Shown here piece after piece: positions 1 to 64,000 of a stretch of DNA of 64,000 bases. Source of the DNA: a candidate division WWE3 bacterium (GTDB lineage Bacteria > Patescibacteriota > WWE3 > JAUXAW01); assembly GCA_030619715.1 (NCBI GenBank), contig JAUXAW010000002.1, positions 1,221 to 65,220 on the forward strand. The letters are read 5' to 3'. Each line of letters starts with the position of its first letter. Positions within the stretch are counted from its first letter, which is position 1. Below the pieces are notes generated by a model. The model was not told the DNA's origin. It saw only the letters and a list, made by a program, of their open reading frames with translations, and did no database searches. The position numbers and the translations under genes are program-made.

Positions 1-736
1 TCAGCCCTGCCGAGTCTGGGCGAGGTAGGCGAACTTTTCTGCCCGGAGTGATGTTTCTCAAGGTAGTTACGTATTTAGTTTCCTTTTCGGTCGGGACCTT
101 GTAGGTCGGTTCCAGAGCAATATTTATCTCCGACGCCAGTTTGGGTACGGTGGGAAGCTCCTTGCGCTCGGGTAACTTCTCCTTCTTACTTTCAACCGGG
201 GGTTTGATTTCCGGCTCACGCGCGACCTCAATCCCCGGGGGGAGAGGAAGATCAAAGTTTAATTTTTCGATAAATTCTTGCTCGGCCAGCTCGCTTTTTG
301 GTATCTTTTCCTCAAAACCCTTAAGATACTGGAGCAGCTTGCGTCGGCTCTGGAGGGGTGTCAGCGAAAGAACTTGGGAGGTCAAAAACTGGGAGTAGTC
401 TTCACGGAGATACTCCGGCGGTAGCGGCTCCTTGCGCCAGACCCGTTGGGTCGGGGAGAAGATCGCCAGGATAAAATTGAAGAGCCACTGGTCGAGGGTG
501 CGGTCTTGAATCGGAAAAAAGGCCGTGCCCAATCCGAGGCCGGCGGCAAGAATAATGGTCGACCACTTGATAAGGAAGTTGAGGTCGGAAATCCAGGCGG
601 CGTAGGCGACGGCGATTCCGACGCCGGCAAACAAGAATTGCTTGATGGTCAAATCGCCGATCAGTTTGAACTCAAAGGCGGCGATGTGCTGGGGAACCGC
701 GTGTTGTTTGGACAGTTTCGGGGCTATCTCTGGCAT
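1..736 (-). CDS. PrgI/VirB3-like T4SS membrane protein; N-terminus at 736, gene continues beyond window start (partial)
   Basis: Minus-strand ORF from ATG at 736-734 with no stop inside the window, so it is absent from the ORF track. My translation is MPEIAPKLSKQHAVPQHIAAFEFKLIGDLTIKQFLFAGVGIAVAYAAWISDLNFLIKWSTIILAAGLGLGTAFFPIQDRTLDQWLFNF... This shows the PrgI-family pattern (VPQ.I..E.KLIG.LT.KQF followed by two TM helices), then a Lys/Glu/Pro-rich linker. It may continue into a VirB4-like ATPase outside the window. Confidence 0.5.
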   Translation of the reverse strand, partial: MPEIAPKLSKQHAVPQHIAAFEFKLIGDLTIKQFLFAGVGIAVAYAAWISDLNFLIKWSTIILAAGLGLGTAFFPIQDRTLDQWLFNFILAIFSPTQRVWRKEPLPPEYLREDYSQFLTSQVLSLTPLQSRRKLLQYLKGFEEKIPKSELAEQEFIEKLNFDLPLPPGIEVAREPEIKPPVESKKEKLPERKELPTVPKLASEINIALEPTYKVPTEKETKYVTTLRNITPGRKVRLPRPDSAGL

Positions 737-768
737 AGCTAATCTTAGTATACCAAACTTTAGATAGA

Positions 769-810
769 GATAAAGTAACTCAGTAATTCAGTAACATCAG
801 TAAAGACAAG
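769..810. repeat. S-type repeat (gtaactcagt...cagtaaagacaag); inverted copy of the gtctttactg repeats at 956-984 and 1339-1378, also at 60656-60694
   Basis: Direct reading of the sequence. agtaaagacaag at 798-810 is the reverse complement of cttgtctttact at 1337-1349. Confidence 0.5.
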
Positions 811-948
811 AAGAACCTGCTCGCTTCGCCAAGTCAGACTTGGCTTCGCTCGCAGAACCTTGCATTTGAGCAAAGCTCAAAAGTAGGCCTTCGGCTTTAG
901 ATCGCAGAACGATCGCCGCTTGCGGATTATTTAACGCGAAGCGCTATT
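811..948. repeat. about 130-nt repeated element (aagaacctgctcgc...cgcagaaccttgcatttgagca..agctcaaaagt...gcgctatt), second copy at 59927-60020; possible structured RNA
   Basis: Two copies with about 75% identity over shared blocks. Internal hairpins (gccaagtcagacttggc, gagcaaagctc). No ORF. Confidence 0.45.
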
Positions 949-981
949 GATTTATTGTCTTTACTGTCTTCACTGTCTTTA

Positions 982-1335
982 CTAATTCTTGAATTTGGAA
1001 ACGATAGAGGAGAAAATTTTGATCAACTCCGCACACTCTTTACCCAGCTTAATAATTTCATCTGACAACTGTGGATTATTTTTCAAAAGCAACTTGAGCC
1101 AGTATTTCGTCTCCCGAGCTTCCTTGAGGACAACACGAATTTTGTGAACAAAATCTTTACTACTTTCAGCTTCGCAAGCTTCGCGGTAGTTAGCTCCCAT
1201 TGATGTTCCCGAACGGAATGCCTGTCTTGAGATTTCTCGATTTACCAGATTTTTTGGGAGTTTATTGATTAGATTGATTAGATTCTCACTAAAATTCAGA
1301 GTCCTTCGGAGTAAATTCTCATTGTAATTTTTCAT
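982..1335 (-). CDS. four-helix-bundle protein (23S rRNA intervening-sequence protein family)
   Basis: 117-aa ORF. Signature FRSGTSMGANYREACEAESSKDFVHKIRVVLKEARETKYWLKLL is typical of the IVS 4HB family (PF05635-like). Paralog at 10260-10643. Flanked by gtctttactg repeats. Confidence 0.8.
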   Translation of the reverse strand: MKNYNENLLRRTLNFSENLINLINKLPKNLVNREISRQAFRSGTSMGANYREACEAESSKDFVHKIRVVLKEARETKYWLKLLLKNNPQLSDEIIKLGKECAELIKIFSSIVSKFKN

Positions 1336-1569
1336 TTTGTCTTTACTGTCTTTACTGATTTATTGTCTTTACTTTTGAAGGTATTCTACCACGCCATCGG
1401 GTTGAGTAAGGGTTTGGGGTTGACAAGGGACCTGTAATGTGGTATAGTAGTGGGATGGGATGGGGAGAGGTGGAGGGGCTTTTCCTACAAACTTCTCATC
1501 GAACTCTTATAAATCTGCTTTTCCCTCAGAAGCAAACAAAATATTACCACAAATAAAGGAGGTACGCAA

Positions 1570-3048
1570 ATGTACGAGTACGATTGGATGACACCCGAAT
1601 GGGTGTCGGAGGCGATCGTGGCGGAGAGGGCAGCAGCTGCGTTCATCACCGGCCGTCGGGGGACGAAGAAAACGGAGTTCATCATCGAGTATATCTCCGG
1701 TCCCCAAACAAAGAGCTGTCCAATTATCCTTGGTGGGCCCTTTAAGGGCCAGCGAGGGATGCGGGTCTTTATCGTTCCCAAGGGGGAAGATCCTCCGAAC
1801 GAGGCCGTCCTGTACGTCGAACTTGAGCCGGAGGAAATCGATCTGGCCCAAGTCAAGGACGTGCCGTTCGTCGTGATCCACCACGCGGCCGCGGTCTGGG
1901 CCTGTCCCGCGCTCGGTGCGGACAAGAAGTCCCTTGAGCTCGATACTCCAATTAGGAATAACGAGCTAACCCACAAGGACGCCGCAGAGTTCTACTCGGA
2001 GTTGGTGTGGGTTGGGCCATCGAATCCGAACGACCAGAAAGCCAGTGAGGAATTTGGCTGTAGACTGGTCTTTCTGGCCCTGGAGGGTATCCGCGGGGTC
2101 ATCGACCCGAAGAAGTTCGGCCCCGGAATATTCACCCCACTCCAGCGACCCGAGTATCGTCTGCGGGACACCCACTTCACCCACTGGATTTGGGAAATCC
2201 TGCAGCGGATTCGCACTGAGGGAATCCGGACCCGGGGGGCTTTCGCCGCCGACCGCGCGGGGAGTGACGAACTCTTTGGTATCAAAGCGGAATACGTCAA
2301 CTTCCTCCGTGCGAAAGCCGACGATGCTTATGAGCTCCAAAACCTGACACCCAATTGGGTGGATGGAGAGTTGACCCACAAGGATGTGAGGTCGGCGATC
2401 GATGACCAGGTTTGGCGCTTCCGGCCTGACCGGGACGTGATCATCCGGACGTGGCGCGAGCGAGCAGACGGATGTCTACTCGCCGGTCTGCGGGAAAAAA
2501 GGCGCCGTGGAGACCTGGATCTGGGTGACATCCATAAGGCCTTCAGCTCAGGTCGTCTGTTCCAGTGGATGGACGACGACGAGCGCGTTGAGCAGGAGAA
2601 CCAGCTCATCGAGTGGTGGTTCTGGGAGGTCTACATTCCGCGTCTGTATCGCCTTGCTACTTCCGGTGTCCGTGGGATCAACTACTCCGAAGTAGCCAAG
2701 CAGACGGTGAGCGGCCTCGGTGAGTGGGGTGGTTCTGCCCACGCAGATCTGATGACGGCTCGGGTCTTTGCAGTCGCCTACCTCTGCGAGCGGTTCGGTG
2801 AGATGGCCGCAGCTGCCCGACGGAAGGGTAGTGGGGTGCCGGACGAGGATATGAGGGATGAGGCCTTGAAGGCCTATCAAAAGGGTTCGGTCACTCCGCA
2901 AGAAGCTGCGGAGATGGATACGAGCAATACCCTCACCATTCCGGATGTCACTGCTGGTGCACGTAGCGAAAAAGATCTCTACGCCGAGTGGCTGAGAAAC
3001 TTCGAGTCCAAGCTGAAATGGATACTTGGGCCAGGGTTCACGCCTTAG
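1570..3048 (+). CDS. hypothetical protein, GC-rich (about 60%), with internal duplicated NNELTHKD/DGELTHKD segments
   Basis: 492-aa ORF with strong SD (aaaggaggtacgcaaATG). Codon usage and GC differ from flanking genes. No recognisable domain. Confidence 0.6.
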   Translation: MYEYDWMTPEWVSEAIVAERAAAAFITGRRGTKKTEFIIEYISGPQTKSCPIILGGPFKGQRGMRVFIVPKGEDPPNEAVLYVELEPEEIDLAQVKDVPFVVIHHAAAVWACPALGADKKSLELDTPIRNNELTHKDAAEFYSELVWVGPSNPNDQKASEEFGCRLVFLALEGIRGVIDPKKFGPGIFTPLQRPEYRLRDTHFTHWIWEILQRIRTEGIRTRGAFAADRAGSDELFGIKAEYVNFLRAKADDAYELQNLTPNWVDGELTHKDVRSAIDDQVWRFRPDRDVIIRTWRERADGCLLAGLREKRRRGDLDLGDIHKAFSSGRLFQWMDDDERVEQENQLIEWWFWEVYIPRLYRLATSGVRGINYSEVAKQTVSGLGEWGGSAHADLMTARVFAVAYLCERFGEMAAAARRKGSGVPDEDMRDEALKAYQKGSVTPQEAAEMDTSNTLTIPDVTAGARSEKDLYAEWLRNFESKLKWILGPGFTP

Positions 3049-3061
3049 GAGGAGGGAGAAA

Positions 3062-3712
3062 ATGCCAGAACCGTATGTTCCCAAACCGCGAAGACCTGTA
3101 CGTCAGAGAACGGCTGACAGCGCTATGCATTGGCTCGCTCGGTTATTCCGGGCCGACGTGGCCATTGGACCCCTGGAGAAGGGGTTCACCCTCGTCGTCT
3201 TCTTCCTTGCTGGATTGGTGGTTGGGGGAGCTCTTGGAGACATCCTTCCATTACCGTCACTCCTTTGCCGGCTGATAGGCGCTGGCATAGGTTTAGCGGT
3301 TGCCGGTCCTGCACGGAAACTCCCAATCCGCTGGGGGCAAGCGGGAGTAGTGGGGGCAACACTTCTTGCTATTCTCGTCTCCTGCGGTGCTGGTTCCGTA
3401 GGGCAGCTTGCTGCCCTGACCAAAGGAACGGTAACAGCTTACCGGCTGGAGAGTGGGGACAACACCATCCTCGCCACCGGACCCGCTCGGGGGTGCCAGA
3501 TAGCCATAAACGAGTTTAACCTTGGCCTCCTCTCCGAAGAAGAGATGAGGGAACAATGTGGTGACTCGTTAGCACCGGCGCAAGTAGAAGAAGGAGAAAA
3601 GACCGCCTTGCGGATACCCAAACCCAGTTTCCTTTTGTTCGTTTGGGCGGGTATCCAAATTCTGCTGGTGGCAGTGGTTTTGGTTTTCATCTTCAGAAAA
3701 CCGCCGCCCTAG
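3062..3712 (+). CDS. hypothetical polytopic membrane protein (GC-rich)
   Basis: ATG at 3062 preceded by ggaggagggag. Several hydrophobic helices. Starts 14 nt after the upstream stop, so likely co-transcribed. Confidence 0.5.
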   Translation: MPEPYVPKPRRPVRQRTADSAMHWLARLFRADVAIGPLEKGFTLVVFFLAGLVVGGALGDILPLPSLLCRLIGAGIGLAVAGPARKLPIRWGQAGVVGATLLAILVSCGAGSVGQLAALTKGTVTAYRLESGDNTILATGPARGCQIAINEFNLGLLSEEEMREQCGDSLAPAQVEEGEKTALRIPKPSFLLFVWAGIQILLVAVVLVFIFRKPPP

Positions 3713-3721
3713 CAGAAACAA

Positions 3722-3769
3722 GACCCTGAGGTTGATTTACATCAACAACCTCAGGGTCTGTTCTTTTTG
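3722..3769 (+). terminator. rho-independent terminator
   Basis: gaccctgaggttg...caacctcagggtc perfect stem followed by tgttcttttt. Confidence 0.65.
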
Positions 3770-3783
3770 TCAAGAAAAGGAGA

Positions 3784-5313
3784 TTATTTGATAACCTTTC
3801 CAATAACCGGCAGCTTGCCGAGGATCTTACCCGGCTCGAGGCCCGCCCTGGCAACCGCAGCGGGAGCGGTAACATCAAACGCATCGTCAAGCATTGCCGG
3901 CACGCGGGTCGCGGCCATAACCAAACCGAAGGCTACTAATCCTCCAACATTTGTACTTCCAAAAGGAGAAAAAACAGTTCCCCACCCCAAATCTTCGGGC
4001 ATCGGCATCGGGACGGTCATACTTTTCTCCGCAATATAAGTAGCGAAGTTTATTAGTAGATAGATCACCGGGAAGCACAAAACATTGACGGCGAAGCTCT
4101 TGAACCAACGGGTGGTGGTGTCCTCTTGGCCGGGGAGGGCCCCCCAAGCAAAAACGAAAGGAGCAAAAATGACCTGCATAAACAGTCCGGCGAAGCGGGT
4201 GATAAGAGTGAAAAAGAGCATAAAGGCGACGACGATGAGAATAACCCTCATACCTAAACCAATAATGTATGATGAAATTCCCGTACCCCCAAGATAAATG
4301 TTACTCCACCCAAAACCCCAACTCAAAGGGTCCCAGAATTTAATACCGGCAAACCGATCGAAAAGAGCGCCAATGATACGAAACGGTTCTATCATCGTCA
4401 TCGGCATTGGTGCTAGTATCGGTCCGAACTGAGAGTCAATCAGACCTTTGAGGACGCGGCCAAGGTCAACGATGATGCCAGCGATGGGATAGCTAAAGGT
4501 GATTAGAATCAAAGAGATGGCGATTCGAGGTAGAGCAGCGGTAACCGTCATCACTGTCCGAGGATCAATTTGGCTACGTATCATCACCATAAAACCCATT
4601 CCTACCAGAATGAGAACCATAAGAACATAACTGATATTACGCATTAGGCGCCAGATGCCGACGATTGACTTAAAGGTGTCACTTCCCGTTTGAGCATATG
4701 CCGGTGTACTGACGATGTTGTTGGCCAGCGCGTCTTTGATGAAAGAAGCGGTGTGAAGGTTGGGCGGGCTTTGCTCTAACATACCTACGGTCATCGATCC
4801 TATTTGTCCAGCAACACCTGAAGGAGGGAGGGCCTGCGGGCCGTTGGCGGTTTGTTTTATACATTTGCAGAAGTAATCCGCCCCCGTGTCTCCACCTCCG
4901 TAGACGGTCGCTGTGTAGCCTGGTGGACACTCGTCTACCTTAATCTCTCCAGTTTCTGGATCAGCTATACAGAGGTCGCCTCCTGTTTTGGCAACGGCGG
5001 TGTAGGCAACAAGAGTTCCCATATGACCCACATCCCCCAGCCACTTGAGCAACTGCTCACCCGTTAGCCCAAACTCCCTGTTTACGATCATCCCGAGAGT
5101 GTTTGTTATTATCCAGGGGAGTGTACCGGCCTGGGCGGTTTGGACCTCATATTTTTGACCCTCGTAGGGTGCGGTTTCGACTTTGTAATCATTGGGCGAG
5201 GCGTTGGGGAGAAGTTCGACGTCCTGGGCGAACACAAAAGACGCGAAAAACGGGGACGCCAAAAACGCAAAAGCGAGAAACGCTAAAAGGATTTTTTTGG
5301 ACAAGAGTCTCAT
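3784..5313 (-). CDS. secreted/polytopic membrane protein, VirB6/TrbL-like candidate (T4SS inner-membrane component)
   Basis: ATG at 5313. Signal peptide MRLLSKKILLAFLAFAFLASPFFASFVFA, about 200-aa Cys-containing periplasmic domain, then at least 6 TM helices. Assignment is by topology and context only. Confidence 0.45.
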   Translation of the reverse strand: MRLLSKKILLAFLAFAFLASPFFASFVFAQDVELLPNASPNDYKVETAPYEGQKYEVQTAQAGTLPWIITNTLGMIVNREFGLTGEQLLKWLGDVGHMGTLVAYTAVAKTGGDLCIADPETGEIKVDECPPGYTATVYGGGDTGADYFCKCIKQTANGPQALPPSGVAGQIGSMTVGMLEQSPPNLHTASFIKDALANNIVSTPAYAQTGSDTFKSIVGIWRLMRNISYVLMVLILVGMGFMVMIRSQIDPRTVMTVTAALPRIAISLILITFSYPIAGIIVDLGRVLKGLIDSQFGPILAPMPMTMIEPFRIIGALFDRFAGIKFWDPLSWGFGWSNIYLGGTGISSYIIGLGMRVILIVVAFMLFFTLITRFAGLFMQVIFAPFVFAWGALPGQEDTTTRWFKSFAVNVLCFPVIYLLINFATYIAEKSMTVPMPMPEDLGWGTVFSPFGSTNVGGLVAFGLVMAATRVPAMLDDAFDVTAPAAVARAGLEPGKILGKLPVIGKVIK

Positions 5314-5412
5314 CTTCGAAAAGATACTAACAAAGTTTCCTGCTTTTTGCAAGTATAACATCTCTGTTTGGCAATTGCAAGAGCAGGTGGGTTTTGTTAT
5401 TCTAAAACTGCT

Positions 5413-7314
5413 ATGGTCTTTGCCCTTCCCAAAATATTCAAGAAGAAGCCCAAGCCCAAATCAAAACCCTCCTATTCTCCCCGAACTGAGCAGCGAATCA
5501 CCGAATCGATGATGGAGTTAGCGTTAAAAGGTCCTCGCTGGATTGGGGAACAGATGGGGGCGGATCTCGATGAGGCCTTTGAGATCGGCAAGACCCGCGT
5601 TTCCCTGACCCAATTTATACGCCACCCAATCAAGACAGTTAAGAAAGTTGCTAAGGCGTGGACTATTAGTACTTGGACAAAAAATCTATCGGCGCAACTC
5701 GTAGCTGAGTATGTTTGGAAACCGCGTCTTGAGCACTTTAAAACGCAAGGAAATATTGACGATGACGAATTTGACTTTATCCTAAAAAAGTGGGCAGAAA
5801 AGCCGGATGGTTTTGAGAGAGATGTAGGTTTTGAGCGATTGGAGGAGTTGCATAAATATGGTCATCTTGATGATGATGTTTGGCAAGGAATCCACCGTCA
5901 GCACCAGTGGGATGAGTTTGCCCGTTTCCGCCGTAAGCCGGGGAGGTATGTTTGGCAAAAGTTTTTTGGCAAGAGGGGGCACTTAGGAGAGGGGCGCTTT
6001 TACAAATACACACCGAAGAAGTGGCTAGGCGAGCCGCTGGGTAAAGCACTGGCAAAAACTGGTTTGGGGAAGGCGGTTGCCGGAATTAGGGAAGCAGCTA
6101 AGCAGGTAGCTCGAAAGGTTGTAGATACGGCGAAGAAAGTTTTGGGAGTGGCGGCTAAAGCGGTGGCGAAGGTTGCCAAGAAGGTAATCATCAAGGTTGC
6201 TGGTCAGGCCGCGTGGGCAGCAATTCACTCAGCTGTTTTGTCCGCTCTTGGAACGGTTGCTCCGGGGGTTGGAAATGTGATTGGTTTTCTTGCCGGACCC
6301 TTTGTTGCCAAACTGACAGAATGGATTATAAAAATTGCTTGTTTGGGTTGTGGGTGCGCTACCTTGTTGTTCGTTGGCTCTATGATTTCTATCGTGATAG
6401 CAATATTCGGTGCTTTCCGCCCGCTGGAGGTGCTGGAGGCGTTGCCGGGGGAGCGGTTTGTGGAGATAAGCAAGACGGCTAATGGTGTCAATCCTTTGAG
6501 GTTAGATTTGGGGGCGGACCCGTTGGTTTTGTTTACAATCAGTTACGAAAATGTTGGCGAGTCCAAGCTGACCAGTGTTATTATCGAGGATGATTACGCC
6601 GGGGATCACGATGGAGATGTTATTATGATTGTTGACCCGGGCGGTGGGGTGAATATGGGCGGCAAGTTGATTTGGAATCTTTCTGACCTGGATTCGGGAG
6701 CTGGGAGCTCTGTTTCCTATCGGACGATGATTGTGGATACGAGCATTGAGCAGGTGATAATTAACCACGCTACTTTGACGGCGATGAACGAAGATGGAGA
6801 AACAATCAGTGTCAGCAGGCAAGGGGTGGTCATCGTCGGTGAGCCTGAGGGTCAGCCACCGTCCGGTTGGCCGGTGGACGAGGGTTGTGTTACCCAAGGA
6901 CCCTACACTGGGGATGATGATAGCCACAAAATCATTGACGCTATCGATATTGCGCCGGTGGTGGCGGGAACTCCGGGCCAGTCGATCTACGCCACTCACG
7001 ATGGGACGGCTTTGGTCTACGACCAGCCTTCTTCAACTTTAGGGAAGCACGTGGTCATTGTGTCACCGCTCGGTTTCAAAAGCCATTATGGGCATCTTGA
7101 CAGTATTTCTGTTGACCAAGACGCACAGGTCTACTCCGGTACTGTGATCGGAACGATGGGGAACACGGGTGAGTCGAGTAATGTGCACGTGCACTACCAG
7201 CTTGTGGGTCTTAAGACGAGCGAATATGTTCCGCGTGACAGTCTAGACGGTTGTGCTGGTCGGGGCGCTTGTGGTTGCTGTTTTACCAGTCGTAGTGCAA
7301 GGTGTGGAGAATGA
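5413..7314 (+). CDS. membrane-anchored M23 (LytM-type) metallopeptidase
   Basis: ATG at 5413. Basic KKKPKPKSKP N-terminus, Gly/Ala-rich TM block, C-terminal M23 motifs (HYGHLDS ... GNTGESSNVHVHYQL). Confidence 0.75.
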   Translation: MVFALPKIFKKKPKPKSKPSYSPRTEQRITESMMELALKGPRWIGEQMGADLDEAFEIGKTRVSLTQFIRHPIKTVKKVAKAWTISTWTKNLSAQLVAEYVWKPRLEHFKTQGNIDDDEFDFILKKWAEKPDGFERDVGFERLEELHKYGHLDDDVWQGIHRQHQWDEFARFRRKPGRYVWQKFFGKRGHLGEGRFYKYTPKKWLGEPLGKALAKTGLGKAVAGIREAAKQVARKVVDTAKKVLGVAAKAVAKVAKKVIIKVAGQAAWAAIHSAVLSALGTVAPGVGNVIGFLAGPFVAKLTEWIIKIACLGCGCATLLFVGSMISIVIAIFGAFRPLEVLEALPGERFVEISKTANGVNPLRLDLGADPLVLFTISYENVGESKLTSVIIEDDYAGDHDGDVIMIVDPGGGVNMGGKLIWNLSDLDSGAGSSVSYRTMIVDTSIEQVIINHATLTAMNEDGETISVSRQGVVIVGEPEGQPPSGWPVDEGCVTQGPYTGDDDSHKIIDAIDIAPVVAGTPGQSIYATHDGTALVYDQPSSTLGKHVVIVSPLGFKSHYGHLDSISVDQDAQVYSGTVIGTMGNTGESSNVHVHYQLVGLKTSEYVPRDSLDGCAGRGACGCCFTSRSARCGE

Positions 7315-8312
7315 AGAAAACTAATTTAATTTTAACCGCTACTATTACGATAGGTGTCCTCCTTCTGCTCGGAGTCGGGATGGGGATTTGGTGGAAGAGA
7401 GCTCAGCCCCAACCTCAGCCCGAGACTTTGCCCCAACTTCCGCCTCTGGAAATTTCTCCCACAGTGCCGCAACCCTCGGCCCCGATCTATACGCTGGAGG
7501 TAGCGGCACCAAAGGTTGAAAAATTGCCGGTTTATCAATATTCCTTCGCTTCCACTCCAGCGTCTTGGGCGCGGAATTTAGGGTTTGCCGGTGAGCCGGA
7601 GGAAATTGAGGATGCTTTGCGGGGAACGCTTTATCTTTGGACAAAACTAGGTCGGACACTGATTGTGGACAAAAAGGCCTTAAGTTTGTCATACAGCGTG
7701 GATCTTTTGGCCGACCCGGAGACTTTGGCCGGTTCGTTTCTGCCGACCTTTGAGCCGGCGGCGGCGATCGTCGAGCGAACTTTGCTGGAGCTTGAGCCCG
7801 CCTCTGGCGGGTCACCTCTCTTAAAACTTGACCCTCAAAAGAGCAAAGCCCTGAAAGCCGGTGTCGCCCGGGTCCGGGAAGTCAGCTTTGAAGAGGCCGA
7901 CCTCGTTGAAATTCACTTCACCGCCAAAGTTGACGACTATCCTATTTATTTAGAATCGGGCCCCGACGGAGACCCGGCCGTCGCCTGGGTCGGCAAAGAC
8001 GCCAAACTCTTGCGTCTCGAATATACGCCGCTGGGAACAGTGGGAGAAAAGATTGGTGAATACCCCCTCTGGTCGGCCGAGGAGGTCCTAGCGATGTTGG
8101 AGCGTGGCGAAGGGGTGGTTGTTAGTTCAACGCTTGAGGGGGGTCAGACGATTGCTTCGGCCACGGTGACCCGAATCGCCGCCGGTTATCTCCTGCCGCC
8201 GCCGGACGCGACCGTAATTCAGCCGGTGTTCGTGGTCTCGGCCAAGGTGACAACCACCAGTGGAAAGACCGGAGAAATGACAATATACCTTCCGGCGATC
8301 AGGAGCGACTAA
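7311..8312 (+). CDS. membrane-anchored hypothetical protein (N-terminal TM, Pro/Gln-rich linker, extracytoplasmic domain)
   Basis: ATG at 7311 overlapping the upstream stop. One N-terminal TM (LILTATITIGVLLLLGVGMGIWW). Confidence 0.5.
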   Translation: MKKTNLILTATITIGVLLLLGVGMGIWWKRAQPQPQPETLPQLPPLEISPTVPQPSAPIYTLEVAAPKVEKLPVYQYSFASTPASWARNLGFAGEPEEIEDALRGTLYLWTKLGRTLIVDKKALSLSYSVDLLADPETLAGSFLPTFEPAAAIVERTLLELEPASGGSPLLKLDPQKSKALKAGVARVREVSFEEADLVEIHFTAKVDDYPIYLESGPDGDPAVAWVGKDAKLLRLEYTPLGTVGEKIGEYPLWSAEEVLAMLERGEGVVVSSTLEGGQTIASATVTRIAAGYLLPPPDATVIQPVFVVSAKVTTTSGKTGEMTIYLPAIRSD

Positions 8313-10237
8313 ATGCCGGCCGCGTCGAGATAGGCGAGGATGTACTGGGCGGTGCGGACGATACGGCTGACCCAGGAGTAGTGCCGATTCCAGCCGAGGA
8401 GAACACCGATTTTGGTAGCAAGGCTCGCATTTTCCCGCCAGCCGAGGCGGTGCAGTTCAGAGGCCATTGTCTGCATCGCCGTCGTTTTGTTCCAAAGGTC
8501 AAAAGAGGGATCGCTGACTTTGTGACGGTGGGGCCAGGCGGTTCCGATTAGGAATTGAGAACAACCCAGTGCCCCGGCGCTGCTGCCGAGGGCGGCGGTG
8601 TAGCTTTCGTTGACGTAATAGGCCGCCCGGGAATTAGCGACGCGGATGTCATACTCTTCCCAGTGCTCTAGAGCTTTTTTCAAGATGGTGATCTGGCTCG
8701 GCCAGCCTCGGTTGCGGTAGGCAGTTTCGGCGTCGGAACGACCGCAGTTGGTGCAGTTCGCCGATTCGCCGCTGGTCAGAGCAATAAGAATGCCGCGGTC
8801 GATGCTCCAGCCCCGTCTCGCCGCCCAGGCGGAAATGGATGAGGCGCGGGCAACCAATTCCAGGTCAAGCCCTAACTCCCGGGCCCGCTGAATCTCTTCG
8901 GGAGTCAGTTCGTAGTCAACCGGCTCGGAGGGCGGTTCGTAGGGCTCGGGCTCTTCTTCGGTTGGGGGAGGAACATAGGCCCAAGGAAGAGACAGCTTTT
9001 CTTGAATGGTGAAATCTCCGTAGGCTACCGTTCCCGTGTTCCAGACTTTAGCTTCTTCATCAACGTCAACACCCCATCCCCAGTCGGGAACAAGGGGAAG
9101 ATTCAAAGAGATTCTGATTTCAAAATCCCCCTCTGTTTCACCGTCAAATTCTTCATGGGTTTCCCCGGGAAGGTCAAAGATGGCAAAGGTTGACTCCACC
9201 GTCTGGCCAAAGATGTTTCTTAGGAAGGAGAAGCGGGGGTAAATTTTTATTCTTCCACCGAGGATGTCTTCTAGGGCCTGGCTAACGGAAATTCCTACCT
9301 CCTTTTTGACGACGCAGGCACTGTGCTTGGGTCCCGGTAAGATTTCGTGGCAGAGATCCCCTTCTTCCTCTGCGAGCACCACACCCTCTCCCCGGCCCGG
9401 AGACTTGGACAGCACATCGCCGAGACTGATAAGGACGGGGTGGCAGAGGTCTCCCTCTTCCTTGGTAAGTGAGGCCTGTGAGTTCTCTTGACCGGGGATT
9501 TTGGTCAGAGCATCGCTGAGAAAGTTGGTGGCGTAGTCAAATTCGTAGAGATGCTCGTCGGCTCCTACGATTCTCCCCGTTTCCTCTTCCATCCCTTCAA
9601 CTTCAATTTCCCACCGGCCCCATTCGTTGTAAACTCTTTCCCTCTCCGCCTCTTCCTGGATAAAGAGATAGTTTGGGGGCATCAGTTTTTTCATCACCCC
9701 GTCGTCGAAATCTTCGGCCGGGGTTCCAAAGTAGCGCTGCGTTAATCTTTTGATATGGGCGTGGGGGAGTTCGTCTCCCTTAAGTCTAACCGTCGCCGTC
9801 AGGAGCGCGTTCAACAGGGTGTCGATCCATCCGGGAACGGAGGAGGGGAGTTCAACCACGGCCAGGGGACAACAGCGGTCGGTGGGATAGTCGGGAAGGG
9901 GACACTCTTCGGGTGGAGGAAGGCCGCCGTCGCAGCAGGCGTTATTGCAGGTCTGCTCGCAACCAGAACCGTATACGCAGACATTGGCGTGGCAATATTT
10001 ACAAGGACCATAAGGCTTGGTGTGTTGGGGGTTGTCAAAGTCTCCCATATAGCATCCGCCGCAACCGGGATCGCCAACATCAATGTGAGCGGGGTTTGTG
10101 TTCTTCTTGCCCCAATCGCAGCAATTTCCTGTGTGGTCCTCTTCGATCGGGCCCGGGCACATCCCGACGGCCCGGGCGGGGGAAGAGAAAACAAAGAGCA
10201 AAAAGCAAAAAGCAAAGATCGTGAAAAGCCTTCTCAT
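8309..10237 (-). CDS. secreted Cys-rich protein with C-terminal lytic transglycosylase (SLT_2/MltB-like) domain; VirB1-like candidate
   Basis: Signal peptide. About 100-aa region with more than 25 Cys. Repeated EEGDLCH motifs. C-terminal ...LTSGESANCTNCGRSDAETAYRNRGW...GALGCSQFLIGTAW resembles the E..S/GAMGQ.QFmp motifs of MltB-type transglycosylases. Confidence 0.6.
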   Translation of the reverse strand: MRRLFTIFAFCFLLFVFSSPARAVGMCPGPIEEDHTGNCCDWGKKNTNPAHIDVGDPGCGGCYMGDFDNPQHTKPYGPCKYCHANVCVYGSGCEQTCNNACCDGGLPPPEECPLPDYPTDRCCPLAVVELPSSVPGWIDTLLNALLTATVRLKGDELPHAHIKRLTQRYFGTPAEDFDDGVMKKLMPPNYLFIQEEAERERVYNEWGRWEIEVEGMEEETGRIVGADEHLYEFDYATNFLSDALTKIPGQENSQASLTKEEGDLCHPVLISLGDVLSKSPGRGEGVVLAEEEGDLCHEILPGPKHSACVVKKEVGISVSQALEDILGGRIKIYPRFSFLRNIFGQTVESTFAIFDLPGETHEEFDGETEGDFEIRISLNLPLVPDWGWGVDVDEEAKVWNTGTVAYGDFTIQEKLSLPWAYVPPPTEEEPEPYEPPSEPVDYELTPEEIQRARELGLDLELVARASSISAWAARRGWSIDRGILIALTSGESANCTNCGRSDAETAYRNRGWPSQITILKKALEHWEEYDIRVANSRAAYYVNESYTAALGSSAGALGCSQFLIGTAWPHRHKVSDPSFDLWNKTTAMQTMASELHRLGWRENASLATKIGVLLGWNRHYSWVSRIVRTAQYILAYLDAAGI

Positions 10238-10240
10238 TTT

Positions 10241-10270
10241 AATTTCTAATATCTAATTTCTAATTCCTAA
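10241..10270. repeat. left inverted repeat flanking the second 4HB gene (ttctaat/ttcctaa units)
   Basis: aatttctaatatctaatttctaattcctaa pairs with ttagaaattaggaattaggtaattaga at 10648-10674. Confidence 0.55.
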
Positions 10271-10643
10271 CCTTTTTCTTTCGTGAATTTCTCACAATCG
10301 TGGTAAATACCAGATTCAACTCGTTCGCCTCTTGCCAAAGTTTCCTCGCTTCTTCTTTTAGTTCTGGTATCGCTTTTGCAATCATTCTAAGCCAATGTTT
10401 AGATTCTTTAGATTCCTTCTTGCAGATCCCCAATTTATGTTCAAAATCTTTCTTTGATTCAGCACAATCTGCCTCACAGTAATTAGAACCAACACTAGTC
10501 CCTGCTCTAACTAGTTGACTTATTAGTGGGATAGTGACAACGTTCTTAGGAACTTTCTTGGCAAATTCAATAATATCTTCACCAAACCTAGCCGTTCTTT
10601 CTTCTAAATCGAATTTCCTTTTAGAGCTTTTGTCATTTGGCAT
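10260..10643 (-). CDS. four-helix-bundle protein (IVS protein family), paralog of 982-1335
   Basis: 127 aa. LVRAGTSVGSNYCEADCAESKKDFEHKLGICKKESKESKHWL signature. Confidence 0.8.
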   Translation of the reverse strand: MPNDKSSKRKFDLEERTARFGEDIIEFAKKVPKNVVTIPLISQLVRAGTSVGSNYCEADCAESKKDFEHKLGICKKESKESKHWLRMIAKAIPELKEEARKLWQEANELNLVFTTIVRNSRKKKVRN

Positions 10644-10647
10644 TTCA

Positions 10648-10674
10648 TTAGAAATTAGGAATTAGGTAATTAGA
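10648..10674. repeat. right inverted repeat flanking the second 4HB gene
   Basis: Reverse complement matches the 10241-10270 repeat units. Confidence 0.55.
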
Positions 10675-10684
10675 CATTCGTTTC

Positions 10685-11056
10685 TCACTTCGATGGTTCG
10701 GGGATGGTGAAAACTGGGATATCAAACCCTGCTCCAAGCAAAGTTCCAAGAATGGCAATGATGGCGTAGGCGCCGAGGACGCCGATAAAGCCGAGGACGG
10801 CGTAAGTCAGACTGCTACGCGCGGCGGCGATGGCCTTCTCGTCTCCACCGGCGGCCATATAGCGAATGCCGGAGATTATCATCCAGATGATAAAAACCGC
10901 CCCGGCGGAGAGAATCAGAGCGTTGTAGACACGATTAAAAATACAAACCAGGGCCCGCAGCTCCAACTTATCCCACTTAATGTTCTCACAGTAGTCCGCC
11001 GGTAGGGGTTCCGGAGGCTCAAAGTTGGCGTAGGCTTTGGGGATGAAGTTGAACAT
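10685..11056 (-). CDS. T4SS-type pilin (TrbC/VirB2-like)
   Basis: 123 aa. C-terminal IIWMIISGIRYMAAGGDEKAIAAARSSLTYAVLGFIGVLGAYAII is typical of CPR T4SS pilins (two TM helices flanking a G-rich loop). Confidence 0.7.
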   Translation of the reverse strand: MFNFIPKAYANFEPPEPLPADYCENIKWDKLELRALVCIFNRVYNALILSAGAVFIIWMIISGIRYMAAGGDEKAIAAARSSLTYAVLGFIGVLGAYAIIAILGTLLGAGFDIPVFTIPEPSK

Positions 11057-11158
11057 AACAGTTTAATTTTCAAATCCCAAATCTCAAATCCCAACGAAGC
11101 TCCAAATTGAGCCATTGAGATTTCATTGAAAATTGGAGCTTGAAAATTGTAAATTTCG

Positions 11159-11290
11159 TCATGGTGCCGCTAGCACCGAGACGACAGTCTTGGCCAGGTC
11201 GTTGGGGAAAATCCAGTTGTTCAAAAGCGACACGACCACCAACCCCAACAACAACCCAACGATTTTGGCAATGTCCTCGTTATCGTTCAT
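11159..11290 (-). CDS. candidate 43-aa membrane peptide (MNDNEDIAKIVGLLLGLVVVSLLNNWIFPNDLAKTVVSVLAAP)
   Basis: Below the ORF-track size cutoff. ATG at 11290 with upstream GGGGGTGA SD-like sequence. One TM helix. Sits between two pilin genes. Confidence 0.3.
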   Translation of the reverse strand: MNDNEDIAKIVGLLLGLVVVSLLNNWIFPNDLAKTVVSVLAAP

Positions 11291-11352
11291 AATCACCAAT
11301 CACCCCCTGACGTCTACTTCGAGCGTGTGGCAGTAGAATACTTAATCCAACC

Positions 11353-11697
11353 TTAGAACGGTGGAACGACGTTTGTAGGCACATTTGGCCCCAAGAGTCT
11401 GCCCATGATGACTCTGATAGCGAATGCCCCAATGACCACAATAAACCCAATCACCGCGTTGGTGATCATGTTCCTCGCCGCCTCGGTCCCTTCCTTAGAT
11501 CCGCCCGAGGTGATGTAGCGAATACCACCAACGATCAGAAAGATTACTGTTAAAGCAATACCTACCCAGAAGACGAGATTCATTATCCACCCGAAAATAT
11601 TGGCTAGTGAACCAAATCTGTTCCCGAGCGGGTCTTCCATTACGTCGACATTAACCGCATTTTGCGCCCAAGCAGTCTTTATTAAACTGAAATTCAT
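11353..11697 (-). CDS. T4SS-type pilin (TrbC/VirB2-like)
   Basis: 114 aa. FLIVGGIRYITSGGSKEGTEAARNMITNAVIGFIVVIGAFAI pilin signature. Confidence 0.7.
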   Translation of the reverse strand: MNFSLIKTAWAQNAVNVDVMEDPLGNRFGSLANIFGWIMNLVFWVGIALTVIFLIVGGIRYITSGGSKEGTEAARNMITNAVIGFIVVIGAFAIRVIMGRLLGPNVPTNVVPPF

Positions 11698-11730
11698 CCT
11701 TACCTTTCACCCCCTTCCAGATGCGAATGC

Positions 11731-12414
11731 TTACTGACCCCAAATTGGGATGTTTAAGATACTGATTCCAATTATATTCAAAATCGCCACCGAAAGCAAA
11801 ATCAAAAGGAGGCCGGCGATGGCTGAGGTAATCGTTTCCCTGCCAGCCATCACCGCTTTGGGATCGCCGCTGGAGGTTAAGAGTCTAAACGCGCCGGAGA
11901 TAAGAAGAAGCATCGCAATCCCGCTGGCGACCCCAATCGCAATCTGGAGAATTTTTTCGACCAACGCCGTCGGCTCGGTGGGAATACAGCCGAGCCCGGT
12001 TTCGATGCAGCCGCCTGGGTCAGGTGGGGGTGGTGTGGGTGGTGTGACGCCAGTTATGGTGAATGCAGCGGGGTCACAGATATCGACCACCCCGATGCCG
12101 GAACAGTAAATCTTCGCTTCGTAAGTTCCATTGCCGAAAGGCCCCCAAACAGCATGGACTGACCCATTCACGTCTGGTGTTCCGTCATCTATCTCATAGA
12201 AGAGGATGCTAACATCCTTCCAAACCTTTAGGTCGAATTCGTCACGGTAGCCGACCGGGCAGGTAGTGTCAAAGGAATAATATTCCTCACCTGTTACTGT
12301 GGTAGATGTTCTTGTAGCTTCGACGGTACAAGTGGCCCAGGCGGGGGAAGTGGAAGCGACCAACCAGAGGCTGGCAAGGAGGATTGTGAGTTTTAGTTTA
12401 GTTGAAAGGTTCAT
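11731..12414 (-). CDS. pilin-like protein with extra N-terminal extracellular domain
   Basis: 227 aa. Signal peptide, Cys-containing beta-rich domain, Pro-rich linker. C-terminal AMLLLISGAFRLLTSSGDPKAVMAGRETITSAIAGLLLILLSVAIL matches the pilin fold of the two upstream genes. Confidence 0.55.
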   Translation of the reverse strand: MNLSTKLKLTILLASLWLVASTSPAWATCTVEATRTSTTVTGEEYYSFDTTCPVGYRDEFDLKVWKDVSILFYEIDDGTPDVNGSVHAVWGPFGNGTYEAKIYCSGIGVVDICDPAAFTITGVTPPTPPPPDPGGCIETGLGCIPTEPTALVEKILQIAIGVASGIAMLLLISGAFRLLTSSGDPKAVMAGRETITSAIAGLLLILLSVAILNIIGISILNIPIWGQ

Positions 12415-12431
12415 CGTGTATAATAAAACAA

Positions 12432-14189
12432 ATGGCTATGAAACGCTTTCTACCAATCCTGCTAATTCTATCCCTATTTTCGATTCCCGTCAACCTAGTT
12501 TCGGCGGAAGATGAATACGACAAACTGCAACAGGAAAAAGAGCAGAAGGTGCAGGAGAAAACTGGAAAAGAGCAGGAGAAGGTGCAAGCGGAGCAAGAGC
12601 AGCAAAGCATAGGAACGCAAATATCAAATACCAAATATCAAATATCAAATGTCGAGGGGCAATTGGCCCAAAAGAGGGCGGAGATTGCGATGCTTGGGCA
12701 GAGTCGGGACGATGCCGAGGAACAGAAGCAGGAGAAAATTGCCCAGCGAAACGGCTTGTGGCGGACGCTTTATAAACAGAGTCGAGCCAGTGCGCTGGAG
12801 CTTTTTTTGGGAGCTAATACTTTTGTGAAATTGGCCCAACTTTGGGGTTATTTTGATGCGTCGGTCCAGTTGAGCCGTCAGAATATTCAAACGCTGAATC
12901 TGCAGGTTAACAATTTGACCAAAAATCTTTTGAGTGCCAACCAGCGGCGCGAGCAGCTGGAGGGCGAGATCGCCGGGTTGGAGTCGCAAAAGGTTGGTTT
13001 GGAAATACGCCGCGGCCAGCTGACCGCTTACCAAAATGAGTTGCTGGGTCAAATCGCGGGACTGGAGGGAGAAATTAAGAATATCACCGCCCGGCAGGAG
13101 GAATTGATTCGGCAAAAACTGGCGGCAACGGCGCATTTTACCTCGGTTGGGGAAATCGAGCACGCCGTCGAGGCCCTACCCGACCCACCATTTTCGCCGG
13201 CCTTTGCCGTTTTTTCTTTTGGTTATCCCCACCGGGTCGGGATGAATCAGTACGGCGCTTACGGACGAAGTAAAGCTGGTCAGTCGTACAGTGAGATTCT
13301 TAATACCTACTATAAAGATGTCGAAATCATTGAGTACAATGTTCCCGCAAAAATTAGGGTTGACGGCTACGGCGAGATTGATTTTGAGGGGAATTATCTC
13401 AAAGGCATTGCCGAGATGCCTTCGTCTTGGGGGGATAAGGGTGGAACGGAAGCGCTCAAAGCCCAGGCGATTGCCGCCCGGACCTATGCTCTGGCGGTAA
13501 CTAATAATGGTCAAACTTCAATTTGCGCAACTCAAGCCTGCCAAGTTTACCGTCCATCAAAAGCAGTTTACAGTGAGCGATCAGCGAACTGGCATCGGGC
13601 AGTCGAAGAAACTCGAGGCAAGGTGATTGTTCACGGCGGCGCGCCGATTAAGGCCTGGTATTCGTCAACCGATGGGGGCTACACTAGATTGCCGACCGAT
13701 TTCGATGTTGGGTGGAATTCTTCGCCGCCGTATACTCATCGGGTTAAGGATTTGGACGGTGAGGGGCGGGCCTACGACGGGCCAGGACACGGCGATTCGC
13801 CCTGGTTTCATAAGGCCTGGTACGATACAGCGACCGACAGGCATCCCTGGCTGACGAAAGAAGAACTGATAGATCTTTTTAACGCCACACTTTTGCCGGA
13901 GTCGTATAATGAGCATCTGTCTCAAGAAGTTCCGGTCATTTCCACCGAGCCGGGGTGGAGCAAGGAGGAGGTGCGTGAAGCCCTGCGCAACGAAGGCATT
14001 GAACCGATTGAAGATTTTTCCGAGGTTAAAGTCGCTCACTCCGACGAGGGTTACACGTTTTTGATTCGGGTTTCCACTCCCTCTGGTACACGAGATATTG
14101 ATGGCCGTAGATTTCGCCAAATCTTCGTCCTCCGCTCCCGCGGCCGTTTAGCGTTATGGAGCTCACTTTATGAAATTGTTCAGCGTTGA
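12432..14189 (+). CDS. SpoIID/LytB-domain protein (peptidoglycan-remodelling) with signal peptide and coiled-coil
   Basis: ATG at 12432 (MAMKRFLPILL...). Q/E/K-rich coiled-coil. SpoIID motifs GMNQYGAYG...AQAIAARTYAL...WYSSTDGGYT. Confidence 0.75.
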   Translation: MAMKRFLPILLILSLFSIPVNLVSAEDEYDKLQQEKEQKVQEKTGKEQEKVQAEQEQQSIGTQISNTKYQISNVEGQLAQKRAEIAMLGQSRDDAEEQKQEKIAQRNGLWRTLYKQSRASALELFLGANTFVKLAQLWGYFDASVQLSRQNIQTLNLQVNNLTKNLLSANQRREQLEGEIAGLESQKVGLEIRRGQLTAYQNELLGQIAGLEGEIKNITARQEELIRQKLAATAHFTSVGEIEHAVEALPDPPFSPAFAVFSFGYPHRVGMNQYGAYGRSKAGQSYSEILNTYYKDVEIIEYNVPAKIRVDGYGEIDFEGNYLKGIAEMPSSWGDKGGTEALKAQAIAARTYALAVTNNGQTSICATQACQVYRPSKAVYSERSANWHRAVEETRGKVIVHGGAPIKAWYSSTDGGYTRLPTDFDVGWNSSPPYTHRVKDLDGEGRAYDGPGHGDSPWFHKAWYDTATDRHPWLTKEELIDLFNATLLPESYNEHLSQEVPVISTEPGWSKEEVREALRNEGIEPIEDFSEVKVAHSDEGYTFLIRVSTPSGTRDIDGRRFRQIFVLRSRGRLALWSSLYEIVQR

Positions 14190-15720
14190 AATTCCCAAAA
14201 AAATTATCCTTATTGCTGTTTTAGTTTCTTTTCTAGCGCAGGTTCCTAATATCTACGCCTGGCTAAGAACTCCGGAAGGATACTGGTTTTCCGGATTTAA
14301 CAGTTATTTTAGTCCTGTGGATGTCAATACCTATCTGGCAACGATGCGTCAGGGATTTAGTGGCAATTGGTTGTGGCAAAATCGGTATACGGTTGAAGCC
14401 GTCTCTTCGTATTCTCTCTATACTTCTTACCTTTTTCTTGGGCACTTGGCTCGTTTGGGACGACTCCCTCTGCCTTTCGTTTTTCATCTTTCCAGTTTCG
14501 TTTTGAGTGTTATCTTTTTGTTAGTAATTTATGTTTTAGTTACCCATTTTTTGGAGGAAAAAAAGCTGCGCTATTTTTGCTTTTTTCTTATTGCTTTGGG
14601 AGGTGGGGTCGGGTGGGCGGCGTTACAATCTTCTCCTGATGTTCTCCATAGAGAGGTGCTTGTTTTCTCCACCCTGAATTTGCCTCACTTTGTTTTGGAC
14701 CAACTCCTTTTTATCCTCACTCTTTATTTCGGCTTTCTAGGAATTAGACAGCGAAATATTCGTTTGGCAGGGATTTCAGCGGTCAGTGGTCTCCTACTCT
14801 CAGCGATTCATCCTTACAGTTTGGTCGTGGTTAGCTTGGTTTTGGGAGGTTATGTTTTTCTTTCTGGAATCATTAAGGGTAGCTTTTTGGTGAGATTAAA
14901 ATTTCTTTCGCCGCTCTTGATTGCGAACGCTATTTCTCTGGCGTTTTTCGCGTACCTTTTTTACTTTCGAGCCGATCCTGTTTTGCAGGAATGGATGCGG
15001 CAGCAGGTAATACCATCTCCATCACCGCCTGTTTTCTTCTTTGGGTATGGCCTACTTTCGGTTTTGGGTCTCTTTGGTCTCTGGTATCTTTGGGAAAAGA
15101 GGAATGAAGAATCTCTTTTTCTTCTTTCTTGGATTGTTCTACATCTTTCGGTTATTTATCTTCCTGTCAGATTTCAACTTCTGATGATAAAGGGTTTCTT
15201 TATAGCCCTCTGTCTTCTAGCCACTTTTGGTGTTAAGAAACTTAGTTTTTTGAAAACGGAAAACATAATCTTAATTTTAGTTCTTTCTATGCTTACTCCG
15301 CTGACTTTGCAGATTCTACACATGACGGCGTTAGAAGAAAGGTCTCGTCTTGTTTATCTTACCGCGGGGGAGGGAGATTCTTTCTCTTGGGTTCGGGGAA
15401 ACGTCCCTCCGGATTCTCTCTTTTTGTCTTCGTATATTGTTGGGAACTTTCTTCCGGCGCAGACGGATAGCCGTGTATATTTTGGTCACGGAATCTTTAC
15501 CACCCGTTTTGATCAGAAGAAAAAACTGGTGGATAAGTTTTATGGTGATAAAATGAGTAGGGAGGAAAGGGGGCAATTTCTTGATGATGGAGGCATTGAT
15601 TATGTCTTCTGCGGGCCTGAGGAGAATCGTCTGGGTAGCGATTGTCTTTTCGCAGATCTTAATTTGAGCAAGGTTTATGAAAATGAAAAGATTAAAATCT
15701 TTAAAGTTAAAGAATTATAG
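14170..15720 (+). CDS. polytopic membrane protein, GT-C-like glycosyltransferase candidate
   Basis: 516 aa, about 12 predicted TM helices, large C-terminal soluble domain. Family assignment is tentative. Confidence 0.55.
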   Translation: MKLFSVEIPKKIILIAVLVSFLAQVPNIYAWLRTPEGYWFSGFNSYFSPVDVNTYLATMRQGFSGNWLWQNRYTVEAVSSYSLYTSYLFLGHLARLGRLPLPFVFHLSSFVLSVIFLLVIYVLVTHFLEEKKLRYFCFFLIALGGGVGWAALQSSPDVLHREVLVFSTLNLPHFVLDQLLFILTLYFGFLGIRQRNIRLAGISAVSGLLLSAIHPYSLVVVSLVLGGYVFLSGIIKGSFLVRLKFLSPLLIANAISLAFFAYLFYFRADPVLQEWMRQQVIPSPSPPVFFFGYGLLSVLGLFGLWYLWEKRNEESLFLLSWIVLHLSVIYLPVRFQLLMIKGFFIALCLLATFGVKKLSFLKTENIILILVLSMLTPLTLQILHMTALEERSRLVYLTAGEGDSFSWVRGNVPPDSLFLSSYIVGNFLPAQTDSRVYFGHGIFTTRFDQKKKLVDKFYGDKMSREERGQFLDDGGIDYVFCGPEENRLGSDCLFADLNLSKVYENEKIKIFKVKEL

Positions 15721-17089
15721 TCTGCTAGTCCTAGGATTTTTGGCGGTGTTTTTTGCTTTGTTAAAGCCGGCGACGGATCCCGATTGGGGTTGGCACCGGC
15801 GATTGGGGGAGTTTATTGTTGACCAGCGGCAAATTCCTCGACAAAACCTTTTTTCTTACACATTACCTAGCCATCTTTGGGCCGATTCTTATTGGGCAAC
15901 GCAGGTTTTGATGGTGTTGTTGGAAAGAGCCGTCGGCCTTTTGGGTCTTTCTCTGGTTTGTGCTTTCGTCGCCGCTATTGCCGTCGGTCTGGCGACCGGT
16001 TTCCATCCGTTTGCTTCTTTTCTGGTGGCGATGTGGTTGATACCTTCGACCGGAGTGCGGCCGCTTAATTTTGGTCTTTTATTTTTCTCTATTCTCTGGT
16101 TGCTGTTGCGCAAGCGTAAGTTTCGTATTCTCCCTTTCCTTTTTGTTTTGTGGGCAAATTTTTATGCCAACTTTGTTTTTGGATTAGTTGCCGTTTTTCT
16201 GTTTTTTGGATTGGAGGCGATCCGTCTGCGGAAGATTTCTTTAAGTTTCGTTCTTGTTCCGCTACTGAGCGCCGGCGCAACGCTGATTAATCCTTACGGT
16301 ATATTTCTTTGGAAGACTTTGTTTGCCGAGGCCGGTTCGGTTTTGATGCGCAACACGATTGCCGAGTGGCTGCCTCCCGATGCCCATACCGATTTTGGTT
16401 TATTCTTTTTTGTCTTTTTGTTTTTTGTGGCCTTTTTAATGATTCGCGAACCGAAGAAGTTGAATTTGACCGAGGTAGGTTTGATTGCCCTTTTTGCTTT
16501 GATGGGAATTTTCTCAATTTATTATGTTCCGCTTTTTGCCATTATCGCTGGGCCATTTCTGGTGCGGGGATTGGGGGTAGTTTCGCGGTTCTCAATTTTT
16601 AACGATTCAACGCGGCGGTTTATTAAATTGTATGCCGCTGTCTGCTTGGCGGTCTTTGCGCTGGTGGTTGGTCCCTTGGCGCAGCTACCAAAGGCGGGTT
16701 TGGAGGGGAAGGCTTTGGCGGAGGTTGGCGACTATCCCTACGAGGCGGTGGAGTTTCTAAAGGACAACCCGCAAGAAGGCCTGCCTGCCGGCAGGCAGGG
16801 AAATATTTTTAACGATTACGTTTGGGGCGGTTATCTCGTTTGGCAATTGCCGTCGGTGAAGACTTTTATCGACGGACGGATGCCGGCCTGGAAGGAGGGG
16901 GACGAATATGTTTTTGAAGATTACTTGACGGTAACCCAGCTCAAACCGGGATGGGAGGAGGTTTTGCAGGAATATCAGATCTCTTACTTTTTGATTCGCC
17001 GCGACTCGGCTCTGTCTCAAGCCCTGCGCGTTCATCCGGGGTGGGGGGTAGTTTATGAAGATGAGTTAGCAGTGATTTTTAGACGGTAA
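15683..17089 (+). CDS. polytopic membrane protein, GT-C-like glycosyltransferase candidate
   Basis: ATG at 15683 (MKRLKSLKL...). N-terminal DPDWGWH..LGE motif in the first loop, then 10-12 TM helices and a C-terminal soluble domain. Confidence 0.55.
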   Translation: MKRLKSLKLKNYSLLVLGFLAVFFALLKPATDPDWGWHRRLGEFIVDQRQIPRQNLFSYTLPSHLWADSYWATQVLMVLLERAVGLLGLSLVCAFVAAIAVGLATGFHPFASFLVAMWLIPSTGVRPLNFGLLFFSILWLLLRKRKFRILPFLFVLWANFYANFVFGLVAVFLFFGLEAIRLRKISLSFVLVPLLSAGATLINPYGIFLWKTLFAEAGSVLMRNTIAEWLPPDAHTDFGLFFFVFLFFVAFLMIREPKKLNLTEVGLIALFALMGIFSIYYVPLFAIIAGPFLVRGLGVVSRFSIFNDSTRRFIKLYAAVCLAVFALVVGPLAQLPKAGLEGKALAEVGDYPYEAVEFLKDNPQEGLPAGRQGNIFNDYVWGGYLVWQLPSVKTFIDGRMPAWKEGDEYVFEDYLTVTQLKPGWEEVLQEYQISYFLIRRDSALSQALRVHPGWGVVYEDELAVIFRR

Positions 17090-17140
17090 GTTGTTTCCCT
17101 TGCCCTTTTTGAACGCCTATTATACAATTACGATAGTTAA

Positions 17141-18091
17141 ATGAAGCCTAAAGATTTTCTTGTCCCTGCCATTATTGCTCTCGCTCTTACTGTCCTCAGC
17201 GGCCTGATTCGCGGTTTTCCTCTCCGTTTCCTTGAGCCTATTTTAACTATCCAGATGGTCGGCGCTCCAGCTTCTCTTTTTCCTTTCAGTATCCGCCTCG
17301 TCCCTCTGTTGATTGACTTAGTTTTTTGGTTTCTTCTAGTCTTTGGAGCTTGGTGGGTGTTCAAATCAAAATCAGCAGCTTCGTCGAAGGTAATTTTAGT
17401 CGTAGTTCTTGTTGCATTCGGCATATTTGTTTTCTGGCAATACAGTCTTCACCAAAAACTTTCCGAAACAGATATGAGTTGCGGCGGAGATTGGTCATAT
17501 GCGGTTAAATGTCCCCTCGGTTCCTCCTGCCGCTCTTTGGGACAAGGGCCGTTAGCCGGAGGGCTTTGCAAACCCTGGCTCTCGTCGGTGTTTGAAAGTT
17601 TTGAGAGTCAGGAAAAACAGAGGCAAGCCCCATCTACAGCCCCAACCACCGAACCGACACCTTCTCCTGTACCCACGCCGCCGGTTCAGAAGGGAGCAAG
17701 TGGTTGGTGGGTCTACCGCAACGATGATTACGAGTTTGCAATCGAGTATCCACCTGGTTGGGATTACAGGGATGTCGAAGGGCATCTTCTGGACCTCAAA
17801 GGTGTGGGTATGGGTACGTTCTTCGTCTACAGGCTCGGAGTAGGACCAACCCCGGATGGTATAGACGACCCCACGTTGAGGTTTGAAAGAGAGGAGACTA
17901 CTTTTCAAGGTAGAAAATCCCACTTGATTAAGATTTACAAGGACGGCTTATTGAAACAGATTATTAGGGATATTAATCTGGAAGGGGAAAGCTATTTGGT
18001 ACTGAATCTTGTGATAGAAAACGATGAATTTAGGGATGATGCAGCAACGCTTTTTGACCAAATCCTCTCCACCTTTAAGTTTTTAGAGTAG
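17141..18091 (+). CDS. membrane-anchored protein with conserved C-terminal domain ending ILSTFKFLE
   Basis: 3 N-terminal TM helices, Cys pair, Pro/Thr linker. C-terminal domain is paralogous to that of 50173-51093 (both end ...ILSTF[KE]FL). Confidence 0.55.
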   Translation: MKPKDFLVPAIIALALTVLSGLIRGFPLRFLEPILTIQMVGAPASLFPFSIRLVPLLIDLVFWFLLVFGAWWVFKSKSAASSKVILVVVLVAFGIFVFWQYSLHQKLSETDMSCGGDWSYAVKCPLGSSCRSLGQGPLAGGLCKPWLSSVFESFESQEKQRQAPSTAPTTEPTPSPVPTPPVQKGASGWWVYRNDDYEFAIEYPPGWDYRDVEGHLLDLKGVGMGTFFVYRLGVGPTPDGIDDPTLRFEREETTFQGRKSHLIKIYKDGLLKQIIRDINLEGESYLVLNLVIENDEFRDDAATLFDQILSTFKFLE

Positions 18092-18331
18092 TTCTCCATC
18101 CTCCTTCGCTCCCACCTTCGCTAAAGCTTCGGCGGGCAAGAAAGCTACGGAGGACCTTCGGCCTTCAAATTCCTCAACTAAGAAAGTTCGCCCTTTGGAG
18201 TTCCCCTACGGGTAAATTTGTCACTCCAGCCGACCGCAGTAAGTTTTGGTATAATTGAGTCAAGATGGTAACAAGAAATAGACTTTTGGCGGCTGGAGTT
18301 TTGCTTTTTGCATTAGTCATTCTTTGATCAA

Positions 18332-20257
18332 ATGGAGAAAAGATTATCCGTCTCGGTTAAAAAAATTGTTGGTCAGCCGAATCCCAAGGAGGGTAAATGG
18401 TCGGATTGTTTGGTTTTTGAACCGGAAGATGAGCACCGGATTAAAACTCGCGGCCGCCTCTTTGCCGTTTTGGATCTAACCGGTAGCACCGCTCTGGACC
18501 TAGCTCATTTCGGCAGGCTTAGTTTGGAAACTCTCAGGGAAGAATATTACGCCTCGGAAGAAACATCCCCGCTTAAGGCCTTAGAAGAAGCAATTCACAA
18601 AGCCCAGCACCGTTTGGTCGAGTTGGTCTTCGGTCCCAAGGGCGCCGTTGCCGACAGTGCCTTAAACTACAATTTTGCCGCCGCTGCCCTTTGGGGAACA
18701 ATTTTATACTTAGCCAAATTTGGCGCCTCGGGTCTTTATCTCTATCGAGGGAAGGTAATTGAGGAATTAGGGGAGGCGAAGGATGAAAAAGTTTTCAGCG
18801 CTTCGGGAATGGTGCGGGACGACGATGTGGTGATTTTGGGCTCAAGTGATTTTCGGCACACCTTTTCCGTCGGTGAACTACCCGAGTCCCTGGACAAGTT
18901 GGAATCTTTGGTCGCCGACCTCGGCAATCCTCCGGGGGTTTCGGTGCTGGTCCTGCGGCTTAAATTGGCGTCGGTGCCGGGCAAAGAAGAGGTGTTGGAG
19001 ATTGCGCCGGTGGTGAGGAGAGAGTCTCGTTTCGAGAAGTTGATTTCGTCGCTCTCCGAAAAAATTCGTACCCTTGTTCCTTTGGGACAGAAACCTCCGG
19101 AGATCTACGTTGAGCGAGAGGGAGAGGAAAGAATTCGTCCTCGGAAAAGACGGATACCCAAGGCTGCGCTTTTAGTTTTGGTCTCTCTGTTCCTAGCGGC
19201 TAGTGCGTTTACGATCAAAAGGCGTCAGAAAATTTTTAGGGCCTCCGAGGCGACCAAGTTGATTTCGGGAGCGGAGCAAACGATTTCCGACGCTCGGCAG
19301 TATGTTGACCTCAACAATTCACGCGCCCGGGAACTTTTGCTTCAGGCCCAATCGGACTTGCAAGCGGTGGGGGAGTTGGGGATTGAGTTGGCGGTGGTTG
19401 AGGAAGAGTTGGCCGAGATCAGGTCGCTGCTAGACGAAGTTAACAAGGTCAAAAGATTGAAAGATTTGGAAATTTTTTATGATTTGACGATTCAAAGCCC
19501 CTCCGCTTCTCCCACTTCGATTGCGGGAGACGGTGAGTCTCTATTTGTGACCGATCCCGCTTCGGAGGTTGTTTATCAAATCTCATCCGCCTCTGGCGGG
19601 CCGCCTGAAGTGGAGAATGCCGCCGGTCAGAAAGTTCTAGGAGCAAGGGTCATAAGAATTGTTGATGATAGACTTTTTATCTCCGGGGTAGAGGGAGTTT
19701 CGCAGTTGGATCTTAGAACCTTGGAGCTTGGGGTGGATTTGGTCGCCGGAGATTTTGTGATTGAGGATATCAAGGATTTAGGGATCTATTTTGGGAATGT
19801 TTATCTTTTGATTCCTTCCCAAAACCAGATCTTGCGGGCGGTGGTGGTTGAGGGTGGAGAGTATTCAACGGCGAAGTATTGGGTTACAACGGAGAACCCG
19901 CCTCTGGCGGACGCGGTTTCGATGACCATTGATGGGTTTATCTATGTTCTGAAGTCTAGTGGTGAGGTTTTGAAATTTGAGAAGGGGGAGCTTGTATTGG
20001 ATTCTCGCCTCAAAGAACTCGACCAGCCATTTTCCGACCCGCGGGCAATTTTCACGACGACCGATTCCGAATACCTTTATATCTTAGACGCCGGCAACAA
20101 GCGCATCGTCGTTACGGACAAGGACGGTCTTTACCAATCGCAATACCTCTGCGAGGGCGAGGGAGCATTTGCAGACCCTAAAGGTCTGTTTGTTGACGAG
20201 GTTGGAGGAGTAATCTATCTTCTGGACGGGACGAAGATTTACAAGATTGCTCTCTGA
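18332..20257 (+). CDS. transmembrane PP2C-type Ser/Thr phosphatase with extracellular NHL-repeat beta-propeller
   Basis: N-terminal PPM motifs (RLFAVLDLTGS, AAAALWGTILYLAKFGASGLYLYRG, DDDVVILGSSDF). Central TM (ALLVLVSLFLAASAF). C-terminal NHL-like repeats (YILDAGNKRIVVTDKDG). Confidence 0.55.
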   Translation: MEKRLSVSVKKIVGQPNPKEGKWSDCLVFEPEDEHRIKTRGRLFAVLDLTGSTALDLAHFGRLSLETLREEYYASEETSPLKALEEAIHKAQHRLVELVFGPKGAVADSALNYNFAAAALWGTILYLAKFGASGLYLYRGKVIEELGEAKDEKVFSASGMVRDDDVVILGSSDFRHTFSVGELPESLDKLESLVADLGNPPGVSVLVLRLKLASVPGKEEVLEIAPVVRRESRFEKLISSLSEKIRTLVPLGQKPPEIYVEREGEERIRPRKRRIPKAALLVLVSLFLAASAFTIKRRQKIFRASEATKLISGAEQTISDARQYVDLNNSRARELLLQAQSDLQAVGELGIELAVVEEELAEIRSLLDEVNKVKRLKDLEIFYDLTIQSPSASPTSIAGDGESLFVTDPASEVVYQISSASGGPPEVENAAGQKVLGARVIRIVDDRLFISGVEGVSQLDLRTLELGVDLVAGDFVIEDIKDLGIYFGNVYLLIPSQNQILRAVVVEGGEYSTAKYWVTTENPPLADAVSMTIDGFIYVLKSSGEVLKFEKGELVLDSRLKELDQPFSDPRAIFTTTDSEYLYILDAGNKRIVVTDKDGLYQSQYLCEGEGAFADPKGLFVDEVGGVIYLLDGTKIYKIAL

Positions 20258-20265
20258 GGAACTCG

Positions 20266-20715
20266 ATGGTGAAATTGATTGCCGAAAACCGCAGGGCTTT
20301 GGCAAATTACGAGATTGAGGAGAAGTTTGAGGCGGGGATTAGATTGACCGGCGCCGAGATAAAATCGGTCCGCCAGAGGCGGATTGATTTGCGGGGAAGT
20401 TTTGTCAAGATAGTTGATGACGAACCGTACGTTTTGAATCTTAAAATTCACCGGTATACACCTTCCGGCGACCGCGAATACGATCCCAAAAGAACTCGTA
20501 AGCTTTTGTTACAAAAACATCAGATTAAGCGACTGATAGGTAAAGACTCACAGAAAGGAGTAATGATTGTACCCTTAAGACTTTATCTTAAGAATAATGT
20601 GGCCAAGTTGGAGATTGGGGTGGGCAGGAAGAGAAAAAAATATGATAAGCGTGAGGTGCTTAAAGAACGTGACGACCGGCGGCGAGTAGAGCGAGAGACC
20701 CAAGAGAGACTATGA
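20266..20715 (+). CDS. smpB: SsrA-binding protein SmpB
   Basis: ENRRALANYEIEEKFEAGIRLTGAEIKSVR... is the canonical SmpB N-terminus. 149 aa. Confidence 0.9.
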   Translation: MVKLIAENRRALANYEIEEKFEAGIRLTGAEIKSVRQRRIDLRGSFVKIVDDEPYVLNLKIHRYTPSGDREYDPKRTRKLLLQKHQIKRLIGKDSQKGVMIVPLRLYLKNNVAKLEIGVGRKRKKYDKREVLKERDDRRRVERETQERL

Positions 20716-21482
20716 GCCCCGAACCCTCTTTACTATCACATAAACGCTCCCGAAACACTTTACTAACGGGAATAAAAACCATTGTGGAAAAGTGGGGGAG
20801 AAGTGTTTTAGATTTTATTTTTCCTCTACGCTGCCCCGGCTGCAACAAGAAAGGTACCTGGTTTTGCGACGACTGTTTGGCCAAGCTGACTTTTCTTGAA
20901 ACCTTTCCCTGCGCCGTTTGTGGCAAAGAGGCGATCAAGGGAATAACCCATCCCCGCTGTCAAACAAAGTATACGTTGGATCGGCTGATCAGTATCTACC
21001 AATATGAGGGCCCGATCAAGAAGGCGATTGCCTGGCTGAAATATAAAGATGTGACCGGTCTGGCCAAAATCCTTGCCAATCTAATGGTCGAGGAGGTACG
21101 AGAGTTAGGAATCGAGTTTGGTTCGAAAACGATCATTATCCCCGTCCCCCTGCATTGGAAAAGAGCTTGGGATCGGGGCTTTAATCAGGCCGAACTTTTG
21201 GCCCGACCTTTTGGTAAGAGCTTGGGTCTTGAGGTCCGAGACGACCTTTTGCGAAGGACGCGGCACACCGAGCCGCAGATTAGGTTAAAACACGATCAGC
21301 GGCAAAAAAACGTTTCCGGAGCGTTTGCCGTTCCGGATTCAAAGAGAAACGAGGTCAAGAACAAGGATTTTCTCCTCGTTGACGATGTCTGTACCACCGG
21401 GGCCACCCTTGATGCCTGCGCCAACGCCCTCAAGCGCGCCGGCGCTCGCTATGTTTGGGCTCTTACTTTAGCGGGGGATTGA
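20712..21482 (+). CDS. comF: ComF-family protein (double zinc ribbon plus phosphoribosyltransferase domain)
   Basis: CPGCNK...CDDC...CAVCGK...HPRC zinc ribbons. C-terminal PRTase motif FLLVDDVCTTGATL. ATGA overlap with smpB. Confidence 0.85.
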   Translation: MSPEPSLLSHKRSRNTLLTGIKTIVEKWGRSVLDFIFPLRCPGCNKKGTWFCDDCLAKLTFLETFPCAVCGKEAIKGITHPRCQTKYTLDRLISIYQYEGPIKKAIAWLKYKDVTGLAKILANLMVEEVRELGIEFGSKTIIIPVPLHWKRAWDRGFNQAELLARPFGKSLGLEVRDDLLRRTRHTEPQIRLKHDQRQKNVSGAFAVPDSKRNEVKNKDFLLVDDVCTTGATLDACANALKRAGARYVWALTLAGD

Positions 21483-21558
21483 AACCTCTCTACCTATTGG
21501 TGTTTAACGTTTGCGGATATACGAAGTCCTGATCTTAATTTTATCAGTCGAAAAACCT

Positions 21559-21822
21559 TTACTCATCCCACTCAATCAAATACATCCCGTGTTTTTCCAT
21601 CTGATTCGGGGTCCAGTATCTGGTCGGACTCCCATGCTTGGTAACTCTGCCTACCTTTTTAACACACTGTCTTCCGGTATACTCTTTTGTTTCGGGATCC
21701 CACTCCCTGAATACTATTTCATCACCGGCCTCTAATTCAAAGTCAGCCAGGCGGAAATCAACAGGGAGTTGTTGATCATTCTCAAACATGTCCGGCCAGA
21801 TCTTTTTTTCAATTCTTCTCAT
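21559..21822 (-). CDS. DUF3850-domain protein (PUA-like/ASCH-like)
   Basis: 87 aa. Paralog of 24952-25233 (shared KKIWP.YFE/ADFE...GD motifs). Confidence 0.65.
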   Translation of the reverse strand: MRRIEKKIWPDMFENDQQLPVDFRLADFELEAGDEIVFREWDPETKEYTGRQCVKKVGRVTKHGSPTRYWTPNQMEKHGMYLIEWDE

Positions 21823-21955
21823 TTGAACAATATAGTGTATAACTCGTTTTTATACGAAGTGTTTTCGTAAAACAACATCTTGATTTTATCATAATTTTAC
21901 GGATTGTGTGAAAACGGTTGATTTTTTCGGGGTTTGATGGTAGTATTTGTTTGCT

Positions 21956-22040
21956 GGAGGGTTGGCAGAGTGGTAATGCAGCGGCTTGCTAAGCCGTAAT
22001 CCTGACGGATTCACAGGTTCGAATCCTGTACCCTCCGCCA
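21956..22040 (+). tRNA. tRNA-Ser (anticodon GCT)
   Basis: Manual fold: acceptor ggagggt/accctcc, anticodon stem gcggc/gccgt, loop ttGCTaa, long variable arm, T-loop ttcgaat, encoded CCA. Preceded by promoter-like ttgatt..17..tggtagtat. Confidence 0.85.
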
Positions 22041-22041
22041 T

Positions 22042-22130
22042 GGAGGAGTGGCCGAGCGGTTTATGGCGCTGGTCTTGAAAACCAGTGGCGCGAAAGCGCC
22101 TCGCAGGTTCGAATCCTGTCTCCTCCGCCA
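22042..22130 (+). tRNA. tRNA-Ser (anticodon TGA)
   Basis: Anticodon stem ctggt/accag, loop ctTGAaa, long variable arm, CCA encoded. 1 nt after the previous tRNA. Confidence 0.85.
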
Positions 22131-22144
22131 CGTAAAAAATTATC

Positions 22145-22666
22145 ATGCCCGAAGAAGTAAAAGAAATAAACAAGTTTGTTTCTGACGAAATAAAAACTTT
22201 AGTTTCTTGGAAATCGCCGCTGCGGATTTTCAAAAAGCGGGACAAAAAGCACTTTACCAATTTAATTTTGGTCGTCTTTATCATCTCCCTCGTCTTGATC
22301 TTTTTCAAAGAGTTTCTGCTGGTCGGGGTGATTCTGGCTTTGGTTTTCGTCGCCTATGTCAATTCAAGTGTTGAGCCGCCGGAATTTGAGCACAAGATCA
22401 CGACCCAGGGCTTAACCTCCGGGGGGCACACTTATCTTTGGGACGAGTTGAAGGAGTTTTGGCTGGTTAAAAAGGATCGGCAGACGGTCCTAAACATCGA
22501 TACTAAGGTGCGGTTTCCCGGACGGCTTTTCATCGTCCTTAATGAGGGAAATGTGGAGGAGGTCAGGCAGGCTCTTTCTAAGTATATTTCCTTCCGCGAG
22601 CAGCCAAAAGTCGCCTGGCTCGACCAGCTGACCGATTGGTTTTCTCAAAAACTACAACTAGGTTGA
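22145..22666 (+). CDS. hypothetical membrane protein (2 TM)
   Basis: 173-aa ORF between tRNA pairs. Hydrophobic segment LILVVFIISLVLIFFKEFLLVGVILALVFVAYV. Confidence 0.5.
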   Translation: MPEEVKEINKFVSDEIKTLVSWKSPLRIFKKRDKKHFTNLILVVFIISLVLIFFKEFLLVGVILALVFVAYVNSSVEPPEFEHKITTQGLTSGGHTYLWDELKEFWLVKKDRQTVLNIDTKVRFPGRLFIVLNEGNVEEVRQALSKYISFREQPKVAWLDQLTDWFSQKLQLG

Positions 22667-22742
22667 GCGCCCATGGCTTAATGGACAGAGCGCATCCTTG
22701 CGGAGGATGAGGTTGCAGGTTCGAATCCTGCTGGGCGCGCCA
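22667..22742 (+). tRNA. tRNA-Arg (anticodon read as GCG)
   Basis: 76 nt. Acceptor gcgccca/tgggcgc, anticodon stem catcc/ggatg (5 bp, perfect), loop ttGCGga, T-loop ttcgaat, CCA. G34 rather than the usual bacterial A34. Confidence 0.7.
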
Positions 22743-22764
22743 TCCGCCAAAGGCGGATTTGCGT

Positions 22765-22853
22765 GGAGGAGTAGCCAAGTGGTCATACGGCGCCGCTCTC
22801 GAAAAGCGTGCGGGTGAAAGCCCACGTGGGTTCGAATCCCACCTCCTCCGCCA
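22765..22853 (+). tRNA. tRNA-Ser (anticodon CGA)
   Basis: Loop ctCGAaa, long variable arm gggtgaaagcccac, T-loop ttcgaat, CCA. Preceded by small hairpin tccgccaaaggcgga. Confidence 0.8.
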
Positions 22854-22862
22854 TACCACCGT

Positions 22863-23564
22863 TTAGTTGTACACCTCCCAAATCCAAAAGGCGCGATCGA
22901 ACTCGAGCCAGGAGACTTTTGCTTTCTGACAGGCGATTTTCCAAATTTGATCCACTTTTTGGCGATCTTCGCGGTTGTAATCTTCTTTGTTAATAAATCC
23001 CCACTCATAAGTCAGTCGTAGTTTGTGGCGGTCGATTGGCATCGGGACTTTATTGATGTCAGGGTAGGGAAGTTTGAAGGTATTAACCATGCTTCGAAAA
23101 AACAAATCTCCCGTCTTTTTTCCAAACCCGCGAAACTGATAGATATTTTTTAAGACCTCCAGAGCTGCGGGTTTGTTGAAGATTTCAAAAACATCGCCGT
23201 TGAATTCGGCTAGCAGTTTTTGGGAATTGACTACCCATCTTTTGGCGGCCTCATTGGGGAAGCGGGCGTGGAGGAATTGAAGTGATAGCTTAGCCAGTCT
23301 TTTTTCGTCTGCCCTAGATAGCCTCTTGGGATCTAATAATTCCCTCCTCTCTTTAAATAATTCGTTTGCTCCTTGGTAGAGAGTCGTTGATCTCATTCCG
23401 TAATCAAGGACGGTAACGAGAAATAAGAAAACCGCCTTCTCTTGCCTGTTTGCCCAATCAGGCACCCAATCTTCGACGTTAATCTTGTTCTGGAAAACTC
23501 CTTTTCGAGCGCGAAAATCGGCCACCAACTTTTTGACAATTTGTTCTGGTGTTTTGGTTTTCAT
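22863..23564 (-). CDS. HhH-GPD superfamily DNA glycosylase-like protein
   Basis: Start taken at ATG 23564 (MKTKTPEQ...), which avoids overlap with the next gene. HhH motif FRGFGKKTGDLFF and downstream PIDRHKLR resemble the EndoIII-type hairpin and catalytic Asp region. Confidence 0.5.
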   Translation of the reverse strand: MKTKTPEQIVKKLVADFRARKGVFQNKINVEDWVPDWANRQEKAVFLFLVTVLDYGMRSTTLYQGANELFKERRELLDPKRLSRADEKRLAKLSLQFLHARFPNEAAKRWVVNSQKLLAEFNGDVFEIFNKPAALEVLKNIYQFRGFGKKTGDLFFRSMVNTFKLPYPDINKVPMPIDRHKLRLTYEWGFINKEDYNREDRQKVDQIWKIACQKAKVSWLEFDRAFWIWEVYN

Positions 23565-23568
23565 ACAA

Positions 23569-24036
23569 CTACTCCCGCCGCTTGATTTTGTTGATGTCGT
23601 CAGTTGTAATCCAAGCCGCCATTGTGCCGAAGCTGGTTTTGTCGATCGTGAAAGGTTTAACTTTTTCGACCGAATCGAGAAAGACAAAGATAGCGTAGTT
23701 TTTGTTGAGGATGTAGTTTTTAATCTCTCTGGGTATGGCTTCGAGGCCGAGGTCTTTTTTGGCGTGCTTTTTCATAACTTCTAACGCGTGATCGTTGTTT
23801 TTGATTTCGTATTGGAGAACCTTGGAGACTCTGGTTTTGACGGTAACCGGTTCTCCCGAGTTTTTGAAATAAAGATTATCTCCCGGATGAATCCGGTCCC
23901 ACGGCGTTATCTTTGATTTGTACCATCGCGACTCGGCGATCCTTGTTCCGTCTAGGATTTTAGGGATCAATCCCCACGACTTCTTCATAATCGCCACGTG
24001 GTCGCGTTTTGGTAAATCCCTAAGCGGTAGTTTCAT
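23569..24036 (-). CDS. ASCH-domain protein (PUA-like fold)
   Basis: 155 aa. ASCH-like N-terminus (ILDGTRIAESRWYK...GDNLYFK). Confidence 0.55.
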   Translation of the reverse strand: MKLPLRDLPKRDHVAIMKKSWGLIPKILDGTRIAESRWYKSKITPWDRIHPGDNLYFKNSGEPVTVKTRVSKVLQYEIKNNDHALEVMKKHAKKDLGLEAIPREIKNYILNKNYAIFVFLDSVEKVKPFTIDKTSFGTMAAWITTDDINKIKRRE

Positions 24037-24094
24037 TTCTAACCGATTTTAGCATAGTGTGAGAAGGGAAGGTGTGGAGAAGTTTTCCATTAAA

Positions 24095-24198
24095 CTCACG
24101 ATCGTGAGTTTAAATACCCCATTTTTAAAAAGTTTTGAAAGTTTGAAATGTCTTGAAACTTTCAAGAAAAGACCGTCTTTAATTCACGATCGTGAGTT
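24095..24198. promoter_or_regulatory. two direct copies of palindrome-containing motif (t)tcacgatcgtgagtt flanking an imperfect palindrome ttgaaagtttgaaatgtcttgaaactttcaag
   Basis: Read directly. Copies at 24096-24111 and 24183-24198. Lies upstream of the tRNA-Arg(CCG) promoter (tgttacaat at about 24252). Confidence 0.4.
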
Positions 24199-24270
24199 AA
24201 CCGCGCTCTATTATGAAATAGGGTGGGGATTGGGTTTTAGGGCTGGGTGTGTTACAATGTGGGTGGTTGT

Positions 24271-24346
24271 GCCTCCGTAGCTTAATGGACAGAGCGTCGG
24301 TTTCCGGAACCGAAGGTTGTGAGTTCGAGTCTCGCCGGAGGCGCCA
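24271..24346 (+). tRNA. tRNA-Arg (anticodon CCG)
   Basis: Acceptor gcctccg/cggaggc, anticodon stem tcggt/accga, loop ttCCGga, T-loop ttcgagt, CCA encoded. Confidence 0.85.
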
Positions 24347-24350
24347 CCCT

Positions 24351-24944
24351 TTACAATAAATGATCGGGGATTGGAAATTTTTTGAACTCCTCAAGTAACG
24401 GTTTCCCAAAAACAAATCTCGAAAATGCCTCGGCCTCTACTTTTGCACCGGTAAGCGCGTTGTGTGGTTTTGGCTCATCTGGCAATCCCACATAGTTCAA
24501 AATTTTGTCTAAGTTTAGAGCCGTTCTCCCTTCCTTGCTGGGTGGAGCTATGCCTCTTTTGAGGTGGTGAAAATGGCAGATGGAGTGTAAATCTACAGTT
24601 CTGTGGCCGAGCGCCCACCCGATACCGTACCTCTCCGCTGACGCTTTCAGAAAACCTTTGTCAAACGAGGGGTCTTGGCCAGCAAGCGTTTTTTCTTGCA
24701 ATTTTTCTACCCACCCAAAAAATCCTTTTATTACTTCTTCTAAAGTTTTCTTGTTGGGATCTCTAACTTCTTTCTCGGAGAAACCGTTTACTTCCAACGC
24801 TTCTTGTGATACTTCCGCACCATCCCAAATTCTACATTCTTGATAAAACTGATTTTCGGGATTGGAAAAATTAACAGCACCGATACTGACGATAGAGTGT
24901 TTTCTAAGGTCTAATCCTGTTGTTTCAACATCAACAACGATCAT
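24351..24944 (-). CDS. DEDDh 3'-5' exonuclease (DnaQ/epsilon-like)
   Basis: Start at ATG 24944 (MIVVDVETTGLD...). Exo I motif DVETTG; later H..D motifs. Confidence 0.75.
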   Translation of the reverse strand: MIVVDVETTGLDLRKHSIVSIGAVNFSNPENQFYQECRIWDGAEVSQEALEVNGFSEKEVRDPNKKTLEEVIKGFFGWVEKLQEKTLAGQDPSFDKGFLKASAERYGIGWALGHRTVDLHSICHFHHLKRGIAPPSKEGRTALNLDKILNYVGLPDEPKPHNALTGAKVEAEAFSRFVFGKPLLEEFKKFPIPDHLL

Positions 24945-24951
24945 AGGGATT

Positions 24952-25233
24952 TTACTCAAACCTGGACTTCTTCCTGATCGCCAGGACGACGAAGCCGTGC
25001 TTTTCGATTTCCTCTTTCGTATGGAACTTTTCCATCTCTTTCGTGTTGAATTTATACAGAACCTCACATTCTATTTCTCGCCCGGTGAGGTCTTTAGTTC
25101 TCTGTTTTTGTTCTTTGAGAACGAGGGTATCGCCGGGTTGGCATTCAAAATCGGCCAACCGAACCTCAAAAGGTTTCTTGCCTTCTACCACGGCTTCAAA
25201 ATATTTTTGCTGAACCTTCTTCTCGATTTTCAT
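24952..25233 (-). CDS. DUF3850-domain protein, paralog of 21559-21822
   Basis: 93 aa. QQKYFEAVVEGKKPFEVRLADFECQPGDTLVLKE. Confidence 0.65.
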   Translation of the reverse strand: MKIEKKVQQKYFEAVVEGKKPFEVRLADFECQPGDTLVLKEQKQRTKDLTGREIECEVLYKFNTKEMEKFHTKEEIEKHGFVVLAIRKKSRFE

Positions 25234-25280
25234 AACTTAATTTGCTTAGTAACCGCTTTCTTCGTATAATATCACATGCT

Positions 25281-25370
25281 GGAGGAGTCGCATAGTGGCC
25301 TAGTGCGCACGCCTGGAAAGCGTGTTTACCCGCAAGGGTATCGTGGGTTCGAATCCCACCTCCTCCGCCA
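25281..25370 (+). tRNA. tRNA-Ser (anticodon GGA)
   Basis: Anticodon stem cacgc/gcgtg, loop ctGGAaa, long variable arm, CCA encoded. Confidence 0.85.
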
Positions 25371-25418
25371 CCACCACCCCCCAATCCTTAAGAGACTTTA
25401 TGATAAAATCAAGGGGAA

Positions 25419-25709
25419 GTGGAAAAGGAAATCGCTGATAAAATAACTCACACCCTTCTTGGCTTTTCGAGCGGTTTTATATTTGCGTTCCTGTTGTGGA
25501 AGATTACCGCATCCAAAATTGGTTATCTAACTCACCAAGGGGGTTATCATTTCCACCACAGCCTTTTTGGATTGTTGGCGTTTCTTTTTATTCCTATATT
25601 CCGAAGTGATTCTAACAAGACGTTTTTTATTGTGGGTTTTGGTCTGGGGGTAATATTACAACATACAATCAAGGAGAGGTTCGTGTTTATCACCAAAGAT
25701 AGTATCTGA
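25419..25709 (+). CDS. small membrane protein (3 TM)
   Basis: 96-aa hydrophobic ORF following the tRNA. Confidence 0.4.
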   Translation: MEKEIADKITHTLLGFSSGFIFAFLLWKITASKIGYLTHQGGYHFHHSLFGLLAFLFIPIFRSDSNKTFFIVGFGLGVILQHTIKERFVFITKDSI

Positions 25710-25772
25710 GTTGCTCTGATCTATCACCAAAACTACACAAAATACATCATTTCCTGCTAAAATAGAGATACT

Positions 25773-27545
25773 GTGGCTGACCAAATCCAAGAAATCAAGT
25801 CAAAGGTTGATATTGTCGACCTTGTTTCCGGCTATGTGCCGCTGAAGAAGGCCGGGAAGAATTACAAGGCCCTCTGTCCCTTCCACAAGGAGAAAACACC
25901 TTCGTTCATGGTCTCACCGGAATTGCAGATTTTCAAATGTTTTGGCTGCGGACGCGGTGGGGACATTTACGCTTTTCTTCAGGAAATTGAGGGAATGGAG
26001 TTTGGCGAAGCTCTAAGGATTTTGGCCGAAAGGACCGGTGTCAAGCTAGAGTCGCGTCGGCCCTCACCGCAGGAGGAAAAGCGCAAGCAGATTCTGGAAG
26101 TTAACAGTTTAACCAAAGAATACTTCGGCTATATTTTGACCAAACATCGGGTCGGGGAGCGGGCTCGAGATTACCTAAATAAGAGAGGGATAAAAAAAGA
26201 GACAATTGAGACTTTTGGCCTCGGTTACGCGCCGGATTCCTGGGAAAGTTTGGCCCAATTTTTACGAAGTAAAAACTACCCAATAACCGCACTTTTGGCC
26301 GCCGGTTTGGTCAGATTGCGGGAGCGAGATAAGACTCCTTATGATTTTTTTCGCGGACGGCTCATCTTTCCCTTCTTTGGCCATAACAAAAGGATTATCG
26401 GTTTTGCCGGTCGAACCTTAGGGGAAGATGAACCCAAATACATCAACATCGGCGAAACTCCCGCCTTCCGAAAAGGGTCGTTCTTGTATGGTTTAGAGCA
26501 GGCCAAGACGGAGATTAAGAAGCAAAATTCGGCCATTGTTGTCGAGGGGCCTTTTGATGTCATTTCCCCCTTTCAGTCCGGAACCCAGAACATCGTCGGT
26601 TCGCAGGGGACGGCATTGACCTTAGACCAGATCAAAATTCTCAAACGCTACACCCCGAATATTTCCCTCTGCTACGATACCGACCTGGCCGGTGATGCCG
26701 CGGCGAAGCGGGGAATTGATCTGGCCGAAGAAAGAGGATTAAACGTCAAAGTGATCACCCTGCCAAATGAGTACAAAGACCCCGACGAAATTGCCCAGAA
26801 AGACGCCGCTCTTTGGAAAGAAGTGGTTGACTCTGCCGTTTCCGTCTACGATTTCTTTTTTTCCTCGGCTTTCAAACGACACGATGTGGCCAAACCATTA
26901 GGTAAAAAGCAGATCGCCGCCGAGCTCTTGCCGATTATCAAGGCCATTCCCGACGAGATTGAGCGGGAGCATTATGTTCAGCGTCTAGCTTTAGAGCTGG
27001 AGGTTGATGAAGGAGTTGTCCGGTCGGCGATGGAAAAAACAGGGAGGAGAGAGGAGAGAGGAGAGAGGAGAGAGGAGAAGGAGGTTGAGGTTAAGGAGGA
27101 GAAGTTAGGGCTTGAAGAGTACGTGTTGGCTTTGGTTTTACACTCCCCTTTGGAGCTGGCGCAAAAGACGCTGCACAAGCTGGGTAAGGGCGATTTTGGA
27201 AACGAGACTACTTTAGGTCTTTTCGAAGAGCTAAAGAGCTACTTTTCCGGCCGTAAGAGGAAATTGGATATTAAAGCTCTTGGTGGTAAACTTGGGGGGA
27301 AGGGTAAGGATCTGTTAGGCAAGATTTACCTTTGGAACCTTGGAGAGCTTCCAGGTCAAGAGACAAAATTGGAAGAGGAAATTGAGGGAGCGTCGCGGTT
27401 ATTAAAGAAGCGTGGTCTCCAGCGGGAACTCAAAAATTTAAGTCTCAAGATTAAAGACGCGGAGCTGATGGGGGATAAGAGGACTTTAGAGTCAGCTCGA
27501 GAGGCCTTCCAAAAGGTTTCCCAACAGCTAGCAAAAATATCTTAA
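25773..27545 (+). CDS. dnaG: DNA primase DnaG
   Basis: CHC2 zinc finger CPFHKEKTPSF...CFGCGRGGD. TOPRIM motifs (VVEGPFDV, YDTDLAGDAAAKRG). GTG start. Contains a low-complexity (gagaggagagaggaga) run encoding RREERGERREEKE. Confidence 0.95.
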   Translation: MADQIQEIKSKVDIVDLVSGYVPLKKAGKNYKALCPFHKEKTPSFMVSPELQIFKCFGCGRGGDIYAFLQEIEGMEFGEALRILAERTGVKLESRRPSPQEEKRKQILEVNSLTKEYFGYILTKHRVGERARDYLNKRGIKKETIETFGLGYAPDSWESLAQFLRSKNYPITALLAAGLVRLRERDKTPYDFFRGRLIFPFFGHNKRIIGFAGRTLGEDEPKYINIGETPAFRKGSFLYGLEQAKTEIKKQNSAIVVEGPFDVISPFQSGTQNIVGSQGTALTLDQIKILKRYTPNISLCYDTDLAGDAAAKRGIDLAEERGLNVKVITLPNEYKDPDEIAQKDAALWKEVVDSAVSVYDFFFSSAFKRHDVAKPLGKKQIAAELLPIIKAIPDEIEREHYVQRLALELEVDEGVVRSAMEKTGRREERGERREEKEVEVKEEKLGLEEYVLALVLHSPLELAQKTLHKLGKGDFGNETTLGLFEELKSYFSGRKRKLDIKALGGKLGGKGKDLLGKIYLWNLGELPGQETKLEEEIEGASRLLKKRGLQRELKNLSLKIKDAELMGDKRTLESAREAFQKVSQQLAKIS

Positions 27546-27551
27546 GTAAAG

Positions 27552-28619
<1,068 letters not shown>

Positions 28620-28776
28620 CTCTCCCCAAGTTAGGAAGTTAGGTGATGCCTATTCTGTTTCTGTGGTTTTGCGTCAAATACTTCAGCGCTATGTAGTGCT
28701 AAATAATTCGTCAATTTTTACACCGAATGTTGCCGGTTGCTTTTGGTTCCTTTTTATGATATAAAAGAAAATGCGT

Positions 28777-28819
28777 TCCGCGGTAGCTCTCCGCCAGCTG
28801 GCGGAGGTAGAGCGAAGGC
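28777..28819 (+). pseudogene. partial duplicate of the tRNA-Asn 5' half (acceptor-D-anticodon stem) carrying a 16-nt palindromic insertion in the D-loop
   Basis: tccgcggtagctc[tccgccagctggcgga]ggtagagcgaaggc(atgtt) versus the genuine tRNA-Asn tccggggtagctc[aat]ggtagagcgaaggc(ctgtt) at 29062. The GIY-YIG start codon sits where the anticodon loop would be. Confidence 0.6.
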
Positions 28820-29071
28820 ATGTTCGAAGTGTACGCTATTTACAATAGAAAGAATGACAAGATATACATAGGGCAAACAAGGGATTTGGAGGCGAGGTTA
28901 AAGGCTCATAATGATGGGAGATTTACTAACTCTTATACGGCGAGGTTTGACGGCGGGTGGGAATTAATTTATAGTGAGCCAAGCCGGACCCACGCCCAAG
29001 CTTTAAGGAGGGAGAAGCAATTGAAGAGTTATAGAGGTAGGGAGTTTATTAAGCAACACATTCCGGGGTAG
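28820..29071 (+). CDS. GIY-YIG nuclease family protein (small stand-alone URI domain)
   Basis: MFEVYAIYNRKNDKIYIGQTRDLEARLKAHN (GIY...YIG...R..H/N). 83 aa. Stop codon overlaps the first bases of tRNA-Asn. Confidence 0.85.
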   Translation: MFEVYAIYNRKNDKIYIGQTRDLEARLKAHNDGRFTNSYTARFDGGWELIYSEPSRTHAQALRREKQLKSYRGREFIKQHIPG

Positions 29072-29136
29072 CTCAATGGTAGAGCGAAGGCCTGTTAAGC
29101 CTGCGGTTGAGAGTTCGAATCTCTCCCCCGGAGCCA
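29062..29136 (+). tRNA. tRNA-Asn (anticodon GTT)
   Basis: Acceptor tccgggg/ccccgga, loop ctGTTaa, T-arm gagagttcgaatctctc, CCA encoded. Short D-loop. Confidence 0.85.
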
Positions 29137-29190
29137 AACCCTTTAGAATGGCGTGATTACGCCATTTTCTTGTTTTGTGATAAGATTGAT
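29130..29190 (+). repeat. junction site F0: tRNA-Asn 3' end GGAGCCA core plus aaccctttaRaatggcgtRRYtacgccRttttcttgttttgtg arm; also at 33289-33345 and 34475-34540
   Basis: Three copies read directly. Arm contains hairpin ggcgt..acgcc plus T-run (terminator-like). Followed within 15-25 nt by a gene start in two of the three copies. Confidence 0.6.
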
Positions 29191-29193
29191 GCA

Positions 29194-29946
29194 ATGGGGT
29201 TCAAGCTATTGATCTTCGATCTTGACGGAACGGCTGTGCCTAACAAACCGGACGGGCTGCCTTCTGAGGCGGTTATCGGTGCGGTGGAGAAGGCAAAGAA
29301 ATTTGTTGAGGTCAGTGTAGCAACAGGTAGAGCTATTACCATGGCCCGACCGATCCTTAAAAAGTTCAACCTAACCTCTCCGTGCATCATCTCTGGTGGA
29401 ACACAAATCATCAATCCACAAACAGAAGAAACATTGTGGGAGAAAAGATTATCAAAGCATCAGGTTGAGAGAATAATCCAAGTTTGCTTTCCGTACCATT
29501 ACGAAATTCTGTTTGCGGAAGAGACCAACGGTTCTTCAGCAAAAGAAAAAAACGTCGTGGGGTCAGAGAGAATCGTGTATATCATGAACGTTGAAGAGGG
29601 GGATGATCATAAGATGCTAAGGGAATTAGATGAGCTAGATGAGGTGGCAGCCTACGGAGTTAAATCTTGGACTAAGGGTTGTACCGATATCCATGCTACT
29701 CACAAACAAGCCACAAAGAAGTACGCCATGAAGACTTTGTTAGAAATGATTGGGGTGGACAAAGAGGCAGTACTTTGTGTGGGTGATAGTACTAACGATT
29801 TACCGCTCTTTGAAACATCCGGCTTTAAGGTGGCAATGGGGAACGCGTCCGAAGAGATCAAGCAGCTTGCCGATTACATCGCCCCTTCAGTAGAAGAAGA
29901 TGGGATGGTGGAGGTTATAAATAAACTCATCGTCTCGAAGCGGTAG
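29194..29946 (+). CDS. HAD-superfamily hydrolase (Cof-like)
   Basis: MGFKLLIFDLDGTAV (DxDGT motif I). Later VGDSTNDLPLF (motif IV). Confidence 0.8.
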   Translation: MGFKLLIFDLDGTAVPNKPDGLPSEAVIGAVEKAKKFVEVSVATGRAITMARPILKKFNLTSPCIISGGTQIINPQTEETLWEKRLSKHQVERIIQVCFPYHYEILFAEETNGSSAKEKNVVGSERIVYIMNVEEGDDHKMLRELDELDEVAAYGVKSWTKGCTDIHATHKQATKKYAMKTLLEMIGVDKEAVLCVGDSTNDLPLFETSGFKVAMGNASEEIKQLADYIAPSVEEDGMVEVINKLIVSKR

Positions 29947-30122
29947 CTAGTTCCAGCTCCATCCCCTACACAAATCTTGCCAAAGCGGGTACCGATGTTC
30001 TATCTTTGACAAAATAGGTTCGAAGTTCCGCCTCGGTTTCGCCCACGGCGGGACGGATTGTACGACCGGGGCCACCCCCTTCGCCAAGGCTTCGGAGGGC
30101 AAGCCCCTCCCGTCACATATTG

Positions 30123-30150
30123 CCACCCCCACCCCAAAATCTGATACAAT
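30123..30150 (+). promoter_or_regulatory. cassette promoter module Mp (ccacccccaccccaaaatcTGataCAAT), partial copy
   Basis: Extended -10-like TGATACAAT lies 10 nt before the SDR start. Same module at 32407-32470 and 39402-39465. Confidence 0.5.
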
Positions 30151-30159
30151 AATCGTACG

Positions 30160-30900
30160 ATGGCAAAAACAGCTTTAGTTACTGGTGTTTCTCGAGGAAT
30201 TGGTCGAGCAATTGCTAAAAAATTAGCGAGTGAAGGCTATTTTATTCATGGAACTTACAATACTGGCAAAAAGGAAGCTGAGGAGTTAAAAAAGGAAATT
30301 AAAAATATCGAGATTTACCAAGCTAACTTCAGACATAGAAAACAAACCCAGCAGTTGGTAGAAAAACTAAAGGAGATTAAATTTGACGCTTTGGTTAACA
30401 ATGCAGGGGTTTTCCAACTTGAAGATTTTGATAATTATGATTTTGAGATTTGGGATAGTACCTTTGAGATAAATCTTAATGCTATTTTAGTTATTTGTTT
30501 AGGATTGAAAGATAACATTAGAAAGGGTGGGGCGATTGTTAACATTACAAGCACAGATGGGATGACCGGCTCCTTTGGGGGAATGGCATATTCAGCGAGT
30601 AAAGCAGCATTGATAAACCTGACAAAGAGTTTGGGTAACAATTTTGGACCAAAAGGTATTAGGGTTAACGCAATAGCTCCGGGGTGGGTCAATACCGATA
30701 TGGACACTGAGGTTGTAGGTGATGCTCCCGGCCTAACTCCCTTAGGAAGAAATGCTAAGCCGGAAGAAATTGCGAACGTTGTAAGTTTTTTGCTTTCCGA
30801 TGGGGCTAGTTTTGCCAACGGCGCCACTTTCGTTATTGACGGAGGTTATACCAACGTTGACCCCATTATGAAGAAGGAGGCGGAATTGGAGAAAAAATGA
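30160..30900 (+). CDS. short-chain dehydrogenase/reductase (SDR)
   Basis: TGVSRGIGRAIA (TGxxxGIG). YSASKAA (YxxxK). 246 aa. Confidence 0.85.
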   Translation: MAKTALVTGVSRGIGRAIAKKLASEGYFIHGTYNTGKKEAEELKKEIKNIEIYQANFRHRKQTQQLVEKLKEIKFDALVNNAGVFQLEDFDNYDFEIWDSTFEINLNAILVICLGLKDNIRKGGAIVNITSTDGMTGSFGGMAYSASKAALINLTKSLGNNFGPKGIRVNAIAPGWVNTDMDTEVVGDAPGLTPLGRNAKPEEIANVVSFLLSDGASFANGATFVIDGGYTNVDPIMKKEAELEKK

Positions 30901-31865
30901 AGATTACTGTTTTGTGCCCCAAATTAGAATTTACCAAAGCTCAACAGGAAAGATTAGCGAAGCTCGGTGAGGTTGTTTATACCGACAGCAGGCAAGAGTA
31001 TCCAACGGAAGAACTTATTAAATTAGCCAAAGGCTCCGAGATTTTAGGTGCAGACCCGGACAATTTAGGCGGCTTTGAGAAAGCTAAGCCAGAATTGACC
31101 AAACTAATGGAAAGCCTACCTAAGCTTCAGGGAGTGGCTCTAGCTTCAAGCTCATTTGAATGGATTGATTTAGCTTATTGTCGAAAAAGGAGAGTCGTAG
31201 TAACGAGTGTTCCCCACTACTCAACGGAGTCAGTTGCTGAACACGCTTTAGGACTAATGATTTGTTTAGCGAAAAACATTATTATCAATGATCGAAAATT
31301 TTGGTCAGGCGAGGAGAGTAAGTTTGGTTCGGGCCCTGGTTTTGAGTTGAAGGGAAAAACGCTGGGAGTGATTGTTCTAGGGAACATTTGAAGTCGAATA
31401 GCTGAACTGGGTCAAGCAATAGGTATGAGGGTTATCGCGTATAATCGGACCCCAAAAAGACAGAAGGGAGTTGAGATGAAATCTCTAGATAAAGTTTTGT
31501 CAGAATCTGATGTGCTTTCAGTTAACCTTGCCTGTAACAAAGAAACCTATCGCTTTATTTCAGAACAACAGATTAGAAAAATGAAAAAAGGAGTGGTTAT
31601 TGTTAATCTAGTCGGTCCTGTTACACCAGATAGAGAAGTGGTTGACAAAAAAGCCATGGCCAGAGCTCTTGGGGCGGGTATAGTAGCGGCCTATGCTTAT
31701 GAGGCCGAGGATCTGACAAATAATCCGCTGTCTAAGATTGAGAATGCGATTGGTCTAAAAGGTTTTGCGTGGTACACAAAAGACGCTTTAGAACGGGCAA
31801 AAGAAATTTGGACTGACAGCATTATTTCGATTGCCAAAGGAAGTCCCATCAACGCAGTAAGCTAG
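30897..31865 (+). pseudogene. D-isomer-specific 2-hydroxyacid dehydrogenase interrupted by a single in-frame TGA (31389-31391) at the first Gly of the NAD-binding GxGxxG motif
   Basis: ORFs 30897-31391 and 31425-31865 are in the same frame. Read-through gives ...GKTLGVIVLGNI[TGA]SRIAELGQAIGMRVIAYN..., i.e. G-N-I-[G]-S-R-I. The paralog at 35521-36420 has IVGKGSIGTKIA. Confidence 0.6.
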
Positions 31866-31873
31866 GCTGTAGT

Positions 31874-31910
31874 CATACAGGCGTTCCGAACATCGTTTGC
31901 GATTCGGAAG
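31874..31910 (+). repeat. junction site C (degenerate): catacaggcgttccgaacatcgtttgcgattcggaag
   Basis: Aligns with site A at 32319-32356 (catacaggcgttccagacatcatttgcgatgcggagcca). Confidence 0.45.
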
Positions 31911-32038
31911 TCTTATTCGCTACCGCAGATGAGATGATTGTAGAAAGCGCAAGGTAATTATTTTAGTTTGCGCTATTTGTAAGCTTGATTTTTAAATGTG
32001 TTATTGTTATTAAAGTAATGAGAAGGAGGTGATAAATA

Positions 32039-32155
32039 GTGGCAAAAACAAAAACTTCTACCTACGGTAAAAAGAAGCAGAAAATTGTACCGGTTCGCCG
32101 TTACAAAAGAGGTGGTAAGTGGGTTAGAGGGCATAGACGCTCTACACCAAATTAA
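32039..32155 (+). CDS. candidate 38-aa highly basic protein (VAKTKTSTYGKKKQKIVPVRRYKRGGKWVRGHRRSTPN)
   Basis: GTG start 9 nt downstream of a strong SD (agaaggaggtg). Below the ORF-track cutoff. Lies in a cassette junction region. Confidence 0.35.
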   Translation: MAKTKTSTYGKKKQKIVPVRRYKRGGKWVRGHRRSTPN

Positions 32156-32273
32156 TAATAAATGCTTATTTTTGAAAAAGACATGGAGATTTTATGCAAT
32201 ATAAAGATTTTAAAATTGTGAAGTGGACTAATGGATTTCAGTTAGCTCCAGGGAGCTGAGGCGGTCTTCTATT

Positions 32274-32360
32274 GGAACTGGATCCAAATTTGGAAATCTG
32301 ATATAGTCTTCCGTGGATATACAGGCGTTCCAGACATCATTTGCGATGCGGAGCCATCCT
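32274..32360 (+). repeat. junction site A: X-type left arm (gaactggatccaaatttggaaatctgatatagtc...) + gatgcGGAGCCA core + tccttcttcgcc right arm
   Basis: Left arm is about 85% identical to 37666-37731. Core at 32350-32356. Confidence 0.6.
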
Positions 32361-32378
32361 TCTTCGCCAAAGATTTGT

Positions 32379-32404
32379 GCGGCCTTCGGGCCGCTTTGTT
32401 TTTG
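32379..32404 (+). terminator. cassette terminator module Mt (gcggccttcgggccgc + tttgttttt)
   Basis: Perfect 6-bp GC stem, 4-nt loop, T-run. Near-identical copies at 36476-36502, 37758-37786, 41425-41451. Confidence 0.7.
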
Positions 32405-32406
32405 CT

Positions 32407-32470
32407 GCGGAGACCCCACCCCCACCCCAAAATCTGATACAATGACCACACGCGGAGGCGAGGAAAAATG
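32407..32470 (+). promoter_or_regulatory. cassette promoter/5'UTR/start module Mp (gcggagaccccacccccaccccaaaatcTGataCAATgaccacacgcggaggcgaggaaaaATG)
   Basis: 62/64 identical to 39402-39465, which supplies the ALDH start codon. Here the module ATG opens only a 13-codon uORF (MSDEKYLKLGIKT) before the nitrilase ATG. Confidence 0.55.
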
Positions 32471-32512
32471 AGTGATGAAAAATATCTTAAACTTGGCATC
32501 AAGACTTGAAAG

Positions 32513-33265
32513 ATGGATAAATTTAGAGTAGCAGCGATTAATGCTGACCCCGCTAAGCCGACAGAGAGTTATCTTAGGAAGGTAAAAAGCCTAGATTGCA
32601 AATTAATTTGCTTCCCTGCTTACTATCGGAGAAATGAAAATTTGCCTGAAATGACTCGACTGGCTAAGGCTTATAAAACCTACATTCTGGCCGGTATTGA
32701 TGAGGTAAATAGCCGGAGCGGTTATAAAAGTGTCTTTCTTTTCTTCCCAGATGGGAAGAAAAGGAGACTTCATCGAAAAACAATTCTTGCCAATTTCGAG
32801 AAAAAAGATGGGTTTAGAGAAGGGAAAAGTATCAAAGTTTTTGCGTCGCCTTTTGGTAAAATCGGTGTTTCCATTTGTCTTGAGAGTTGGTATCCAGAAA
32901 CCCCGCGGATCCTGGCTTTAAAAGGAGCAGAGATCATTTTTGCCCCTGCCGGATTTGGAATGAAGAAGGGCCTGAAGTTTGACTTTTATGACAATTGGCG
33001 GGATATGCTCAAAATTAGGGCGATCGAGAATCTAGCCTACGTCATTTGTTGCACCAATGCGGTTGGTGAGAAGCCATTGGGGGTAATTATTAATCCAGAG
33101 GGCCGGATTTTGGCCGAAAGGATGGGCGAGGGGATTGTTACTACCACAATTAGCCTTAAGTGGGTAAGAAAAATGAAGACAGGCGATTATGAGGAGAGAA
33201 TCGCCGCCAAGATTCGTTTGGAGAAGAGACAACCTGGGTTGTATAGAGATCTAATTAGGAAGTAG
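32513..33265 (+). CDS. carbon-nitrogen hydrolase (nitrilase superfamily)
   Basis: E-K-C triad context: ...RKTIL..FEK... and GVSICLESWYPE (catalytic Cys in the C-[EW] motif). 250 aa. Confidence 0.75.
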   Translation: MDKFRVAAINADPAKPTESYLRKVKSLDCKLICFPAYYRRNENLPEMTRLAKAYKTYILAGIDEVNSRSGYKSVFLFFPDGKKRRLHRKTILANFEKKDGFREGKSIKVFASPFGKIGVSICLESWYPETPRILALKGAEIIFAPAGFGMKKGLKFDFYDNWRDMLKIRAIENLAYVICCTNAVGEKPLGVIINPEGRILAERMGEGIVTTTISLKWVRKMKTGDYEERIAAKIRLEKRQPGLYRDLIRK

Positions 33266-33288
33266 CTCTCAACTAATAATTTCAGGAT

Positions 33289-33345
33289 TGGAGAGCCAAA
33301 CCCTTTAAAACGGCGTAACTACGCCGTTTTCTTGTTTTGTGGTAA
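33289..33345 (+). repeat. junction site F1: ggaGAGCCA core + tRNA-Asn-downstream-type right arm
   Basis: gagccaaaccctttaaaacggcgtaactacgccgttttcttgttttgtggtaaaattggtct precedes the MBL gene start. Confidence 0.6.
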
Positions 33346-33354
33346 AATTGGTCT

Positions 33355-33939
33355 ATGGCAAAAGTTAAAGTTCTGATCGAGGGTTACGCAAAAGAAATCA
33401 AGGGCGGGTGGTTGGCTAGTTCAACCACGACTCTCATTCGGGATCGGGGTTTAAACATCGTCGTCGATCCGGGTAAGAACAGGTCACTTCTACTCCAGAA
33501 ATTCAAAGAAGAAAACCTCAGACCCGAAGACACCGACTTTGTCTTAGTGACACACACCCACCTCGACCACAGTTATCTACTAGGTATTTTTCCTAACGCC
33601 AGGGCCTTAGATGATGAGGTCGTTTACGATCAGGACAAAGAAGGCGAGCATGGCGGAACCATTCCCGGAACGGCTATTAAAATTATCTCTACTCCCGGCC
33701 ACGACCAGTTTCACAGCTCGCTCGTCGTTCCGACCGAAAAGGGAACTGTGGTTGTTGCTGGCGATGTCTTTTGGTGGGCGGACAACGAGGAGCAAAAGAC
33801 AGACGAAACGAGTTTATTAGAACGCAAAGACCCATTCGTCAAAGACGAGAAGGCTCTGCTTGAGAGTCGTAAAGAGGTTTTGAAAATCGCCGATTGGATT
33901 ATTCCAGGACACGGGAAGATGTTTAAGGTGGAAAAATGA
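33355..33939 (+). CDS. MBL-fold metallo-hydrolase
   Basis: VTHTHLDH (HxHxDH motif). Later GHDQFH, HG. 194 aa. Confidence 0.8.
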   Translation: MAKVKVLIEGYAKEIKGGWLASSTTTLIRDRGLNIVVDPGKNRSLLLQKFKEENLRPEDTDFVLVTHTHLDHSYLLGIFPNARALDDEVVYDQDKEGEHGGTIPGTAIKIISTPGHDQFHSSLVVPTEKGTVVVAGDVFWWADNEEQKTDETSLLERKDPFVKDEKALLESRKEVLKIADWIIPGHGKMFKVEK

Positions 33940-34415
33940 AATTAACAGCTAAACAAATCGAGCTCTTGAAAGAACTAATGATTAACTCTGCAAAGAAGGG
34001 AAATCTTGCCAATTCTGCTATGGTCCTGGAGAACGGCAAGCTGGTAGCTTCGGCCGAGAGTCTGGTTGTTTCAAATCACGATGCGACCGCCCATTCAGAG
34101 AGGATGTTGGTTGAGGAAGTATGCAAAAGGAAAAAGGAAAACTATACCCCGGGTTTAACCATGGTCACAGTTGCTGAGCCTTGCCTGATGTGTATGAGTG
34201 CCTGTGCCTGGGCCGGTTACAAAGAGGTTGCCTATATCATTCCAGCCGAGAAGTACATAGATAAGATTCCGTGGATGGCCGAGACCAAGGGACTCGACAA
34301 ACAGAAAATAGCCAACTCTTTTAGTGAGCCAATTAAGCTAACACACCTGAATCAATACGAAGATGAGTTTAGCGAGATATTTGAACAGGAAATGAAAGGG
34401 CTGTTAGAAGGCTAG
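33936..34415 (+). CDS. CMP/dCMP-type zinc deaminase (nucleoside/tRNA-adenosine deaminase-like)
   Basis: HSERMLVEE (H[AC]E motif). EPCLMCMSAC (PCxxC motif). ATGA overlap with the upstream gene. Confidence 0.7.
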   Translation: MKLTAKQIELLKELMINSAKKGNLANSAMVLENGKLVASAESLVVSNHDATAHSERMLVEEVCKRKKENYTPGLTMVTVAEPCLMCMSACAWAGYKEVAYIIPAEKYIDKIPWMAETKGLDKQKIANSFSEPIKLTHLNQYEDEFSEIFEQEMKGLLEG

Positions 34416-34450
34416 CATCGGCACTACCGCCGAACAAATCTCCTGAAAGT

Positions 34451-34540
34451 AGGTTCCGACGTGTTCAACCACGTGGAGCCAAACCCTTTAAAATGGCGTA
34501 ACTACGCCATTTTCTTGTTTTGTGGTAGAATTGGTCCTGT
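34451..34540 (+). repeat. junction site F2: Y-type left arm (aggttccgacgtgttcaaccacgt) + GGAGCCA core + tRNA-Asn-downstream-type right arm
   Basis: Left arm matches site E (41385-41399). Right arm matches F0/F1. Core at 34475-34481. Confidence 0.6.
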
Positions 34541-34709
34541 AGGTAAAAAACTAGTGGTAAGGTTGATTGTTGCAAGCGATTACGACCTTGACCTGGCATT
34601 ACTTAAAGTTCCTAAGGGAGTAGAGTTGGAATTTTATAAATTATAAAGTAACCATAATTCTATGGTTTATTCGTCAAAATTGTTTCTTAACAGATAAGAA
34701 TAATCAAAA

Positions 34710-35351
34710 ATGGCATTCAAAAGAAACATGAACCAGGAGGAAATGATTAGTTTTATTGATAATGAATTATTTCCTCAAATTAAGAAAGAGATTAAAAATT
34801 GGATTTATCCAAAAAAACAGACTGGTGGATATTTTGCAGTAACCAGGCAAATATTTTGCATGGTTGATTTCTTGGGTGCGGTGTATGCGGGATACCCTTT
34901 AGTGGAAAAGAGAAATGACGAAAGAGGAGAGAAAATTGCTACATCTAAAAAAGCCATAAAGTTCATTACTACGTTTTTTGAGCCGGAAGAAACCTATCAG
35001 CAGGATATTGTAACTAAACTATATAAAATGTACCGCCATGGACTTGTGCATCTCTACCAACCCAAGATTCTAAAATTGGGCTCTAGAAAAAGACTGAAGT
35101 GGTTTTTTTACAGGGGCGCAAGACACAAAGAAGAAATAAAAATAGGGGAAATAGTATTCAAAGATATTAATCATCTTCAGATATACATCGATGAAAATAA
35201 CAGAAAGCACAGCTATCTTGTTATTAGTATTGATTGTCTTTATAAGGACTTTGAAGAGGCAATCAAGCGATATAGGTACAAGTTAGCAAATACAAAGTGT
35301 TTACAAAGAAACTGGCGTACGGCTGTTAATGCTATCTGTAAGCCCCGATGA
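34710..35351 (+). CDS. hypothetical protein in AT-rich (about 37% GC) segment; contains Rx4H (RHGLVH) HEPN-like motif
   Basis: 213-aa ORF. Composition is distinct from neighbours. The motif is the only hint of function. Confidence 0.5.
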   Translation: MAFKRNMNQEEMISFIDNELFPQIKKEIKNWIYPKKQTGGYFAVTRQIFCMVDFLGAVYAGYPLVEKRNDERGEKIATSKKAIKFITTFFEPEETYQQDIVTKLYKMYRHGLVHLYQPKILKLGSRKRLKWFFYRGARHKEEIKIGEIVFKDINHLQIYIDENNRKHSYLVISIDCLYKDFEEAIKRYRYKLANTKCLQRNWRTAVNAICKPR

Positions 35352-35520
35352 AAGTACTAAAGCAAGAGGATGGTTGGACTATTTGAGCTTCTTTTGCTCT
35401 TTGTGTAAAACCTTAACTTGAGTTAAAATATAGGAAAATGAAGATGAGGAGTAATATGAATAAATTTATCAAAAATTTACTAGAGTAATTGCATCCAGTA
35501 TAATTGATAGAAAGGACAAT

Positions 35521-36420
35521 ATGAAAAAGGTTGTAGTATTAGGTGCTAAACCAAACGATGACCAGAAGACGCGATTAGAGGCGTTGGGTGAAGTAAAGTA
35601 TCTTCCAAGTCCGTCTAACTCCGATGAGTTAATGAAGCAGGCTGGAGGAGCTGATGTTCTTTACAGTGATGGTGCATTTTTACTTGAGAGCTTGCCAAAG
35701 TTGAAAAATGTATTTGTAACATATCCATATGTTGAACTTGGAGTTTTTAATTCGGAAGAGTTGAAGAAAAATGGTGTGTTGGTTGCAAACTCTCAAGGAG
35801 GCAATAGACCTTCAATTATTGAGTGGGTAATGTTTATGGTTTTGTCTTTGTTTAGGAAATTCACCCCTATGGTTAGAGCCACAGAAAATTTTCCTGTGGA
35901 GTTACAACAAAGTTTGAGTGGAAAGAAAGTACTGATAGTTGGGAAGGGTAGCATTGGGACTAAGATTGCAATACCTTGTGAGGCTTTTGGAATGGAAGTT
36001 TCATTTTTCGAGCGTGGAGACAATTTACACGCAAAATCTGCAGATGCTGACTTGGTGATAAATTCGCTTAACTGCAACTCTACCAGCAAGAACCTACTTG
36101 ATGAGAAATTCTTCATGTCGCTTAAGAAGGGAGCATACTACATTACATTTGTTAGGCCATATACCTATGATTTGGATGGATTACTAAAATCAATTGACAA
36201 TGGGGTGGTGGCAGGAGCGGCAATTGACTGCGACCCAGAGAAATTTGGGGATACTACAAACGAGTTTTATAAAAAAGCCCTAAGCGATCCAAAAGTGCTA
36301 GTAACCCCCCACATAGCCTTTTCTACTAAACAGGCAATAGTAAATGGTGGAGAAATAGCCGTAAAAAATATTGAGGCTTTCGTTGCAGGTAAACCCCAGA
36401 ATGTGCTAACTAAGAAGTAA
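35521..36420 (+). CDS. D-isomer-specific 2-hydroxyacid dehydrogenase family protein
   Basis: VGKGSIGTKIA NAD-binding motif. Catalytic region ...TPHIAFSTKQA... AT-rich. Paralog of the interrupted gene at 30897-31865. Confidence 0.8.
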   Translation: MKKVVVLGAKPNDDQKTRLEALGEVKYLPSPSNSDELMKQAGGADVLYSDGAFLLESLPKLKNVFVTYPYVELGVFNSEELKKNGVLVANSQGGNRPSIIEWVMFMVLSLFRKFTPMVRATENFPVELQQSLSGKKVLIVGKGSIGTKIAIPCEAFGMEVSFFERGDNLHAKSADADLVINSLNCNSTSKNLLDEKFFMSLKKGAYYITFVRPYTYDLDGLLKSIDNGVVAGAAIDCDPEKFGDTTNEFYKKALSDPKVLVTPHIAFSTKQAIVNGGEIAVKNIEAFVAGKPQNVLTKK

Positions 36421-36437
36421 GCCAGTTCTAACTTCTT

Positions 36438-36502
36438 CCACTACGGGGAGCCATCCTCCTTCGCTAAAGATTTATGCGGCCTGCGGGCCGCTTTGTTTTT
36501 GT
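36438..36502 (+). repeat. junction site D: ccactacggGGAGCCA core + tcctccttcgctaaagattta right arm + Mt terminator
   Basis: Left part resembles site E (ttactacgtggagtca). Right arm resembles site A. Core at 36447-36453. Terminator gcggcctgcgggccgctttgtttttg at 36476-36502. Confidence 0.55.
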
Positions 36503-36625
36503 TCTCACCGACTTGACAAAACTATGAGTTTACGATAGAGTTACCAGTGTAGTACTCAAAACCCTACAAAAGGGGGTATTACAACAAATAAGGGTGGCGA
36601 CCTAACCGCCAGAAAGGGGTGTGAC

Positions 36626-37567
36626 GTGGTAAAGAGATCTTTGTTCACGAGTTTTCCCATTTTAGCAGCGCTTCAGGAGGCCGACAAGTTCATAGCAGGC
36701 GTCCTCTGGGAGGAGAAGCAGGTGAGACCTGAAGGACCTCTCCAGTGGGTTGCCAGCAATGACATGCAGGCCGCCCTGATCGGTCCGCGCATTTGGGGCC
36801 AGACGTTGGCCGCACTGGCTGGCTTTGCAGAAGGGGAAATGTCTTCCATTGCCGACTGGGACGTGGAGGTCATCAACGCCTTCCTACGTGGAGAGGAGTT
36901 TGAGATTCAACTGCGTCCTTGGCCCAAGGAGGATCGGCTCACCTTCGGTATTGCGGCCATCATCAAGCTGCTACGCGAATGGCGCGTCCGGGGAGAGGAG
37001 GGTTACAAGGTGGTCGATTGGCGCAAGGCCTTCCGTCTAGGGGCTCCTGCAGCGCAAGGTGGGGTGGAGTTCTACCGTGCCTCTGGCGAAGTCGTGGTTC
37101 GCATCCCGACCAAGGTTCGTGGCGACTACGTCTGCGTCACTAAGGCATCGGAGCCAAAGACCCACTTTGACCTGCTGTTCTTCTGCATGGATACCCGGAG
37201 TGCGATGGAGCCGACCGACGAGTTCACCGGAGCCATCTTGCCCAACTGGACGTTCCAGGAAGAGGTTGACGTTTCGGATCTCATCAACCTTCGGACGGAA
37301 GACGCCGTTGGCCAGCCATGGTGGCTCGCTCAGGCGCTGATGGAAGGCAAGTCCGCCTTCTGCGCGGAGGGAATTTCCTTCAAGGCTGCCTTCGCCGCCG
37401 CCGTCATGCTCGGTGGGTCTCGGCCGAAGGAACCCGGCCCACGTGACCACGTTGTAGATTACGATTTGGTCATGTGGATCGATCGCGAAGACGTCCCTGT
37501 TCCTTTGGGTGCCGTTTATGTAGCGACCGACGAATTCTCACAGACTGACGTTCGCCTGGAGTGGTAG
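36626..37567 (+). CDS. hypothetical protein, GC-rich (about 60%)
   Basis: 313-aa ORF, GTG start after aaaggggtg. No recognisable motif. Composition suggests foreign origin. Confidence 0.5.
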   Translation: MVKRSLFTSFPILAALQEADKFIAGVLWEEKQVRPEGPLQWVASNDMQAALIGPRIWGQTLAALAGFAEGEMSSIADWDVEVINAFLRGEEFEIQLRPWPKEDRLTFGIAAIIKLLREWRVRGEEGYKVVDWRKAFRLGAPAAQGGVEFYRASGEVVVRIPTKVRGDYVCVTKASEPKTHFDLLFFCMDTRSAMEPTDEFTGAILPNWTFQEEVDVSDLINLRTEDAVGQPWWLAQALMEGKSAFCAEGISFKAAFAAAVMLGGSRPKEPGPRDHVVDYDLVMWIDREDVPVPLGAVYVATDEFSQTDVRLEW

Positions 37568-37583
37568 TCTTGAGGAGTGATTA

Positions 37584-37640
37584 GGGCTAGTATCCACACA
37601 CAAGTTTGACTTGTGGATACTAGCCTGTTTTTGTTTTGAG
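37584..37640 (+). terminator. long palindromic terminator (ctagtatccacacacaag ttt gac ttgtggatactag + T-run)
   Basis: About 17-bp imperfect stem followed by cctgtttttgttttg. Confidence 0.6.
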
Positions 37641-37665
37641 AATTAAGCTGTTAGGGGAACTGGAT

Positions 37666-37738
37666 CCAAACTCGGAAATCTGATATATTCCTCGGTAGCC
37701 ATACAAGTGCTCCGAACGTCGTCCACGATGCGGAGCCA
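37666..37738 (+). repeat. junction site B: X-type left arm + cgatgcGGAGCCA core + gttttgagtttt right arm
   Basis: Left arm matches site A. Right arm matches site E. Core at 37732-37738. Followed by Mt terminator at 37758-37786. Confidence 0.6.
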
Positions 37739-37824
37739 GTTTTGAGTTTTAATAGAAGTGGCCTGCGGGCCGTTTTGTTTTTTCCCCAGAAATTTTTCTT
37801 TACCCTTGTGTTAAAATCTAGACC

Positions 37825-39342
37825 ATGAATGAGGACGAGAAGTACGAGGGAGAAGTTGACTTCGAAGGTGAGAAAGAGGGAATAGGAAAGAAAGTTAGGA
37901 AATTGCCGCCGGCTCCGGTTGCCGCCGCCGTTGTTGTCCTTGTCTTGGCGGGGGTCCTCGGCGGCTATTTTTTATACCAGCGGTATTTTGGGAGAACCGC
38001 TCCGGAGGAAGTTTCTGCACCCGCTACCCAAACCAAAGTTCCCAAATTAGATCCCCAGAAAGAAAAAACCCATCTTTCCAGAGTGGCCGATACCCAAGGT
38101 GCCTACTTTGCCCGAGCCTTCGATCTGTTTTGGGGCGATGTGGAAACCCAAAGAGGGAAATTTGATTGGTCTTTGACCGACGAACAAATAAGATGGCTTA
38201 ACGAGGAGGAGATTTACCCTTTGGTTATTGTCAAACCCTTTGCTCTTTGGGACCAAGAAAGTTGCCACCCGGAGGAAAGATACGAAGCCGAATTTGACCC
38301 CCGGAAAGGCTACCGAATCAAGGTCGGTAAACCTTGCGACCTAATAGCTTTCGGTCAGTTTTTGGAAAAAGCGGTCGAGCGCTACGATGGTGATGGGATC
38401 GAAGATATGCCCGGTCTGACGATTCCGATTAAATACTGGGAGATTATGAACGAGCCGACGATGCAAGGTGGCGTCACCGGCGGGATGGGCGAGGAATTGA
38501 AATTCTTTGTCGGCACCTCTAAGGATTATCTAGAAATTCTCAAAACTTCCTATCAAGCGATCAAAAAAGCCGATCCGGAGGCAAAAGTTCTACACGCGGG
38601 AATGGCGGGGATGGACCGAAACTTTCGAGATTTCTGGCGGCCGGTTTTTGCTCAAGGCGGTGGGCAATATTTTGACATCGCCAATATCCATACCATTTCG
38701 ACCGATCAAAGGAGAGAGGATTTGTTTGTGATCAGGTTCAAAAGATTTTTGCAAGAATTTGGTCTGCAAGGCAAGCCGATCTGGATCACCGAGGTTCAGT
38801 TTGGCCGTCTGGCGGAAAAACCTGAAGATTTAGAAAGTTTTGAGATTTTGGTGACCAAAGCCTCGGTTTTTGCCCTGGCCCAAGGGACGGATAAACTAAT
38901 TTACATCTCAAATTGGACGGACTTTTGGCCCTCCTTCGCCAACCCACTTCGCCAAGGCTACGAGGGTCAAGAGGCTTCGGAGGGTAAGGAAGAAATGAAA
39001 AAGGAGAAGAAATTTAAAGTTAGCCCTGAGGTTTTAGCAAGTTCCACTCACCAAGTTTACCTCAATTTGGTCGATAAGGTTAATCAGTTTGACCGGATAG
39101 AAAAGATTAAGGAGGAGTACATCGAAAATCAGGGCGACCACGATGGCGCCACCTCCAACATTGGGCAGTATAAGTTTGTTTCCGGCGATAAATCGGTTTA
39201 TGTTCTTTGGGGTCAAGCCGAACTTCCCGCGGAAATTTCCGGCCAAGTTAGAGTGACGGATATTTATGGTCAGACAGGGACGATGGACGCCTCTTTAATC
39301 AATCTTTCCGCCGCGCCAATTTTTGTCGAGCCCAGCCGTTGA
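37825..39342 (+). CDS. membrane-anchored clan GH-A glycoside hydrolase (GH5-like)
   Basis: N-terminal TM. WEIMNEP (acid/base NEP). IWITEVQFG (nucleophile TE) spaced as in GH5/GH-A (beta/alpha)8 enzymes. Confidence 0.6.
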   Translation: MNEDEKYEGEVDFEGEKEGIGKKVRKLPPAPVAAAVVVLVLAGVLGGYFLYQRYFGRTAPEEVSAPATQTKVPKLDPQKEKTHLSRVADTQGAYFARAFDLFWGDVETQRGKFDWSLTDEQIRWLNEEEIYPLVIVKPFALWDQESCHPEERYEAEFDPRKGYRIKVGKPCDLIAFGQFLEKAVERYDGDGIEDMPGLTIPIKYWEIMNEPTMQGGVTGGMGEELKFFVGTSKDYLEILKTSYQAIKKADPEAKVLHAGMAGMDRNFRDFWRPVFAQGGGQYFDIANIHTISTDQRREDLFVIRFKRFLQEFGLQGKPIWITEVQFGRLAEKPEDLESFEILVTKASVFALAQGTDKLIYISNWTDFWPSFANPLRQGYEGQEASEGKEEMKKEKKFKVSPEVLASSTHQVYLNLVDKVNQFDRIEKIKEEYIENQGDHDGATSNIGQYKFVSGDKSVYVLWGQAELPAEISGQVRVTDIYGQTGTMDASLINLSAAPIFVEPSR

Positions 39343-39401
39343 TGATTCCGGCCGTTGTGTGTCCAACAGAAATTTATTCACTAGGCCGCTTTGTTTTTGT
39401 T

Positions 39402-39465
39402 GCGGAGACCCCACCCCCACCCCAAAATCTGATACAATGACCGTACGCGGAGGCGAGGAAAAATG
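39402..39465 (+). promoter_or_regulatory. cassette promoter/5'UTR/start module Mp, supplies the ALDH start codon
   Basis: 62/64 identical to 32407-32470. Preceded by a degenerate Mt remnant (ggccgctttgtttttg). Confidence 0.55.
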
Positions 39466-40845
39466 AAATTGAAATCGATCAACCCACACGACCAGTCAGT
39501 AGTTGGGGAATTGAAAATCTCTACCCAGCAAGATGTTAAGAGGGCAGTGAAGAAAGCGAAAAAGGCCTTTGGCCCGTGGCAAGCTTTGTCGGTGGCTGAA
39601 AGAGTTGAATATATTAAAAGATTTAGGACAAAGGTAGCCAAGAACAAGGAGAAGATTGCCAAGCTCACGACACTTGAGATGGGTAAGCCTCTGCAGCAAT
39701 CACTTGACGATGTTAGCTGGGAACTTGAGTTTCTCGATTACTACATTAAAAAGGGACCCGAATACCTAGCTGACGAGACTGTCTACAAGAAAGGGAAAGA
39801 ACATTTTCGAGTAAGTTACGAACCTTATGGCGTTTGTGCCTGTATCGCCCCCTGGAATTTTCCGCTTTCGATGGCCAACTCCGGTGTTATTCCCGCTTTG
39901 ATTGCGGGAAACACGGTCATTCTTAAGCCTTCCGAATACACCAGTCTAAGCCAGAAGATAATCATCGATTTGTTACAGAAATCTAGAATACCCGATGGAG
40001 TCGCCAATCTCTTAATCGGTGGTGGTGAGGTTGGGAAAATGCTCATTGACGAGCCGATCGATCTGGCTTGGTTCACTGGTAGCACTAAGGTTGGTCAGGA
40101 GATTTACAGAAAATGTGGCAAGAAGTTTATCAAAGCGTTGCTAGAGATGGGTGGAAGCAGTCCCGGTATCATTTTCGCCGACGCCAATCTTGATTTAACG
40201 ATGGATAATCTCTACTGGGCCAGGTTTCTAAACTGTGGTCAGGTTTGCACCGCTATCAAGAGACTATTTGTTGAGATGCCAGTTTATAGAAAAGTGGTCA
40301 ATCTTTTCGTAGATAAGCTTAAAACGGTAAAAGTTGGTAACCCAATGGATAAGAAAACCGATATTGGCCCGCTCGTTTCCCAAAAACAACTTAAGTTATT
40401 AAAAGAGCAGGTGGCGGACGCAATTTCTAAAGGAGCAAAAGTAGAGATCGGTGGCAAACAGCCCGAAGGCAAAGAGTTCGAGAAGGGTAACTATTTTGAA
40501 CCCACGGTTCTCACGGACATTACCACAGATATGAGGGTATTTACCGAAGAAACATTTGGTCCTGTACTGCCAATTATCCCTTTTAAGACGGAGGAAGAAG
40601 CAATAAGACTCGCTAACAGAACGGAGTATGGTTTAAGTGCTGAAATTTACACCACCGACCTTGAGAAAGGCGAACGGGTCGCTAAACAAATAGAAGCGGG
40701 TACGGTCGCCATCAACACCGACGATTTCTTCAAGCCAGAATGTCCCTTCGGTGGATACAAGAAAAGTGGGATGGGTAGAGAGTATGGTGAAATTGGAATG
40801 AAGGAGTTCTCACAAGTAAAATTGATCGCTGTTGTTAGACCCTAA
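39463..40845 (+). CDS. NAD(P)-dependent aldehyde dehydrogenase
   Basis: LEMGGSSP (ELGGKSP-type motif). FLNCGQVCTA (catalytic Cys). 460 aa. Confidence 0.9.
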   Translation: MKLKSINPHDQSVVGELKISTQQDVKRAVKKAKKAFGPWQALSVAERVEYIKRFRTKVAKNKEKIAKLTTLEMGKPLQQSLDDVSWELEFLDYYIKKGPEYLADETVYKKGKEHFRVSYEPYGVCACIAPWNFPLSMANSGVIPALIAGNTVILKPSEYTSLSQKIIIDLLQKSRIPDGVANLLIGGGEVGKMLIDEPIDLAWFTGSTKVGQEIYRKCGKKFIKALLEMGGSSPGIIFADANLDLTMDNLYWARFLNCGQVCTAIKRLFVEMPVYRKVVNLFVDKLKTVKVGNPMDKKTDIGPLVSQKQLKLLKEQVADAISKGAKVEIGGKQPEGKEFEKGNYFEPTVLTDITTDMRVFTEETFGPVLPIIPFKTEEEAIRLANRTEYGLSAEIYTTDLEKGERVAKQIEAGTVAINTDDFFKPECPFGGYKKSGMGREYGEIGMKEFSQVKLIAVVRP

Positions 40846-40861
40846 GGATGGGGGAGGAAAA

Positions 40862-41377
40862 ATGAAAGTAATACTTTATGTGGCTACTTCGATTAACGGA
40901 TTAATAACTAAGGGGGAGGATGATTCTGACTGGGTAACAGAAACAGACTGGAAGGAATTTGGCAGTTTGATGAGAGATTGCGGCATTATGGTAATGGGCA
41001 GAAGGACTTATGAAATTTTTGGTGATGATTTCCCTTGCGAGGGGGCGGTTAACGTAGTTATGACTAGCCAAAGGAAATTGTTGGGCCAAGAGACCTCAAA
41101 GGATGTAATCTTCACAGACAAAACTCCCAGGGATGTTGTAAAGATGGCGGAAGAAGAGGGATTCAAAAAATTAATGCTTATTGGGGGTATGAAGCTTAAT
41201 ACTTCCTTTTTCGAGGAGGATTTGATCGATGAAGTCTGGCTTAGTGTTCACCCACTTCTGATAGGTAACGGCAAGATGATTATGGATAAGATTAATTATG
41301 ATAGAAAAGTAAAACTACTCGGCATTAAGGAGTTAGATGAGGGTCTAGTCCAACTCCGTTACGAGATTGTAAAATAG
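40862..41377 (+). CDS. dihydrofolate reductase family protein (RibD C-terminal domain-like)
   Basis: MKVILYVATSINGLITKGEDDSDW...MGRRTYE is typical of the RibD_C/DHFR-like family. Confidence 0.7.
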   Translation: MKVILYVATSINGLITKGEDDSDWVTETDWKEFGSLMRDCGIMVMGRRTYEIFGDDFPCEGAVNVVMTSQRKLLGQETSKDVIFTDKTPRDVVKMAEEEGFKKLMLIGGMKLNTSFFEEDLIDEVWLSVHPLLIGNGKMIMDKINYDRKVKLLGIKELDEGLVQLRYEIVK

Positions 41378-41384
41378 GTTCCGA

Positions 41385-41451
41385 CGACGTTTACTACGTG
41401 GAGTCAGTTTTGAGTTCTGAAGAGGCGGCCTGCGGGCCGCTTTGTTCTCGC
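41385..41451 (+). repeat. junction site E: Y-type left arm (aggttccgacgacgtttactacgt) + GGAGTCA core + gttttgagttctg right arm + Mt terminator
   Basis: Core at 41400-41406. Terminator ggcggcctgcgggccgctttgtt at 41425-41451. Confidence 0.55.
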
Positions 41452-41502
41452 CGTTGGTCTTTATGGTAGAATGAGTAGAGCAACGTTTGGGGGTGATTAA
41501 AG

Positions 41503-41691
41503 ATGGTTAAATTTTACAGCGTTCAGATAAAAGACCACGTTGAGGTCGATGAGAGCGAGGTCGAAGTGGTGACGATGGAAAACGGCCGCAAGGCGGCTAA
41601 GGCCGAGGTGGTCAGAGACGGCAAGACCCTCAAGCTGTTCAAATTCTTGTCCGAGGAGGATGCCCAGCGCTTGTCTGGAGCCAGTGAATGA
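41503..41691 (+). CDS. small acidic hypothetical protein (62 aa)
   Basis: Good SD (gggggtgattaaagATG). Forms an apparent bicistron with the following small ORF. Confidence 0.4.
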   Translation: MVKFYSVQIKDHVEVDESEVEVVTMENGRKAAKAEVVRDGKTLKLFKFLSEEDAQRLSGASE

Positions 41692-41705
41692 GGAGGTGAT
41701 TCTAA

Positions 41706-41885
41706 ATGATGGGAATGCATTTTGGCCATTTTTGTAAAGATCTTGAGTGTGAAATCGAGAACCAAGGAGGTAAGCTAGTGATTACTCTCTCAGGGGATGC
41801 TGAGAAGATCGCTATGGTGGAAAGAAAGCTTAAGGCCTTAAAAGAGCTTTGTCACTGCGGGGAGGAAGGTGGTGGCTGTTGTTGA
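41706..41885 (+). CDS. candidate 59-aa Cys/His-rich protein (MMGMHFGHFCKDLECEIENQGGKLVITLSGDAEKIAMVERKLKALKELCHCGEEGGGCC)
   Basis: Strong SD (tgaggaggtgattctaaATG) 14 nt after the previous stop. Below the ORF-track cutoff. Confidence 0.4.
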   Translation: MMGMHFGHFCKDLECEIENQGGKLVITLSGDAEKIAMVERKLKALKELCHCGEEGGGCC

Positions 41886-41921
41886 CGGCTGGGTTTGGAG
41901 TTTGGTATAGTTAGATCACGG

Positions 41922-42887
41922 ATGAAGAAATTACTTGCCCTCTTCTTCTTTTTTATAACTTTAGGAATAACCCCAGCTTTGGCTGCTCCGGCTACTCTAA
42001 ATCCCACCGCTGATTCCTATGTTTATTCCACCAGCCCAAGTAGTACTCATGGTGACGAGACCTTATTGCGGTCTGGTTTCTGGGTTGAATTCCGGCAAAA
42101 ATATATCTCTCTTTTAAAATTTGATCTCTCGAGTATTCCCGACGATGCAGTGATTACTTCGGCCGAACTTAAGCTCTATGTATCCAGTGGAATTTCTTCG
42201 GGGACGATGACCGCTTCTCGGAATACCGAGGATTGGGCGGAGAGCAGTGTCAATTGGAGTACCCGTCCGTCAAACGACGATCCACGAGCTTCGGCGTTGG
42301 TGAGTTCGGGGTCGAGCTATATTCCCTGGGATGTGACCGAGCTGGTCCAAGATTGGTTTAGTGGCGACCACACCAACTACGGTTTTTCGATTGTTGCCAC
42401 CGCCCAAGAAACCGATTTTTCAGTTGATTTCTATAGCCGAGAGGCCAGCGAAGATCATCCAGAATTGGTCGTTAGCTACGATCGTCCACTACCGACTCCT
42501 GACACGGAGACCGATGACGAAACCGACGACGAGACCGACGACGAGGCCGACTCTGATGATGAAGTTGTCCCCTCAGATGAAGCTCCGCCTACAACTCCTT
42601 CAGAACCAACCCCAGACAGACCAGCGGTGGTCGAAGAGGAAACCCCCTCCCCGAGCACCCCGTCGGCGACTCCTTCAGCCGCCCCGGTAAGAGCGGCCAC
42701 CCCGAGCGGGTCGGTAAAAATCTCGCCTTTGGGTAAAATATTGCGGCTGACTTCTATCATCTCCGGTTTGTCATTTTTTGGGGTGGTAGGTTATATTCTT
42801 TATGAGGAAATAAAAAAGCGCCGCGCGCAAAACAAGCAAAAAATTGAAAATCAGAATGTAGATCAGGAGGTTACACAAAGTGCCTGA
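41922..42887 (+). CDS. secreted acidic-repeat protein with C-terminal TM anchor
   Basis: Signal peptide MKKLLALFFFFITLGITPALA. TETDDETDDETDDEADSDDE repeats. Pro/Thr/Ser-rich linker. C-terminal TM plus basic tail. Confidence 0.5.
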   Translation: MKKLLALFFFFITLGITPALAAPATLNPTADSYVYSTSPSSTHGDETLLRSGFWVEFRQKYISLLKFDLSSIPDDAVITSAELKLYVSSGISSGTMTASRNTEDWAESSVNWSTRPSNDDPRASALVSSGSSYIPWDVTELVQDWFSGDHTNYGFSIVATAQETDFSVDFYSREASEDHPELVVSYDRPLPTPDTETDDETDDETDDEADSDDEVVPSDEAPPTTPSEPTPDRPAVVEEETPSPSTPSATPSAAPVRAATPSGSVKISPLGKILRLTSIISGLSFFGVVGYILYEEIKKRRAQNKQKIENQNVDQEVTQSA

Positions 42888-44079
42888 AGGAAGATTCGCC
42901 CCGAATCAGAACCAAGTTCCAGACAAGAAGTTTAAATATCTTCTCCTTCTAGCTGCGGGGCTTCTTTTGGTGAGTGTTGGGTCCGGGTTGACGTATTGGT
43001 ATTTTACTCGCCAAGCCCCGCCGGCCGATGTACAACCCCCACCAACTTCGCTGCCAACGTCGGTGCCTGAAACAACCCCCGTTGCCGAGGGGAAGGTGTT
43101 TTATTCCGAGGACGAAAACATCTTTTCCTACGATACAGAAACCCAAGAAGTAGAAAAATGGACAAATTATCCTCAAGACGACCTACCGGCGAGTACCGGT
43201 GTTTCCGACATCAAAGTTATCGACGAAAATACGTTGGGATTTGGTAGATGTAGTGGTGCCAGCGGCTATCGTGACTGCGGTTTGTATCTTCTTGATCTTA
43301 AAACCGGAGAGGTAACTCAGAAGTTGGAACTCGATGAGACGTACCATCTTTCAAGGTCCTGTTGGTTTAGTAAGGATAAGCTGGCTTATCTGGTGACCAC
43401 CGATGACAAATGGCGGTTGTATCTTACTGATGGCAGTAGTACTCGGCTGTTGGTTGATCTCGAAAACACCCCGTACGGAAGAGGCGGTTTTGTTGAGGAT
43501 AGTAGCAAACTTGAATTTTCTCCCGACGGGTCTCGTTTGTTTCATATTTCCACCGGCTCGCCGCGAGCGATCGTTGACTTGACCACCCACATTTATAATG
43601 CTTCCACCGGCGAGGAGCTGGCTGTGATTGAGAATTCGACCCAGCCCGATTGGTTGGATGATCAGAGGATTGTTTTTAGAAGATACGACGCTGATGCATC
43701 TTCGGAGAATGGTCTTTACGTTTACATCGTTGGTTCGGGTAGGGAAACGAAATTTTCCGGTGTTACAGAAACAGCGTACAGACCCGAGGTCTTACCGGGC
43801 ACGGATCAAGTTCTTTATGAAGACAATCCCGAAAAACAACTTTGGCTCTACGATGTAAGCTCGAAAGAGAGCACGCTGGTTGTTGAAAACGCTCTGTCTG
43901 GCTTTTGGCTCTCGCCGACGCAGGTCGTTTACAGTAATGTCACCTCCTGCGGTGGTGAGTGTGGGATGGTTGATTACGAGGTTGAGTCGATTGATATTTA
44001 TGATTTAAGTCTGGGCCAAAAAGCTGGCTCCATCCCTGGTTTGCAAGATACTTACGGTATCTCTTCCCTTTACCGCTAA
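42880..44079 (+). CDS. membrane-anchored beta-propeller protein (TolB-like)
   Basis: N-terminal TM. Repeated FSPDGSRLF-type blades typical of TolB-like propellers. Confidence 0.5.
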   Translation: MPEGRFAPNQNQVPDKKFKYLLLLAAGLLLVSVGSGLTYWYFTRQAPPADVQPPPTSLPTSVPETTPVAEGKVFYSEDENIFSYDTETQEVEKWTNYPQDDLPASTGVSDIKVIDENTLGFGRCSGASGYRDCGLYLLDLKTGEVTQKLELDETYHLSRSCWFSKDKLAYLVTTDDKWRLYLTDGSSTRLLVDLENTPYGRGGFVEDSSKLEFSPDGSRLFHISTGSPRAIVDLTTHIYNASTGEELAVIENSTQPDWLDDQRIVFRRYDADASSENGLYVYIVGSGRETKFSGVTETAYRPEVLPGTDQVLYEDNPEKQLWLYDVSSKESTLVVENALSGFWLSPTQVVYSNVTSCGGECGMVDYEVESIDIYDLSLGQKAGSIPGLQDTYGISSLYR

Positions 44080-44122
44080 TTACCTTTCGGCTCTAGTGTT
44101 CGGATAAAATCACACACGGGGA

Positions 44123-44932
44123 CTAAACCGCGAGGTCTCTTTTTTGGAAGCGGAAAAGACCGATTACGATACAAACCAGACTTACTCCCAAAAACACCCC
44201 AATTGTCAGGGGTTCGATTTTACCTTCAATCAGCGCCGCGTTGTAGTCATAATAATGAAAAAAGGACAAGTATTTTAGGTTTTCCAAATTTTCTTTTAAA
44301 GCGGCGGCAATGTTTAAGGCATACATCATCAGCAAAATTCCACCTGTTAGTGAAGCAACCTTACCTCTTTCGGAGAAAAAGCTGGAAAACATCATCGTTA
44401 AGCTTAAAATCGTCAGGCCAAAGAGTCCTCCCAACACCGCCATTGTCAAGTTGTGTTTGAAGGAAGCATCAACATTGTAGATTTGGGCAAAGGGAAGAAC
44501 CGGAAAGACAGAAAGCAAAGTAAAAATCGAAAGAAGTAAAAGTCCGGCAAAATATTTTGCGAAAAAAACTTTAAAGCGGGAGAGGGGTTGGGAAAGAAGA
44601 ATTTCAATCGTTCCCTTTTCAATTTCACCAGCGACGGCGGTACTGCCAAAAGAAATAAGAAGGGCGATCAAAAGAAGTGGCCACATCAAACTGTAATGCT
44701 CAACCGCCAAAAACGACTCTAGGCGTGAAAAAATCATCATATTTTTATCGACACCAAAAGCTTTCAAGAAAGCCTCGGGATAATTTTCCATTAACTCCGA
44801 AAACTGCTCCGCCCCCTTGGCAATAGTGGGGAAAAAGGCGACAAACATCCACAGCAGCACTACCCCAATCACAATGTAAGCCAGAAGGGTCTTTCTTTGA
44901 TCTTTAATTGTTCTTTTTATTAGTGTGAGCAT
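44123..44932 (-). CDS. ABC-2 type transporter permease
   Basis: 6 TM helices. Immediately downstream of the ABC ATPase on the same strand. Confidence 0.7.
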   Translation of the reverse strand: MLTLIKRTIKDQRKTLLAYIVIGVVLLWMFVAFFPTIAKGAEQFSELMENYPEAFLKAFGVDKNMMIFSRLESFLAVEHYSLMWPLLLIALLISFGSTAVAGEIEKGTIEILLSQPLSRFKVFFAKYFAGLLLLSIFTLLSVFPVLPFAQIYNVDASFKHNLTMAVLGGLFGLTILSLTMMFSSFFSERGKVASLTGGILLMMYALNIAAALKENLENLKYLSFFHYYDYNAALIEGKIEPLTIGVFLGVSLVCIVIGLFRFQKRDLAV

Positions 44933-44938
44933 TTTTGC

Positions 44939-45640
44939 CTACTTGTAGAATCCCAGAAATATTTCCTCGAGTCGGGAGCGGGGAAGTTTCTTTCTTCTTT
45001 CTTCGGGAATACTCTCGATGGCAACAATCTTGCCATTTTTAATAATGCAGACGCGGTCGCAAAGCCGTTCCACCTCAAAAAGATTATGCGAAGACATAAA
45101 GATAGTGTTTCCTTTCTGCGCTTCTGATTGGAGAATCTCGTAAATGGTCTGTTGGAGGAGGGGATCGAGGCCGGTGGTTGGTTCGTCTAAGATGAGAATT
45201 TTTGGTTGGTGCATCAGCGCCAGAATTAATCCCAATTTTTGTTTATTTCCCAAAGATAGCTTTTTGACTTTCTTTTGGGGATTAAAATCAAGTTTGGCAA
45301 TCAGGTCAGATTCGTCGATGCCGCCGCCTCTTATTTTTTTGACAAGATTGATGTGCTCTTGACCGGTCCAGTTGTGATAGAGATTAACCTCTTCGGATAA
45401 AAAGCCGATGTCACCTTTTAGTTTCGGGGAGTCAGTTTGGGCATCAAGACCCAGAATCTCGATGGTACCTTCGTCGGGACGCAAAAAATCCATCATACAG
45501 CGAATGGTGGTCGTTTTTCCGGCCCCATTTGGACCCAGAAACCCGAAAATCTCACCTTTTTTCACCTCAAACGAAATCCCATCCACAGCCTTAGTTTGAC
45601 CAAAATATTTTTTTAGATTGTCGATCTGGATAACACTCAT
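44939..45640 (-). CDS. ABC transporter ATP-binding protein
   Basis: Start at ATG 45640 (MSVIQIDNL...). Walker A GPNGAGKTT. Signature LSLGNKQKL. Walker B ILILDEPTTGLD. Confidence 0.85.
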   Translation of the reverse strand: MSVIQIDNLKKYFGQTKAVDGISFEVKKGEIFGFLGPNGAGKTTTIRCMMDFLRPDEGTIEILGLDAQTDSPKLKGDIGFLSEEVNLYHNWTGQEHINLVKKIRGGGIDESDLIAKLDFNPQKKVKKLSLGNKQKLGLILALMHQPKILILDEPTTGLDPLLQQTIYEILQSEAQKGNTIFMSSHNLFEVERLCDRVCIIKNGKIVAIESIPEERRKKLPRSRLEEIFLGFYK

Positions 45641-45826
45641 CTTCTCAATACTACCATAATGAGGGTTTACTTTTCTTGTCCTTCGTGTTAGAATGTGACC
45701 CGTTGTCTGTGTTTGTGAGGTTTTCTTTCGACTCCGGCAAGGTTTCCAGCCCCTAAGGTCTCCGAAGAACTCCCGCATTAGATGTTTTTAATTTTTCAAA
45801 CAAAGTTTGAGAGGTGGTGAAAGAAA

Positions 45827-46090
45827 GTGAATAAGAAATTGTATGTTGGCAATCTTGATTACAGCGTTACCGATGATCAATTGACAGAACTGTTTTCTCA
45901 GGCGGGTAAAGTAGAAAGCGCGGTGGTGATTATCGACCGCGCCACCGGCCGGTCAAAGGGATTTGGTTTTGTCGAAATGGGTAGCGAGAAAGAAGCAGAA
46001 GAAGCAATTAAGACGTGTAACGAAAAAGAGCTCCAGGGGAGAAATATCGTCGTCAATGAGGCTCGGCCGATGCGGTCCAGAGAGTTCTAG
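45827..46090 (+). CDS. RRM-type RNA-binding protein
   Basis: RNP2 LYVGNL and RNP1 KGFGFVEM motifs. 87 aa. GTG start. Confidence 0.85.
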   Translation: MNKKLYVGNLDYSVTDDQLTELFSQAGKVESAVVIIDRATGRSKGFGFVEMGSEKEAEEAIKTCNEKELQGRNIVVNEARPMRSREF

Positions 46091-46322
46091 CACCGATTAT
46101 CTCAACAAGCCCGTAAGTTTGTGATGCCCCCCCCAGCGGTCCTGTGGTGGAGGCTTCGCTGCTGCATTAGCAAGGCAAGGCCTTGCTAACCTTCTTCAAA
46201 CGCCCCCAACTTATAGAATTTGACTTTTGATTTCCTTTTGTGGTATACTCTGGGTTGTCGTTTCGCCGGAGGGAGTAGAGTTTTGCTCTTTCCAATAATA
46301 AATAAGTAGAAAGGAGAGGATT

Positions 46323-47429
46323 ATGACTACCGAGGGGACTACCTTGAGTGTCATCAAGGCCGACGTTGGTGGCTTCGTTGGGCACTCGAGTATGCACGAG
46401 GCCTTGCTGGAGGAGGCAAAGGAGTGTTTGGGAGACGCTGAGCAGAGGGGGCTGCTCATTGACTTCCATGTCACTCGCTGTGGCGACGATCTGGAGCTGA
46501 TTATGAGCCACAGGCGGGGGGTGGCCAACACCGAGATTCATGGGCTGGCTTGGAGCACTTTTGAGGAGTGTACCGCGGTGGCCGAGGGTCTCAATCTCTA
46601 CAGTTCTGGCCAGGATCTAATCCGAGCACCCTCCCCAGGCGGACTCATAAGAGGAGCGGGTCCTGGTGTGGCGGAGATGGAGTTGGTCGAAAGGAAGGGG
46701 GAAACGGTGATCGTCTTGATGGCCGACAAAACATCAGCGGGAGCATGGAATCTGCCCCTCTACAAGATGTTTGCCGATCCCTTTAACACGGCGGGGTTGG
46801 TCATAGCGCCTGGAATGCACGAAGGTTTCTGGTTCGAGGTGCACGATGTCAAAGAGCATAAGAAGATTGTCTTTGAGACACCCGAGGACATCTATGATTT
46901 GTTGCTCTTCATCGGGGCGCCGGGGCGCTATCTGATCAAAGCGGTCTACTGCAAGGTGGGCAAGGAAATCGCGGCCGTTTCCTCGACAGAACGTTTGAGC
47001 CTGATTGCCGGCCGGAATGTAGGTAAGGATGATCCTGTATGCATTGTTCGATGTCAGGAACAATTCCCCGCTGTGGGCGAAGTGTTGGAGCCCTTTAGTT
47101 GGCCTTACCTCGTTCAGGGCTTTATGCGGGGTTCTCACTGGGGACCCTTGATGCCGGTGGCTGTTCGCGAGAGTAACCCCACCCGCTTTGATGGCCCCCC
47201 ACGAGCGGTAGCATTGGGCTTCCAGCTTTCCAACGGACGGTTGATCGGGCCACGGGACATGTTTGATGATCCCAGCTTCGACGAAGCACGCCACATGTGC
47301 AACACTGTTGCTGATTACCTACGCCGGCACGGCCCTTTCGAGCCCCATCGTCTCCCTCTAGGCGAGATGGAGTATACCACCCTGCCTCTGGTAATGGAGG
47401 GTTTGAAGGGAAGGTGGGAAGACTTGTAG
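46323..47429 (+). CDS. fbp: fructose-1,6-bisphosphate aldolase/phosphatase (class V, archaeal-type bifunctional)
   Basis: N-terminus MTTEGTTLSVIKADVGGFVGH is the hallmark start of FBP aldolase/phosphatase. 368 aa. GC-rich. Confidence 0.8.
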   Translation: MTTEGTTLSVIKADVGGFVGHSSMHEALLEEAKECLGDAEQRGLLIDFHVTRCGDDLELIMSHRRGVANTEIHGLAWSTFEECTAVAEGLNLYSSGQDLIRAPSPGGLIRGAGPGVAEMELVERKGETVIVLMADKTSAGAWNLPLYKMFADPFNTAGLVIAPGMHEGFWFEVHDVKEHKKIVFETPEDIYDLLLFIGAPGRYLIKAVYCKVGKEIAAVSSTERLSLIAGRNVGKDDPVCIVRCQEQFPAVGEVLEPFSWPYLVQGFMRGSHWGPLMPVAVRESNPTRFDGPPRAVALGFQLSNGRLIGPRDMFDDPSFDEARHMCNTVADYLRRHGPFEPHRLPLGEMEYTTLPLVMEGLKGRWEDL

Positions 47430-47559
47430 GTTTTGAAAACCTACGAACACCCTTGAGGGTAGCAATACCTTCGGGGGTGTTTCTTTTTGCGGGCGGAAAA
47501 TTGAGGTGGGGGAATTTATCTTCTTGACTTTCGGGTTTTGTTTGGATTAAGATAGATGT

Positions 47560-48645
47560 ATGGATCTCTATCAGAAGATTTCGGTTTTGGGACCGGGTGC
47601 GCGGTACGACACCTGCGGCCCCAAGGATTTTGGAAAGACGACGAACATTCCCGGTGTTTATCATGCCAAAGTTGGCGGCAGCCGGATTTGCCGACTTTTT
47701 AAGGTTTTGCAAACTAACAGCTGCGTTAATAATTGCCGCTACTGCGCCTTTCGCCGCGACCGCGATTGTGAGAGAACCTCTGCTAGCCCAGACGAAATGG
47801 CTCGCGCCTTCGACTCAGCCCACTCCCGCCGGCTGGTTGATGGTTTGTTCCTTTCCTCAGGCATCGCCCAAAGCCCGGAAACAACAATGACGCGGATGCT
47901 GGACACCGCCCGAATCTTGCGAGAAAAATATCACTACCGCGGTTATTTGCATCTGAAGATTATGCCCGGCGTTTCAGCTAGCTGTATCCAAGAGTCGTTG
48001 AAATTAGCCAACCGCATTTCGTTGAACATCGAGTCGCCGACGGAATCGGAATTGACGACGCTGGCGCCGGACAAGGATTTGAAAAAAGGGTTTTTCTACA
48101 CCCTGTCTGTGATTAAGAGAGAATTGAGTAAATTTTGTTGGGTGGGGAAAAAGGTGCCGAGCTTGACGACGCAGTTTGTCGTCGGCGCCGGGGAGGAAAA
48201 AGATCGCGATATCATTCAAAGCACCCATTTTCTTTATAAAAATTTTGGCCTTAAGCGAGTTTTTTATTCGGCCTTTCGACCCGTTCCCGGAACACCTTTG
48301 GAGCAGAGGCCAGGGGCCTCTCTTGTTCGCGAGCATCGTTTGTACCAGGCCGATTTTCTGATGCGCTTCTATCGTTTTTTGCCGCAGGAAATTCCGTTGG
48401 ACGAAGGTGGTTTCCTGTCCGAAGTCAGCGACCCAAAAATGCTCTGGGCGCAAAACCACCCCGAACTTTTTCCGATTAACCTAAATACCGCCGGCTATTG
48501 GCAACTGCTTAAAGTTCCCGGCATCGGTCCCGTCTCGGCTAAGAAAATTATCAAGATCAGAGGGGAGAGTCGCCTCCGAGATTTTTCCCAACTCTCCGGC
48601 TCCCGCCTCCAACTCCAAAAACTTTCCGCCTTTGCTTGTTTGTGA
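47560..48645 (+). CDS. radical SAM protein, putative DNA modification/repair (TIGR03916-like) with C-terminal HhH
   Basis: CVNNCRYC (Cx3Cx2C). C-terminal LNTAGYWQLLKVPGIGPVSAKKII helix-hairpin-helix. Confidence 0.7.
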   Translation: MDLYQKISVLGPGARYDTCGPKDFGKTTNIPGVYHAKVGGSRICRLFKVLQTNSCVNNCRYCAFRRDRDCERTSASPDEMARAFDSAHSRRLVDGLFLSSGIAQSPETTMTRMLDTARILREKYHYRGYLHLKIMPGVSASCIQESLKLANRISLNIESPTESELTTLAPDKDLKKGFFYTLSVIKRELSKFCWVGKKVPSLTTQFVVGAGEEKDRDIIQSTHFLYKNFGLKRVFYSAFRPVPGTPLEQRPGASLVREHRLYQADFLMRFYRFLPQEIPLDEGGFLSEVSDPKMLWAQNHPELFPINLNTAGYWQLLKVPGIGPVSAKKIIKIRGESRLRDFSQLSGSRLQLQKLSAFACL

Positions 48646-48673
48646 CTCTCTGCCCCTTGACTTTCTACCCAGG

Positions 48674-48695
48674 AAATTATAGTATTGTTTATGTA
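48674..48695 (+). promoter_or_regulatory. shared promoter motif aaattatagtattgtttatgta (also 61941-61962)
   Basis: Identical 22-mer upstream of two unrelated small membrane-protein genes. TTGACT sits 17 nt upstream of TATAGT at the first copy. Confidence 0.45.
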
Positions 48696-48754
48696 GCACA
48701 TTGCTGAGAGGATCAACTGCCCGCAAAATTTTAGATTAGAAGGGAGATGAGGCG

Positions 48755-49072
48755 ATGAGAAAGAGACTTAAAAAGAGTGACTGGCGGTTTTGGGCTCTCC
48801 TTGTGCTGGGGCTCGGGACATGTGTGGTGATGGCGTGGAAGCTTATGCCTCTCAGTGTTGGAGAGTTTACCTTCGTCATTCTGATGACCATCCTAGGGAC
48901 AGCCGGTTACTGCTGGCTCCAAGTGAGAGAGGAGGAGGAAATGAACTGCAGACAAGCGGGGTCTGGTTGGGAGACCTTTCTTGTGGTCGGGGCTATTCTC
49001 ATAGTGGGGATAATCGTCGCCGCCGTGTTGGTTGCGGTCTACGGACCGGAGATTCTTGGTCCGACCATGTGA
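48755..49072 (+). CDS. small membrane protein (3 TM)
   Basis: 105-aa hydrophobic ORF with SD aagggagatgaggcgATG. Confidence 0.45.
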   Translation: MRKRLKKSDWRFWALLVLGLGTCVVMAWKLMPLSVGEFTFVILMTILGTAGYCWLQVREEEEMNCRQAGSGWETFLVVGAILIVGIIVAAVLVAVYGPEILGPTM

Positions 49073-49213
49073 GTCTCGATCAGCAAAAGCCGCTCCGGAG
49101 GAATCCAATGGAGGAATTCTTCGGGCGGCTTTTCTTCTTTTTGCCCCCCCTTCGACGAGCTCCCGCCAGAGGCGGGCAGGCAGGGCAAGCTTTTTCTGTG
49201 CTAGAATTGGGGC

Positions 49214-49552
49214 ATGGAGAAATTCTTTCACAAAAAGCTAGTTCGGGATAAACTTCCCGAAATTATCAAGGCCACTGGTGAGGAAGGTGAAGTTAGGGTA
49301 ATGGGTAAGAGGGAGTTTGAAGGCGAACTCGAAAAGAAACTTGTTGAGGAGACAAAGGAGCTTTTGGGGGTACCGAGGAAAGATCTACCAAAGGAAATGG
49401 CTGATGTTTTAGAGCTCCTCAAGTCGATAGCAGAACTTCACAAAATAGACTTCAAGTCAGTGGAAGAAAAGCAAATTGAGAAAAGAAAAGAGCGCGGCGG
49501 CTTTAAAAAGCGCCTTTTTCTTATTTGGTCCAGTCGAAAAGCAGGTGAGTAA
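49214..49552 (+). CDS. MazG-like nucleotide pyrophosphohydrolase (small all-alpha NTP-PPase)
   Basis: KLVRDKLPEII...EE..E..EL.. pattern of house-cleaning NTP pyrophosphatases. 112 aa. Confidence 0.65.
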   Translation: MEKFFHKKLVRDKLPEIIKATGEEGEVRVMGKREFEGELEKKLVEETKELLGVPRKDLPKEMADVLELLKSIAELHKIDFKSVEEKQIEKRKERGGFKKRLFLIWSSRKAGE

Positions 49553-49565
49553 TTAGCTTTTAAAG

Positions 49566-49748
49566 ATGAGGAAAATTGTTAGAGTAATTAGAGTAATTAT
49601 TGTTTCCATTTTTCTCCTCGCCGGATTTCTTGTGCTGGCGCGGCTTTTGGTCGGGGGAGGGGAGGATACTTGGATTTGCGTTGACGGAGAGTGGGTTAAA
49701 CATGGGGTTCCCTACGCTCCGATGCCGGAGAAGGGGTGTGGGATTTGA
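49566..49748 (+). CDS. small membrane-anchored protein (60 aa)
   Basis: N-terminal TM, then DGEWVKHG.PY.PMPEKGC. Confidence 0.4.
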   Translation: MRKIVRVIRVIIVSIFLLAGFLVLARLLVGGGEDTWICVDGEWVKHGVPYAPMPEKGCGI

Positions 49749-49784
49749 CAACCGAGAATTTTTTGTTTACCTTTAAATTCGAAG

Positions 49785-50006
49785 ATGTTTAAAGATAAAA
49801 AACCCTTGATAATTGGTGGAGCCCTGCTGGGCGTTCTTCTTATTGCCGGTGGGGGCTTTTTCTTTTGGCGTCAGCGGAAGCCGGCCGTTGTTCCGGAGGA
49901 AGAGACGCGGACGGAAAGAAGCGAACCTCTGGTCGTCCCACCTTCGGCCGAAGAGATGCCCTACGAAACCTATCAAACCATAGATGGTAGCTTTTGTAAG
50001 GAGTAG
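49785..50006 (+). CDS. small membrane-anchored protein (73 aa)
   Basis: N-terminal TM (LIIGGALLGVLLIAGGGFFFW), acidic tail. Confidence 0.4.
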   Translation: MFKDKKPLIIGGALLGVLLIAGGGFFFWRQRKPAVVPEEETRTERSEPLVVPPSAEEMPYETYQTIDGSFCKE

Positions 50007-50172
50007 TAGTAGCCTCCCAAAAAGAAAATTTCCAGAAGAAAAAAGTAGCCAATTATGGCCAGTTCGATTTTGTTTTCGGTAGCAAAAGATTTGAGTAAAT
50101 TTTTAAGGTCGGTATTTTTTGGCAGGACGATCATTGTGTAGATAAATTGTAACACATGTGGTATAATACCAA

Positions 50173-51093
50173 ATGATGGCTGAAGAGAAAGAAACAAAAG
50201 AGAATGCCAACAAGTGGTTGGTGGTGGTCGGTTTGATTATGACCGGTCTGTTGATCGGTGGGGGACTGGTTTTTGCCGGCTACAAGTTGACCCAGCAAAA
50301 GGTTCCCGAAGCAGCACCAACACTGCCTGTTGAAAGGCCTGAAGTTGAGGAGGCAACTCCTTCGCCGGCCCCGGCCGCCCCGGTCGAAACGCTCCCCGGA
50401 AATTGCGATGACGAATGTGTTGCCCAAGGATTTGTGTCGGGCTACTGCGGTTCGGCGGCTGTCTATCCCGGTGAGGAACCGTGCGAGTCCGGTGAGACAA
50501 ACATCGGTTGGACAAAGGACTGCCAGATTCCCGAAGGTTTAATTGGGGTACAGAAGGGGTGTTGCTGTGTCCCCGATGGGGAATCCGCCTCTGGCGGACC
50601 GACGGCCGACTGGGAGATCTACACCAACACCGATTACGGTTATCAATTCAAGCATCCCGCCGGCTGGATTTTTACCGCCCGGATGGTAGCGACCGATCCT
50701 TCCAAGCCTCTCTACGTAATTCGTCAAGAGGTTCAGAGTAATAATATTGATGATTATCTGGTCTCGGTTAGGGCTTGGGACAACCCCGATGGGCTTTCTT
50801 TAGCTGATTGGATTCAGTTTATGAAGGACTCCAATGCTTTTGCGACGCCGACGGAGGATATGGACACGACGGCCAACACCGAGGTTGGTGGGGAGCAAGC
50901 GCTGCAGTTTTGGAGCGACCCTTTATCTGGTGGTCAGGAACCGGGGGAGTGCTTCCAGGCCTGTCCGGTTTTAAGTGTCTATTTTGTCCACGGGGACAAG
51001 GCCTATGCGGTTGAACTTAATTATATGCGCGAGTTTGACGAAGATAGCTTCATCCTCTTCTCCCAAATCCTTTCCACTTTTGAGTTCCTCTAA
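50173..51093 (+). CDS. membrane-anchored Cys-rich secreted protein with conserved C-terminal ...ILSTFEFL domain
   Basis: TM. 10-Cys module (NCDDECVAQGFVSGYCG...CCCVPDG). C-terminal domain is paralogous to 17141-18091. Confidence 0.55.
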   Translation: MMAEEKETKENANKWLVVVGLIMTGLLIGGGLVFAGYKLTQQKVPEAAPTLPVERPEVEEATPSPAPAAPVETLPGNCDDECVAQGFVSGYCGSAAVYPGEEPCESGETNIGWTKDCQIPEGLIGVQKGCCCVPDGESASGGPTADWEIYTNTDYGYQFKHPAGWIFTARMVATDPSKPLYVIRQEVQSNNIDDYLVSVRAWDNPDGLSLADWIQFMKDSNAFATPTEDMDTTANTEVGGEQALQFWSDPLSGGQEPGECFQACPVLSVYFVHGDKAYAVELNYMREFDEDSFILFSQILSTFEFL

Positions 51094-51133
51094 CCATTTT
51101 ACCCGCCTAAATTTCGAAAATTATGGCGGGTTG

Positions 51134-51236
51134 ACAACCCTCCAAGTTAGTGCTATAAGGACACTGCAAGGGGAGACTTTTTCTATCCGCTGGAGCGTTT
51201 TGCTCCGTTTAGTATCTCAAAATAAGGAGGAGAGGG
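51134..51236 (+). promoter_or_regulatory. promoter (TTGACA-17-TATAAG) plus conserved about 80-nt leader with GGAGC/GCTCC hairpin and SD AAGGAGGAGAG; copy 1
   Basis: Aligned by eye with 52080-52183. Conserved blocks tgcaaggRgagWcttt, tggagcNtttYgctcc, atctcaaaataaggaggagag. Confidence 0.5.
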
Positions 51237-51902
51237 ATGCAAAAGAACAGTCTTATCAAAAGGTACTTTCTGCGGTACATAACCTCAATTTTCGCAGTAT
51301 GCTTCCTAAGCTTGGTTGTGGCAGCATCAGCCGTTGCGGTTGGGGTGTACAGACTTTCCCCGGATCGATTAGACTTAGCTCCCTTATCCATGGTTGGGGT
51401 GGCGGGGTTAACGCTGATACTGACGATCCTGCACGTTGTGGTCGCTAGACTCCTCGTCAACTACAACCTCAAGGAGTCGGGGCTCTACTTCCGGGTCAAG
51501 GATGGGAAGGTCGACGCGGCCAACCCCCAGTGGGGGAAGGATGGGGTTTGGGTCAGCTTGCCTCGGACCGACCAGCCGCACGAGATTGGGTTTCCTCGTT
51601 ACGAGGTTCCCATCTGGAGCGAACCCATAGTCCTGAAGGTCTTTTTCAGGGATGTGTTTAATCCCCAGGAGGTGTACGAGAAGGTCTTCGCCGTTGGGTA
51701 TGGTAGCTTCGATCTCTGGTTGCGAGATAGGTTTCTTGCAGCAGTAGCGGGCTCTCCAGTTCAGGATGCGCTCCGCCTCACTCGCCAGCGCTCGTCGGAT
51801 GAGTTGGAGAAGGCGTTGCTTGGATTGGAATTCTCCGGCGGCCTGGAAAATATCGGCTATGTTGAGGCCACCGCTACCACGAGTGTGACGGTCCGCTTCT
51901 AG
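51237..51902 (+). CDS. membrane protein, paralog A (2-3 N-terminal TM + conserved soluble domain with SLPRTDQP motif)
   Basis: 221 aa. Shares NP.WGK....SLPRTDQP.E......P....P.V.LKVFF...F.P.EVY with 52184-52909. Confidence 0.55.
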   Translation: MQKNSLIKRYFLRYITSIFAVCFLSLVVAASAVAVGVYRLSPDRLDLAPLSMVGVAGLTLILTILHVVVARLLVNYNLKESGLYFRVKDGKVDAANPQWGKDGVWVSLPRTDQPHEIGFPRYEVPIWSEPIVLKVFFRDVFNPQEVYEKVFAVGYGSFDLWLRDRFLAAVAGSPVQDALRLTRQRSSDELEKALLGLEFSGGLENIGYVEATATTSVTVRF

Positions 51903-51924
51903 CCACCGGAAGGTACCACGCCAA

Positions 51925-51975
51925 AAAGGGGCGTCGAGATTCTCTTTTTGAGACTTGAGACTCGACGCCTTCATT
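51925..51975 (+). terminator. conserved hairpin ggggcgtcgagattctctttttgagacttgagactcgacgcc (copy 1; copy 2 at 52925-52978)
   Basis: 9-bp outer stem ggcgtcgag/ctcgacgcc with T-rich interior. Both copies follow the paralogous genes. Confidence 0.5.
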
Positions 51976-52079
51976 CTTTTTTCCTCCTCTTCGATAATTC
52001 AATTCATCGAATTATTAGAATTCAGCCATCCGCCAGAGGCGGACAAGTTTAACAATTTAACCATTTAGCCATTTATCTT

Positions 52080-52183
52080 CTTGACAACCCCACAAACTAG
52101 TGCTATAAGGGTATTGTTGCAAGGAGAGTCTTTAAGCCAATGGAGCTTTCGCTCCACATCTCAAAATAAGGAGGAGAGAGAAA
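52080..52183 (+). promoter_or_regulatory. promoter plus conserved leader, copy 2
   Basis: TTGACA-17-TATAAG. Hairpin tggagctttcgctcca. Identical SD block atctcaaaataaggaggagag. Confidence 0.5.
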
Positions 52184-52909
52184 ATGAAAAACAGAATATT
52201 CGATTGGGGCAAAAGGTACTTTCTGATAACGGCTAAGGCTCAGGGCGGTTCTTTTAGGATGGGCTTCCTCATTGGCTTGCTATTGTTCGCGATCACCGGG
52301 TTCGCGACGATAACCTTGCAGCTCGCAGGTCACGACATCGGTCCCGGTGTAGCGTTCAGCTGTCTCGGGTCCGCTCTGGTGCTAGGGATCGTGAATACCC
52401 GCGTCGTTGATCGCTACATCTGCTACAGCGAGGAGCCGGGGCTTTTCTTCCTGACCAACGGTGGGCCCATCCGTCTAGACGAAGAGGGAAGAGCTATTGG
52501 GGCAAACCCGCTGTGGGGGAAGGGGCTTTTCATCAGTCTTCCCCGAACCGACCAGCCGTACGAGAAGCAGGTTCTCCGGAGGGATTTTCCTGAAACGAAA
52601 ATCCCCTTGGTAGTGTTGAGGGTCTTCTTCAAAGGAGAGTTTGATCCTCACGAAGTGTACCAAGGTATCTACAGATCCGGATTCGATCCCAGTAGCTTCA
52701 ACCGTTCGTTGTCGTCGGCGTTCCTGCACGCGGTGCGGAATGCCGGCGAGGAGGAGGTGTTTTATTCGCAGGCCTATGAGCTCCCTCCGGATGAGATAGA
52801 GGCAAAGCTGGGAAAAGTGCGTTCGCACTTCACCGCTTGGAGAGATTTCAGCAACATCGACCACATCGATCTTGAAGTCTCTCCGACTGTGACAATCAGC
52901 TTCAACTAA
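52184..52909 (+). CDS. membrane protein, paralog B
   Basis: 241 aa. See 51237-51902. Confidence 0.55.
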   Translation: MKNRIFDWGKRYFLITAKAQGGSFRMGFLIGLLLFAITGFATITLQLAGHDIGPGVAFSCLGSALVLGIVNTRVVDRYICYSEEPGLFFLTNGGPIRLDEEGRAIGANPLWGKGLFISLPRTDQPYEKQVLRRDFPETKIPLVVLRVFFKGEFDPHEVYQGIYRSGFDPSSFNRSLSSAFLHAVRNAGEEEVFYSQAYELPPDEIEAKLGKVRSHFTAWRDFSNIDHIDLEVSPTVTISFN

Positions 52910-53092
52910 CTTCTATCAGAAAGTACCAAACGCCGAGGGGCGTCGAGGTTCTCTTTTTGAGATTCAAGACTCGACGCCCTTCCACATCTTCTCGTTACTA
53001 CTGCCTATTCCCTAGTGCCTATTGCCTAGCGTTTGCTTTTTCCCCATTTTTGTGCTAAAAATAAGGCAAATACAGCCAAGGGAGAGGAGAGG

Positions 53093-53536
53093 GTGAAAAA
53101 AGCACAAGTTCTATTACTGTTGGCTGCGGCGCTCGTTCTGTGCGCGTGCGCACCAGCGGTGGCAGCACCGGAACCAACTCCCACACAGGAACCGGCCCCA
53201 ACACCAATCGGGACGCCGGATCCAAGGTGGGCGGTAATGTGTGTGGAATTGGAAGAAAATCTTGATGTGTGTTTTTTGGCACCGGACAAGATTAAAACCA
53301 ACCTGTTCACCGGCCCAGTCGTCAAAGTTAAACTCAATTTGGTCACTTTGGCGGGCGGAATCCGGACCCGCACCATTGAGGTAGGGGAGGTGCAGAAGGA
53401 AGAGATCGGCTACGAGACTTTCGTTCTCGAGATAACAAAAGACGTAACCAACTTTGATCGCGTCTTCGTCTACATCGTGATTGAGGGTCGAGAGTTTGAG
53501 TTCGGCTTTCCGATCGTGGAGTGTTCGCCGCAGTGA
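53093..53536 (+). CDS. secreted/lipoprotein-like hypothetical protein
   Basis: Probable GTG start after gggagaggagagg. Signal peptide KKAQVLLLLAAALVLCACAPAVAA. Pro/Thr-rich linker. Confidence 0.45.
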   Translation: MKKAQVLLLLAAALVLCACAPAVAAPEPTPTQEPAPTPIGTPDPRWAVMCVELEENLDVCFLAPDKIKTNLFTGPVVKVKLNLVTLAGGIRTRTIEVGEVQKEEIGYETFVLEITKDVTNFDRVFVYIVIEGREFEFGFPIVECSPQ

Positions 53537-53608
53537 GGCTAGGACCCTGAAAGTTCTAGCCTCCTTTCTTTTTAATTGTCCTCAAAAGTCTGATAAGATT
53601 AGGTTGAG

Positions 53609-55762
53609 ATGAAAAGTCCGCTCATTTTCCGCCTGCTTTTTCTAAATTTGGGGATAAGCTCCCTTCTTTTTCAGACCCTGCTCTTGCGGGAGCTGGTCGT
53701 CAGTTTTTATGGTAACGAGTTTTTTGTCGGAGTGGTTTTGGCCCTCTGGCTTTTTTGGACGGCGGTTGGAAGCTTCGCAGCGAGTAGGATTAAAAAGGAT
53801 CCGAGTAGGATTAAGAGGGATCTTGTTGGTGTTCATGTCTTTTTATCCTTCTTAATCCCTGTTTTATCCTTTTTAATTAGATTCCTCAAAATTCCCGGCA
53901 CAACCGGGGGAGAGATTCCCGATTTTTTTAGCTCTTTAATTTTTGTCGGAGCACTTTTGGCCCCCAGCGGTTTGGCTTTTGGTAGTATTTTTACCCTCGG
54001 CGCCAAGATTTGGGTGCAGGTCGGCGAGGCCTATTTCTGGGAAACTTTGGGCCATATATTAATCGGCTTGGTTTTCAGCTTCTTCTTAGTGACGGTACCG
54101 ACCCTCCCGGTGGCGTTTTTAATTTCGGCTTTAAATCTGGCTTTGGTGTCTCTACTGCTTCCGAAAGGGTCTAAACTGCCGAAAACTTTGTGTTTCACAC
54201 TTGGTCTGCTTCTCGTTTTCTTTAGTGTCTTTTGCGGCAAGGAGATTGAGTTTTTAAGTCAAGGCTGGCGTTTTCCCAATTTGGTTCATCAGGAAAATTC
54301 TTTCTACGGTCACATCGCCGTAACCGAAAGTGAGGACCAATACAATTTTTACGAAAGCGGACTTTTGGTCGGAGCCGACGAGGATTATTATGGAAGTGAG
54401 TTTCTGGTCCACCCGACCCTGATTCAACACTCTGACCCACGTCAGGTTCTCCTCATCGGTGGGGGATGGAACGGGGTTTTGGCCGAGATTTTGAAATATC
54501 CCAGCGTGGAAAAGATTGATTACGTTGAGCTCGACCCGCAATTTTTGAGGATCGTCGAGAAGTATCTTCCAGAAGATCTCAAAAAAGCTTTCTCCGACCC
54601 AAGAGTCCAGAAACACTTTGTTGACGGGCGGTATTTTTTGAAGCACGCGGACGGCACCTACGATGTGGTCATTTTTAACCTTCCCAACCCCTCGACGGCT
54701 CTAATCAACCGCTTCTACACAAAAGAATGCTTTGAAGAGGTTAAAAGAATTACAGACCCTAAGGGTCTGTTTGCTTTGCCGTTATCGACTCCGACGGATT
54801 ACCTCAGTGCGGAAACGGAAAATTTGCTGGCCTCGGTTTATAAGACTTTAAAAAGGGAGTTTCCCCAGGTTCGAATTTTGGCCGAGGAAAATGTATTGTT
54901 TCTAGCCGCGAAAGACGCGGACGCGAAAAACGCGAAAAATTTGAACGTCTCAGAAGTTCTAAAACATTGGAAAGATTTGAAACTTGAGACCTCGTTTTTG
55001 ACCACCGCTGAGCTGGAATATCGTTTCACAAACGATAAAAATACTCGGATTCAGCAGATTCTTGAGGCCAATCGGGAGGCAGCGCTGAATTCTGATTTTT
55101 ATCCCGCGGCTTATTTTTACCAAACACTCTTCTGGCAGACAAAGTTCAGCTTCCTTTTTGCCAAGATTCTAGCTAGCTTGCAACAGCCGTTGTTCTGGGT
55201 TTTGGTCAGTCTTCTGCTTTCCGCCGGCGGCCTTCTCTTTGTTTGGAGAAAACCCTCACTTTTGAGCACGTCCAATGTAGCAGTTTTGACCGTGGGTTTG
55301 GGGGGCCTGACCCTGATGGCGATGGAGATAATTCTAATCTTTCTTTTCCAAACCATCTTGGGCTTTGTTTACTCACGGATAGCACTATTAATGGCTCTAA
55401 TCCTGGCGGGTCTAGCTCTCGGAAATTTTGGGGCCCGGAGGTTTCTACGAACAGTGAGTAGGGGACTGTTGTTAGTTCAAATTCTGATTGTTTTCTATCT
55501 TTTCTCCTTCTTGCAATTTATTCCCCATCTGACAAGCGAGATTCATTTTTATATTTTGGGGATAGTGGCCGGAGTTTTGGTGGGGCTTATTTTCCCGCTG
55601 GCAAGTAATTACACCGCCGACCTCGCAGGCTCGTTTTTCGGAGCGCTGCTGCCCTCGTTGTTCCTAATCCCTCTCTTCGGTGTCTTTAATACCATTACCC
55701 TTCTCGCTGCCCTAAACCTTATTGGGACCCTGCTTCTTCTTCGGCGAAGATTTGGGCGGTGA
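53609..55762 (+). CDS. membrane-embedded spermidine/spermine synthase-like protein (polyamine aminopropyltransferase family fused to a polytopic membrane domain)
   Basis: Many TM helices on both sides of a central soluble domain. VLLIGGGWNGVLAEILKYPSVEKIDYVELDP...VVIFNLPNP resembles the SpeE SAM-dependent fold. Confidence 0.7.
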   Translation: MKSPLIFRLLFLNLGISSLLFQTLLLRELVVSFYGNEFFVGVVLALWLFWTAVGSFAASRIKKDPSRIKRDLVGVHVFLSFLIPVLSFLIRFLKIPGTTGGEIPDFFSSLIFVGALLAPSGLAFGSIFTLGAKIWVQVGEAYFWETLGHILIGLVFSFFLVTVPTLPVAFLISALNLALVSLLLPKGSKLPKTLCFTLGLLLVFFSVFCGKEIEFLSQGWRFPNLVHQENSFYGHIAVTESEDQYNFYESGLLVGADEDYYGSEFLVHPTLIQHSDPRQVLLIGGGWNGVLAEILKYPSVEKIDYVELDPQFLRIVEKYLPEDLKKAFSDPRVQKHFVDGRYFLKHADGTYDVVIFNLPNPSTALINRFYTKECFEEVKRITDPKGLFALPLSTPTDYLSAETENLLASVYKTLKREFPQVRILAEENVLFLAAKDADAKNAKNLNVSEVLKHWKDLKLETSFLTTAELEYRFTNDKNTRIQQILEANREAALNSDFYPAAYFYQTLFWQTKFSFLFAKILASLQQPLFWVLVSLLLSAGGLLFVWRKPSLLSTSNVAVLTVGLGGLTLMAMEIILIFLFQTILGFVYSRIALLMALILAGLALGNFGARRFLRTVSRGLLLVQILIVFYLFSFLQFIPHLTSEIHFYILGIVAGVLVGLIFPLASNYTADLAGSFFGALLPSLFLIPLFGVFNTITLLAALNLIGTLLLLRRRFGR

Positions 55763-57275
55763 AGACGAAGATTTGGGTGGTGGGGTCTTGCCAGCAAGAA
55801 GAGGAAAGACCTATTTTCTGGGTACAAAGTTCACTCATAAATTTGTTTAAATCCCAGTTGTTTTCGGTCGCCACATGGGGCAAAAAGACACCGTGACGGT
55901 TACTTCTACTTAGCGAGACCCCGTGTTTGCCGACCTCAATGTTGTAGGGGTCAAAGATTCTTCGCCGCGGGGACAAAACGGAGATTTCGATTTCAATTGC
56001 TTCAAGCTCGTTGGGTTTAACCGGAGTGAAGCGACGGTCTTTAGTCGCGGCGGCGATCGTCATCTGTTGGACCACCTGCCAAAGAGGTTCCTCGGGTTCA
56101 AAGCGGCCGATGCAGCCGTGCAGCGCTCCATTTTTGTGGAGGGTGACAAAAGCCCCCAGTGGGGTGTTGAGGAACTCGTGCTCAATTTCGACCCCCGGGG
56201 TTTGATTGGTTGCAATAAAGGTCTTCAGGGTTTGGCGGGAAATTTTTAAAAGCTCCTGCTTCTCTTCCTCATTGAGTTCGGTGCCAAACCTTTCACCATA
56301 AAAAGCGATCGCGGCATAACCAACGACCCGATTTTTGTCTCCGGCAGGCAGGTCGCCAGAATTGGCATAATTCAAAAGTTGGATATCAGAAAGCCCTAAA
56401 TTTTCGGACAGGATCAGCCCCGTCTTGATTGCTCCCGCCCCGCAGGCGGCGGTTTGTAAATTGGGGATTCCACTTTGAGGTAGCTGCTCGACCAGCTGGG
56501 AGAATTTTTCCAAATCGTTTTCAAGAATGCTGTTAATAATCTGCCGGTCGGCCTGTGTGGCGTCTTCGTAGTTGGGATAGTGGGAAAGGTCACTGCTGAT
56601 AACGATTAGGGTGTAGGGGTTAGTGTGTTTGGCCAGAGCACTTGCCAAGATTTGGGCCGTTTCCGTCGTCTGGTCACCTAATATAACAGGCACGATCTGA
56701 AAGTCTTTGAGCGTTTTTTGGAGGAGGGGAATTTCTACCTCTAAGGAGTGCTCTTTGTCATGATACTGGGGGCCGGCGAAGATAAGGGGGCTCTCGCTGG
56801 TTAGTTTTTGAGCAAGGATTTCGTCAATTGGAATCTGACCGAGCGGGGTTTCAAAGAAACCCTCGGTGTAGACAGCGGCACCGTCAAAATGATAATGGTG
56901 GGAGTTGCCGATGATGACGATGGTCGAATATTCTCTATCTTTAATTTCGGAGAAAGCATAAGCGGCTACTTGGCCGGAAAATTGGTAGCCGGCGTGGGGG
57001 ACGACGATAATCTTCGGGGGTTTGGGGGTTAGGGGAGAGGGGATAGTGACGAGGAATCCATCAATTTGGGCGGAGAGTTCCTCTCTGTTTCCCGGATAAA
57101 AAGTGCCGGCGGCGGCCGGTTTTCTGACGTTCTTAGTTTCGACCTTGGTTTCAGTCGCGGGGAGAACTTCTGCAGGCGATAGCGGCTCTTTTTGCAGATT
57201 TTCGTAAACAAAAATCCCGCCGATGGCGAGGGCGGCAGTGGCCGCAATGAGTAAGAGGTATTTTTTTACTTCCAT
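55719..57275 (-). CDS. AmmeMemoRadiSam system protein B (Memo-like) fused to an AMMECR1 domain, with N-terminal TM anchor
   Basis: Memo motif VVPHAGYQFSGQVAAYAF in the N-terminal half. AMMECR1 motif GAFVTLHKNGALHGCIG in the C-terminal half. Adjacent to a radical SAM gene. Confidence 0.75.
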   Translation of the reverse strand: MEVKKYLLLIAATAALAIGGIFVYENLQKEPLSPAEVLPATETKVETKNVRKPAAAGTFYPGNREELSAQIDGFLVTIPSPLTPKPPKIIVVPHAGYQFSGQVAAYAFSEIKDREYSTIVIIGNSHHYHFDGAAVYTEGFFETPLGQIPIDEILAQKLTSESPLIFAGPQYHDKEHSLEVEIPLLQKTLKDFQIVPVILGDQTTETAQILASALAKHTNPYTLIVISSDLSHYPNYEDATQADRQIINSILENDLEKFSQLVEQLPQSGIPNLQTAACGAGAIKTGLILSENLGLSDIQLLNYANSGDLPAGDKNRVVGYAAIAFYGERFGTELNEEEKQELLKISRQTLKTFIATNQTPGVEIEHEFLNTPLGAFVTLHKNGALHGCIGRFEPEEPLWQVVQQMTIAAATKDRRFTPVKPNELEAIEIEISVLSPRRRIFDPYNIEVGKHGVSLSRSNRHGVFLPHVATENNWDLNKFMSELCTQKIGLSSSCWQDPTTQIFVFTAQIFAEEEAGSQ

Positions 57276-58411
57276 ATTCCTGGAACCTCAACGTCGCACA
57301 AACCCTCGTTAAGATGATTCTCAATCACGGTATGGCCTTTGCGGACGATCAGGGCTTCGCCGTTGGTCGGACAGTAGGTGGTCTGGCCCTCAACGTCGAT
57401 GATATTTCCGGTATAAACATAATTTAGTCCGACGTCGAGACAAATCTGGCGGGCTTCTTTGACCGTTTTCTCCGGGGTTGCGGGGACATTGAGCAGTTTG
57501 TAATCGGGATGAAAGCGGGAAAAATGCAGCGGCACATCGGGACCGAGATTCTCCAGAATCCACTGACACATCTCTTTAATCTCCTCCGGATCGTCATTTT
57601 TGCCGGGGACCACAAGATTAACAATTTCCAGCCAGGTTCCTTCCTCTTTGATGATTTTTAAGTTTTCAAGCACCGGCTGGAGCTTTCCGCCTACAATCTC
57701 TCGGTAGAAATCCTCGTTGAATCCCTTAAGATCAATCTTGATCGCGTCCAAAAGGGGCAGTAGCTCTTTCAGTGGTTCAGGGTTGACATAACCGCTGCTG
57801 ATGACGACATTTTTCAGACCCTTTTCCCGCGCTATTTTGGCCGTATCGTACATATATTCATAAAAGACCATCGGCTCGGAGTAGGTGTAGGCGATGCTGG
57901 TTGCGCCGGACTGGAGGGCCCGCTCAACTACTTTTTCCGGAGGCAGGTCAATGCTTTTTAAATCCTCGGGGAAGCGTTGGGCAATATCCCAGTTTTGGCA
58001 GTATTTGCAGGCGAGGGAACAGCCGCCGGTGGCGATGGAGTAGGCGTTGCTTCCGGGGAGAAAATGATTAAACGGTTTTTTCTCGATCGGGTCAACGTGG
58101 ATGGAAACTGGTTGCCCGTAAACTAAAGAGACCAACTCACCATTTTGGTTTTCACGAACTTTACAAATTCCTCTTTGGCCTTCGGCAAGGATACAGCGGT
58201 TGGGGCAGAGGTTACACTGAACCCGACCACCGTCTAATTTTTCGTAAAACCGCGCTTCCTGATAGACGGTCGCCGACAGCGTTTCCCCCTCTTTTTCAAC
58301 AGCTTCTTCGCCTCCTTTTCTCAAAACCAAAAAGGAAACCCCCACGCCGAAAATAATAATCGCTAAGCCAATAAGATATTTTTTCATCGATTCAATTATA
58401 CCATTTCGCAA
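57266..58411 (-). CDS. AmmeMemoRadiSam system radical SAM enzyme, with N-terminal TM anchor
   Basis: GGCSLACKYCQNW (Cx3Cx2C). Additional Cys cluster CNLCPNRC...C. 381 aa. Confidence 0.75.
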   Translation of the reverse strand: MRNGIIESMKKYLIGLAIIIFGVGVSFLVLRKGGEEAVEKEGETLSATVYQEARFYEKLDGGRVQCNLCPNRCILAEGQRGICKVRENQNGELVSLVYGQPVSIHVDPIEKKPFNHFLPGSNAYSIATGGCSLACKYCQNWDIAQRFPEDLKSIDLPPEKVVERALQSGATSIAYTYSEPMVFYEYMYDTAKIAREKGLKNVVISSGYVNPEPLKELLPLLDAIKIDLKGFNEDFYREIVGGKLQPVLENLKIIKEEGTWLEIVNLVVPGKNDDPEEIKEMCQWILENLGPDVPLHFSRFHPDYKLLNVPATPEKTVKEARQICLDVGLNYVYTGNIIDVEGQTTYCPTNGEALIVRKGHTVIENHLNEGLCDVEVPGIWK

Positions 58412-58430
58412 TCTGCTAAAATAGAAAGTG

Positions 58431-58871
58431 ATGGCGGAAATTGCTTGGCTCGATTGTCCGTATGGAAATGTTAATGACCCCTATCCCGGGCAGTGCGAGC
58501 TTTACACCGATACCAACAGTAACCAAATCTGCGACCACAGTGAGCCCCCCCTCTCTCCGATGAAAAGCTTTGTTTTGTGGGCAAGCTTTGTTGTAGTAGC
58601 TTTATACTTTCTCCACTGGTATCTTTCTCATAAAACCACAATCGGAAAAAGATTTAAGTTTCTTAGCCGCGTGTGGTTTCGTTATTTTTGGAATTTGGTT
58701 TTACTTTTGAGTTTTATTCCCGCCGCCGTTTCCGGTGTTCTGTGGGTATTTGGGGTTACAAGTTTTGATTTTAATCTCTGGCACAATAAAGCAGGCATTA
58801 TCTTCACCATCGTCGTCGCTCTCCACCTCCTCAAACGCTTTCGCCACATCCTCAACTTTCCGCGCTGGTAG
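58431..58871 (+). CDS. membrane protein with Cys-rich N-terminus ([14 protein letters not shown]...C)
   Basis: 3 TM helices after a Cys motif. Divergent from the radical SAM gene. Confidence 0.45.
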
Positions 58872-58953
58872 GGAGTGTCCGCGGTGTCAATTGTGTCGGT
58901 GGTGTCAGTGGGGGCGAGTGCCCCTTAGATGTTACGTAACAGGTCGTGTTTGT

Positions 58954-59161
58954 TTGACAGAATCCTGTAAAAGTTGTAAAATTTACTCGGCCTTTTAAAA
59001 CCTGCCCAGGACAAAAACGTCTTGGGTTTTTAAGGTTTTAGCGGTGCTCGCACCGCTCGTACATTAACAATTGAGTAGGGTGAGGTCGAGTCTAGTCTGC
59101 GCTGTGCGCTAATGGGACAAACCTGCTAGATAGGAGCAAGACTATTATTAGGGAGGAGGAA
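58954..59161 (+). promoter_or_regulatory. promoter (TTGACA-17-TGTAAAAT) and about 165-nt structured leader upstream of small-peptide cluster
   Basis: Hairpins cccaggacaaaaacgtcttggg and agcggtgctcgcaccgct read directly. No ORF. Confidence 0.4.
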
Positions 59162-59308
59162 ATGAGCGAGTTCTTGAGAGAAAACCTTTCAGCTCTCTGG
59201 TGTGAATGGTGGCCACTCATGTTGGGCAAAATGATCGAACTGGGAATCATTATTGCCTACGTTATTGAAAATAAGGAAGAGCTGATAAAGGGAAGGGTAA
59301 AAAGGTAA
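59162..59308 (+). CDS. candidate 48-aa hydrophobic peptide (MSEFLRENLSALWCEWWPLMLGKMIELGIIIAYVIENKEELIKGRVKR)
   Basis: Strong SD agggaggaggaaATG. Below the ORF-track cutoff. Confidence 0.4.
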   Translation: MSEFLRENLSALWCEWWPLMLGKMIELGIIIAYVIENKEELIKGRVKR

Positions 59309-59369
59309 TGGCCGTTCGGCAACTCATTTAGGATAAGCCGGACAAATAAGCTTCAAAGGAGGGAAGAAA

Positions 59370-59612
59370 ATGGCTGAGGTTTTAAGGGGGTTCGGTAAGA
59401 TGAAAGGATGGGTGGTATGTGTGGTGATAGGCACAGGCATCGCGTGCATCATCCCGGCTCTCTCTGGAGATCTCCAGTCCGCATTTGCAATAGCAGCCAC
59501 AGGAGGCGTGTTCATTGTTGGGGCTCTCCTCCTCGTTGCTTTGGGTACAGTATTCGGTTGTCGAGAGGCAAAGCGGATCGTCGAGGAGATGAGGGAGAGA
59601 AACAGGGAGTGA
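59370..59612 (+). CDS. small membrane protein (80 aa, 2 TM)
   Basis: SD caaaggagggaagaaaATG. GVFIVGALLLVALG hydrophobic core. Charged C-terminal tail. Confidence 0.45.
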   Translation: MAEVLRGFGKMKGWVVCVVIGTGIACIIPALSGDLQSAFAIAATGGVFIVGALLLVALGTVFGCREAKRIVEEMRERNRE

Positions 59613-59671
59613 CCGAGGCCAAAAGAAGCTCGCCTTGAGAGCTAGAAAATCTTAGAAGGAGGTGGACGAGA

Positions 59672-59758
59672 TGGAATGGCTAAGAGAAAACTGGCAGTGG
59701 TTGCTGTGGCTGGGACTCCTCGGCCTTCTCTCTCTCGCTGTGCCCGCAGCGTTGTAGT
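59672..59758 (+). CDS. candidate 28-aa hydrophobic peptide (MEWLRENWQWLLWLGLLGLLSLAVPAAL)
   Basis: SD gaaggaggtggacgagATG. Shares the LRENW/L motif with the 48-aa peptide. Confidence 0.35.
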
Positions 59759-59926
59759 GAGAGAACACTGCGAGTCTGAGGAGTAGACCACCATCACGGG
59801 GGCGGTGGTCTAGATTGAGAAGGAGGTTCGAATCCTCCCTTGACAAGCCTGCTGACGGTTTGAAAACGCGAAAAAAACTTCAGACCCGAGGCAGGCTTTT
59901 ATCTTTAGAAAATTGTGGCGCGCGGT

Positions 59927-60020
59927 AAGAACCTGCTCGCTACGCTCGCAGAACCTTGCATTTGAGCATAGCCTCCGCTTCGCTACGACTATTAGCTCAA
60001 AAGTGAATTGCGCTATTACC
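59927..60020. repeat. second copy of the about 130-nt element seen at 811-948
   Basis: Shared aagaacctgctcgct.cgctcgcagaaccttgcatttgagca.agc...agctcaaaagt...gcgctatt. Confidence 0.45.
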
Positions 60021-60021
60021 G

Positions 60022-60621
60022 CTACCGTAGGACGGCGAGAGTACTTTGGAGGACGAAATAGAGGCCGACGAGGACTCCGGAGACGCGGGCCAATTTTTGC
60101 ATCCAGGCAAATCTGGTGAAGACACCCAGCAAAGCCGCGGGAACGATATAAACGCTGGTGCCGAGGAAGAACATCAGGAAATATAAAACGGCGGCGAAGG
60201 CCCCTTGCAAGTTGAAAACGTAAGTTAGGGAAGCCAGAAACGGGGGACAGATGTTGACGCCGGTTAGGAATCCCAAAAGAAATATCCATTTAATTTTTTG
60301 GAAGGGGAGAAAGCTGCAGAATTTTTTGTCAATTGTGCCCAAGGAATAAAGAATCATCAAAAGCCCGGTCCAGATATTGCCGAGAGCAACGATTTGGTGA
60401 ATAGTGACACTGGTGACTTGTTCTCCCAACCAGCCGAGGGCAAGCCCAAAAGTGAGATAGCCCAAAAGTCTTCCCAGAGAAAATTCAAGAATAACTCTTA
60501 AACTCGATTTTGGTGTCCGGCTTTGGGACAAAAGGTAGGGGACAACAATCGGTAGGCAGAGACCGAGGCAGTAGACGCCGACGGAGAGACCAGCTAAAAA
60601 GCCTGCTGTAAGGGTTTCCAT
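60022..60621 (-). CDS. CcdA/DsbD-family thiol-disulfide transporter-like membrane protein
   Basis: 6 TM helices. Cys pair in TM1 (GVYCLGLCLP) as in cytochrome c biogenesis CcdA-type proteins. Confidence 0.55.
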   Translation of the reverse strand: METLTAGFLAGLSVGVYCLGLCLPIVVPYLLSQSRTPKSSLRVILEFSLGRLLGYLTFGLALGWLGEQVTSVTIHQIVALGNIWTGLLMILYSLGTIDKKFCSFLPFQKIKWIFLLGFLTGVNICPPFLASLTYVFNLQGAFAAVLYFLMFFLGTSVYIVPAALLGVFTRFAWMQKLARVSGVLVGLYFVLQSTLAVLR

Positions 60622-60655
60622 GACACCTTTATTCTACCACGCGTTTTTTAGGATA

Positions 60656-60694
60656 AGTAAAGACAGTAACTCAGTGAAGACAGTAAAGACAAAA
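60656..60694. repeat. S-type repeat gtaaagacagtaactcagtgaagacagtaaagacaaaag (reverse complement of the gtctttactg repeats flanking the first 4HB gene)
   Basis: Direct comparison with 769-810, 956-984 and 1339-1378. Confidence 0.5.
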
Positions 60695-60711
60695 GAGTGT
60701 GGTAAAATCGG

Positions 60712-61185
60712 ATGGTAATGAAAATTTATCTGATTCGGCATGCGGAGGAGGGGGAGGGTGGGGGAGTCTCTGACTTGGGTCGGAGGCAATCGGAAGCGTT
60801 AGGGCGGTGGCTCAAAGAAAAAAATATCGTTGCTCTTTATTCCAGCGACCGAGCGCGGGCTTCGGAAACGGCGGCGGTCGTCGGTCCGATTCTTAAACTT
60901 TCGTCGCAAATTATTCCCAATTTTGAAGAAGTTCGTGAGCTGAAACCTCTGGAATCAATTGTGGAAGCTCAGGACCGGGCCCAAGCGGGTCTCAAATTTG
61001 CCATTGATAAAAATCCCGGCAGAAATATTGCCATTGTGGCCCACTCCAAGTTAATCCGTCAGCTTTTGGACAAATTGGATTTGCGGGAATTTGTTGAAGG
61101 CGAAGATTTGCCCAACACCGGTATTGTTGCCCTCAACTACCAAGACGGAAAATTTAAGTTGCTCGATTACGCAATTGTTCCATGA
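60712..61185 (+). CDS. histidine phosphatase family protein (phosphoglycerate mutase-like)
   Basis: LIRHAE (RHG-type motif), SD..RA..T. Confidence 0.75.
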   Translation: MVMKIYLIRHAEEGEGGGVSDLGRRQSEALGRWLKEKNIVALYSSDRARASETAAVVGPILKLSSQIIPNFEEVRELKPLESIVEAQDRAQAGLKFAIDKNPGRNIAIVAHSKLIRQLLDKLDLREFVEGEDLPNTGIVALNYQDGKFKLLDYAIVP

Positions 61186-61949
61186 GTTTTCCGCTGGCAA
61201 TTTTTTTGGGTCTGGTTCAAGGTCTAACCGAATTTTTACCCGTTTCCTCTTCGGGGCATTTGGTTTTGATGCAGAAGATTTTGGGGATTAACGCGCTACC
61301 AGTTTTCTTTATGGCAATGGTTCATCTGGGGACGTTGGGAGCGGTTTTGCTTTTTTTCCGGAAGGAGTTGGTTAGGGAGTTTAGAGACCCGCCAGAGGCG
61401 GGTAAGTTGTTAAAAAGAGTCGTGATCGGGAGTGTGCCGGTGGTTTTGGTGGGCTGTGTAGCCCAGCAATTTGTCAAAGCAATTTTTGGGAATTTGGTTT
61501 TGGTGGGGTTGGGTTTTTTGGTAACCGCTGCACTTTTGTTCTGGAGCAAGAGATTGGCTTTAGGTCAAAAGAGATTTCAGGATCTTACGAATCTTCAGAC
61601 TCTCACCATCGGTTTGTTTCAGGCGGTGGCCGTTTTCCCCGGGATCTCCCGGTCGGGGGCGACGATCGTTGGTGGGCTCTCGCAAAAACTTGATCGTGAA
61701 TCAGCTTTTAAATTTTCTTTTTATCTTTCGATTCCAGCCATCATCGGAGCCAATGTTTTGCAACTTAAAAATTTACCCAACTTGACTTTTTTGCCGCAGA
61801 GTTTGGTGGGAATGGTTGCCGCCTTCGTCGTCGGCTATTTCGCCCTCAAACTTTTGCAAAAAGTTCTGATCGCCGGAAAGCTTTACTGTTTCTCTGGTTA
61901 TTGCCTTTTGATTGGAGCGATCTCTCTTGCTTTTTCTGTAAAATTATAG
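61182..61949 (+). CDS. uppP: undecaprenyl-diphosphatase UppP (BacA)
   Basis: GLVQGLTEFLPVSSSGHL canonical UppP motif. Later PGISRSG motif. 8 TM helices. Confidence 0.9.
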   Translation: MSFPLAIFLGLVQGLTEFLPVSSSGHLVLMQKILGINALPVFFMAMVHLGTLGAVLLFFRKELVREFRDPPEAGKLLKRVVIGSVPVVLVGCVAQQFVKAIFGNLVLVGLGFLVTAALLFWSKRLALGQKRFQDLTNLQTLTIGLFQAVAVFPGISRSGATIVGGLSQKLDRESAFKFSFYLSIPAIIGANVLQLKNLPNLTFLPQSLVGMVAAFVVGYFALKLLQKVLIAGKLYCFSGYCLLIGAISLAFSVKL

Positions 61950-62019
61950 TATTGTTTATGTAACGCGGCTACGGGGCGTTTCATCAGTGATTTGAGAGGG
62001 AAGTGAGAAGGGAGGGAAA

Positions 62020-62229
62020 ATGTCAAACAAAGTGATGTGGCTCTTCATCATAGTCATCGTGGTCTTGCTGATATCCATGGCGGTTGGAATACGTCGCTTG
62101 GAGAAGCTGGACGCGGCGGACTATGAGGAGATCGAGCAAAAGCTGGGGGAGGAAGATCTCCAGGGGGCGTTTGAGATTCTGACACGAATCGTCAAGCGCC
62201 ATCACAGCGGGGGGCCGCTTCCTTGGTAG
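62020..62229 (+). CDS. small membrane-anchored protein (69 aa)
   Basis: N-terminal TM (MWLFIIVIVVLLISMAVG), acidic helix. Shares the promoter motif with 48755-49072. Confidence 0.4.
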   Translation: MSNKVMWLFIIVIVVLLISMAVGIRRLEKLDAADYEEIEQKLGEEDLQGAFEILTRIVKRHHSGGPLPW

Positions 62230-62369
62230 AAGCTCGATTGCCGAAAGCCGGAGGATTCACTACGAGCCCTCCGGCTCTTTCTTTTTGATGGTTGCTTAGC
62301 GAGCGCAGCGAGTGGTTGCCCCCCAGACCCTTTTTTTGGTTTTTGGCTTAAACTTGGTAAAATGGGAAT

Positions 62370-63107
62370 ATGCGATGGGGAATTTTGGCGATTGGTTTTA
62401 TTGCATTTTTAATTTTAGCAGGAGTATCAGCGATGTTTGAGCCAGAGCCGCAACCACCCTTCGATAAGCTCAGGGCAAGCTCAAGTGCGATTCCGCTTCC
62501 CGCGCCAAAGACGAGAGGGGAAATGTCTTTGGAGGAGGCAATCCAAAAAAGAAGGTCAAAAAGAGAATTTTTGGACAAGCCTCTGACTTTGGAGCAGGTT
62601 TCTCAAATTCTCTGGGTGGCTCAGGGGATTACTGATGAGCAAAGCGGTTACCGAGCCGCTCCATCGGCGGGGGCTTTGTATCCTCTGGAAGTTTATCTGG
62701 TTGTTGGTGAGGGTGGTGTGGATCCGCCTCTGGCGGATGGCGCGGGGGTCTATCACTACCTTCCCGAGAACCATTCTTTGGAAAAACTTTTGGAGGGGGA
62801 TGTGCGGCAGGATTTAATGCGAGCAAGTCTTGGTCAGAGTTTCATCGCCGATGCTCCTGTTGATTTGGTCATCGCCGCCGAGTATGAGAGAACGACGGGG
62901 AAGTATGGCGAGCGCGGCATCCGCTATGTTCACATGGAGGTTGGCCACGCGGCGCAGAACGTCTACTTACAGGTGACCGCTTTAGGATTGGGAACCGTTA
63001 CCATCGGCGCCTTCGACGACGAGGAGGTTGCCAGAGTTTTGCATCTTCCCTCAGAGCACGAACCTTTATGTGTGATGCCAGTTGGACATCTCAAAAATGA
63101 AAATTGA
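62370..63107 (+). CDS. SagB/ThcOx-type nitroreductase-family dehydrogenase with N-terminal TM
   Basis: RRSKREF...PSAGALYP...YHY...HMEVGHAAQN pattern of SagB-type nitroreductase fold. Confidence 0.7.
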   Translation: MRWGILAIGFIAFLILAGVSAMFEPEPQPPFDKLRASSSAIPLPAPKTRGEMSLEEAIQKRRSKREFLDKPLTLEQVSQILWVAQGITDEQSGYRAAPSAGALYPLEVYLVVGEGGVDPPLADGAGVYHYLPENHSLEKLLEGDVRQDLMRASLGQSFIADAPVDLVIAAEYERTTGKYGERGIRYVHMEVGHAAQNVYLQVTALGLGTVTIGAFDDEEVARVLHLPSEHEPLCVMPVGHLKNEN

Positions 63108-63435
63108 TTCCTATCGTTTTGGACAGATTGTAATTGACGGCAAAGTTTACGAGCACGATGTGGTTTTGGCGGGCAAAGAGGTCAGGCGTTGGGTCAGGAA
63201 AGAATCTCATCATGTTTTCTGGGAGGATGTTGAAGGCCTGTTAGACCTTAAGCCGGAGGTTGTTATTTTCGGCACCGGGGCGATGGGGGTGATGAATGTT
63301 CCACCGGAGGTCGTCTCAAGGCTTCAAGAGCAAGGTATTGAGGTTATTGTCGAGCGAACGGGGAAGGCTTGTGAAGTTTATAATGAGATTTCAAAGGAGA
63401 AAAAGGTTGTAGCAGTGTTGCATTTGACGTGTTGA
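63096..63435 (+). CDS. Mth938-like domain protein (DUF498 family)
   Basis: MKIDSYRFGQIVIDGKVYEHDVV....EVVIFGTGAMG... is typical of Mth938-like proteins. Confidence 0.65.
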
Positions 63436-63461
63436 AAAGTGTGATATAATATGTTTCGCTC

Positions 63462-63537
63462 GGGCCGTTAGCTCAGTTGGAAGAGCGTTTGCATGGCATG
63501 CAAGAGGTCAGGAGTTCAAGTCTCCTACGGTCCACCA
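63462..63537 (+). tRNA. tRNA-Ala (anticodon GGC) with G3:U70
   Basis: Acceptor gggccgt/acggtcc (G3-U70 wobble), loop atGGCat, T-arm aggagttcaagtctcct, CCA encoded. Promoter tgtgatataat lies upstream. Confidence 0.85.
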
Positions 63538-63616
63538 TTTATAGGGGCTAAAGATCCGGCGGATTCATCTCCCTCGTTCTTCAGCCAAAAGATTTTTCGA
63601 CGGGAGGTGAATCAAG

Positions 63617-63895
63617 GTGCCTTTTGAGGATAAAAATAAAGTTTGTGAGGACTGCGGTGCGGAGTTTGTTTTCACCGCTTCCGAGCAAGAATTTTACCAG
63701 GAGCGCGGGTTCGAAAACGAACCCAAGCGTTGCCCCGATTGCCGCGCCAAGCGCAAGGAGGAGCGGCGGTCACAGAGAGTGGAAACCCCGATCGTTTGCA
63801 GCGAGTGTGGGAAGGAGGACACGGTTCCTTTTGTCCCGACCGCCGGTCGGCCGGTTCTCTGCCGCGAGTGTTTTGCCAAGGCGAAGACGGCGTAA
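63617..63895 (+). CDS. zinc-ribbon protein with four CxxC pairs
   Basis: CEDCG...CPDCR...CSECG...CRECF. 92 aa. GTG start after gggaggtga. Confidence 0.65.
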   Translation: MPFEDKNKVCEDCGAEFVFTASEQEFYQERGFENEPKRCPDCRAKRKEERRSQRVETPIVCSECGKEDTVPFVPTAGRPVLCRECFAKAKTA

Positions 63896-63936
63896 CGGTA
63901 ATTGATAACTAGTTATCAGTGACTGGTATAAAACAA

Positions 63937-63964
63937 AAGCCCGAAGTACTTCGGGCTTTTGTCG
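63937..63964 (+). terminator. rho-independent terminator
   Basis: aaagcccgaagtacttcgggcttttgtcgtt. Confidence 0.7.
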
Positions 63965-64000
63965 TTCTGTTGTATAATGAATCTTGAGATGATTCGGAAT

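What the first reader, a model, noticed from the sequence alone, without database searches (positions are those of the whole stretch)
1..14189. T4SS/pilus-like envelope cluster combining PrgI-like, VirB6-like, three VirB2-type pilins and three different peptidoglycan-remodelling enzymes
The region contains a PrgI-family gene running off the window edge, a VirB6-like polytopic protein, three tandem pilin genes (one with an added N-terminal domain) plus a 43-aa membrane peptide between them, an M23 peptidase, and a secreted protein joining a domain with more than 25 Cys to an MltB-type lytic transglycosylase. A SpoIID-domain protein, a GC-rich two-gene insert (1570-3712) and two GT-C-like membrane proteins lie adjacent. 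No VirB4, VirD4 or VirB11 ATPase is present in the window; these are presumably upstream. A secretion or pilus apparatus carrying its own three cell-wall hydrolases could be used to breach a host envelope by an episymbiont.
Basis: partly seen in the sequence, partly recalled or inferred. Interest (0 to 1): 0.6.

Follow-up and report, generated by a model that had tools for sequence, protein, structure and literature searches.

The report
Patescibacterial type IV secretion envelope gene cluster
This is the cell-envelope half of the chromosomal, pilus-bearing type IV secretion system already described in ultra-small Patescibacteria (CPR); the kind is known, but this lineage's copy contains a previously unannotated VirB6-like protein family and surface-exposed domains that differ sharply between near-identical genomes.

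Summary
HMMs support PrgI, three T4SS pilins, an M23 peptidase and SpoIID. Support for the MltB-type transglycosylase is only borderline. The polytopic 'VirB6-like' protein has no Pfam assignment. It does get weak hits to five conjugative membrane-protein families, R388 VirB6 as the top fold match, and conserved linkage to pilin arrays.

No ATPase lies in the window. In the closest relatives, PrgI is followed directly by a TrsD/TraC-like gene and VirB4, so VirB4 most likely lies just beyond position 1. No VirD4, VirB11 or relaxase was found.

Corrections:
- The Cys-rich protein has 22 Cys, not more than 25.
- The 'GC-rich two-gene insert' is a conserved, fast-evolving gene pair found beside the VirB6-like gene in four other loci.
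- The GT-C assignment has no HMM support, and those genes are absent from the closest relative.

The cluster matches the published Patescibacteria T4SS (Wang 2023; Quiñonero-Coronel 2025), so it is a new member of a known kind.

New details:
- A candidate for the VirB6 reported as scarce in Microgenomatia.
- Domain-level mosaic hypervariability in the exposed parts.
- A conserved 43-aa peptide within the pilin array.
- An M23-coupled protein whose model resembles YycH/YycI.

Function (host interaction rather than conjugation) is inferred.

The parts
2..736 (-). N-terminal 245 aa of a VirB3-like PrgI-family protein. The gene continues beyond window position 1. Full-length orthologues are 373-450 aa and carry a C-terminal CarboxypepD_reg beta-sandwich domain.
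   Evidence: Pfam PrgI 1.9e-7, 31.9 bits against cut-off 27. Orthologues carry PrgI+PF13620. In relatives the gene is followed by TrsD/TraC-like and VirB4.
982..1335 (-). 23S_rRNA_IVP (four-helix-bundle) gene. It is a small intruding cassette flanked by TGTCTTTAC-type simple repeats and is not part of the machine.
   Evidence: Pfam 1.7e-16. GC 0.37. Absent at this position in L005 and L006. Repeats shown.
1420..1551 (+). Promoter-like site (TTGACA-17-TATAGT with an extended -10, at 1420-1448) plus a conserved leader of about 100 nt upstream of the variable gene pair.
   Evidence: Promoter scan 11/12. About 80% DNA identity to L006 and L005 although the downstream CDS differs. No significant RNA fold.
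1570..3048 (+). 492-aa soluble protein with no TM segment and no signal peptide. It belongs to a rare, fast-evolving family and is the first gene of a conserved pair convergent with the VirB6-like gene.
   Evidence: No Pfam, NCBIfam, PHROG or PDB hit. Only 13 relatives among 1.84 billion representatives. Syntenic homologues in L018 (40%), L020 (28%) and L015 (28%).
3062..3712 (+). 216-aa membrane protein with about 4 TM segments; second gene of the conserved pair.
   Evidence: Hydropathy. Homologues in L018 (42%), L020 (37%) and L015 (33%). The module is fused to the C-terminus of the L005 slot protein.
3784..5313 (-). VirB6-like polytopic membrane protein (ORF runs to 5361; likely start M17). 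It has a signal/anchor helix, a variable extracytoplasmic domain of about 190 aa, and a conserved core of 5-6 TM helices.
   Evidence: 344 homologues, none with a Pfam domain. NCBIfam sub-threshold hits to five conjugative TM families across the family. AF2 pLDDT 78.6. Foldseek PDB top hits are TrwI/VirB6 of R388, prob 0.92-0.98, E 0.08-0.2. Always linked to pilin arrays and M23.
5413..7314 (+). Membrane-anchored M23 (LytM-type) peptidoglycan endopeptidase, the VirB1-type wall-opening candidate. Layout: variable N-terminal ~270 aa, TM region, DUF11-like beta-sandwich, M23 domain.
   Evidence: Pfam M23 1.9e-17, DUF11 7.6e-4. NCBIfam and PHROG M23 hits. HxxxD and HxH present in the sequence. Syntenic in six loci.
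7311..8312 (+). 333-aa bitopic protein: N-terminal TM, Pro-rich linker, two alpha/beta domains. It overlaps the M23 stop codon and is always paired with M23.
   Evidence: 33 homologues, no Pfam domain. AF2 pLDDT 72.7. Foldseek top hits YycH/YycI, E 5e-4 to 5e-3, low TM-scores, no VirB8/TcpC hit. No PDB sequence hit.
8309..10237 (-). Secreted 642-aa protein: signal peptide, Cys-rich module (15 Cys in residues 27-123), variable acidic middle, and a C-terminal MltB/SLT_2-like lytic transglycosylase domain (about 441-642).
   Evidence: SLT_2 21.1 bits on the full protein and 24.4 bits on the isolated domain against cut-off 24.3. TIGR02282 1.3e-3. Cys count. The LT domain is 90-95% identical to L006 while residues 1-440 are 12-57% identical. 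The proteins at the same position in L012 and L015 gave no SLT_2 or other Pfam hit; the L012 and L009 proteins match only the middle of this protein, and the L015 one has no BLAST match to it.
10260..10643 (-). Second 23S_rRNA_IVP four-helix-bundle gene, bracketed by an inverted TAATTTCTAAT-type repeat. It is an intruding cassette.
   Evidence: Pfam 8.7e-15. GC 0.37. Flanks shown. Absent in L006.
10685..11056 (-). VirB2-type pilin A (123 aa).
   Evidence: PF18895 25.7 bits, just under the 26.6 cut-off. NCBIfam Mbov_0395 pilin-like 3.5e-4. Aligns with 14 other array pilins.
11159..11290 (-). Conserved 43-aa single-TM peptide inside the pilin array.
   Evidence: 86% identical in L006 and 78% in L012, more conserved than the neighbouring pilins. 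Called as a gene in L006.
11353..11697 (-). VirB2-type pilin B (114 aa).
   Evidence: PF18895 1.4e-7, 31.9 bits.
11731..12414 (-). Pilin C (227 aa) with a variable ~130-aa N-terminal Cys-containing domain and a Pro-rich linker before the pilin core. A promoter-like site lies at 12493-12465.
   Evidence: PF18895 1.3e-6, 28.8 bits. Core 85-92% and N-domain 20-35% identical to L006. Promoter scan 10/12.
12432..14189 (+). SpoIID-domain protein with an N-terminal anchor and coiled coil, divergent from the pilin operon. It is a syntenic neighbour but evolves like the housekeeping flanks.
   Evidence: Pfam SpoIID 9.3e-17. PDB SpoIID 4e-13. Adjacent to the pilin array in L006, L012 and L015. 93% identical to L006.

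Best explanation
Window 1-14189 is the envelope module of a chromosomal Patescibacteria-type T4SS. This type descends from the monoderm MPF-FATA conjugation machinery and has acquired a VirB2-like pilin array. The organism is a CPR bacterium, probably of class Microgenomatia.

**Shown**
- The gene content, and its conservation as a block in relatives: SpoIID | pilins + 43-aa peptide + secreted Cys-rich/LT protein | M23 + 333-aa partner | VirB6-like | 492-aa + 216-aa pair | PrgI.
- In relatives, PrgI leads directly into TrsD-like and VirB4.
- No coupling protein, relaxase or VirB11 was seen nearby.

**Inferred mechanism**
- PrgI(VirB3)-TrsD-VirB4 forms the membrane ATPase platform.
- The VirB6-like protein forms the membrane channel and pilus-assembly base.
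- The membrane-anchored M23 endopeptidase, and in this lineage the secreted transglycosylase, open the cell's own peptidoglycan.
- The Sec-exported pilins polymerise into a surface filament. The pilin with an extra N-terminal domain is a candidate minor or tip subunit.
- The apparatus is used to contact a host cell and to export protein or another substrate, rather than for conjugation. The homologous Saccharibacteria system is essential for epibiotic growth.
- Exposed non-catalytic domains differ strongly between near-identical genomes, and their similarity pattern is discordant with the flanks. These are therefore probably strain- or host-specificity determinants maintained by recombination and/or diversifying selection.
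For: **HMM assignments**
- PrgI, three T4SS pilins, M23, SpoIID and borderline SLT_2.

**VirB6-like assignment**
- Family members hit ICE_Mbov_0396_TM (8 of 70), MMCAP2_0566 (3), CD3337/EF1877 (2), Bacteroides TraJ (1) and pLS20_p028 (1). All are conjugative polytopic proteins.
- The top four Foldseek PDB hits are R388 TrwI/VirB6.

**Synteny**
- The block recurs in L005, L006, L012, L015, L018, L020 and, more distantly, L016.
- PrgI -> TraC-like -> VirB4 is seen in L002, L003, L005, L006 and L016.

**No conjugation or mobility genes**
- No Walker-A ATPase other than an ABC ATPase in the window, and no RT.
- The flanks are housekeeping genes: SmpB, ComF-like, DnaG, RpoD.

**Literature**
- The same component set is described for Patescibacteria: TrsD, VirB3/PrgI, VirB4, VirB6, VirB2 arrays of 2-11 pilins abundant in Microgenomatia, M23-bearing VirB1 substitutes, no relaxase, and a coupling protein that is distant or absent (PMC12102498).
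- The system is essential in Southlakia epibionticum (PMC10633639; PMC12857230).

**Hypervariability, window against L006**
- Flanks: PrgI 91%, SpoIID 93%, the 641-aa protein 96%, SmpB 96%.
- Envelope parts: VirB6-like 51%, M23 33%, Cys/LT 54%, pilins 60-76%.
- Sharp domain boundaries within single genes.
- Discordance: the window's VirB6-like and M23 proteins are closer to L018, L005 and L020 than to L006.
Against: - VirB4 itself is not in the window. The record beyond position 1 could not be fetched, so its presence in this genome is inferred from synteny.
- The VirB6 assignment is sub-threshold by every sequence method. Pfam TrbL matched 1 of 70 members at E 0.008, there was no PDB profile hit, and Foldseek E was 0.08-0.2.
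- No VirB8-like component was found.
- The LT domain is borderline and was not detected at that position in L012 or L015.
- No experiment exists for any Microgenomatia T4SS. The substrate and the role in host interaction are extrapolated from Saccharibacteria.
- The hypervariability rests mainly on one close genome pair from metagenome assemblies.
Confidence: 0.85

Rival explanations
1. A conjugative T4SS belonging to an integrative conjugative element or plasmid remnant, which transfers DNA to other cells.
For: The VirB4 lineage derives from monoderm conjugation systems (PMC12102498). The polytopic protein and the pilins weakly match Mycoplasma, Firmicutes and Bacteroides ICE families. Mosaic allele exchange is seen across genomes.
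Against: No relaxase, coupling protein, integrase or oriT-like feature was found in the window or in any fetched flank. The cluster sits in conserved chromosomal synteny with SpoIID, SmpB and ComF-like genes at 93-96% identity. Published surveys find relaxases in only 103 Patescibacteria genomes, rarely near virB4.
Confidence: 0.04
2. A ComB-like DNA-uptake T4SS. This would be a VirB2/3/4/6 machine without a coupling protein or relaxase that imports environmental or host DNA, working with ComF/ComEC.
For: The component set (VirB2, B3, B4, B6, with no VirD4 or VirB11) resembles Helicobacter ComB (own knowledge). A ComF-like gene (double zinc ribbon + phosphoribosyltransferase, 20712-21482) lies 8 kb away and is syntenic in L006. 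In class ABY1, T4SS loci co-localise with comF, recG and radA.
Against: In Saccharibacteria, transformation depends on type IV pili and ComEC. The T4SS remains essential when comEC is deleted. The ComF-like gene here is separated from the cluster by unrelated genes. No ComEC or DprA is linked.
Confidence: 0.07
3. Not one machine. On this view it is a conserved neighbourhood of cell-wall remodelling genes (M23, LT, SpoIID) and small secreted membrane proteins that happen to lie next to PrgI/VirB4.
For: The envelope block occurs without adjacent PrgI/VirB4 in L015, L018 and L020. PrgI/VirB4 occurs without the block in L002 and L003. SpoIID evolves like a housekeeping gene. The VirB6 and LT calls are sub-threshold.
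Against: Pilins pass the T4SS_pilin threshold. The polytopic protein's only fold and family affinities are to conjugative VirB6-type proteins. It is linked to pilin arrays even in a lineage with 30% identity, where PrgI-TrsD-VirB4 lies 7 kb away. Dispersed T4SS genes are documented for Patescibacteria, notably Microgenomatia.
Confidence: 0.04

Closest known systems
Patescibacteria-clade T4SS (Southlakia epibionticum SEML1_0006-0019; survey of Quiñonero-Coronel et al. 2025)
   Same: - Chromosomal location.
- Component set of VirB3/PrgI + TrsD-like + VirB4 + VirB6-like + tandem divergent VirB2-like pilins.
- M23 or lysozyme-type hydrolases in place of a classical VirB1.
- No linked relaxase or coupling protein.
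- Pilin arrays sometimes interrupted by a non-pilin gene.
   Different: - This is probably a Microgenomatia-type locus, in which the VirB6-like protein escapes the standard VirB6 and PrgH profiles.
- PrgI is fused to a CarboxypepD_reg domain.
- There is an extra conserved 492-aa + 216-aa pair, an M23 partner whose model resembles YycH/YycI, a 43-aa peptide, and in this lineage a Cys-rich secreted LT.
- The envelope block and the ATPase block are separable in related genomes.
Gram-positive conjugative T4SS (MPF-FATA), e.g. pCF10 Prg/Pcf and pIP501 Tra
   Same: - PrgI/VirB3-like and VirB4-like proteins, and a VirB6-like polytopic protein.
- A membrane-anchored multi-domain wall hydrolase. PrgK carries LytM + SLT + CHAP and TraG carries SLT + CHAP (own knowledge).
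- No outer-membrane core.
   Different: - No coupling protein (PcfC), relaxase or adhesin.
- No VirB8-like PrgL or TraM was detected.
- VirB2-type pilins are present, which Gram-positive systems lack.
- The hydrolase activities are split over separate genes.
Mycoplasma ICE pilin-like / TM protein pair (NCBIfam Mbov_0395 / Mbov_0396, MMCAP2_0565 / 0566)
   Same: The window's pilins weakly match the pilin-like family. The polytopic family weakly matches the adjacent TM family. It is the same two-gene logic in another wall-less or monoderm lineage.
   Different: All hits are far below the curated cut-offs (17-22 bits for the window's own proteins, against 40 for the pilin-like family and 90 for MMCAP2_0566). 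There is no ICE context here.
Helicobacter pylori ComB DNA-uptake T4SS
   Same: A VirB2/3/4/6-centred system that lacks VirD4, VirB11 and a relaxase (own knowledge).
   Different: ComB has outer-membrane VirB7-10 components. There is no evidence here for DNA uptake, and Saccharibacteria data argue against it.

Membership tests
Patescibacteria-clade T4SS | VirB4 ATPase of the Patescibacteria clade in or near the cluster | not testable with these tools
   The window ends inside PrgI, and the source record beyond position 1 could not be fetched. In orthologous loci L005 and L006 (PrgI 66% and 91% identical), VirB4 (AAA_10/P-loop_TraG) follows PrgI and TraC-like directly. No phylogeny was done.
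Patescibacteria-clade T4SS | VirB3/PrgI homologue | tested here: met
   Pfam PF12666 31.9 bits against cut-off 27.
Patescibacteria-clade T4SS | TrsD/TraC-like protein (related to the VirB4 N-terminus) beside VirB4 | not testable with these tools
   It lies outside the window. It is present (PF26593 TraC-like) directly after PrgI in L002, L003, L005 and L006, at 75-84% mutual identity.
Patescibacteria-clade T4SS | Array of divergent VirB2-like pilins | tested here: met
   Three pilins match PF18895, two above the cut-off and one 0.9 bit below. Mutual identity is 26-36%.
Patescibacteria-clade T4SS | No linked relaxase or coupling protein | tested here: met
   No such ORF or Walker-A protein in the 64 kb window. 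None in the flanks of L002, L005, L015, L018 or L020.
VirB6/TrbL (PF04610) or PrgH-type VirB6 | Significant match to a VirB6/TrbL/PrgH profile | tested here: not met
   The window protein gives no TrbL hit. Only 1 of 70 family members hits, at E 0.008. The profile against PDB sequences finds nothing.
VirB6/TrbL (PF04610) or PrgH-type VirB6 | VirB6-like fold: helical polytopic core comparable to TrwI | tested here: inconclusive
   AF2 pLDDT 78.6. Foldseek PDB ranks 1-4 and 6 are R388 TrwI/VirB6 (prob 0.69-0.98, target-normalised TM-score 0.34-0.49), but E is 0.08-0.23.
VirB6/TrbL (PF04610) or PrgH-type VirB6 | Genomic linkage to other T4SS genes | tested here: met
   Adjacent to pilin arrays, M23 and/or PrgI-VirB4 in the window and in L005, L006, L015, L016, L018 and L020.
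VirB8-like (PrgL/TraM/TcpC, NTF2-like) | Bitopic protein with an NTF2-like extracytoplasmic domain | tested here: not met
Lytic transglycosylase family 3 (SLT_2/MltB) | Pfam SLT_2 match above threshold that includes the catalytic Glu region | tested here: inconclusive
   21.1 bits on the full protein and 24.4 bits on the isolated domain against cut-off 24.3. Only profile positions 146-214 of 292 are covered. A GES motif upstream and GALGCSQF are read from the sequence. No PDB sequence hit.
Peptidase M23 (LytM) | M23 domain with HxxxD and HxH zinc ligands | tested here: met
   PF01551 63.7 bits against cut-off 28.7. HKIID and HVH are present in the translated sequence.
GT-C glycosyltransferases (14170-17089) | Match to any GT-C family profile | tested here: not met
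   No Pfam or PHROG hit, even at E up to 5 in Pfam; NCBIfam was not run on these two proteins. Only the polytopic topology is consistent. Structure was not predicted.
Diversity-generating retroelement (considered because IVP/Avd-like genes are present) | Reverse transcriptase plus a TR/VR repeat pair | tested here: not met
   No YxDD-containing ORF and no TR/VR-like repeat in the 64 kb window.

The most novel reading that the evidence does not exclude
The envelope block may be a modular host-specificity cassette exchanged by recombination among co-occurring strains.
- Its exposed domains are swapped while the catalytic and TM cores and the ATPase module stay conserved. The swapped domains are the VirB6-like ectodomain, the M23 N-terminal and beta-sandwich parts, the Cys-rich and middle part of the LT protein, and the pilin N-domain.
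- The unannotated 492-aa soluble + 216-aa membrane pair beside VirB6 may be a lineage-specific substrate, or a substrate-recruiting adaptor that stands in for the missing coupling protein.
- The ~350-member polytopic family would then be the 'missing' VirB6 of Microgenomatia.
Probability: 0.25. Interest if true: 0.6.

Novelty: new member of a known kind. Interest (0 to 1): 0.35.

Why it matters
T4SSs with pili are the only envelope machines shown to be essential for the epibiotic life of Patescibacteria. What they transport is not known.

For class Microgenomatia, the published survey could barely find VirB6 and found VirB3 often unlinked from VirB4. This locus and its relatives contribute the following:
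- A concrete candidate VirB6 family (about 344 members, none annotated).
- A conserved envelope gene block with four uncharacterised partners.
- A clear pattern in which exposed domains diverge or are exchanged while the motor stays conserved.

These give testable targets for host-range determinants and for the unknown substrate. The kind of system itself is already published.

Tried and rejected
1. **Fetching sequence beyond position 1.** The exact-match contig found (Logan SRR14872668_89887) covers only window 792-11092. The 69-kb NCBI record was not returned.
2. **Genome-contig scans.** Scans with the VirB6-like protein and with the 333-aa family found nothing, so there is no named organism. 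Accession searches in papers found nothing relevant. Class Microgenomatia is inferred only from named distant homologues: Roizman-, Gottesman- and Levybacteria.
4. **Pilin-like hairpin inside the VirB6-like protein.** Pfam TrbC hit 5 of 70 members, but hhalign against the pilin profile gave probability 0.7%, so the hits are spurious TM similarity.
5. **DGR hypothesis raised by the two IVP/Avd-like genes.** No RT and no TR/VR pair were found.
6. **Structured leader RNA upstream of the 492-aa gene.** The sequence is conserved but the fold z-score is -0.6 and there is no covariation. Rfam finds only tRNAs in the window.
7. **Function of the 492-aa family.** Pfam, NCBIfam, PHROGs and a PDB profile search found nothing, and there are no invariant motifs.
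8. **Pilin profile against PDB.** No significant hit.

Full report
**1. What is in the sequence**

ORF listing and translation give the following gene order.

| Window coordinates | Strand | Product |
|---|---|---|
| 2-736 | - | PrgI-like; 245 aa in the window, continues past position 1 |
| 982-1335 | - | 23S_rRNA_IVP four-helix-bundle gene |
| 1570-3048 | + | 492-aa soluble protein |
| 3062-3712 | + | 216-aa membrane protein |
| 3784-5361 | - | Polytopic protein; likely start M17 at 5313 |
| 5413-7314 | + | M23 peptidase |
| 7311-8312 | + | 333-aa bitopic protein |
| 8309-10237 | - | 642-aa secreted Cys-rich protein |
| 10260-10643 | - | Second IVP gene |
| 10685-11056 | - | Pilin A |
| 11159-11290 | - | 43-aa TM peptide |
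| 11353-11697 | - | Pilin B |
| 11731-12414 | - | Pilin C with an N-terminal extra domain |
| about 12432-14189 | + | SpoIID protein |
| 14170-17089 | + | Two polytopic membrane proteins |

The rest of the window (20-64 kb) is housekeeping: SmpB, a ComF-like gene, tRNAs, DnaG, RpoD and metabolic genes. Outside the ABC ATPase at 44939-45787 there is no Walker-A protein. There is also no reverse transcriptase.

**2.

- PrgI: PF12666, 31.9 bits against cut-off 27.
- Pilins: PF18895 at 25.7, 31.9 and 28.8 bits against cut-off 26.6. NCBIfam adds weak hits to the Mycoplasma ICE pilin-like family Mbov_0395.
- M23: 63.7 bits, with HxxxD and HxH readable in the sequence.
- SpoIID: 61.9 bits, plus PDB SpoIID hits.
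- Transglycosylase: borderline. SLT_2 scores 21.1 bits on the whole protein and 24.4 bits on the isolated C-terminal domain, against cut-off 24.3. Only profile positions 146-214 are covered. GES and GALGCSQF motifs are visible.
- The Cys-rich protein has 22 Cys, 15 of them in mature residues 27-123. It does not have more than 25.
- The two polytopic proteins at 14170-17089 gave no Pfam or PHROG match (NCBIfam was not run on them). They are replaced by other genes in the closest relative. The GT-C label is unsupported, and they are not part of the cluster.

**3. The VirB6-like protein**

- Pfam gives only a weak TrbC hit. NCBIfam gives a weak MMCAP2_0566 conjugal-transfer hit.
- The protein has 344 homologues. 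None carries a precomputed Pfam domain. The few that are named come from Gottesman- and Levybacteria or from 'Patescibacteria group'.
- Seventy members were scanned individually:
  - One hits TrbL at E 0.008.
  - Fifteen hits fall on five different conjugative polytopic families: ICE_Mbov_0396_TM 8, MMCAP2_0566 3, CD3337/EF1877 2, Bacteroides TraJ 1 and pLS20_p028 1.
- An AlphaFold model built on the 70-sequence alignment has pLDDT 78.6.
- In a Foldseek search of the PDB, ranks 1-4 and 6 are TrwI/VirB6 of the R388 T4SS. Probabilities are 0.69-0.98 and target-normalised TM-scores 0.34-0.49, but E is only 0.08-0.23.
- The TrbC hits are spurious: the pilin profile against this family gives hhalign probability 0.7%.
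- Together with the synteny below, VirB6-like is the best reading, but formal membership of PF04610 is not met.
- This matters because the published survey states that VirB6 homologues are scarce in Microgenomatia, 'suggesting extreme sequence divergence'.

**4. Where the ATPases are**

- The only exact-match contig returned, from Logan, covers window 792-11092.
- Homologues of the PrgI fragment are 373-450 aa and carry PrgI + CarboxypepD_reg.
- PrgI is followed directly by a 225-aa TraC-like (TrsD-type) gene and a VirB4 (AAA_10/P-loop_TraG/DUF87) in four loci:

| Locus | Source | PrgI identity to window |
|---|---|---|
| L006 | GCA_030602025.1 | 91% |
| L005 | JGI metagenome 3300005098 | 66% |
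| L002 | GCA_964531895.1 | 79% |
| L003 | ENA metagenome assembly ERZ24794679 | 75% |

- The truncated ORF at the end of the L006 contig is the VirB4 N-terminus, 80% identical to the L005 protein.
- VirB4 therefore very probably lies within about 2 kb beyond window position 1. This is an inference from synteny.
- No VirD4, VirB11 or relaxase appears in any flank.

**5. Conservation of the block**

- L005, L006, L012, L015, L018 and L020 share all or part of this order: SpoIID | pilins (+ peptide) -> large secreted protein | 333-aa <- M23 | VirB6-like | 216-aa <- 492-aa.
- PrgI-TrsD-VirB4 is adjacent in the window, L005 and L006. It lies 7 kb away in the distant L016.
- It is elsewhere in L015, L018 and L020. 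L002 and L003 carry the ATPase module without the block.
- The envelope and ATPase modules are therefore separable, as reported for Microgenomatia.
  - Homologous pairs sit at the same position in L018 (40% and 42% identity), L020 (28% and 37%) and L015 (28% and 33%).
  - In L005 the membrane module is fused to a different soluble domain.
  - Its GC (0.57-0.59) barely exceeds that of other cluster genes (0.50-0.56). The truly foreign-looking genes are the two IVP genes at 0.37.
- The 492-aa family is rare: 13 relatives among 1.84 billion representatives. It has no detectable domain or invariant motif.

**6. The 333-aa partner of M23**

- It overlaps the M23 stop codon and always accompanies M23.
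- Its model (pLDDT 72.7) matches the bitopic WalK regulators YycH and YycI best. E is 5e-4 to 5e-3 and probabilities are 0.77-1.0, but TM-scores are low.
- No VirB8, TcpC or PrgL appears among the top 50 hits.
- I therefore do not call it VirB8-like. A role in positioning or regulating the hydrolase is speculation.

**7. Evolutionary pattern**

This is the most interesting result of the analysis. Amino-acid identity between the window and L006:

| Protein | Identity | Group |
|---|---|---|
| PrgI N-terminus | 91% | Flank |
| SpoIID | 93% | Flank |
| 641-aa protein | 96% | Flank |
| SmpB | 96% | Flank |
| VirB6-like | 51% | Envelope |
| M23 | 33% | Envelope |
| 333-aa protein | 70% | Envelope |
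| Cys/LT protein | 54% | Envelope |
| Pilins | 60-76% | Envelope |
| 43-aa peptide | 86% | Envelope |

- The divergence is domain-wise:

| Protein | Conserved part | Variable part |
|---|---|---|
| Cys/LT protein | LT domain, residues 441-642: 90-95% (DNA 91.7%) | Residues 1-440: 12-57% |
| Pilin C | Pilin core: 85-92% | N-terminal domain: 20-35% |
| VirB6-like | TM core: 55-75% | Ectodomain: 15-27% |

- Similarity is discordant with the flanks. The window's VirB6-like and M23 proteins are closer to L018, L005 and L020 (51-67%) than to L006 (33-51%). PrgI shows the opposite pattern.
- Among the same relatives, VirB4 (82-90%) and TrsD (75-84%) are well conserved.
- Both allele types occur as exact contigs in sequencing runs with neighbouring accession numbers, SRR14872668 and SRR14872666.
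- I read this as recombinational exchange and/or diversifying selection on exposed, non-catalytic domains. That fits a host-contact function. It rests on few genomes.

**8. Comparison with what is known**

- The component set matches the Patescibacteria T4SS:
  - A VirB4 clade derived from monoderm MPF-FATA conjugation systems, with TrsD, PrgI/VirB3 and VirB6.
  - VirB2-like arrays of 2-11 divergent pilins, abundant in Microgenomatia and Saccharimonadia and sometimes interrupted by a non-pilin gene.
  - M23-type hydrolases in place of VirB1.
  - No relaxase, and a coupling protein that is distant or absent.
- In Southlakia epibionticum the T4SS and its pilin array are essential for epibiotic growth. 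This is independent of ComEC, and the substrate is unknown.
- The finding is therefore a new member of a known kind.
- Rivals are less likely, for the reasons given with each. They are a conjugative element, a ComB-like DNA-uptake system, and a mere neighbourhood of wall enzymes.

**9. Verdict**

- The interpretation as a T4SS/pilus envelope cluster with an upstream ATPase is supported for VirB4 only.
- The 'host-envelope breaching' role of the hydrolases is untested.
- Interest is moderate to low as a discovery (0.35). It is useful as annotation of a divergent VirB6 family and as a lead on host-specificity hypervariability.

Noticed in passing
window 946-990, 1335-1376, 769-809, 60652-60694; 10240-10272 and 10644-10675: Each of the two 23S_rRNA_IVP (four-helix-bundle) genes is bracketed by its own short simple repeats. 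These are TGTCTTTAC-type units around 982-1335 and an inverted TAATTTCTAAT-type repeat around 10260-10643. A solo copy of the first motif lies at about 60.65 kb. The genes have GC 0.37 and are absent at these positions in L005 and L006. IVP genes also intrude at other points of the cluster in L009 and L020, and a HEPN pair does so in L018. They look like small mobile cassettes that colonise the cluster's intergenic regions.
   Followed up: partly
window 1420-1551; L006 2403-2568; L005 4722-4822: A strong promoter-like site (TTGACA-17-TGTGGTATAGT) and a leader of about 100 nt are roughly 80% conserved upstream of the gene next to PrgI. This holds even though the downstream coding sequences in L005 and L006 are unrelated to the window's 492-aa gene. 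L006 carries an extra hairpin insertion. No significant RNA structure or covariation was found.
   Followed up: partly
window 2-736 and orthologues (L006 965-2317): The PrgI/VirB3-like protein of this lineage is fused, through a long charged Pro/Glu/Lys linker, to a C-terminal CarboxypepD_reg beta-sandwich domain. The 2025 survey text does not mention this architecture.
   Followed up: partly
window 14170-18091: Two polytopic membrane proteins and a 316-aa membrane protein lie between SpoIID and the conserved 641-aa protein. In L006 they are replaced by a 189-aa protein plus DUF5657. L012 keeps the second one at 70% identity. This is a variable islet with no family assignment.
   Followed up: partly
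window 29130-29211, 33292-33373, 34475-34556; 32274-32471, 36447-36501, 37656-37738, 39384-39466: Families of 55-83-nt intergenic direct repeats (68-96% identity) recur upstream of several metabolic genes between 29 and 39.5 kb. One family starts at the 3' end of a tRNA. They may be shared promoter/terminator blocks or footprints of gene-cassette insertion.
   Followed up: no
window 55719-58411: An AmmeMemoRadiSam-type pair (a Memo/AMMECR1 fusion and a radical-SAM partner) is recognisable by eye in the translations. It was not tested with HMMs.
   Followed up: no
window 20712-21482: A ComF-like gene (double zinc ribbon + phosphoribosyltransferase) lies about 8 kb from the pilin array and is syntenic in L006. 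This is relevant to the DNA-uptake rival but is not linked tightly enough to support it.
   Followed up: partly
L002 about 11990-12090: The apparent split of VirB4 in GCA_964531895.1 (a 579-aa product lacking the N-terminus and the Walker A motif) coincides with a run of N in the record. It is an assembly gap, not a biological split.
   Followed up: yes

Follow-up and report, generated by a model that had tools for sequence, protein, structure and literature searches.

To our knowledge, the intervening sequences (IVSs) of rRNA genes and the S23p open reading frame (ORF) found with them were first described in the early 1990s, and more than 30 years later their origin and purpose remain unexplained. 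Members of the TIGR02436 family are among the small “hypothetical” proteins commonly encountered in CPR as well as in numerous other phyla. The 23S rRNA IVS of Coxiella is closed by a 28-bp terminal inverted-repeat stem, within which RNase III cleaves, and carries 3 tandem copies of the heptamer GACAGAT directly before the ATG of its S23p ORF, the copy number differing between strains (PMC4990558). PF05635 ORFs are also known from rRNA insertions of CPR (PMC11270868). Other IVSs are ORF-less: those of 23S helices 25 and 45 in Salmonella, Yersinia, and others (PMC4990558), as well as the short non-intron insertions of CPR rRNA (PMC11270868), are stem-loops in a transcribed region that are cut by RNase III. 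A further defining trait of bacterial rRNA IVSs is that RNase III removes them from the transcript and the ends are not religated.

Here, we analyzed 2 genes for four-helix-bundle (4HB) proteins in a 64-kb stretch of DNA (hereafter, the window), each bracketed by repeat arms. We favor, with a probability of roughly 0.6, the reading that these are free-standing, horizontally acquired cassettes of the IVS type, the arms of which pair in the transcript. The architecture of protein-coding rRNA IVSs, to which a sequence-only reading of the window had likened them, is indeed shared, including the stem and the heptamers before the ATG seen in Coxiella (PMC4990558). As in the S23p IVSs of Coxiella and Leptospira (PMC4990558), a PF05635 ORF lies in the loop of a stem (approximately 28 bp in the 23S elements), tandem repeats precede the ATG, and the GC content is below that of the host, with an inferred horizontal origin. 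Unlike those IVSs, however, the window cassettes are located between protein-coding genes or divergent promoters and not in rRNA, their proteins are under purifying selection (dN/dS approximately 0.1) in contrast to the decaying ORF of Coxiella, gene 1 comes with its own promoter-like motif, and one arm type is built of 9-nt units. Among the traits by which IVSs are recognized, a terminal complementary stem enclosing the insert is present in the window and family-wide, and sporadic distribution and foreign composition are evident from empty sites and a GC content 20 points below that of the flanks. The rRNA location (16S or 23S, in the latter helix 9, 25, or 45) is absent, because the window contains no rRNA and its Rfam matches are 8 tRNAs only.

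Two 4HB genes outside rRNA

Both genes encode members of the 4HB family of 23S rRNA intervening-sequence proteins, as recognized from the sequence alone, with matches to TIGR02436 and PF05635 above the curated cutoffs. In HMM searches, gene 1 (982–1335, − strand; 117 aa) scored 83.5 bits against TIGR02436 (cutoff 24; E = 1.1e-23) and 60.8 bits against PF05635 (cutoff 33.8; E = 1.7e-16), and gene 2 (10260–10643, − strand; 127 aa) scored 72.7 bits (E = 2.5e-20) and 55.3 bits (E = 8.7e-15), respectively. They are the only 4HB genes in the 64-kb window; their proteins are 44% identical, and the 2 cassettes belong to different subfamilies. The NCBI annotation of these genes has truncated versions of 72–74 aa. 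The 4HB protein is under purifying selection, with dN/dS of 0.08 for gene 1 (against homologue L003) and 0.11–0.14 for gene 2 (against L035 and L062). Both cassettes are compositionally foreign: the GC content of the 2 genes is approximately 37% versus approximately 57% for the neighbors and flanks, the largest such gap among 87 loci, 83 of which have a 4HB gene with a GC content below that of its flanks. Gene 2 shares 71%–78% nucleotide identity with cassettes from genomes labeled as other phyla.

The closest solved relative of gene 1 is PDB 2RLD (E = 9.5e-19), an entry with 5 chains. This match and the related four-helix-bundle fold recall bAvd, which PF05635 resembles as a family (PMC10053308), and the 2 genes could on these grounds encode Avd-type accessory proteins of a diversity-generating retroelement. 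We consider this extremely improbable, given that the genes stand alone within inverted arms, that no reverse transcriptase or RVT domain was called among the neighboring genes (their only Pfam matches are Peptidase_M23 and T4SS_pilin), and that the repeats near the genes are short-unit arms only, with no template/variable repeat pair.

Insertion into a T4SS/pilus-like cluster

The gene-2 cassette as a whole measures 447 nt (10238–10684, − strand) and separates a pilin-like gene (10685–11056) from a gene for a 642-aa protein (8309–10237). Its neighbors are co-directional, in line with the initial proposal that both 4HB genes sit inside operons; gene 1 departs from it, being located in a divergent intergenic region between neighbors that start at 735 (− strand) and 1570 (1570–3048, + strand). 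A protein search combined with contig look-up identified a related MAG (GCA_030602025.1; L088) with a syntenic cluster from which both cassettes are absent and in which the orthologues of the 642-aa gene and the pilin are 48% and 67% identical, respectively. At the gene-2 site of this relative, the stop codon of the pilin gene and the ATG that follows share bases (ATGA), and the gene-1 site is a 260-nt intergenic region with no cassette. The empty sites that had been suggested as a check are thus present at both positions, and the ATGA overlap of the pilin and 642-aa genes identifies the cassettes of the window as insertions; as judged by sequence comparison, both were inserted into the T4SS/pilus-like cluster. 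A search of genome and metagenome contigs with peptide patterns yielded no close relatives of the 642-aa gene.

The closest homologues of gene 1 (80%–86% amino acid identity over the full ORF) are found at a nusA/dnaJ–tRNA locus and carry the same arms, and a copy at this locus, again with the same arms, also occurs in the genome of the syntenic relative; neither nusA nor dnaJ is present in the 64-kb window. This is the opposite of identical positions with unrelated flanks, the arrangement that the sequence-only reading had named as evidence against itself, and shows that the arms evidently travel together with the ORF into other genomic contexts.

Movement of this kind could also point to a transposon. 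In miniature inverted-repeat transposable elements (MITEs) and foldback transposons, the terminal inverted repeats are long and built up from tandemly arranged subrepeats; these elements show insertion polymorphism and lack a transposase of their own. The window cassettes have all 3 properties, and their foreign composition, the empty sites, and the occurrence of the same element at different loci in related genomes would likewise fit a transposon bounded by inverted repeats, with a 4HB passenger and a transposase encoded elsewhere. Moreover, GTGAGAA and ATGAGAA flank the insert at the gene-2 junctions and represent one possible 7-nt duplication. Across 66 cassettes compared with permuted flanks, however, target-site duplications, exact or with one mismatch, were not in significant excess (p = 0.08), which leaves the miniature-element reading offered for these loci without its target-site duplication. 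Furthermore, no transposase is encoded in or adjoining the cassettes in the 64-kb window, although an enzyme acting in trans may lie elsewhere in the genome, a search of viral contigs yielded no relatives, and the ORF, unlike a random passenger, is under strong purifying selection and always belongs to one conserved family, which has no known catalytic domain. We therefore regard a transposon as improbable.

Repeat arms and their pairing

Locus 1 contains 3 repeat blocks, all assigned to the − strand, and not 2 as originally read: block A is inverted, whereas B and C are direct copies of each other, with the gene-1 ORF between C and B. Block C, the 5′ arm (1336–1378), consists of about 4 tandem nonamers with the unit CAGTAAAGA on the − strand (TRF period 9, 4.1 copies) and stops 0–1 nt short of the gene-1 ATG; the same arm is found in homologues L003, L004, and L007. 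A candidate extended −10 motif, TGGTAGAAT (1383–1391, − strand), recognized by its consensus match, lies right upstream of the 5′ arm, so that the gene-1 transcript would begin at the arm; TGATAGAAT adjoins the arm in L003 and L007. Block B (948–988) repeats the 5′ arm once more, in direct orientation, right after the gene-1 stop codon, and block A (776–815) is the inverted 3′ arm, with an inner part that pairs with B and an outer part that pairs with C. The C:A duplex (−33.1 kcal/mol, 39 pairs) and the B:A duplex (−28.4 kcal/mol, 29 pairs) far exceed C:B (just −5.4 kcal/mol). Blocks B and A enclose a GC-rich structured insert of 139 nt (813–951, − strand; fold z = −5.98), a partial sibling of which (59927–60005; 94% over 34 nt to 59939–59972) is missing in relative L089. 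The inverted repeat of locus 1 (781–815/1331–1365) extends over 35 nt with 80% complementarity and includes an exact 13-mer pair (796–808 and 1347–1359); the repeats first noticed here are thus real, but their string and coordinates were slightly off, 1336–1347 being tttgtctttact and not cttgtctttact.

At locus 2, the 5′ arm (10646–10678, − strand) is made of tandem heptamers, CTAATTN on the − strand (period 7, 3.7–4.4 copies), and stops 3 nt before the gene-2 ATG, and the 3′ arm (10238–10272, − strand; tandem heptamers, period 7, 5.9 copies) overlaps the final gene-2 codons and stops 2 nt before the ATG (10237) of the 642-aa gene. Here too, the inverted repeats are present (10246–10264/10647–10665; 19 nt, 89% complementary, plus exact 11-mer pairs), but the 16-mer ttaggaattagaaatt is not literally found at 10648–10674, where the register of the units is offset. 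The same operon contains an ORF-less hairpin (11057–11158, − strand) with heptamer-repeat arms of CAAATCC and ATTGAAA units (+ strand), the stability of which on the transcribed strand (−36.9 kcal/mol, z = −4.9) far exceeds that on the + strand (−18.9 kcal/mol, z = −0.9) and which has no counterpart upstream of the pilin gene in the syntenic relative. It resembles a short ORF-less IVS in its size and in being stable on the transcribed strand only, and differs in its position in an mRNA intergenic spacer and in its arms of tandem heptamers. A short-read contig of the same region has one end inside an arm and the other inside the heptamer repeats of this hairpin.

A solo nonamer arm of the gene-1 type is present in a divergent intergenic region (60655–60693, + strand; matching arm C at 92.5% over 40 nt), 19 nt upstream of an ATG at 60712, and has neither a partner arm nor a 4HB gene. 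In relative L089, the equivalent position is occupied by a short-period array of another kind, and the matching intergenic region contains no significant hairpin. The solo array is similar to the TAACTGA heptamer arrays of Beggiatoaceae, Cyanobacteria, and Bacteroidetes, which stop a few nucleotides before start codons and the patchy cross-phylum distribution of which suggests horizontal spread; unlike the cassette arms, however, most of them are direct repeats that lack an inverted counterpart, and they are not reported to be associated with 4HB genes (PMC4679880).

Folding of the transcript across each repeat pair, a check advised by the sequence-only reading, which had counted a failure to pair as evidence against itself, bore out the pairing: in the minimum-free-energy fold of the entire cassette, the ORF included, the arms pair at both loci. 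The arm duplex energies are approximately −30 to −33 kcal/mol, and the whole-cassette z-scores are modest (−2.3 and −1.9). Arm mismatches showed no RNA-specific excess (72 of the G:U type versus 73 of the A:C type), and neither did duplex energies across 66–88 cassettes reveal a sense-strand advantage, so that selection for a sense-strand RNA stem gains no independent support; in the window, antisense arm duplexes are slightly more stable than sense ones. Consensus terminator scans gave no match at the arms, and neither of the 2 loci, nor the 139-nt insert, matched a known RNA family in Rfam searches at gathering and permissive thresholds. The 64-kb window shows no rnc gene.

Family-wide arms and what they may do

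To place the 2 loci in the context of their family, we compared 88 members from many phyla with control genes drawn from the same loci (365 long ORFs and 94 small genes). The 80 comparison loci were picked by similarity to gene 1, and the survey thus samples one part of PF05635. The flanking inverted-repeat score had a median of 36 for 4HB genes versus 16–17 for controls (Mann–Whitney p = 9e-33), and 84%–86% of the 88 genes exceeded the control 95th percentile, with similar shares in CPR-labeled (83%) and non-CPR-labeled (85%) genomes. The arms are 20–65 nt long, adjoin the ATG and the stop codon, and have a period of 7 nt in 49 of 66 cassettes and of 9 nt in 9; the median gaps to the neighboring genes are 57 and 82 nt. 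At 72 of 82 loci, the 4HB gene and the gene upstream of it point in the same direction (background 75%). An extended −10 motif accompanies the 5′ arm in only 5 of 66 cassettes, indicating that a promoter of their own is not a general feature, and the 20 loci that scored highest for inverted repeats all lie outside rRNA. Hence, an IVS-like architecture is the norm for the family outside rRNA genes, in CPR-labeled and non-CPR-labeled genomes alike. Literature searches for earlier accounts of 4HB genes outside rRNA that are flanked by inverted or tandem-repeat arms found none. When metagenomes were scanned for a 17-nt arm motif, most matches were due to chance or to coding repeats; a small number of solo arrays appeared among them, but 4HB genes did not.

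The control comparison contradicts the notion that the flanking repeats are incidental products of slippage-prone, AT-rich intergenic DNA with chance complementarity. The window does contain other 7–9-nt tandem arrays without partner arms, and heptamers are described as the commonest simple repeats in many bacteria (PMC4679880). Nevertheless, the arms are conserved in homologues from unrelated contexts and, when long, carry mirrored unit variants, which makes an incidental origin hardly credible.

A different possibility, which we consider rather unlikely, is that the arms act as DNA or by their sequence, as iteron-like sites for the pentameric 4HB protein itself, their inverted symmetry providing 2 opposed binding arrays that would serve autoregulation, synapsis of the ends for mobilization, or control of neighboring promoters. 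Consistent with this possibility, arm mismatches and duplex energies lack strand asymmetry, a different gene of this genome has the solo gene-1-type array upstream of its promoter and ATG, the solo arrays of this unit in metagenomes lie beside gene ends, and the tandem heptamers adjoining start codons in other phyla were proposed to be regulator-binding sites (PMC4679880). Arm unit sequences are also kept within subfamilies even though synonymous sites are saturated (dS > 1), which points to sequence-specific recognition or concerted evolution and not to pairing alone. Arm similarity follows protein similarity (Spearman 0.36, reached in 0 of 1,000 permutations), but this co-variation is explained equally well by co-inheritance of one element. 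We know of no sequence-specific nucleic-acid binding by the 4HB family, which counts against binding sites, as does the fact that the experimentally characterized relative, the Coxiella IVS, is processed as RNA. Finally, long arms (e.g., L028 and L051) have their unit variants arranged in mirror image, as in true inverted copies, which favors pairing or copy-correction.

Under the preferred reading of IVS-type cassettes with pairing arms, each cassette consists of a 5′ arm of 3–6 tandem 7- or 9-nt units, a 4HB ORF a few bases further on, and a reverse-complementary 3′ arm. Transcription could proceed by read-through from the pilin operon for gene 2, as we infer, and from its own candidate promoter, TGnTAGAAT, adjoining the arm, for gene 1. 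By analogy with the S23p-encoding 23S rRNA IVSs of Coxiella and Leptospira, the transcribed arms would pair into a duplex of approximately 25–35 bp around the ORF and form a substrate for RNase III, cleavage by which would free a 4HB mRNA, its ends paired, and divide the transcript of the host operon at a point between its cistrons. Such insertions may be tolerated because the cistrons themselves would not be destroyed. The tandem units would allow the arms to pair in several registers and to lengthen or shorten via slippage, and where an arm is present in direct copies, as with blocks C and B, the ORF could be lost, leaving ORF-less hairpins or solo arms.

A further, doubtful extension is that an Avd-like pentameric 4HB protein recognizes its own tandem-unit arms, as RNA or DNA, and thereby promotes maintenance or spread of the cassette, the S23p IVSs of rRNA being the visible tip of a larger transposase-less class present in many phyla. 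In that case, the paired-end transcript might be protected or processed, or an RNA or single-stranded DNA intermediate might be used together with a host enzyme, and solo arrays of the same units near start codons would be sites on which this system acts or traces that it has left.

In the sampled family, arms of tandem heptamers or nonamers adjoining the ORF are the rule outside rRNA, and the cassettes insert cleanly between tightly coupled genes. If the IVS architecture is usual outside rRNA, rRNA would be one of the places where a general cassette, selfish or regulatory in nature, can land and be tolerated, and the free-standing copies make the problem testable in cultivable organisms. The cassettes are also relevant to annotation and assembly, through truncated gene calls and contig ends in arms or heptamer repeats, and to the processing of operon transcripts in small-genome bacteria.

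The 4HB genes of the window and their inverted arms

The window contains exactly 2 four-helix-bundle (4HB) genes of the 23S rRNA intervening-sequence (IVS) protein family, both on the minus strand and both scoring above the curated PF05635 and TIGR02436 cutoffs: gene 1 (982–1335; 117 aa), which matches the solved structure 2RLD (E = 9.5e-19; 5 chains in the entry), and gene 2 (10260–10643; 127 aa). The proteins are only 44% identical and thus represent two subfamily members rather than a recent duplication. The 4HB proteins are under purifying selection (dN/dS of 0.08–0.14, with saturated synonymous sites), and the GC content of both cassettes, each comprising the ORF and its flanking arms, is ~37% vs ~57% in the flanks. 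The NCBI annotations of this and the related metagenome-assembled genome (MAG) call the 4HB genes as truncated 72–74-aa versions.

Inverted repeats are present on both sides of each gene, as the sequence-only reading had proposed, although the strings it quoted were slightly inexact. Each arm consists of short units in tandem, with a period of 9 and the unit CAGTAAAGA (coding strand) at gene 1, and a period of 7 and the unit CTAATTN at gene 2. In minimum-free-energy folds of the whole cassettes, ORF included, the arms pair at both loci (arm duplex energy of approximately −30 to −33 kcal/mol), bearing out in silico the suggested IVS-like architecture, with the ORF enclosed. The geometry of locus 1 is, however, more complex than initially described. 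In the order of the coding (minus) strand, arm C (1336–1378) precedes the ORF and its direct copy, arm B (948–988), follows it; a GC-rich structured insert of 139 nt (813–951; fold z = −6.0) separates B from arm A (776–815), the sole inverted block, the inner part of which pairs with B and the outer part with C. At gene 2, the 5′ arm ends 3 nt ahead of the gene's ATG, and the 3′ arm ends 2 nt ahead of the next ATG.

The GC-rich insert recurs at 59927–60005, as a ~76-nt insertion relative to a related genome (L089). The two copies share the core gaacctgctcgct...tcgctcgcagaaccttgcatttgagca...gctcaaaagt, have no match in Rfam, and may constitute a separate miniature mobile element. A Logan short-read contig of the gene 1–gene 2 region ends in arm A (~792) and in a heptamer-repeat hairpin (~11092), suggesting that these repeats break assemblies.

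Both loci are IVS-protein cassettes, but in a non-rRNA context. The 23S rRNA IVS of Coxiella burnetii (36% GC vs 42.5% for the genome) has a 28-bp terminal stem, within which RNase III cuts, at the first repeat, and 3 tandem GACAGAT heptamers directly before the ATG of the S23p gene, their copy number differing among strains (PMC4990558). ORFs of PF05635 are also contained in 16S and 23S rRNA insertions of CPR bacteria (PMC11270868). The family resembles Avd of diversity-generating retroelements (PMC10053308), but the window cassettes differ from the latter in that neither a reverse transcriptase among the neighboring genes nor a TR/VR pair among the repeats near the 4HB genes was found.

Both cassettes are insertions

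The proposed insertion of the 4HB elements is corroborated by MAG GCA_030602025.1, in which the syntenic cluster (L088), with the same pilins, 656-aa gene, Peptidase_M23, and PrgI/TraC-like genes, is empty at both sites. The 642-aa protein of the window has a 48%-identical orthologue in this MAG, and the pilin orthologue (67% amino acid identity) overlaps the next gene by ATGA, whereas in the window a 447-nt cassette stands between the corresponding pilin-like and 642-aa genes. The divergent intergenic region holding gene 1 spans 834 nt vs 260 nt in the relative, where a counterpart of 776–1419 is absent, with promoter and leader sequences conserved on both sides of the site. The promoter and 5′ leader of the 492-aa gene (1420–1569) are ~80% conserved with L088 (17855–18020), and the proteins behind them (492 and 423 aa) have no detectable similarity, a pattern resembling replacement of the gene downstream of a conserved leader.

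The same MAG carries a gene-1-type cassette (~81% nucleotide and 86% amino acid identity) at its nusA/dnaJ-tRNA locus, and other metagenomic relatives (L004–L007) also carry one at the nusA/dnaJ locus. All these cassettes have the same arm sequences as gene 1 on both sides. Arms and ORF are thus inherited together, as one unit that is found at different sites in related genomes.

The placement of both genes inside operons holds for gene 2, the neighbors of which (a T4SS-pilin-like gene, 10685–11056, and the 642-aa gene, 8309–10237) are co-directional, but not for gene 1, which occupies the intergenic region of a divergent pair (a minus-strand gene starting at 735 and a plus-strand gene at 1570). 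An extended −10 motif, TGGTAGAAT, is located at 1383–1391, directly upstream of the gene 1 5′ arm, and homologues of gene 1 have TGATAGAAT at the equivalent position. Similar motifs (TGGTAnAnT) recur very near start codons (736–760, 1383–1391, 1437–1448, 60634–60646, and 60699–60707), suggesting that mRNAs of this genome have short leaders or none.

Inverted tandem-repeat arms across the sampled 4HB family

Using a 19-sequence alignment as the query, we fetched 80 loci, one genome per species, in which an HMM search identified 88 family genes; as loci were picked by similarity to gene 1, the sample covers one part of PF05635. For each gene, we aligned the upstream 200 nt to the reverse-complemented downstream 200 nt. 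The 4HB genes scored a median of 36; for controls drawn from the same loci, the median was 17 (365 long ORFs) or 16 (94 small genes). Of the 4HB genes, 84%–86% exceeded the control 95th percentile (Mann–Whitney p = 9e-33), with similar fractions in CPR-labelled (83%) and non-CPR-labelled genomes (85%), the latter including Planctomycetota, Verrucomicrobiota, Chloroflexota, Desulfobacterales, and others. Inverted tandem-repeat arms are general across the sampled family. They are 20–65 nt long, usually starting 0–20 nt from the ATG and 0–40 nt from the stop codon. Of 66 cassettes, 49 have a best period of 7 nt and 9 have one of 9 nt. The order of unit variants in one long arm mirrors that in its partner, as it should in true inverted copies. 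The more alike two proteins are, the more alike their arms tend to be (Spearman 0.36, reached by 0 of 1,000 permutations).

All 20 loci at which the inverted repeats are strongest lie outside rRNA genes. The 4HB genes are co-directional with the upstream neighbor in 72 of 82 cases (background 75%), lie ~57 and 82 nt from their neighbors, and are lower in GC than the flanks at 83 of 87 loci. Tandem heptamers adjoining start codons have been described with no tie to the 4HB family (PMC4679880). Our literature search, with subscription journals mostly outside its coverage, yielded no account of 4HB genes outside rRNA with inverted arms of tandem repeats. The family-wide rule appears undescribed so far, and absence of prior description is no proof of novelty.

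Solo arms and the nature of the cassettes

Selection on a sense-strand RNA stem was assessed with two tests, both neutral: mismatches in 66 arm pairs showed no asymmetry (72 G:U-type vs 73 A:C-type), and sense and antisense arm duplex energies did not differ. Together with the conservation of unit sequence despite saturated dS, this keeps in play an alternative that would involve either sequence-specific recognition of the units, perhaps by the 4HB protein, or DNA-level copy-correction that keeps them identical.

Unlike the strand-neutral cassette arms, an ORF-less hairpin of ~100 nt (11057–11158, minus strand), with arms of tandem heptamers CAAATCC and ATTGAAA, is predicted to behave as an RNA structure, folding at −36.9 kcal/mol (z = −4.9) on the transcribed minus strand vs −18.9 kcal/mol (z = −0.9) on the other. 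Stable on the minus strand only, it lies in the spacer separating a 46-aa ORF from the pilin-like gene, upstream of the latter, and is missing from L088, where the corresponding spacer is 6 nt. Another hairpin (53781–53877; −35.7 kcal/mol, z = −3.4), near the start of a long ORF (53609–55762), has arms of two tandem 21-nt units and their complement.

A solo gene-1-type nonamer arm (60655–60693, plus strand), 92.5% identical to arm C over 40 nt, lies in a divergent intergenic region and is followed by a promoter-like motif, TGGTAAAAT, and the ATG of another gene at 60712 (19 nt on); L089 has a different short-period array (ttagctc ×4) at this position. Solo arrays of CAGTAAAGA-type units in metagenomic contigs (L134, ~3290–3340, minus strand; L101, L105, ~1915–1965) directly follow the stop codon of an integrase-like gene or adjoin a start codon, with no 4HB gene nearby. 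As the gene 1 ORF is flanked by the direct repeats C and B, their recombination would remove it, with an ORF-less hairpin as the product; the ORF-less and solo forms could plausibly have arisen in this way. Elsewhere, the window contains 8 tRNA genes, 7 scattered over ~7 kb (21956–29133) and one at 63462–63534, and a sequence resembling a tRNA T-arm (aggaggttcgaatcctccc, 59820–59845). This sequence is also conserved in L089, and Rfam calls no tRNA there.

That IVSs are present or former mobile elements is an old, untested idea (PMC4990558). The lack of any detectable target-site duplication in 66 cassettes weakens the notion of a classical transposon, even though the gene 2 junctions, GTGAGAA and ATGAGAA, might reflect 7-nt duplication of the stop/start overlap originally present. 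Viral contigs yielded no relatives. The evidence best supports an IVS-type cassette, selfish or semi-selfish and acquired horizontally, the arms of which would pair in the transcript as an RNase III-type duplex. Read-through of the operon would transcribe gene 2, and gene 1 would use a promoter of its own; we infer that transcripts run across the arms, that RNase III cleaves them, and that the flanking cistrons are affected.

Follow-up and report, generated by a model that had tools for sequence, protein, structure and literature searches.

A GIY-YIG nuclease gene, a 16-bp palindrome and a partial tRNA-Asn copy as a conserved, strain-variable accessory unit at tRNA-Asn in Patescibacteria

Closest described systems

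SegB, a free-standing GIY-YIG enzyme of the T4/T6 phages, is a protein of about 220 aa. It is associated with tRNA genes, cuts inside them and drives the segmental amplification of segB together with the tRNA, a process that depends on homologous recombination following the breaks and leaves truncated copies behind (PMC13096335). The locus described here shares with SegB the physical tie between a GIY-YIG gene and tRNA genes, and related loci contain tandem units and incomplete tRNA copies that resemble SegB amplification products. As interpreted here, the SegB cleavage-site motif RAWTSGAAC is the reverse complement of the T-loop GTTCGAATC. However, SegB is phage-borne and possesses a C-terminal DNA-binding part, whereas the present nuclease is an 83-aa core encoded on the chromosomes of candidate phyla radiation (CPR) bacteria, and SegB has no conserved palindrome, no overlap of ORF and tRNA and no fixed tRNA isotype. 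The Seg-type model PF19835 (SegE_GIY-YIG) matched the present protein at E 0.19, below the cutoff, placing it, like its residence outside phages, apart from SegB-like enzymes.

Other nuclease genes are accompanied by regulatory or target-derived sequences. I-TevI binds a homing-site-like operator upstream of its own gene (autorepression), and the ribosome-binding site of mobE is hidden within an RNA hairpin. The present locus similarly has a target-like pseudo-tRNA and a hairpin directly upstream of the nuclease gene, which in loci of a leaderless type lie over the -35 position; unlike I-TevI, however, its nuclease has no separate DNA-binding domain. Organelle endonuclease ORFs, for example at Allomyces atp6, enter a gene and duplicate part of the target so that function is kept, and in fungal mitochondria mobile GC-rich or double-hairpin elements, short palindromes, are associated with endonuclease ORFs. 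The possible likeness to the atp6 type is offset by its mitochondrial protein-coding targets, as opposed to a bacterial tRNA gene with a 5'-half duplicate and one 16-bp palindrome conserved across phylum-level lineages. The collaborative homing of F-CphI and psbA is brought to mind by at least four related loci whose tRNA-Asn has a group I intron (RF00028) in its anticodon loop, the loop in which the partial copy ends; the nuclease ORF lies outside the intron. Most loci are nevertheless intron-free, and in some loci the partial copy runs on to positions 36-39 and so does not stop exactly at the intron site 35/36. In the window (the whole 64-kb stretch of DNA analysed here) no RF00028 match was found at the gathering threshold, and none at E up to 5 within 28620-29200. 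A score of 26 bits against TIGR01453 (cutoff 56) likewise separates the protein from intron-encoded homing endonucleases.

The best structural matches were Slx1 and the UPF0213 proteins (YhbQ, BH0048), the latter being small as well. The structure specificity of the Slx1 nuclease would suit a cis site that forms a hairpin, but the present nuclease lacks both the RING/PHD domain and the Slx4 partner, and we know of no tie between UPF0213 proteins and a tRNA gene. Dispersed hairpins and a Y1/HUH transposase, as expected of REP/RAYT or IS200/IS605-type elements, were also sought, and a single palindrome was found in the 64 kb with no such transposase seen. No description of a module of this kind was found in the literature searched.

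Layout of the locus and its nuclease

The window locus (28757-29168) lies on the + strand downstream of rpoD. It opens with an extended -10-like element (TGaTATAAA, 28757-28765) and a leader of about 11 nt, which would represent a native-type tRNA-Asn promoter; TATAAA-(12-13 nt)-gcgt/TCC is also present before the real tRNA-Asn in relatives without the module (L179, L168/L178 and L169; L numbers denote individual loci). The element was not listed by a simple consensus promoter scan. The original prediction described 43 nt resembling tRNA-Asn directly upstream of the ORF, with a perfect 16-nt palindrome in place of the D-loop, and alignment confirmed both. Positions 28777-28789 (tccgCggtagctc) correspond to tRNA positions 1-13 (5' acceptor strand, U8, A9 and 5' D-stem strand) and are identical to 29062-29074 at 12 of 13 nucleotides, while 28806-28819 (ggtagagcgaaggc) correspond to positions 18-31 (G18 and G19, 3' D-stem strand and 5' anticodon-stem strand) and match 29078-29091 at all 14, giving 26 identities among 27 matched bases. 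Between them lies the strand-symmetric palindrome at 28790-28805 (tccgccagctggcgga, reading TCCGCC-AGCT-GGCGGA), which takes the place of the three D-loop bases 'aat' and leaves G18 and G19 retained. It is present once in the window. Its 3' arm reads GGAGG together with G18 and G19, 12 nt ahead of the ATG. Against Rfam, the pseudo-half gave no family match at the gathering threshold, nor at E up to 5 (28620-29200).

The start and end of the nuclease gene are likewise set into tRNA sequence, as had been claimed. Its ATG at 28820 occupies the site of C32-U33-G34 in the pseudo-anticodon loop (ggcATGTT vs. ggcCTGTT), and the 83-aa ORF (28820-29071) ends with a TAG (29069-29071) that constitutes positions 8-10 of the intact tRNA-Asn (GTT), located at 29062-29136. 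The last codons, ATT-CCG-GGG-TAG (three sense codons and the stop), are supplied by the tRNA leader together with tRNA positions 1-10. The intact tRNA was called by ARAGORN, scored 69.4 bits against Rfam RF00005, encodes its CCA and shares 91% identity with its counterpart in L169, a relative with an empty site. A hairpin with a T run resembling an intrinsic terminator (29145-29168, + strand, from a consensus scan) lies within a 60-nt direct repeat and would mark the end of a presumed transcription unit of pseudo-half, nuclease and tRNA. A weak promoter-like site within the ORF (TTGACG-17-TATAGT, 28947-28975, + strand, 10/12 consensus) might give the tRNA a promoter of its own, about 0.9 such sites being expected by chance in the stretch.

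The ORF product matched Pfam GIY-YIG (PF01541) over residues 4-70 at E 2.6e-15 and 56.9 bits (cutoff 22.6), and at least 549 homologues were found, mostly of 82-84 aa. Among 18 diverse members the GIY-YIG core residues Y5, Y16, R26, H30 and E65, which we take to be equivalent to I-TevI Y6, Y17, R27, H31 and E75, were invariant. An AlphaFold2 model (pLDDT 95.9) shows strands at 2-9, 14-20 and 47-55 and helices at 23-32, 58-68 and 71-78, that is, the three-stranded sheet flanked by helices that is characteristic of the fold. The top Foldseek matches were all GIY-YIG proteins, the best being UPF0213 (1zg2, E 8e-4), with Slx1 structures 6seh, 4xm5 and 7cq3 at E 0.006-0.04 and the best matches at TM 0.56-0.67; a profile search against the PDB returned 1zg2 (E 0.0075) and I-TevI (E 0.0052), both marginal. 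Sequence, catalytic residues and predicted fold all identify the protein as a member of the GIY-YIG superfamily, and the model suggests that the Slx1/UPF0213 branch is probably the closest in fold. As judged from the Pfam span and the model, the catalytic core occupies the 83 aa wholly and leaves no DNA-binding domain, the separate module that gives free-standing homing endonucleases their long-site specificity. A dN/dS of 0.05-0.19 indicates that the nuclease protein is under strong purifying selection and, taken with the invariant core residues and the confident model, that it is predicted to be functional. No second copy of the nuclease was found in the 64-kb window.

Distribution, upkeep and exchange of the module

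The module was detected at 516 genome loci and is common to the Microgenomates and Parcubacteria lineages. All of the best 80, which were examined, carry the same order of tRNA 5' piece, palindrome, GIY-YIG gene (83-aa) and tRNA-Asn (GTT), and in almost every one the ORF terminates within the tRNA. ARAGORN called the tRNA-Asn in 68 of these 80, the remainder being intron-split tRNAs or contig ends. About one quarter of related contigs break at tRNA-Asn.

Despite widely differing acceptor stems, the upstream 13-mer was identical to the tRNA-Asn of the same locus at all 13 positions in 52 of 69 scorable loci, and acceptor matches averaged 6.7 of 7 to the locus's own tRNA vs. 4.8 of 7 to the tRNAs of other loci. 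This recurrence and the own-versus-other control exclude a chance or low-complexity match as the source of the pseudo-half. Across 50 main-type loci, per-position identity to the resident tRNA was 0.90-1.0 at pseudo positions 1-13, 100% at 18-25 and 92% at 26, then fell over positions 27-39 to reach background by about 30-39, although in some loci the copy extends to positions 36-39. The pseudo-half follows the resident tRNA even in rare D-stem variants (GCGC) and in D-loop length, and does so where clade dS ranges from 0.6 to saturated and the flanking spacers cannot be aligned. Since the pseudo-half and palindrome are conserved amid scrambled flanks, they are maintained and not debris. That the co-variation stems from base pairing between the pseudo-acceptor strand and the 3' strand of the tRNA is made less likely by five loci in which the pseudo-acceptor strand no longer matches the tRNA yet the ORF is intact (L003, L004, L041, L167 and the window). 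The recombination tracts of 9-13 nt that would be needed to keep pseudo positions 1-26 in step are implausibly short.

Nuclease and RpoD identities were correlated (Mantel r 0.48, p 2e-4), which points to largely vertical descent. The module is an old unit, inherited whole and mostly along with its host; the divergence data, from which spread appears to have been mostly vertical, do not show classical rapid homing. Lateral exchange is nonetheless shown by three kinds of observation. Chimeric junctions occur at the palindrome in L003, L004, L041 and L167, where the natural tRNA-Asn allele represented to its left can differ from the one to its right. The closest nuclease homologues occupy other gene neighbourhoods with the same module. 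Finally, the region has been replaced in the lineage of the window. Tandem units and ORF-less pseudo-halves were present in L028, L030, L035, L040, L055, L057, L059 and L060. A phage origin of the module was rejected, as a search of 2.9 million viral contigs in IMG/VR gave 0 matches to the palindrome and the nuclease family was essentially absent from them, only 3 partial N-terminal protein matches being found.

Uninterrupted tRNA-Asn genes lacking the GIY-YIG gene, which the original prediction proposed to look for in related genomes, do exist. The decisive close relatives were found by exact-protein look-ups. In L179 (97% nucleotide identity in rpoD) and L168/L178 (95%), rpoD is followed by 39-40 nt and a plain tRNA-Asn, with neither nuclease nor palindrome; L169-171 (RpoD 88%) are likewise empty, as are seven further metagenome loci (L106, L108-110, L116, L131 and L157), in which RpoD shares 60-76% identity with the RpoD of filled loci. 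None of the RpoD-anchored metagenome loci 50-66% identical to the window carried the nuclease. No systematic sequence difference was found between the tRNAs of filled and empty loci. As it is absent from very close relatives, the module is dispensable.

Comparison with L179 indicates how the module arrived in the window genome. A 4.67-kb segment (28620-33289), which includes promoter, pseudo-half and tRNA as well as four or five cargo genes, stands in place of 107 bp of L179; homology breaks off precisely at the stop codon of rpoD and is taken up again at the second direct repeat. Presence or absence at the site is thus polymorphic among close relatives, although what has been exchanged is a longer segment; this replacement of the whole region was the one gain or loss observed between near-isogenic genomes, with no clean insertion at the tRNA, and the module in the window genome arrived inside the segment. 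In three near-identical strains, three different contents were observed at the locus. The nuclease had also been placed at the entry point of a cassette array. A strain-variable array with bounding repeats of about 60 nt does begin at the 3' end of tRNA-Asn. An array of this sort is, however, present in L179 where the nuclease is missing, and among 52 other nuclease loci just 4 have any repeat of this type within 3 kb; no functional link emerged. At 4 of 52 loci, direct-repeat arrays were rejected as regularly accompanying the module.

Candidate mechanisms and their meaning

The module is a conserved, strain-variable, accessory unit at the tRNA-Asn of hundreds of CPR bacteria (Patescibacteria), and it is probably a selfish nuclease element. 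The fuller explanation, to which an even chance is given, is that a selfish nuclease cassette of long standing, open to lateral exchange, lives in tRNA-Asn and uses the palindrome as its cis site. A nuclease gene would have entered the anticodon-loop region of tRNA-Asn, the 5' half being duplicated so that the essential tRNA stays whole, and the pseudo-half, ORF and tRNA would be transcribed together from the tRNA promoter. The Slx1/UPF0213-like nuclease may then break DNA at or near tRNA-Asn, provoking homologous repair by which the cassette is spread, duplicated or retained, as in SegB. The palindrome would act in cis as a recognition or structure site for the nuclease, as an insert disabling or immunising spare tRNA-Asn copies, or as both, and may also throttle translation by sequestering the GGAGG ribosome-binding site; both the cleavage target and the role of the palindrome are candidates suggested by these analyses. 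The chimeric junctions, the tandem units and the palindrome-disabled spare tRNA copies fit nuclease-driven recombination. Several points count against the selfish-cassette explanation. With tRNA-Asn as target the neighbouring intact copy should also be cut, yet the tRNAs of filled and empty loci do not differ systematically; unlike I-TevI or the Seg homing enzymes, the protein has no DNA-binding domain; and the mostly vertical descent, the whole-region replacement, the implausibly short recombination tracts and the lack of viral copies noted above also weigh against it.

A rather unlikely alternative is control at the level of RNA, in which the pseudo-half and hairpin would form a tRNA-mimicking 5' leader of a nuclease/tRNA-Asn operon, the hairpin hiding GGAGG and an RNase P cut of the mRNA 8 nt before the stop codon competing with translation, so that conservation would reflect RNA function and not DNA mobility. 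Such a leader would agree with the native-type promoter that both the window and the L021/L024/L029/L075 clade have just ahead of the pseudo-half, and with the placing of the stop codon within the tRNA. The palindrome stands 29-63 nt ahead of the ATG in 76 of 81 loci; in 42 of 81 the ATG follows it by 13-22 nt, with GGAGG 11-14 nt upstream in 17 of those 42, again as a leader might require. The strong conservation of pseudo-half and hairpin is also compatible with it, 99.7% of the palindrome stem cells being paired and three pairs having changed on both sides, none on one side only. However, the arm sequence is almost invariant, beyond what mere pairing demands, and the single mismatches (3 GT vs. 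3 AC) show no G-U bias, a count that is itself uninformative as to RNA or DNA. Moreover, 24 of 81 loci have a -10 box (matching at 5 or more of 6 positions) whose end falls about 6 nt short of the ATG, so that the hairpin lies upstream of a likely leaderless start, and the place of the hairpin differs by clade (-3, 3, 8, 13 or 25). Hairpins in pseudo-3' halves and introns are distant from any start codon, the ORFs stay intact despite the mismatched pseudo-acceptor strands noted above, and the fold of the window leader (z-score only -1.15) is not notable.

The claim that the palindrome replaces the D-loop was true of the window but did not extend to the family, in which the palindrome also occurs at other pseudo-half positions, in the T-loop or D-loop of pseudo-3' halves (L026, L041) and of a whole pseudo-tRNA (L042), with T-loop copies in all three of these loci, as identical 16-mers at the tips of group I intron stems (L077, L007), and nested within itself (L016, L026, L031, L046, L047, L049, L070 and L165). 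It was never found in a functional tRNA-Asn. These placements raise the possibility, considered unlikely, that the palindrome is itself mobile, a minimal hairpin insertion copied into spare tRNA-Asn loops, introns and its own loop by a structure-specific nuclease, so that nuclease and hairpin would make up a new two-part element. The proximity of the predicted fold to Slx1, whose substrates are branched and hairpin DNA, and a consensus (TCCGCC-RRYY-GGCGGA) whose loop variants are all RRYY, differing by transitions only, would agree with this. Against it, each locus holds one to three copies, with no others in the 64-kb window and very few outside the module across about 400 kb of related loci; each clade has its own placement, passed on vertically, which makes insertions rare; and no known mechanism copies a 16-nt insert without longer homology.

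The original prediction read the locus as the signature of an insertion into, or a target duplication of, the tRNA gene. What survives is that a nuclease gene is lodged in tRNA-Asn, with the 5' half duplicated and an intact tRNA remaining; what fails is a fresh local event, the unit being old and shared by Microgenomates and Parcubacteria. A recent, genome-specific insertion with target-site duplication would account for the near-perfect duplicate and for an ATG in the pseudo-anticodon loop, but is contradicted by the same module and palindrome in hundreds of distantly related genomes and by a foreign segment that, relative to L179, comprises 4.67 kb and not the gene alone, and is regarded as very improbable. 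In one relative, a large serine recombinase element lies directly against tRNA-Asn. That tRNA-Asn is an integration hot spot here, with this element against it and 60-nt repeats beginning at its 3' end, would suit an att-type scar of an integrase-driven element, but this can hardly be credited, as no recombinase gene was found between rpoD (ending at 28619) and 37000, what is duplicated is the 5' half, on the upstream side, and not a 3' part of the tRNA at the far end, and the module is unchanged in loci with unrelated neighbours.

An extension of the selfish-cassette explanation, put forward tentatively and more doubtful than otherwise, is that the Slx1-like nuclease of 83 aa constitutes, with the 16-bp palindrome, an unrecognised two-part selfish element specialised on one essential tRNA gene. 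The nuclease would act on a hairpin, a cruciform or folded tRNA-gene DNA, the palindrome would be copied into the D- or T-loop of each spare tRNA-Asn, marking or disabling it, and the ORF would be built into the tRNA precursor in such a way that RNase P maturation and translation of the nuclease are mutually exclusive.

The small genomes of CPR bacteria are usually described as poor in mobile or selfish elements, and the selfish-cassette explanation, if true, would add a compact and widespread module of this kind to their biology. A nuclease reduced to its catalytic core, possibly finding its site by way of a DNA hairpin, could provide a minimal nuclease guided by structure or sequence, and the overlap of ORF and tRNA naturally sets maturation of the tRNA against translation. 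The strain-level hot spot at tRNA-Asn is relevant to the assembly and binning of CPR genomes, and the module illustrates that a half-tRNA beside a tRNA gene can be a maintained, functional part and not debris.

The module in the window and among relatives

The 83-aa GIY-YIG ORF (28820-29071; PF01541, E 2.6e-15) is located between a partial 5' copy of tRNA-Asn, referred to as the pseudo-half, and the intact tRNA-Asn(GTT) at 29062-29136 (ARAGORN; Rfam 69.4 bits). The pseudo-half consists of tccgCggtagctc at 28777-28789, which matches tRNA-Asn 29062-29074 at 12 of 13 positions, and ggtagagcgaaggc at 28806-28819, which matches 29078-29091 at 14 of 14, with the perfect palindrome tccgccagctggcgga between them at 28790-28805. 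Only three D-loop bases ('aat') were swapped for the palindrome, and G18 and G19 were retained. The nuclease ATG (28820) corresponds to pseudo-tRNA positions 32-34, and its TAG stop is formed by positions 8-10 of the tRNA-Asn. The duplicate, palindrome, start codon position and stop overlap described in the original prediction were therefore confirmed. The window contained one copy of the palindrome, and the nuclease gene likewise had no further copy in its 64 kb.

The original prediction had also read this arrangement as an insertion into, or target duplication of, the tRNA gene. As a local event in this genome, this was not upheld, as the same module was found across related genomes. The nuclease family comprises at least 549 homologues (the best 60-73% identical) that vary very little in length (mostly 82-84 aa) and are hosted by Patescibacteria/CPR metagenome-assembled genomes. 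When one genome per species was scanned, 516 loci were detected, the best 80 of which were examined. In 68 of these, tRNA-Asn(GTT) began a few nucleotides 5' of the ORF stop codon (ARAGORN); in the remaining 12, the tRNA or the unit was cut off by the contig end, or an anticodon-loop insertion split the tRNA-Asn, four such insertions being group I introns (RF00028, 59-84 bits). The nuclease C-terminal residues, I-P-G/R/L/A, were encoded by the tRNA leader ATT and the acceptor strand, and varied along with that strand. The motif (a)tt-cc-NNN-gtagctc, palindrome, ggtagagc was seen 5' of the ATG in essentially every locus, as in the window, with TCCGCC-N4-GGCGGA located 29-63 nt 5' of the ATG in 76 of 81 loci. 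The feature is a conserved module and not a local scar.

The four group I introns (L001 3261-3497, L007 1063-1334, L021 3264-3514 and L055 3348-3562) interrupted the anticodon loop 3' of CTGT, at the boundary of positions 35 and 36, and L034, L077 and L079 looked similar by eye. tRNA-Asn is not known as one of the classical hosts of bacterial tRNA introns. Of the 80 genome contigs, about 19 (including those of L004, L009, L012, L016, L019, L022, L027, L037, L047, L048, L051, L060-L062 and L075) ended within tRNA-Asn or at most 100 nt past it, several of them exactly at its last base. Assemblies thus break preferentially at this tRNA, as would be expected if strains differ downstream of it.

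The nuclease, its predicted expression and the cis element

Closest pairs of nucleases gave dN/dS values of 0.05-0.19, and residues Y5, Y16, R26, H30 and E65 were invariant. The AlphaFold2 model (pLDDT 95.9) comprised the catalytic core and nothing else, with no DNA-binding module in the 83 aa. When the model was compared with the PDB using Foldseek, UPF0213 BH0048 ranked first, then several Slx1 entries and At-HIGLE; profile searches against solved structures gave marginal matches. As I-TevI and UvrC ranked lower, the modelled enzyme appears closer to the structure-specific Slx1/URI branch than to classical homing enzymes.

The TGaTATAAA box at 28757-28765 and the leader ending gcgt|TCC correspond by homology to those preceding the real tRNA in relatives carrying a plain tRNA-Asn, indicating that the pseudo-half occupies the native tRNA start. 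The predicted transcription unit probably runs from this start through the ORF and tRNA to a terminator at 29145-29168. Given that the ORF stop lies inside the tRNA, the coordinates imply that an RNase P cut at 29062 would yield a non-stop mRNA. The ATG followed the palindrome by 13-22 nt in 42 of 81 loci, including the window, and in 17 of those 42, again including the window, GGAGG, formed by the palindrome 3' arm and G18 G19, lay 11-14 nt 5' of the ATG. In 24 of the 81 loci, a -10 box (at least 5 of 6 positions), apparently derived from the pseudo-anticodon loop, ended about 6 nt before the ATG, which would imply mRNAs lacking a leader and a palindrome that overlies the -35 position.

The upstream 13-mer was identical to that of the locus's own tRNA at 13 of 13 positions in 52 of 69 loci, and the pseudo-acceptor strand matched at 7 of 7 in 59 of 69, despite at least 12 distinct acceptor sequences among the loci. 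When each of 50 main-type loci was compared with its resident tRNA, identity was 0.90-1.0 at pseudo-tRNA positions 1-13, 1.0 at positions 18-25, 0.92 at position 26 and about 0.65 at positions 27-28, and fell to background at positions about 30-39. Uncommon D-stem variants (GCGC in place of GCTC/GAGC) and an additional D-loop base were mirrored by the pseudo-half, which tracked the tRNA even in clades with vertically inherited architecture (dS 0.6 to saturation), where the flanking spacers were unalignable on either side. This pattern indicates that the pseudo-half and palindrome are maintained.

Across the palindrome and pseudo-D-stem, 99.7% of cells were paired (the sole exception being the chimeric locus L003), with two-sided changes in three pairs and one-sided changes in none. 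Such pairing could reflect an RNA-leader role, the main rival explanation, which may well coexist with a role in DNA. A specific site or structure recognised in DNA is nevertheless favoured over a merely folded RNA, as A-C mismatches were as frequent as G-T among single mismatches and the arm sequence itself was almost invariant. The palindrome loops were all RRYY (AGCT 55, AGCC 12, AACT 10, GGCT 5, AGTT 5, plus others), having thus varied by transitions only.

Palindrome placement was clade-dependent, with position 13 of the pseudo-half as the main type and others at position 8 (L007, L019, L021, L024, L029, L075), 3 (L013, L016, L037), 25 (L022) and -3 (L041, L167). Several arrangements read as traces of recombination. 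Units in tandem were seen in L028, L030, L035, L040, L055, L057, L059 and L060, where a pseudo-half and nuclease were followed by a second pseudo-half, then by a nuclease, a nuclease fragment or no further gene, and finally by the tRNA. Pseudo-3' halves in L026 and L041 bore the same palindrome in the T-loop, and L042 contained an entire pseudo-tRNA-Asn with palindromes in the D-loop and T-arm. The palindrome was also found as a stem cap inside the group I intron, in L077 and, as a degenerate copy, in L007, and nested inside itself in at least eight loci. As a general rule, it was present in all non-functional tRNA-Asn copies and never in the functional one. In L028, another small GIY-YIG gene, belonging to a different subfamily (MWYVYCLYNYDNDKIYIGYTGDFDRRI...; 3240-3530) and with its own palindrome-bearing pseudo-half, lay between the first nuclease and tRNA-Asn, indicating use of the module by more than one GIY-YIG lineage.

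Presence, absence and exchange

The module followed dnaG-rpoD in 23 of 80 loci, and nuclease and RpoD identities were correlated (Mantel r 0.48, p 2e-4), indicating largely vertical descent. The uninterrupted tRNA-Asn to be sought in related genomes was found: exact RpoD look-ups located closest relatives without nuclease or palindrome in L179, whose rpoD is 97% identical to the window's across 1119 nt, and in L168/L178, with 95% identity at the 3' end of rpoD and 92% across 4.3 kb. In these, rpoD was followed by 39-40 nt with a TATAAA promoter and then a plain tRNA-Asn. L169-171 (RpoD 88%) were likewise empty, as were more distant metagenome loci whose RpoD was 60-76% identical to that of filled loci. 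Homology of the window to both 99%-RpoD relatives ended exactly at the rpoD stop codon (28619) and, for L179, restarted at 33290, leaving 4.67 kb in the window against 107 bp in L179. This segment, absent from L179, carries the nuclease with its pseudo-half and palindrome, the spacer and promoter, and a different tRNA-Asn allele; a 60-nt repeat and four or five cargo genes complete it, indicating that the module entered the window lineage whole, within a larger replacement. In L003, L004 and L167, DNA left of the palindrome represented a different natural tRNA-Asn allele than the resident tRNA, the right side agreeing with the resident tRNA in L003 and L004; in L041, the pseudo-5' half paired with the pseudo-3' half and neither with the functional tRNA. 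The nearest nuclease homologues (71-73% identical) had the same module and unrelated neighbours (PIN, Fic, GGDEF). Together, these observations show that the module is dispensable and exchangeable despite largely vertical descent.

Three direct repeats of about 60 nt (29130-29190, 33293-33352 and 34475-34535; 88-94% identical) each began with the last 6-7 nt of tRNA-Asn (GAGCCA), then had a terminator hairpin and TGgTAAAAT, with degenerate tRNA-like remnants 5' of the second and third. They flanked two gene blocks, the first with HAD, SDR, split dehydrogenase and nitrilase genes and the second with MBL and deaminase genes. The D-isomer 2-hydroxyacid dehydrogenase-like gene was seemingly split into ORFs 30897-31391 (164 aa) and 31425-31865 (146 aa), and may represent a frameshift or pseudogene. 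The nitrilase-like ORF (32513-33265) ended just before the second repeat, its TAG stop lying in a GTAGCTC remnant (33259-33265; tRNA positions 7-13), which parallels the nuclease ORF ending inside the tRNA. L179 carried the same repeats at 1234 and 5366 with other cargo and without the nuclease, which makes this a strain-variable cassette array at the tRNA 3' end; no recombinase gene was seen in the window. In L168 (3608-5675) and L178 (11108-13668), both with RpoD 99% identical, a different tRNA-Asn allele lay 40 nt after rpoD, and a 513-aa large serine recombinase gene abutted it, overlapping on the opposite strand, followed by HTH_17, an HTH_3 repressor-like gene and a methyltransferase/Mrr gene; the arrangement resembles that of an element integrated at tRNA-Asn. 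Comparison of window 21956-22853 and 22854-24304 with L178 4954-5830 showed another variable region linked to tRNAs: the Ser-Ser-Arg-Ser tRNA block had the opposite orientation in L178 (93.5% identity), and the stretch from tRNA-Ser(cga) to tRNA-Arg(ccg) had no counterpart in L178, which carried NUDIX genes instead. In the high-GC, actinobacterial-looking metagenome loci L129, L133, L137, L140, L143 and L152, tRNA-Asn also lay 560-720 nt 3' of rpoD, indicating that this neighbourhood is much older than the cassette.

Proposed interpretation as a resident nuclease cassette

The best-supported reading, to which we give even odds, is that of an old, accessory and selfish nuclease cassette that resides within tRNA-Asn. 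Nuclease-induced recombination would keep, duplicate and occasionally transfer the cassette, with the palindrome as its putative cis site. The nearest experimentally characterised analogue is the tRNA-associated phage nuclease SegB, which cuts at a T-loop motif inside tRNA genes and, through homologous recombination, brings about segmental amplification (PMC13096335). The differences are substantial, however: the cassette nuclease is core-only, and the cassette is chromosomal in CPR (none was found among 2.9 million viral contigs), strictly tRNA-Asn-specific, and distinguished by its ORF/tRNA overlap and conserved palindrome. No account of the tRNA-Asn/GIY-YIG module was found in the literature searched. 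The unit is classed among the free-standing GIY-YIG endonuclease cassettes located at tRNA genes, and bears an unusual cis element.
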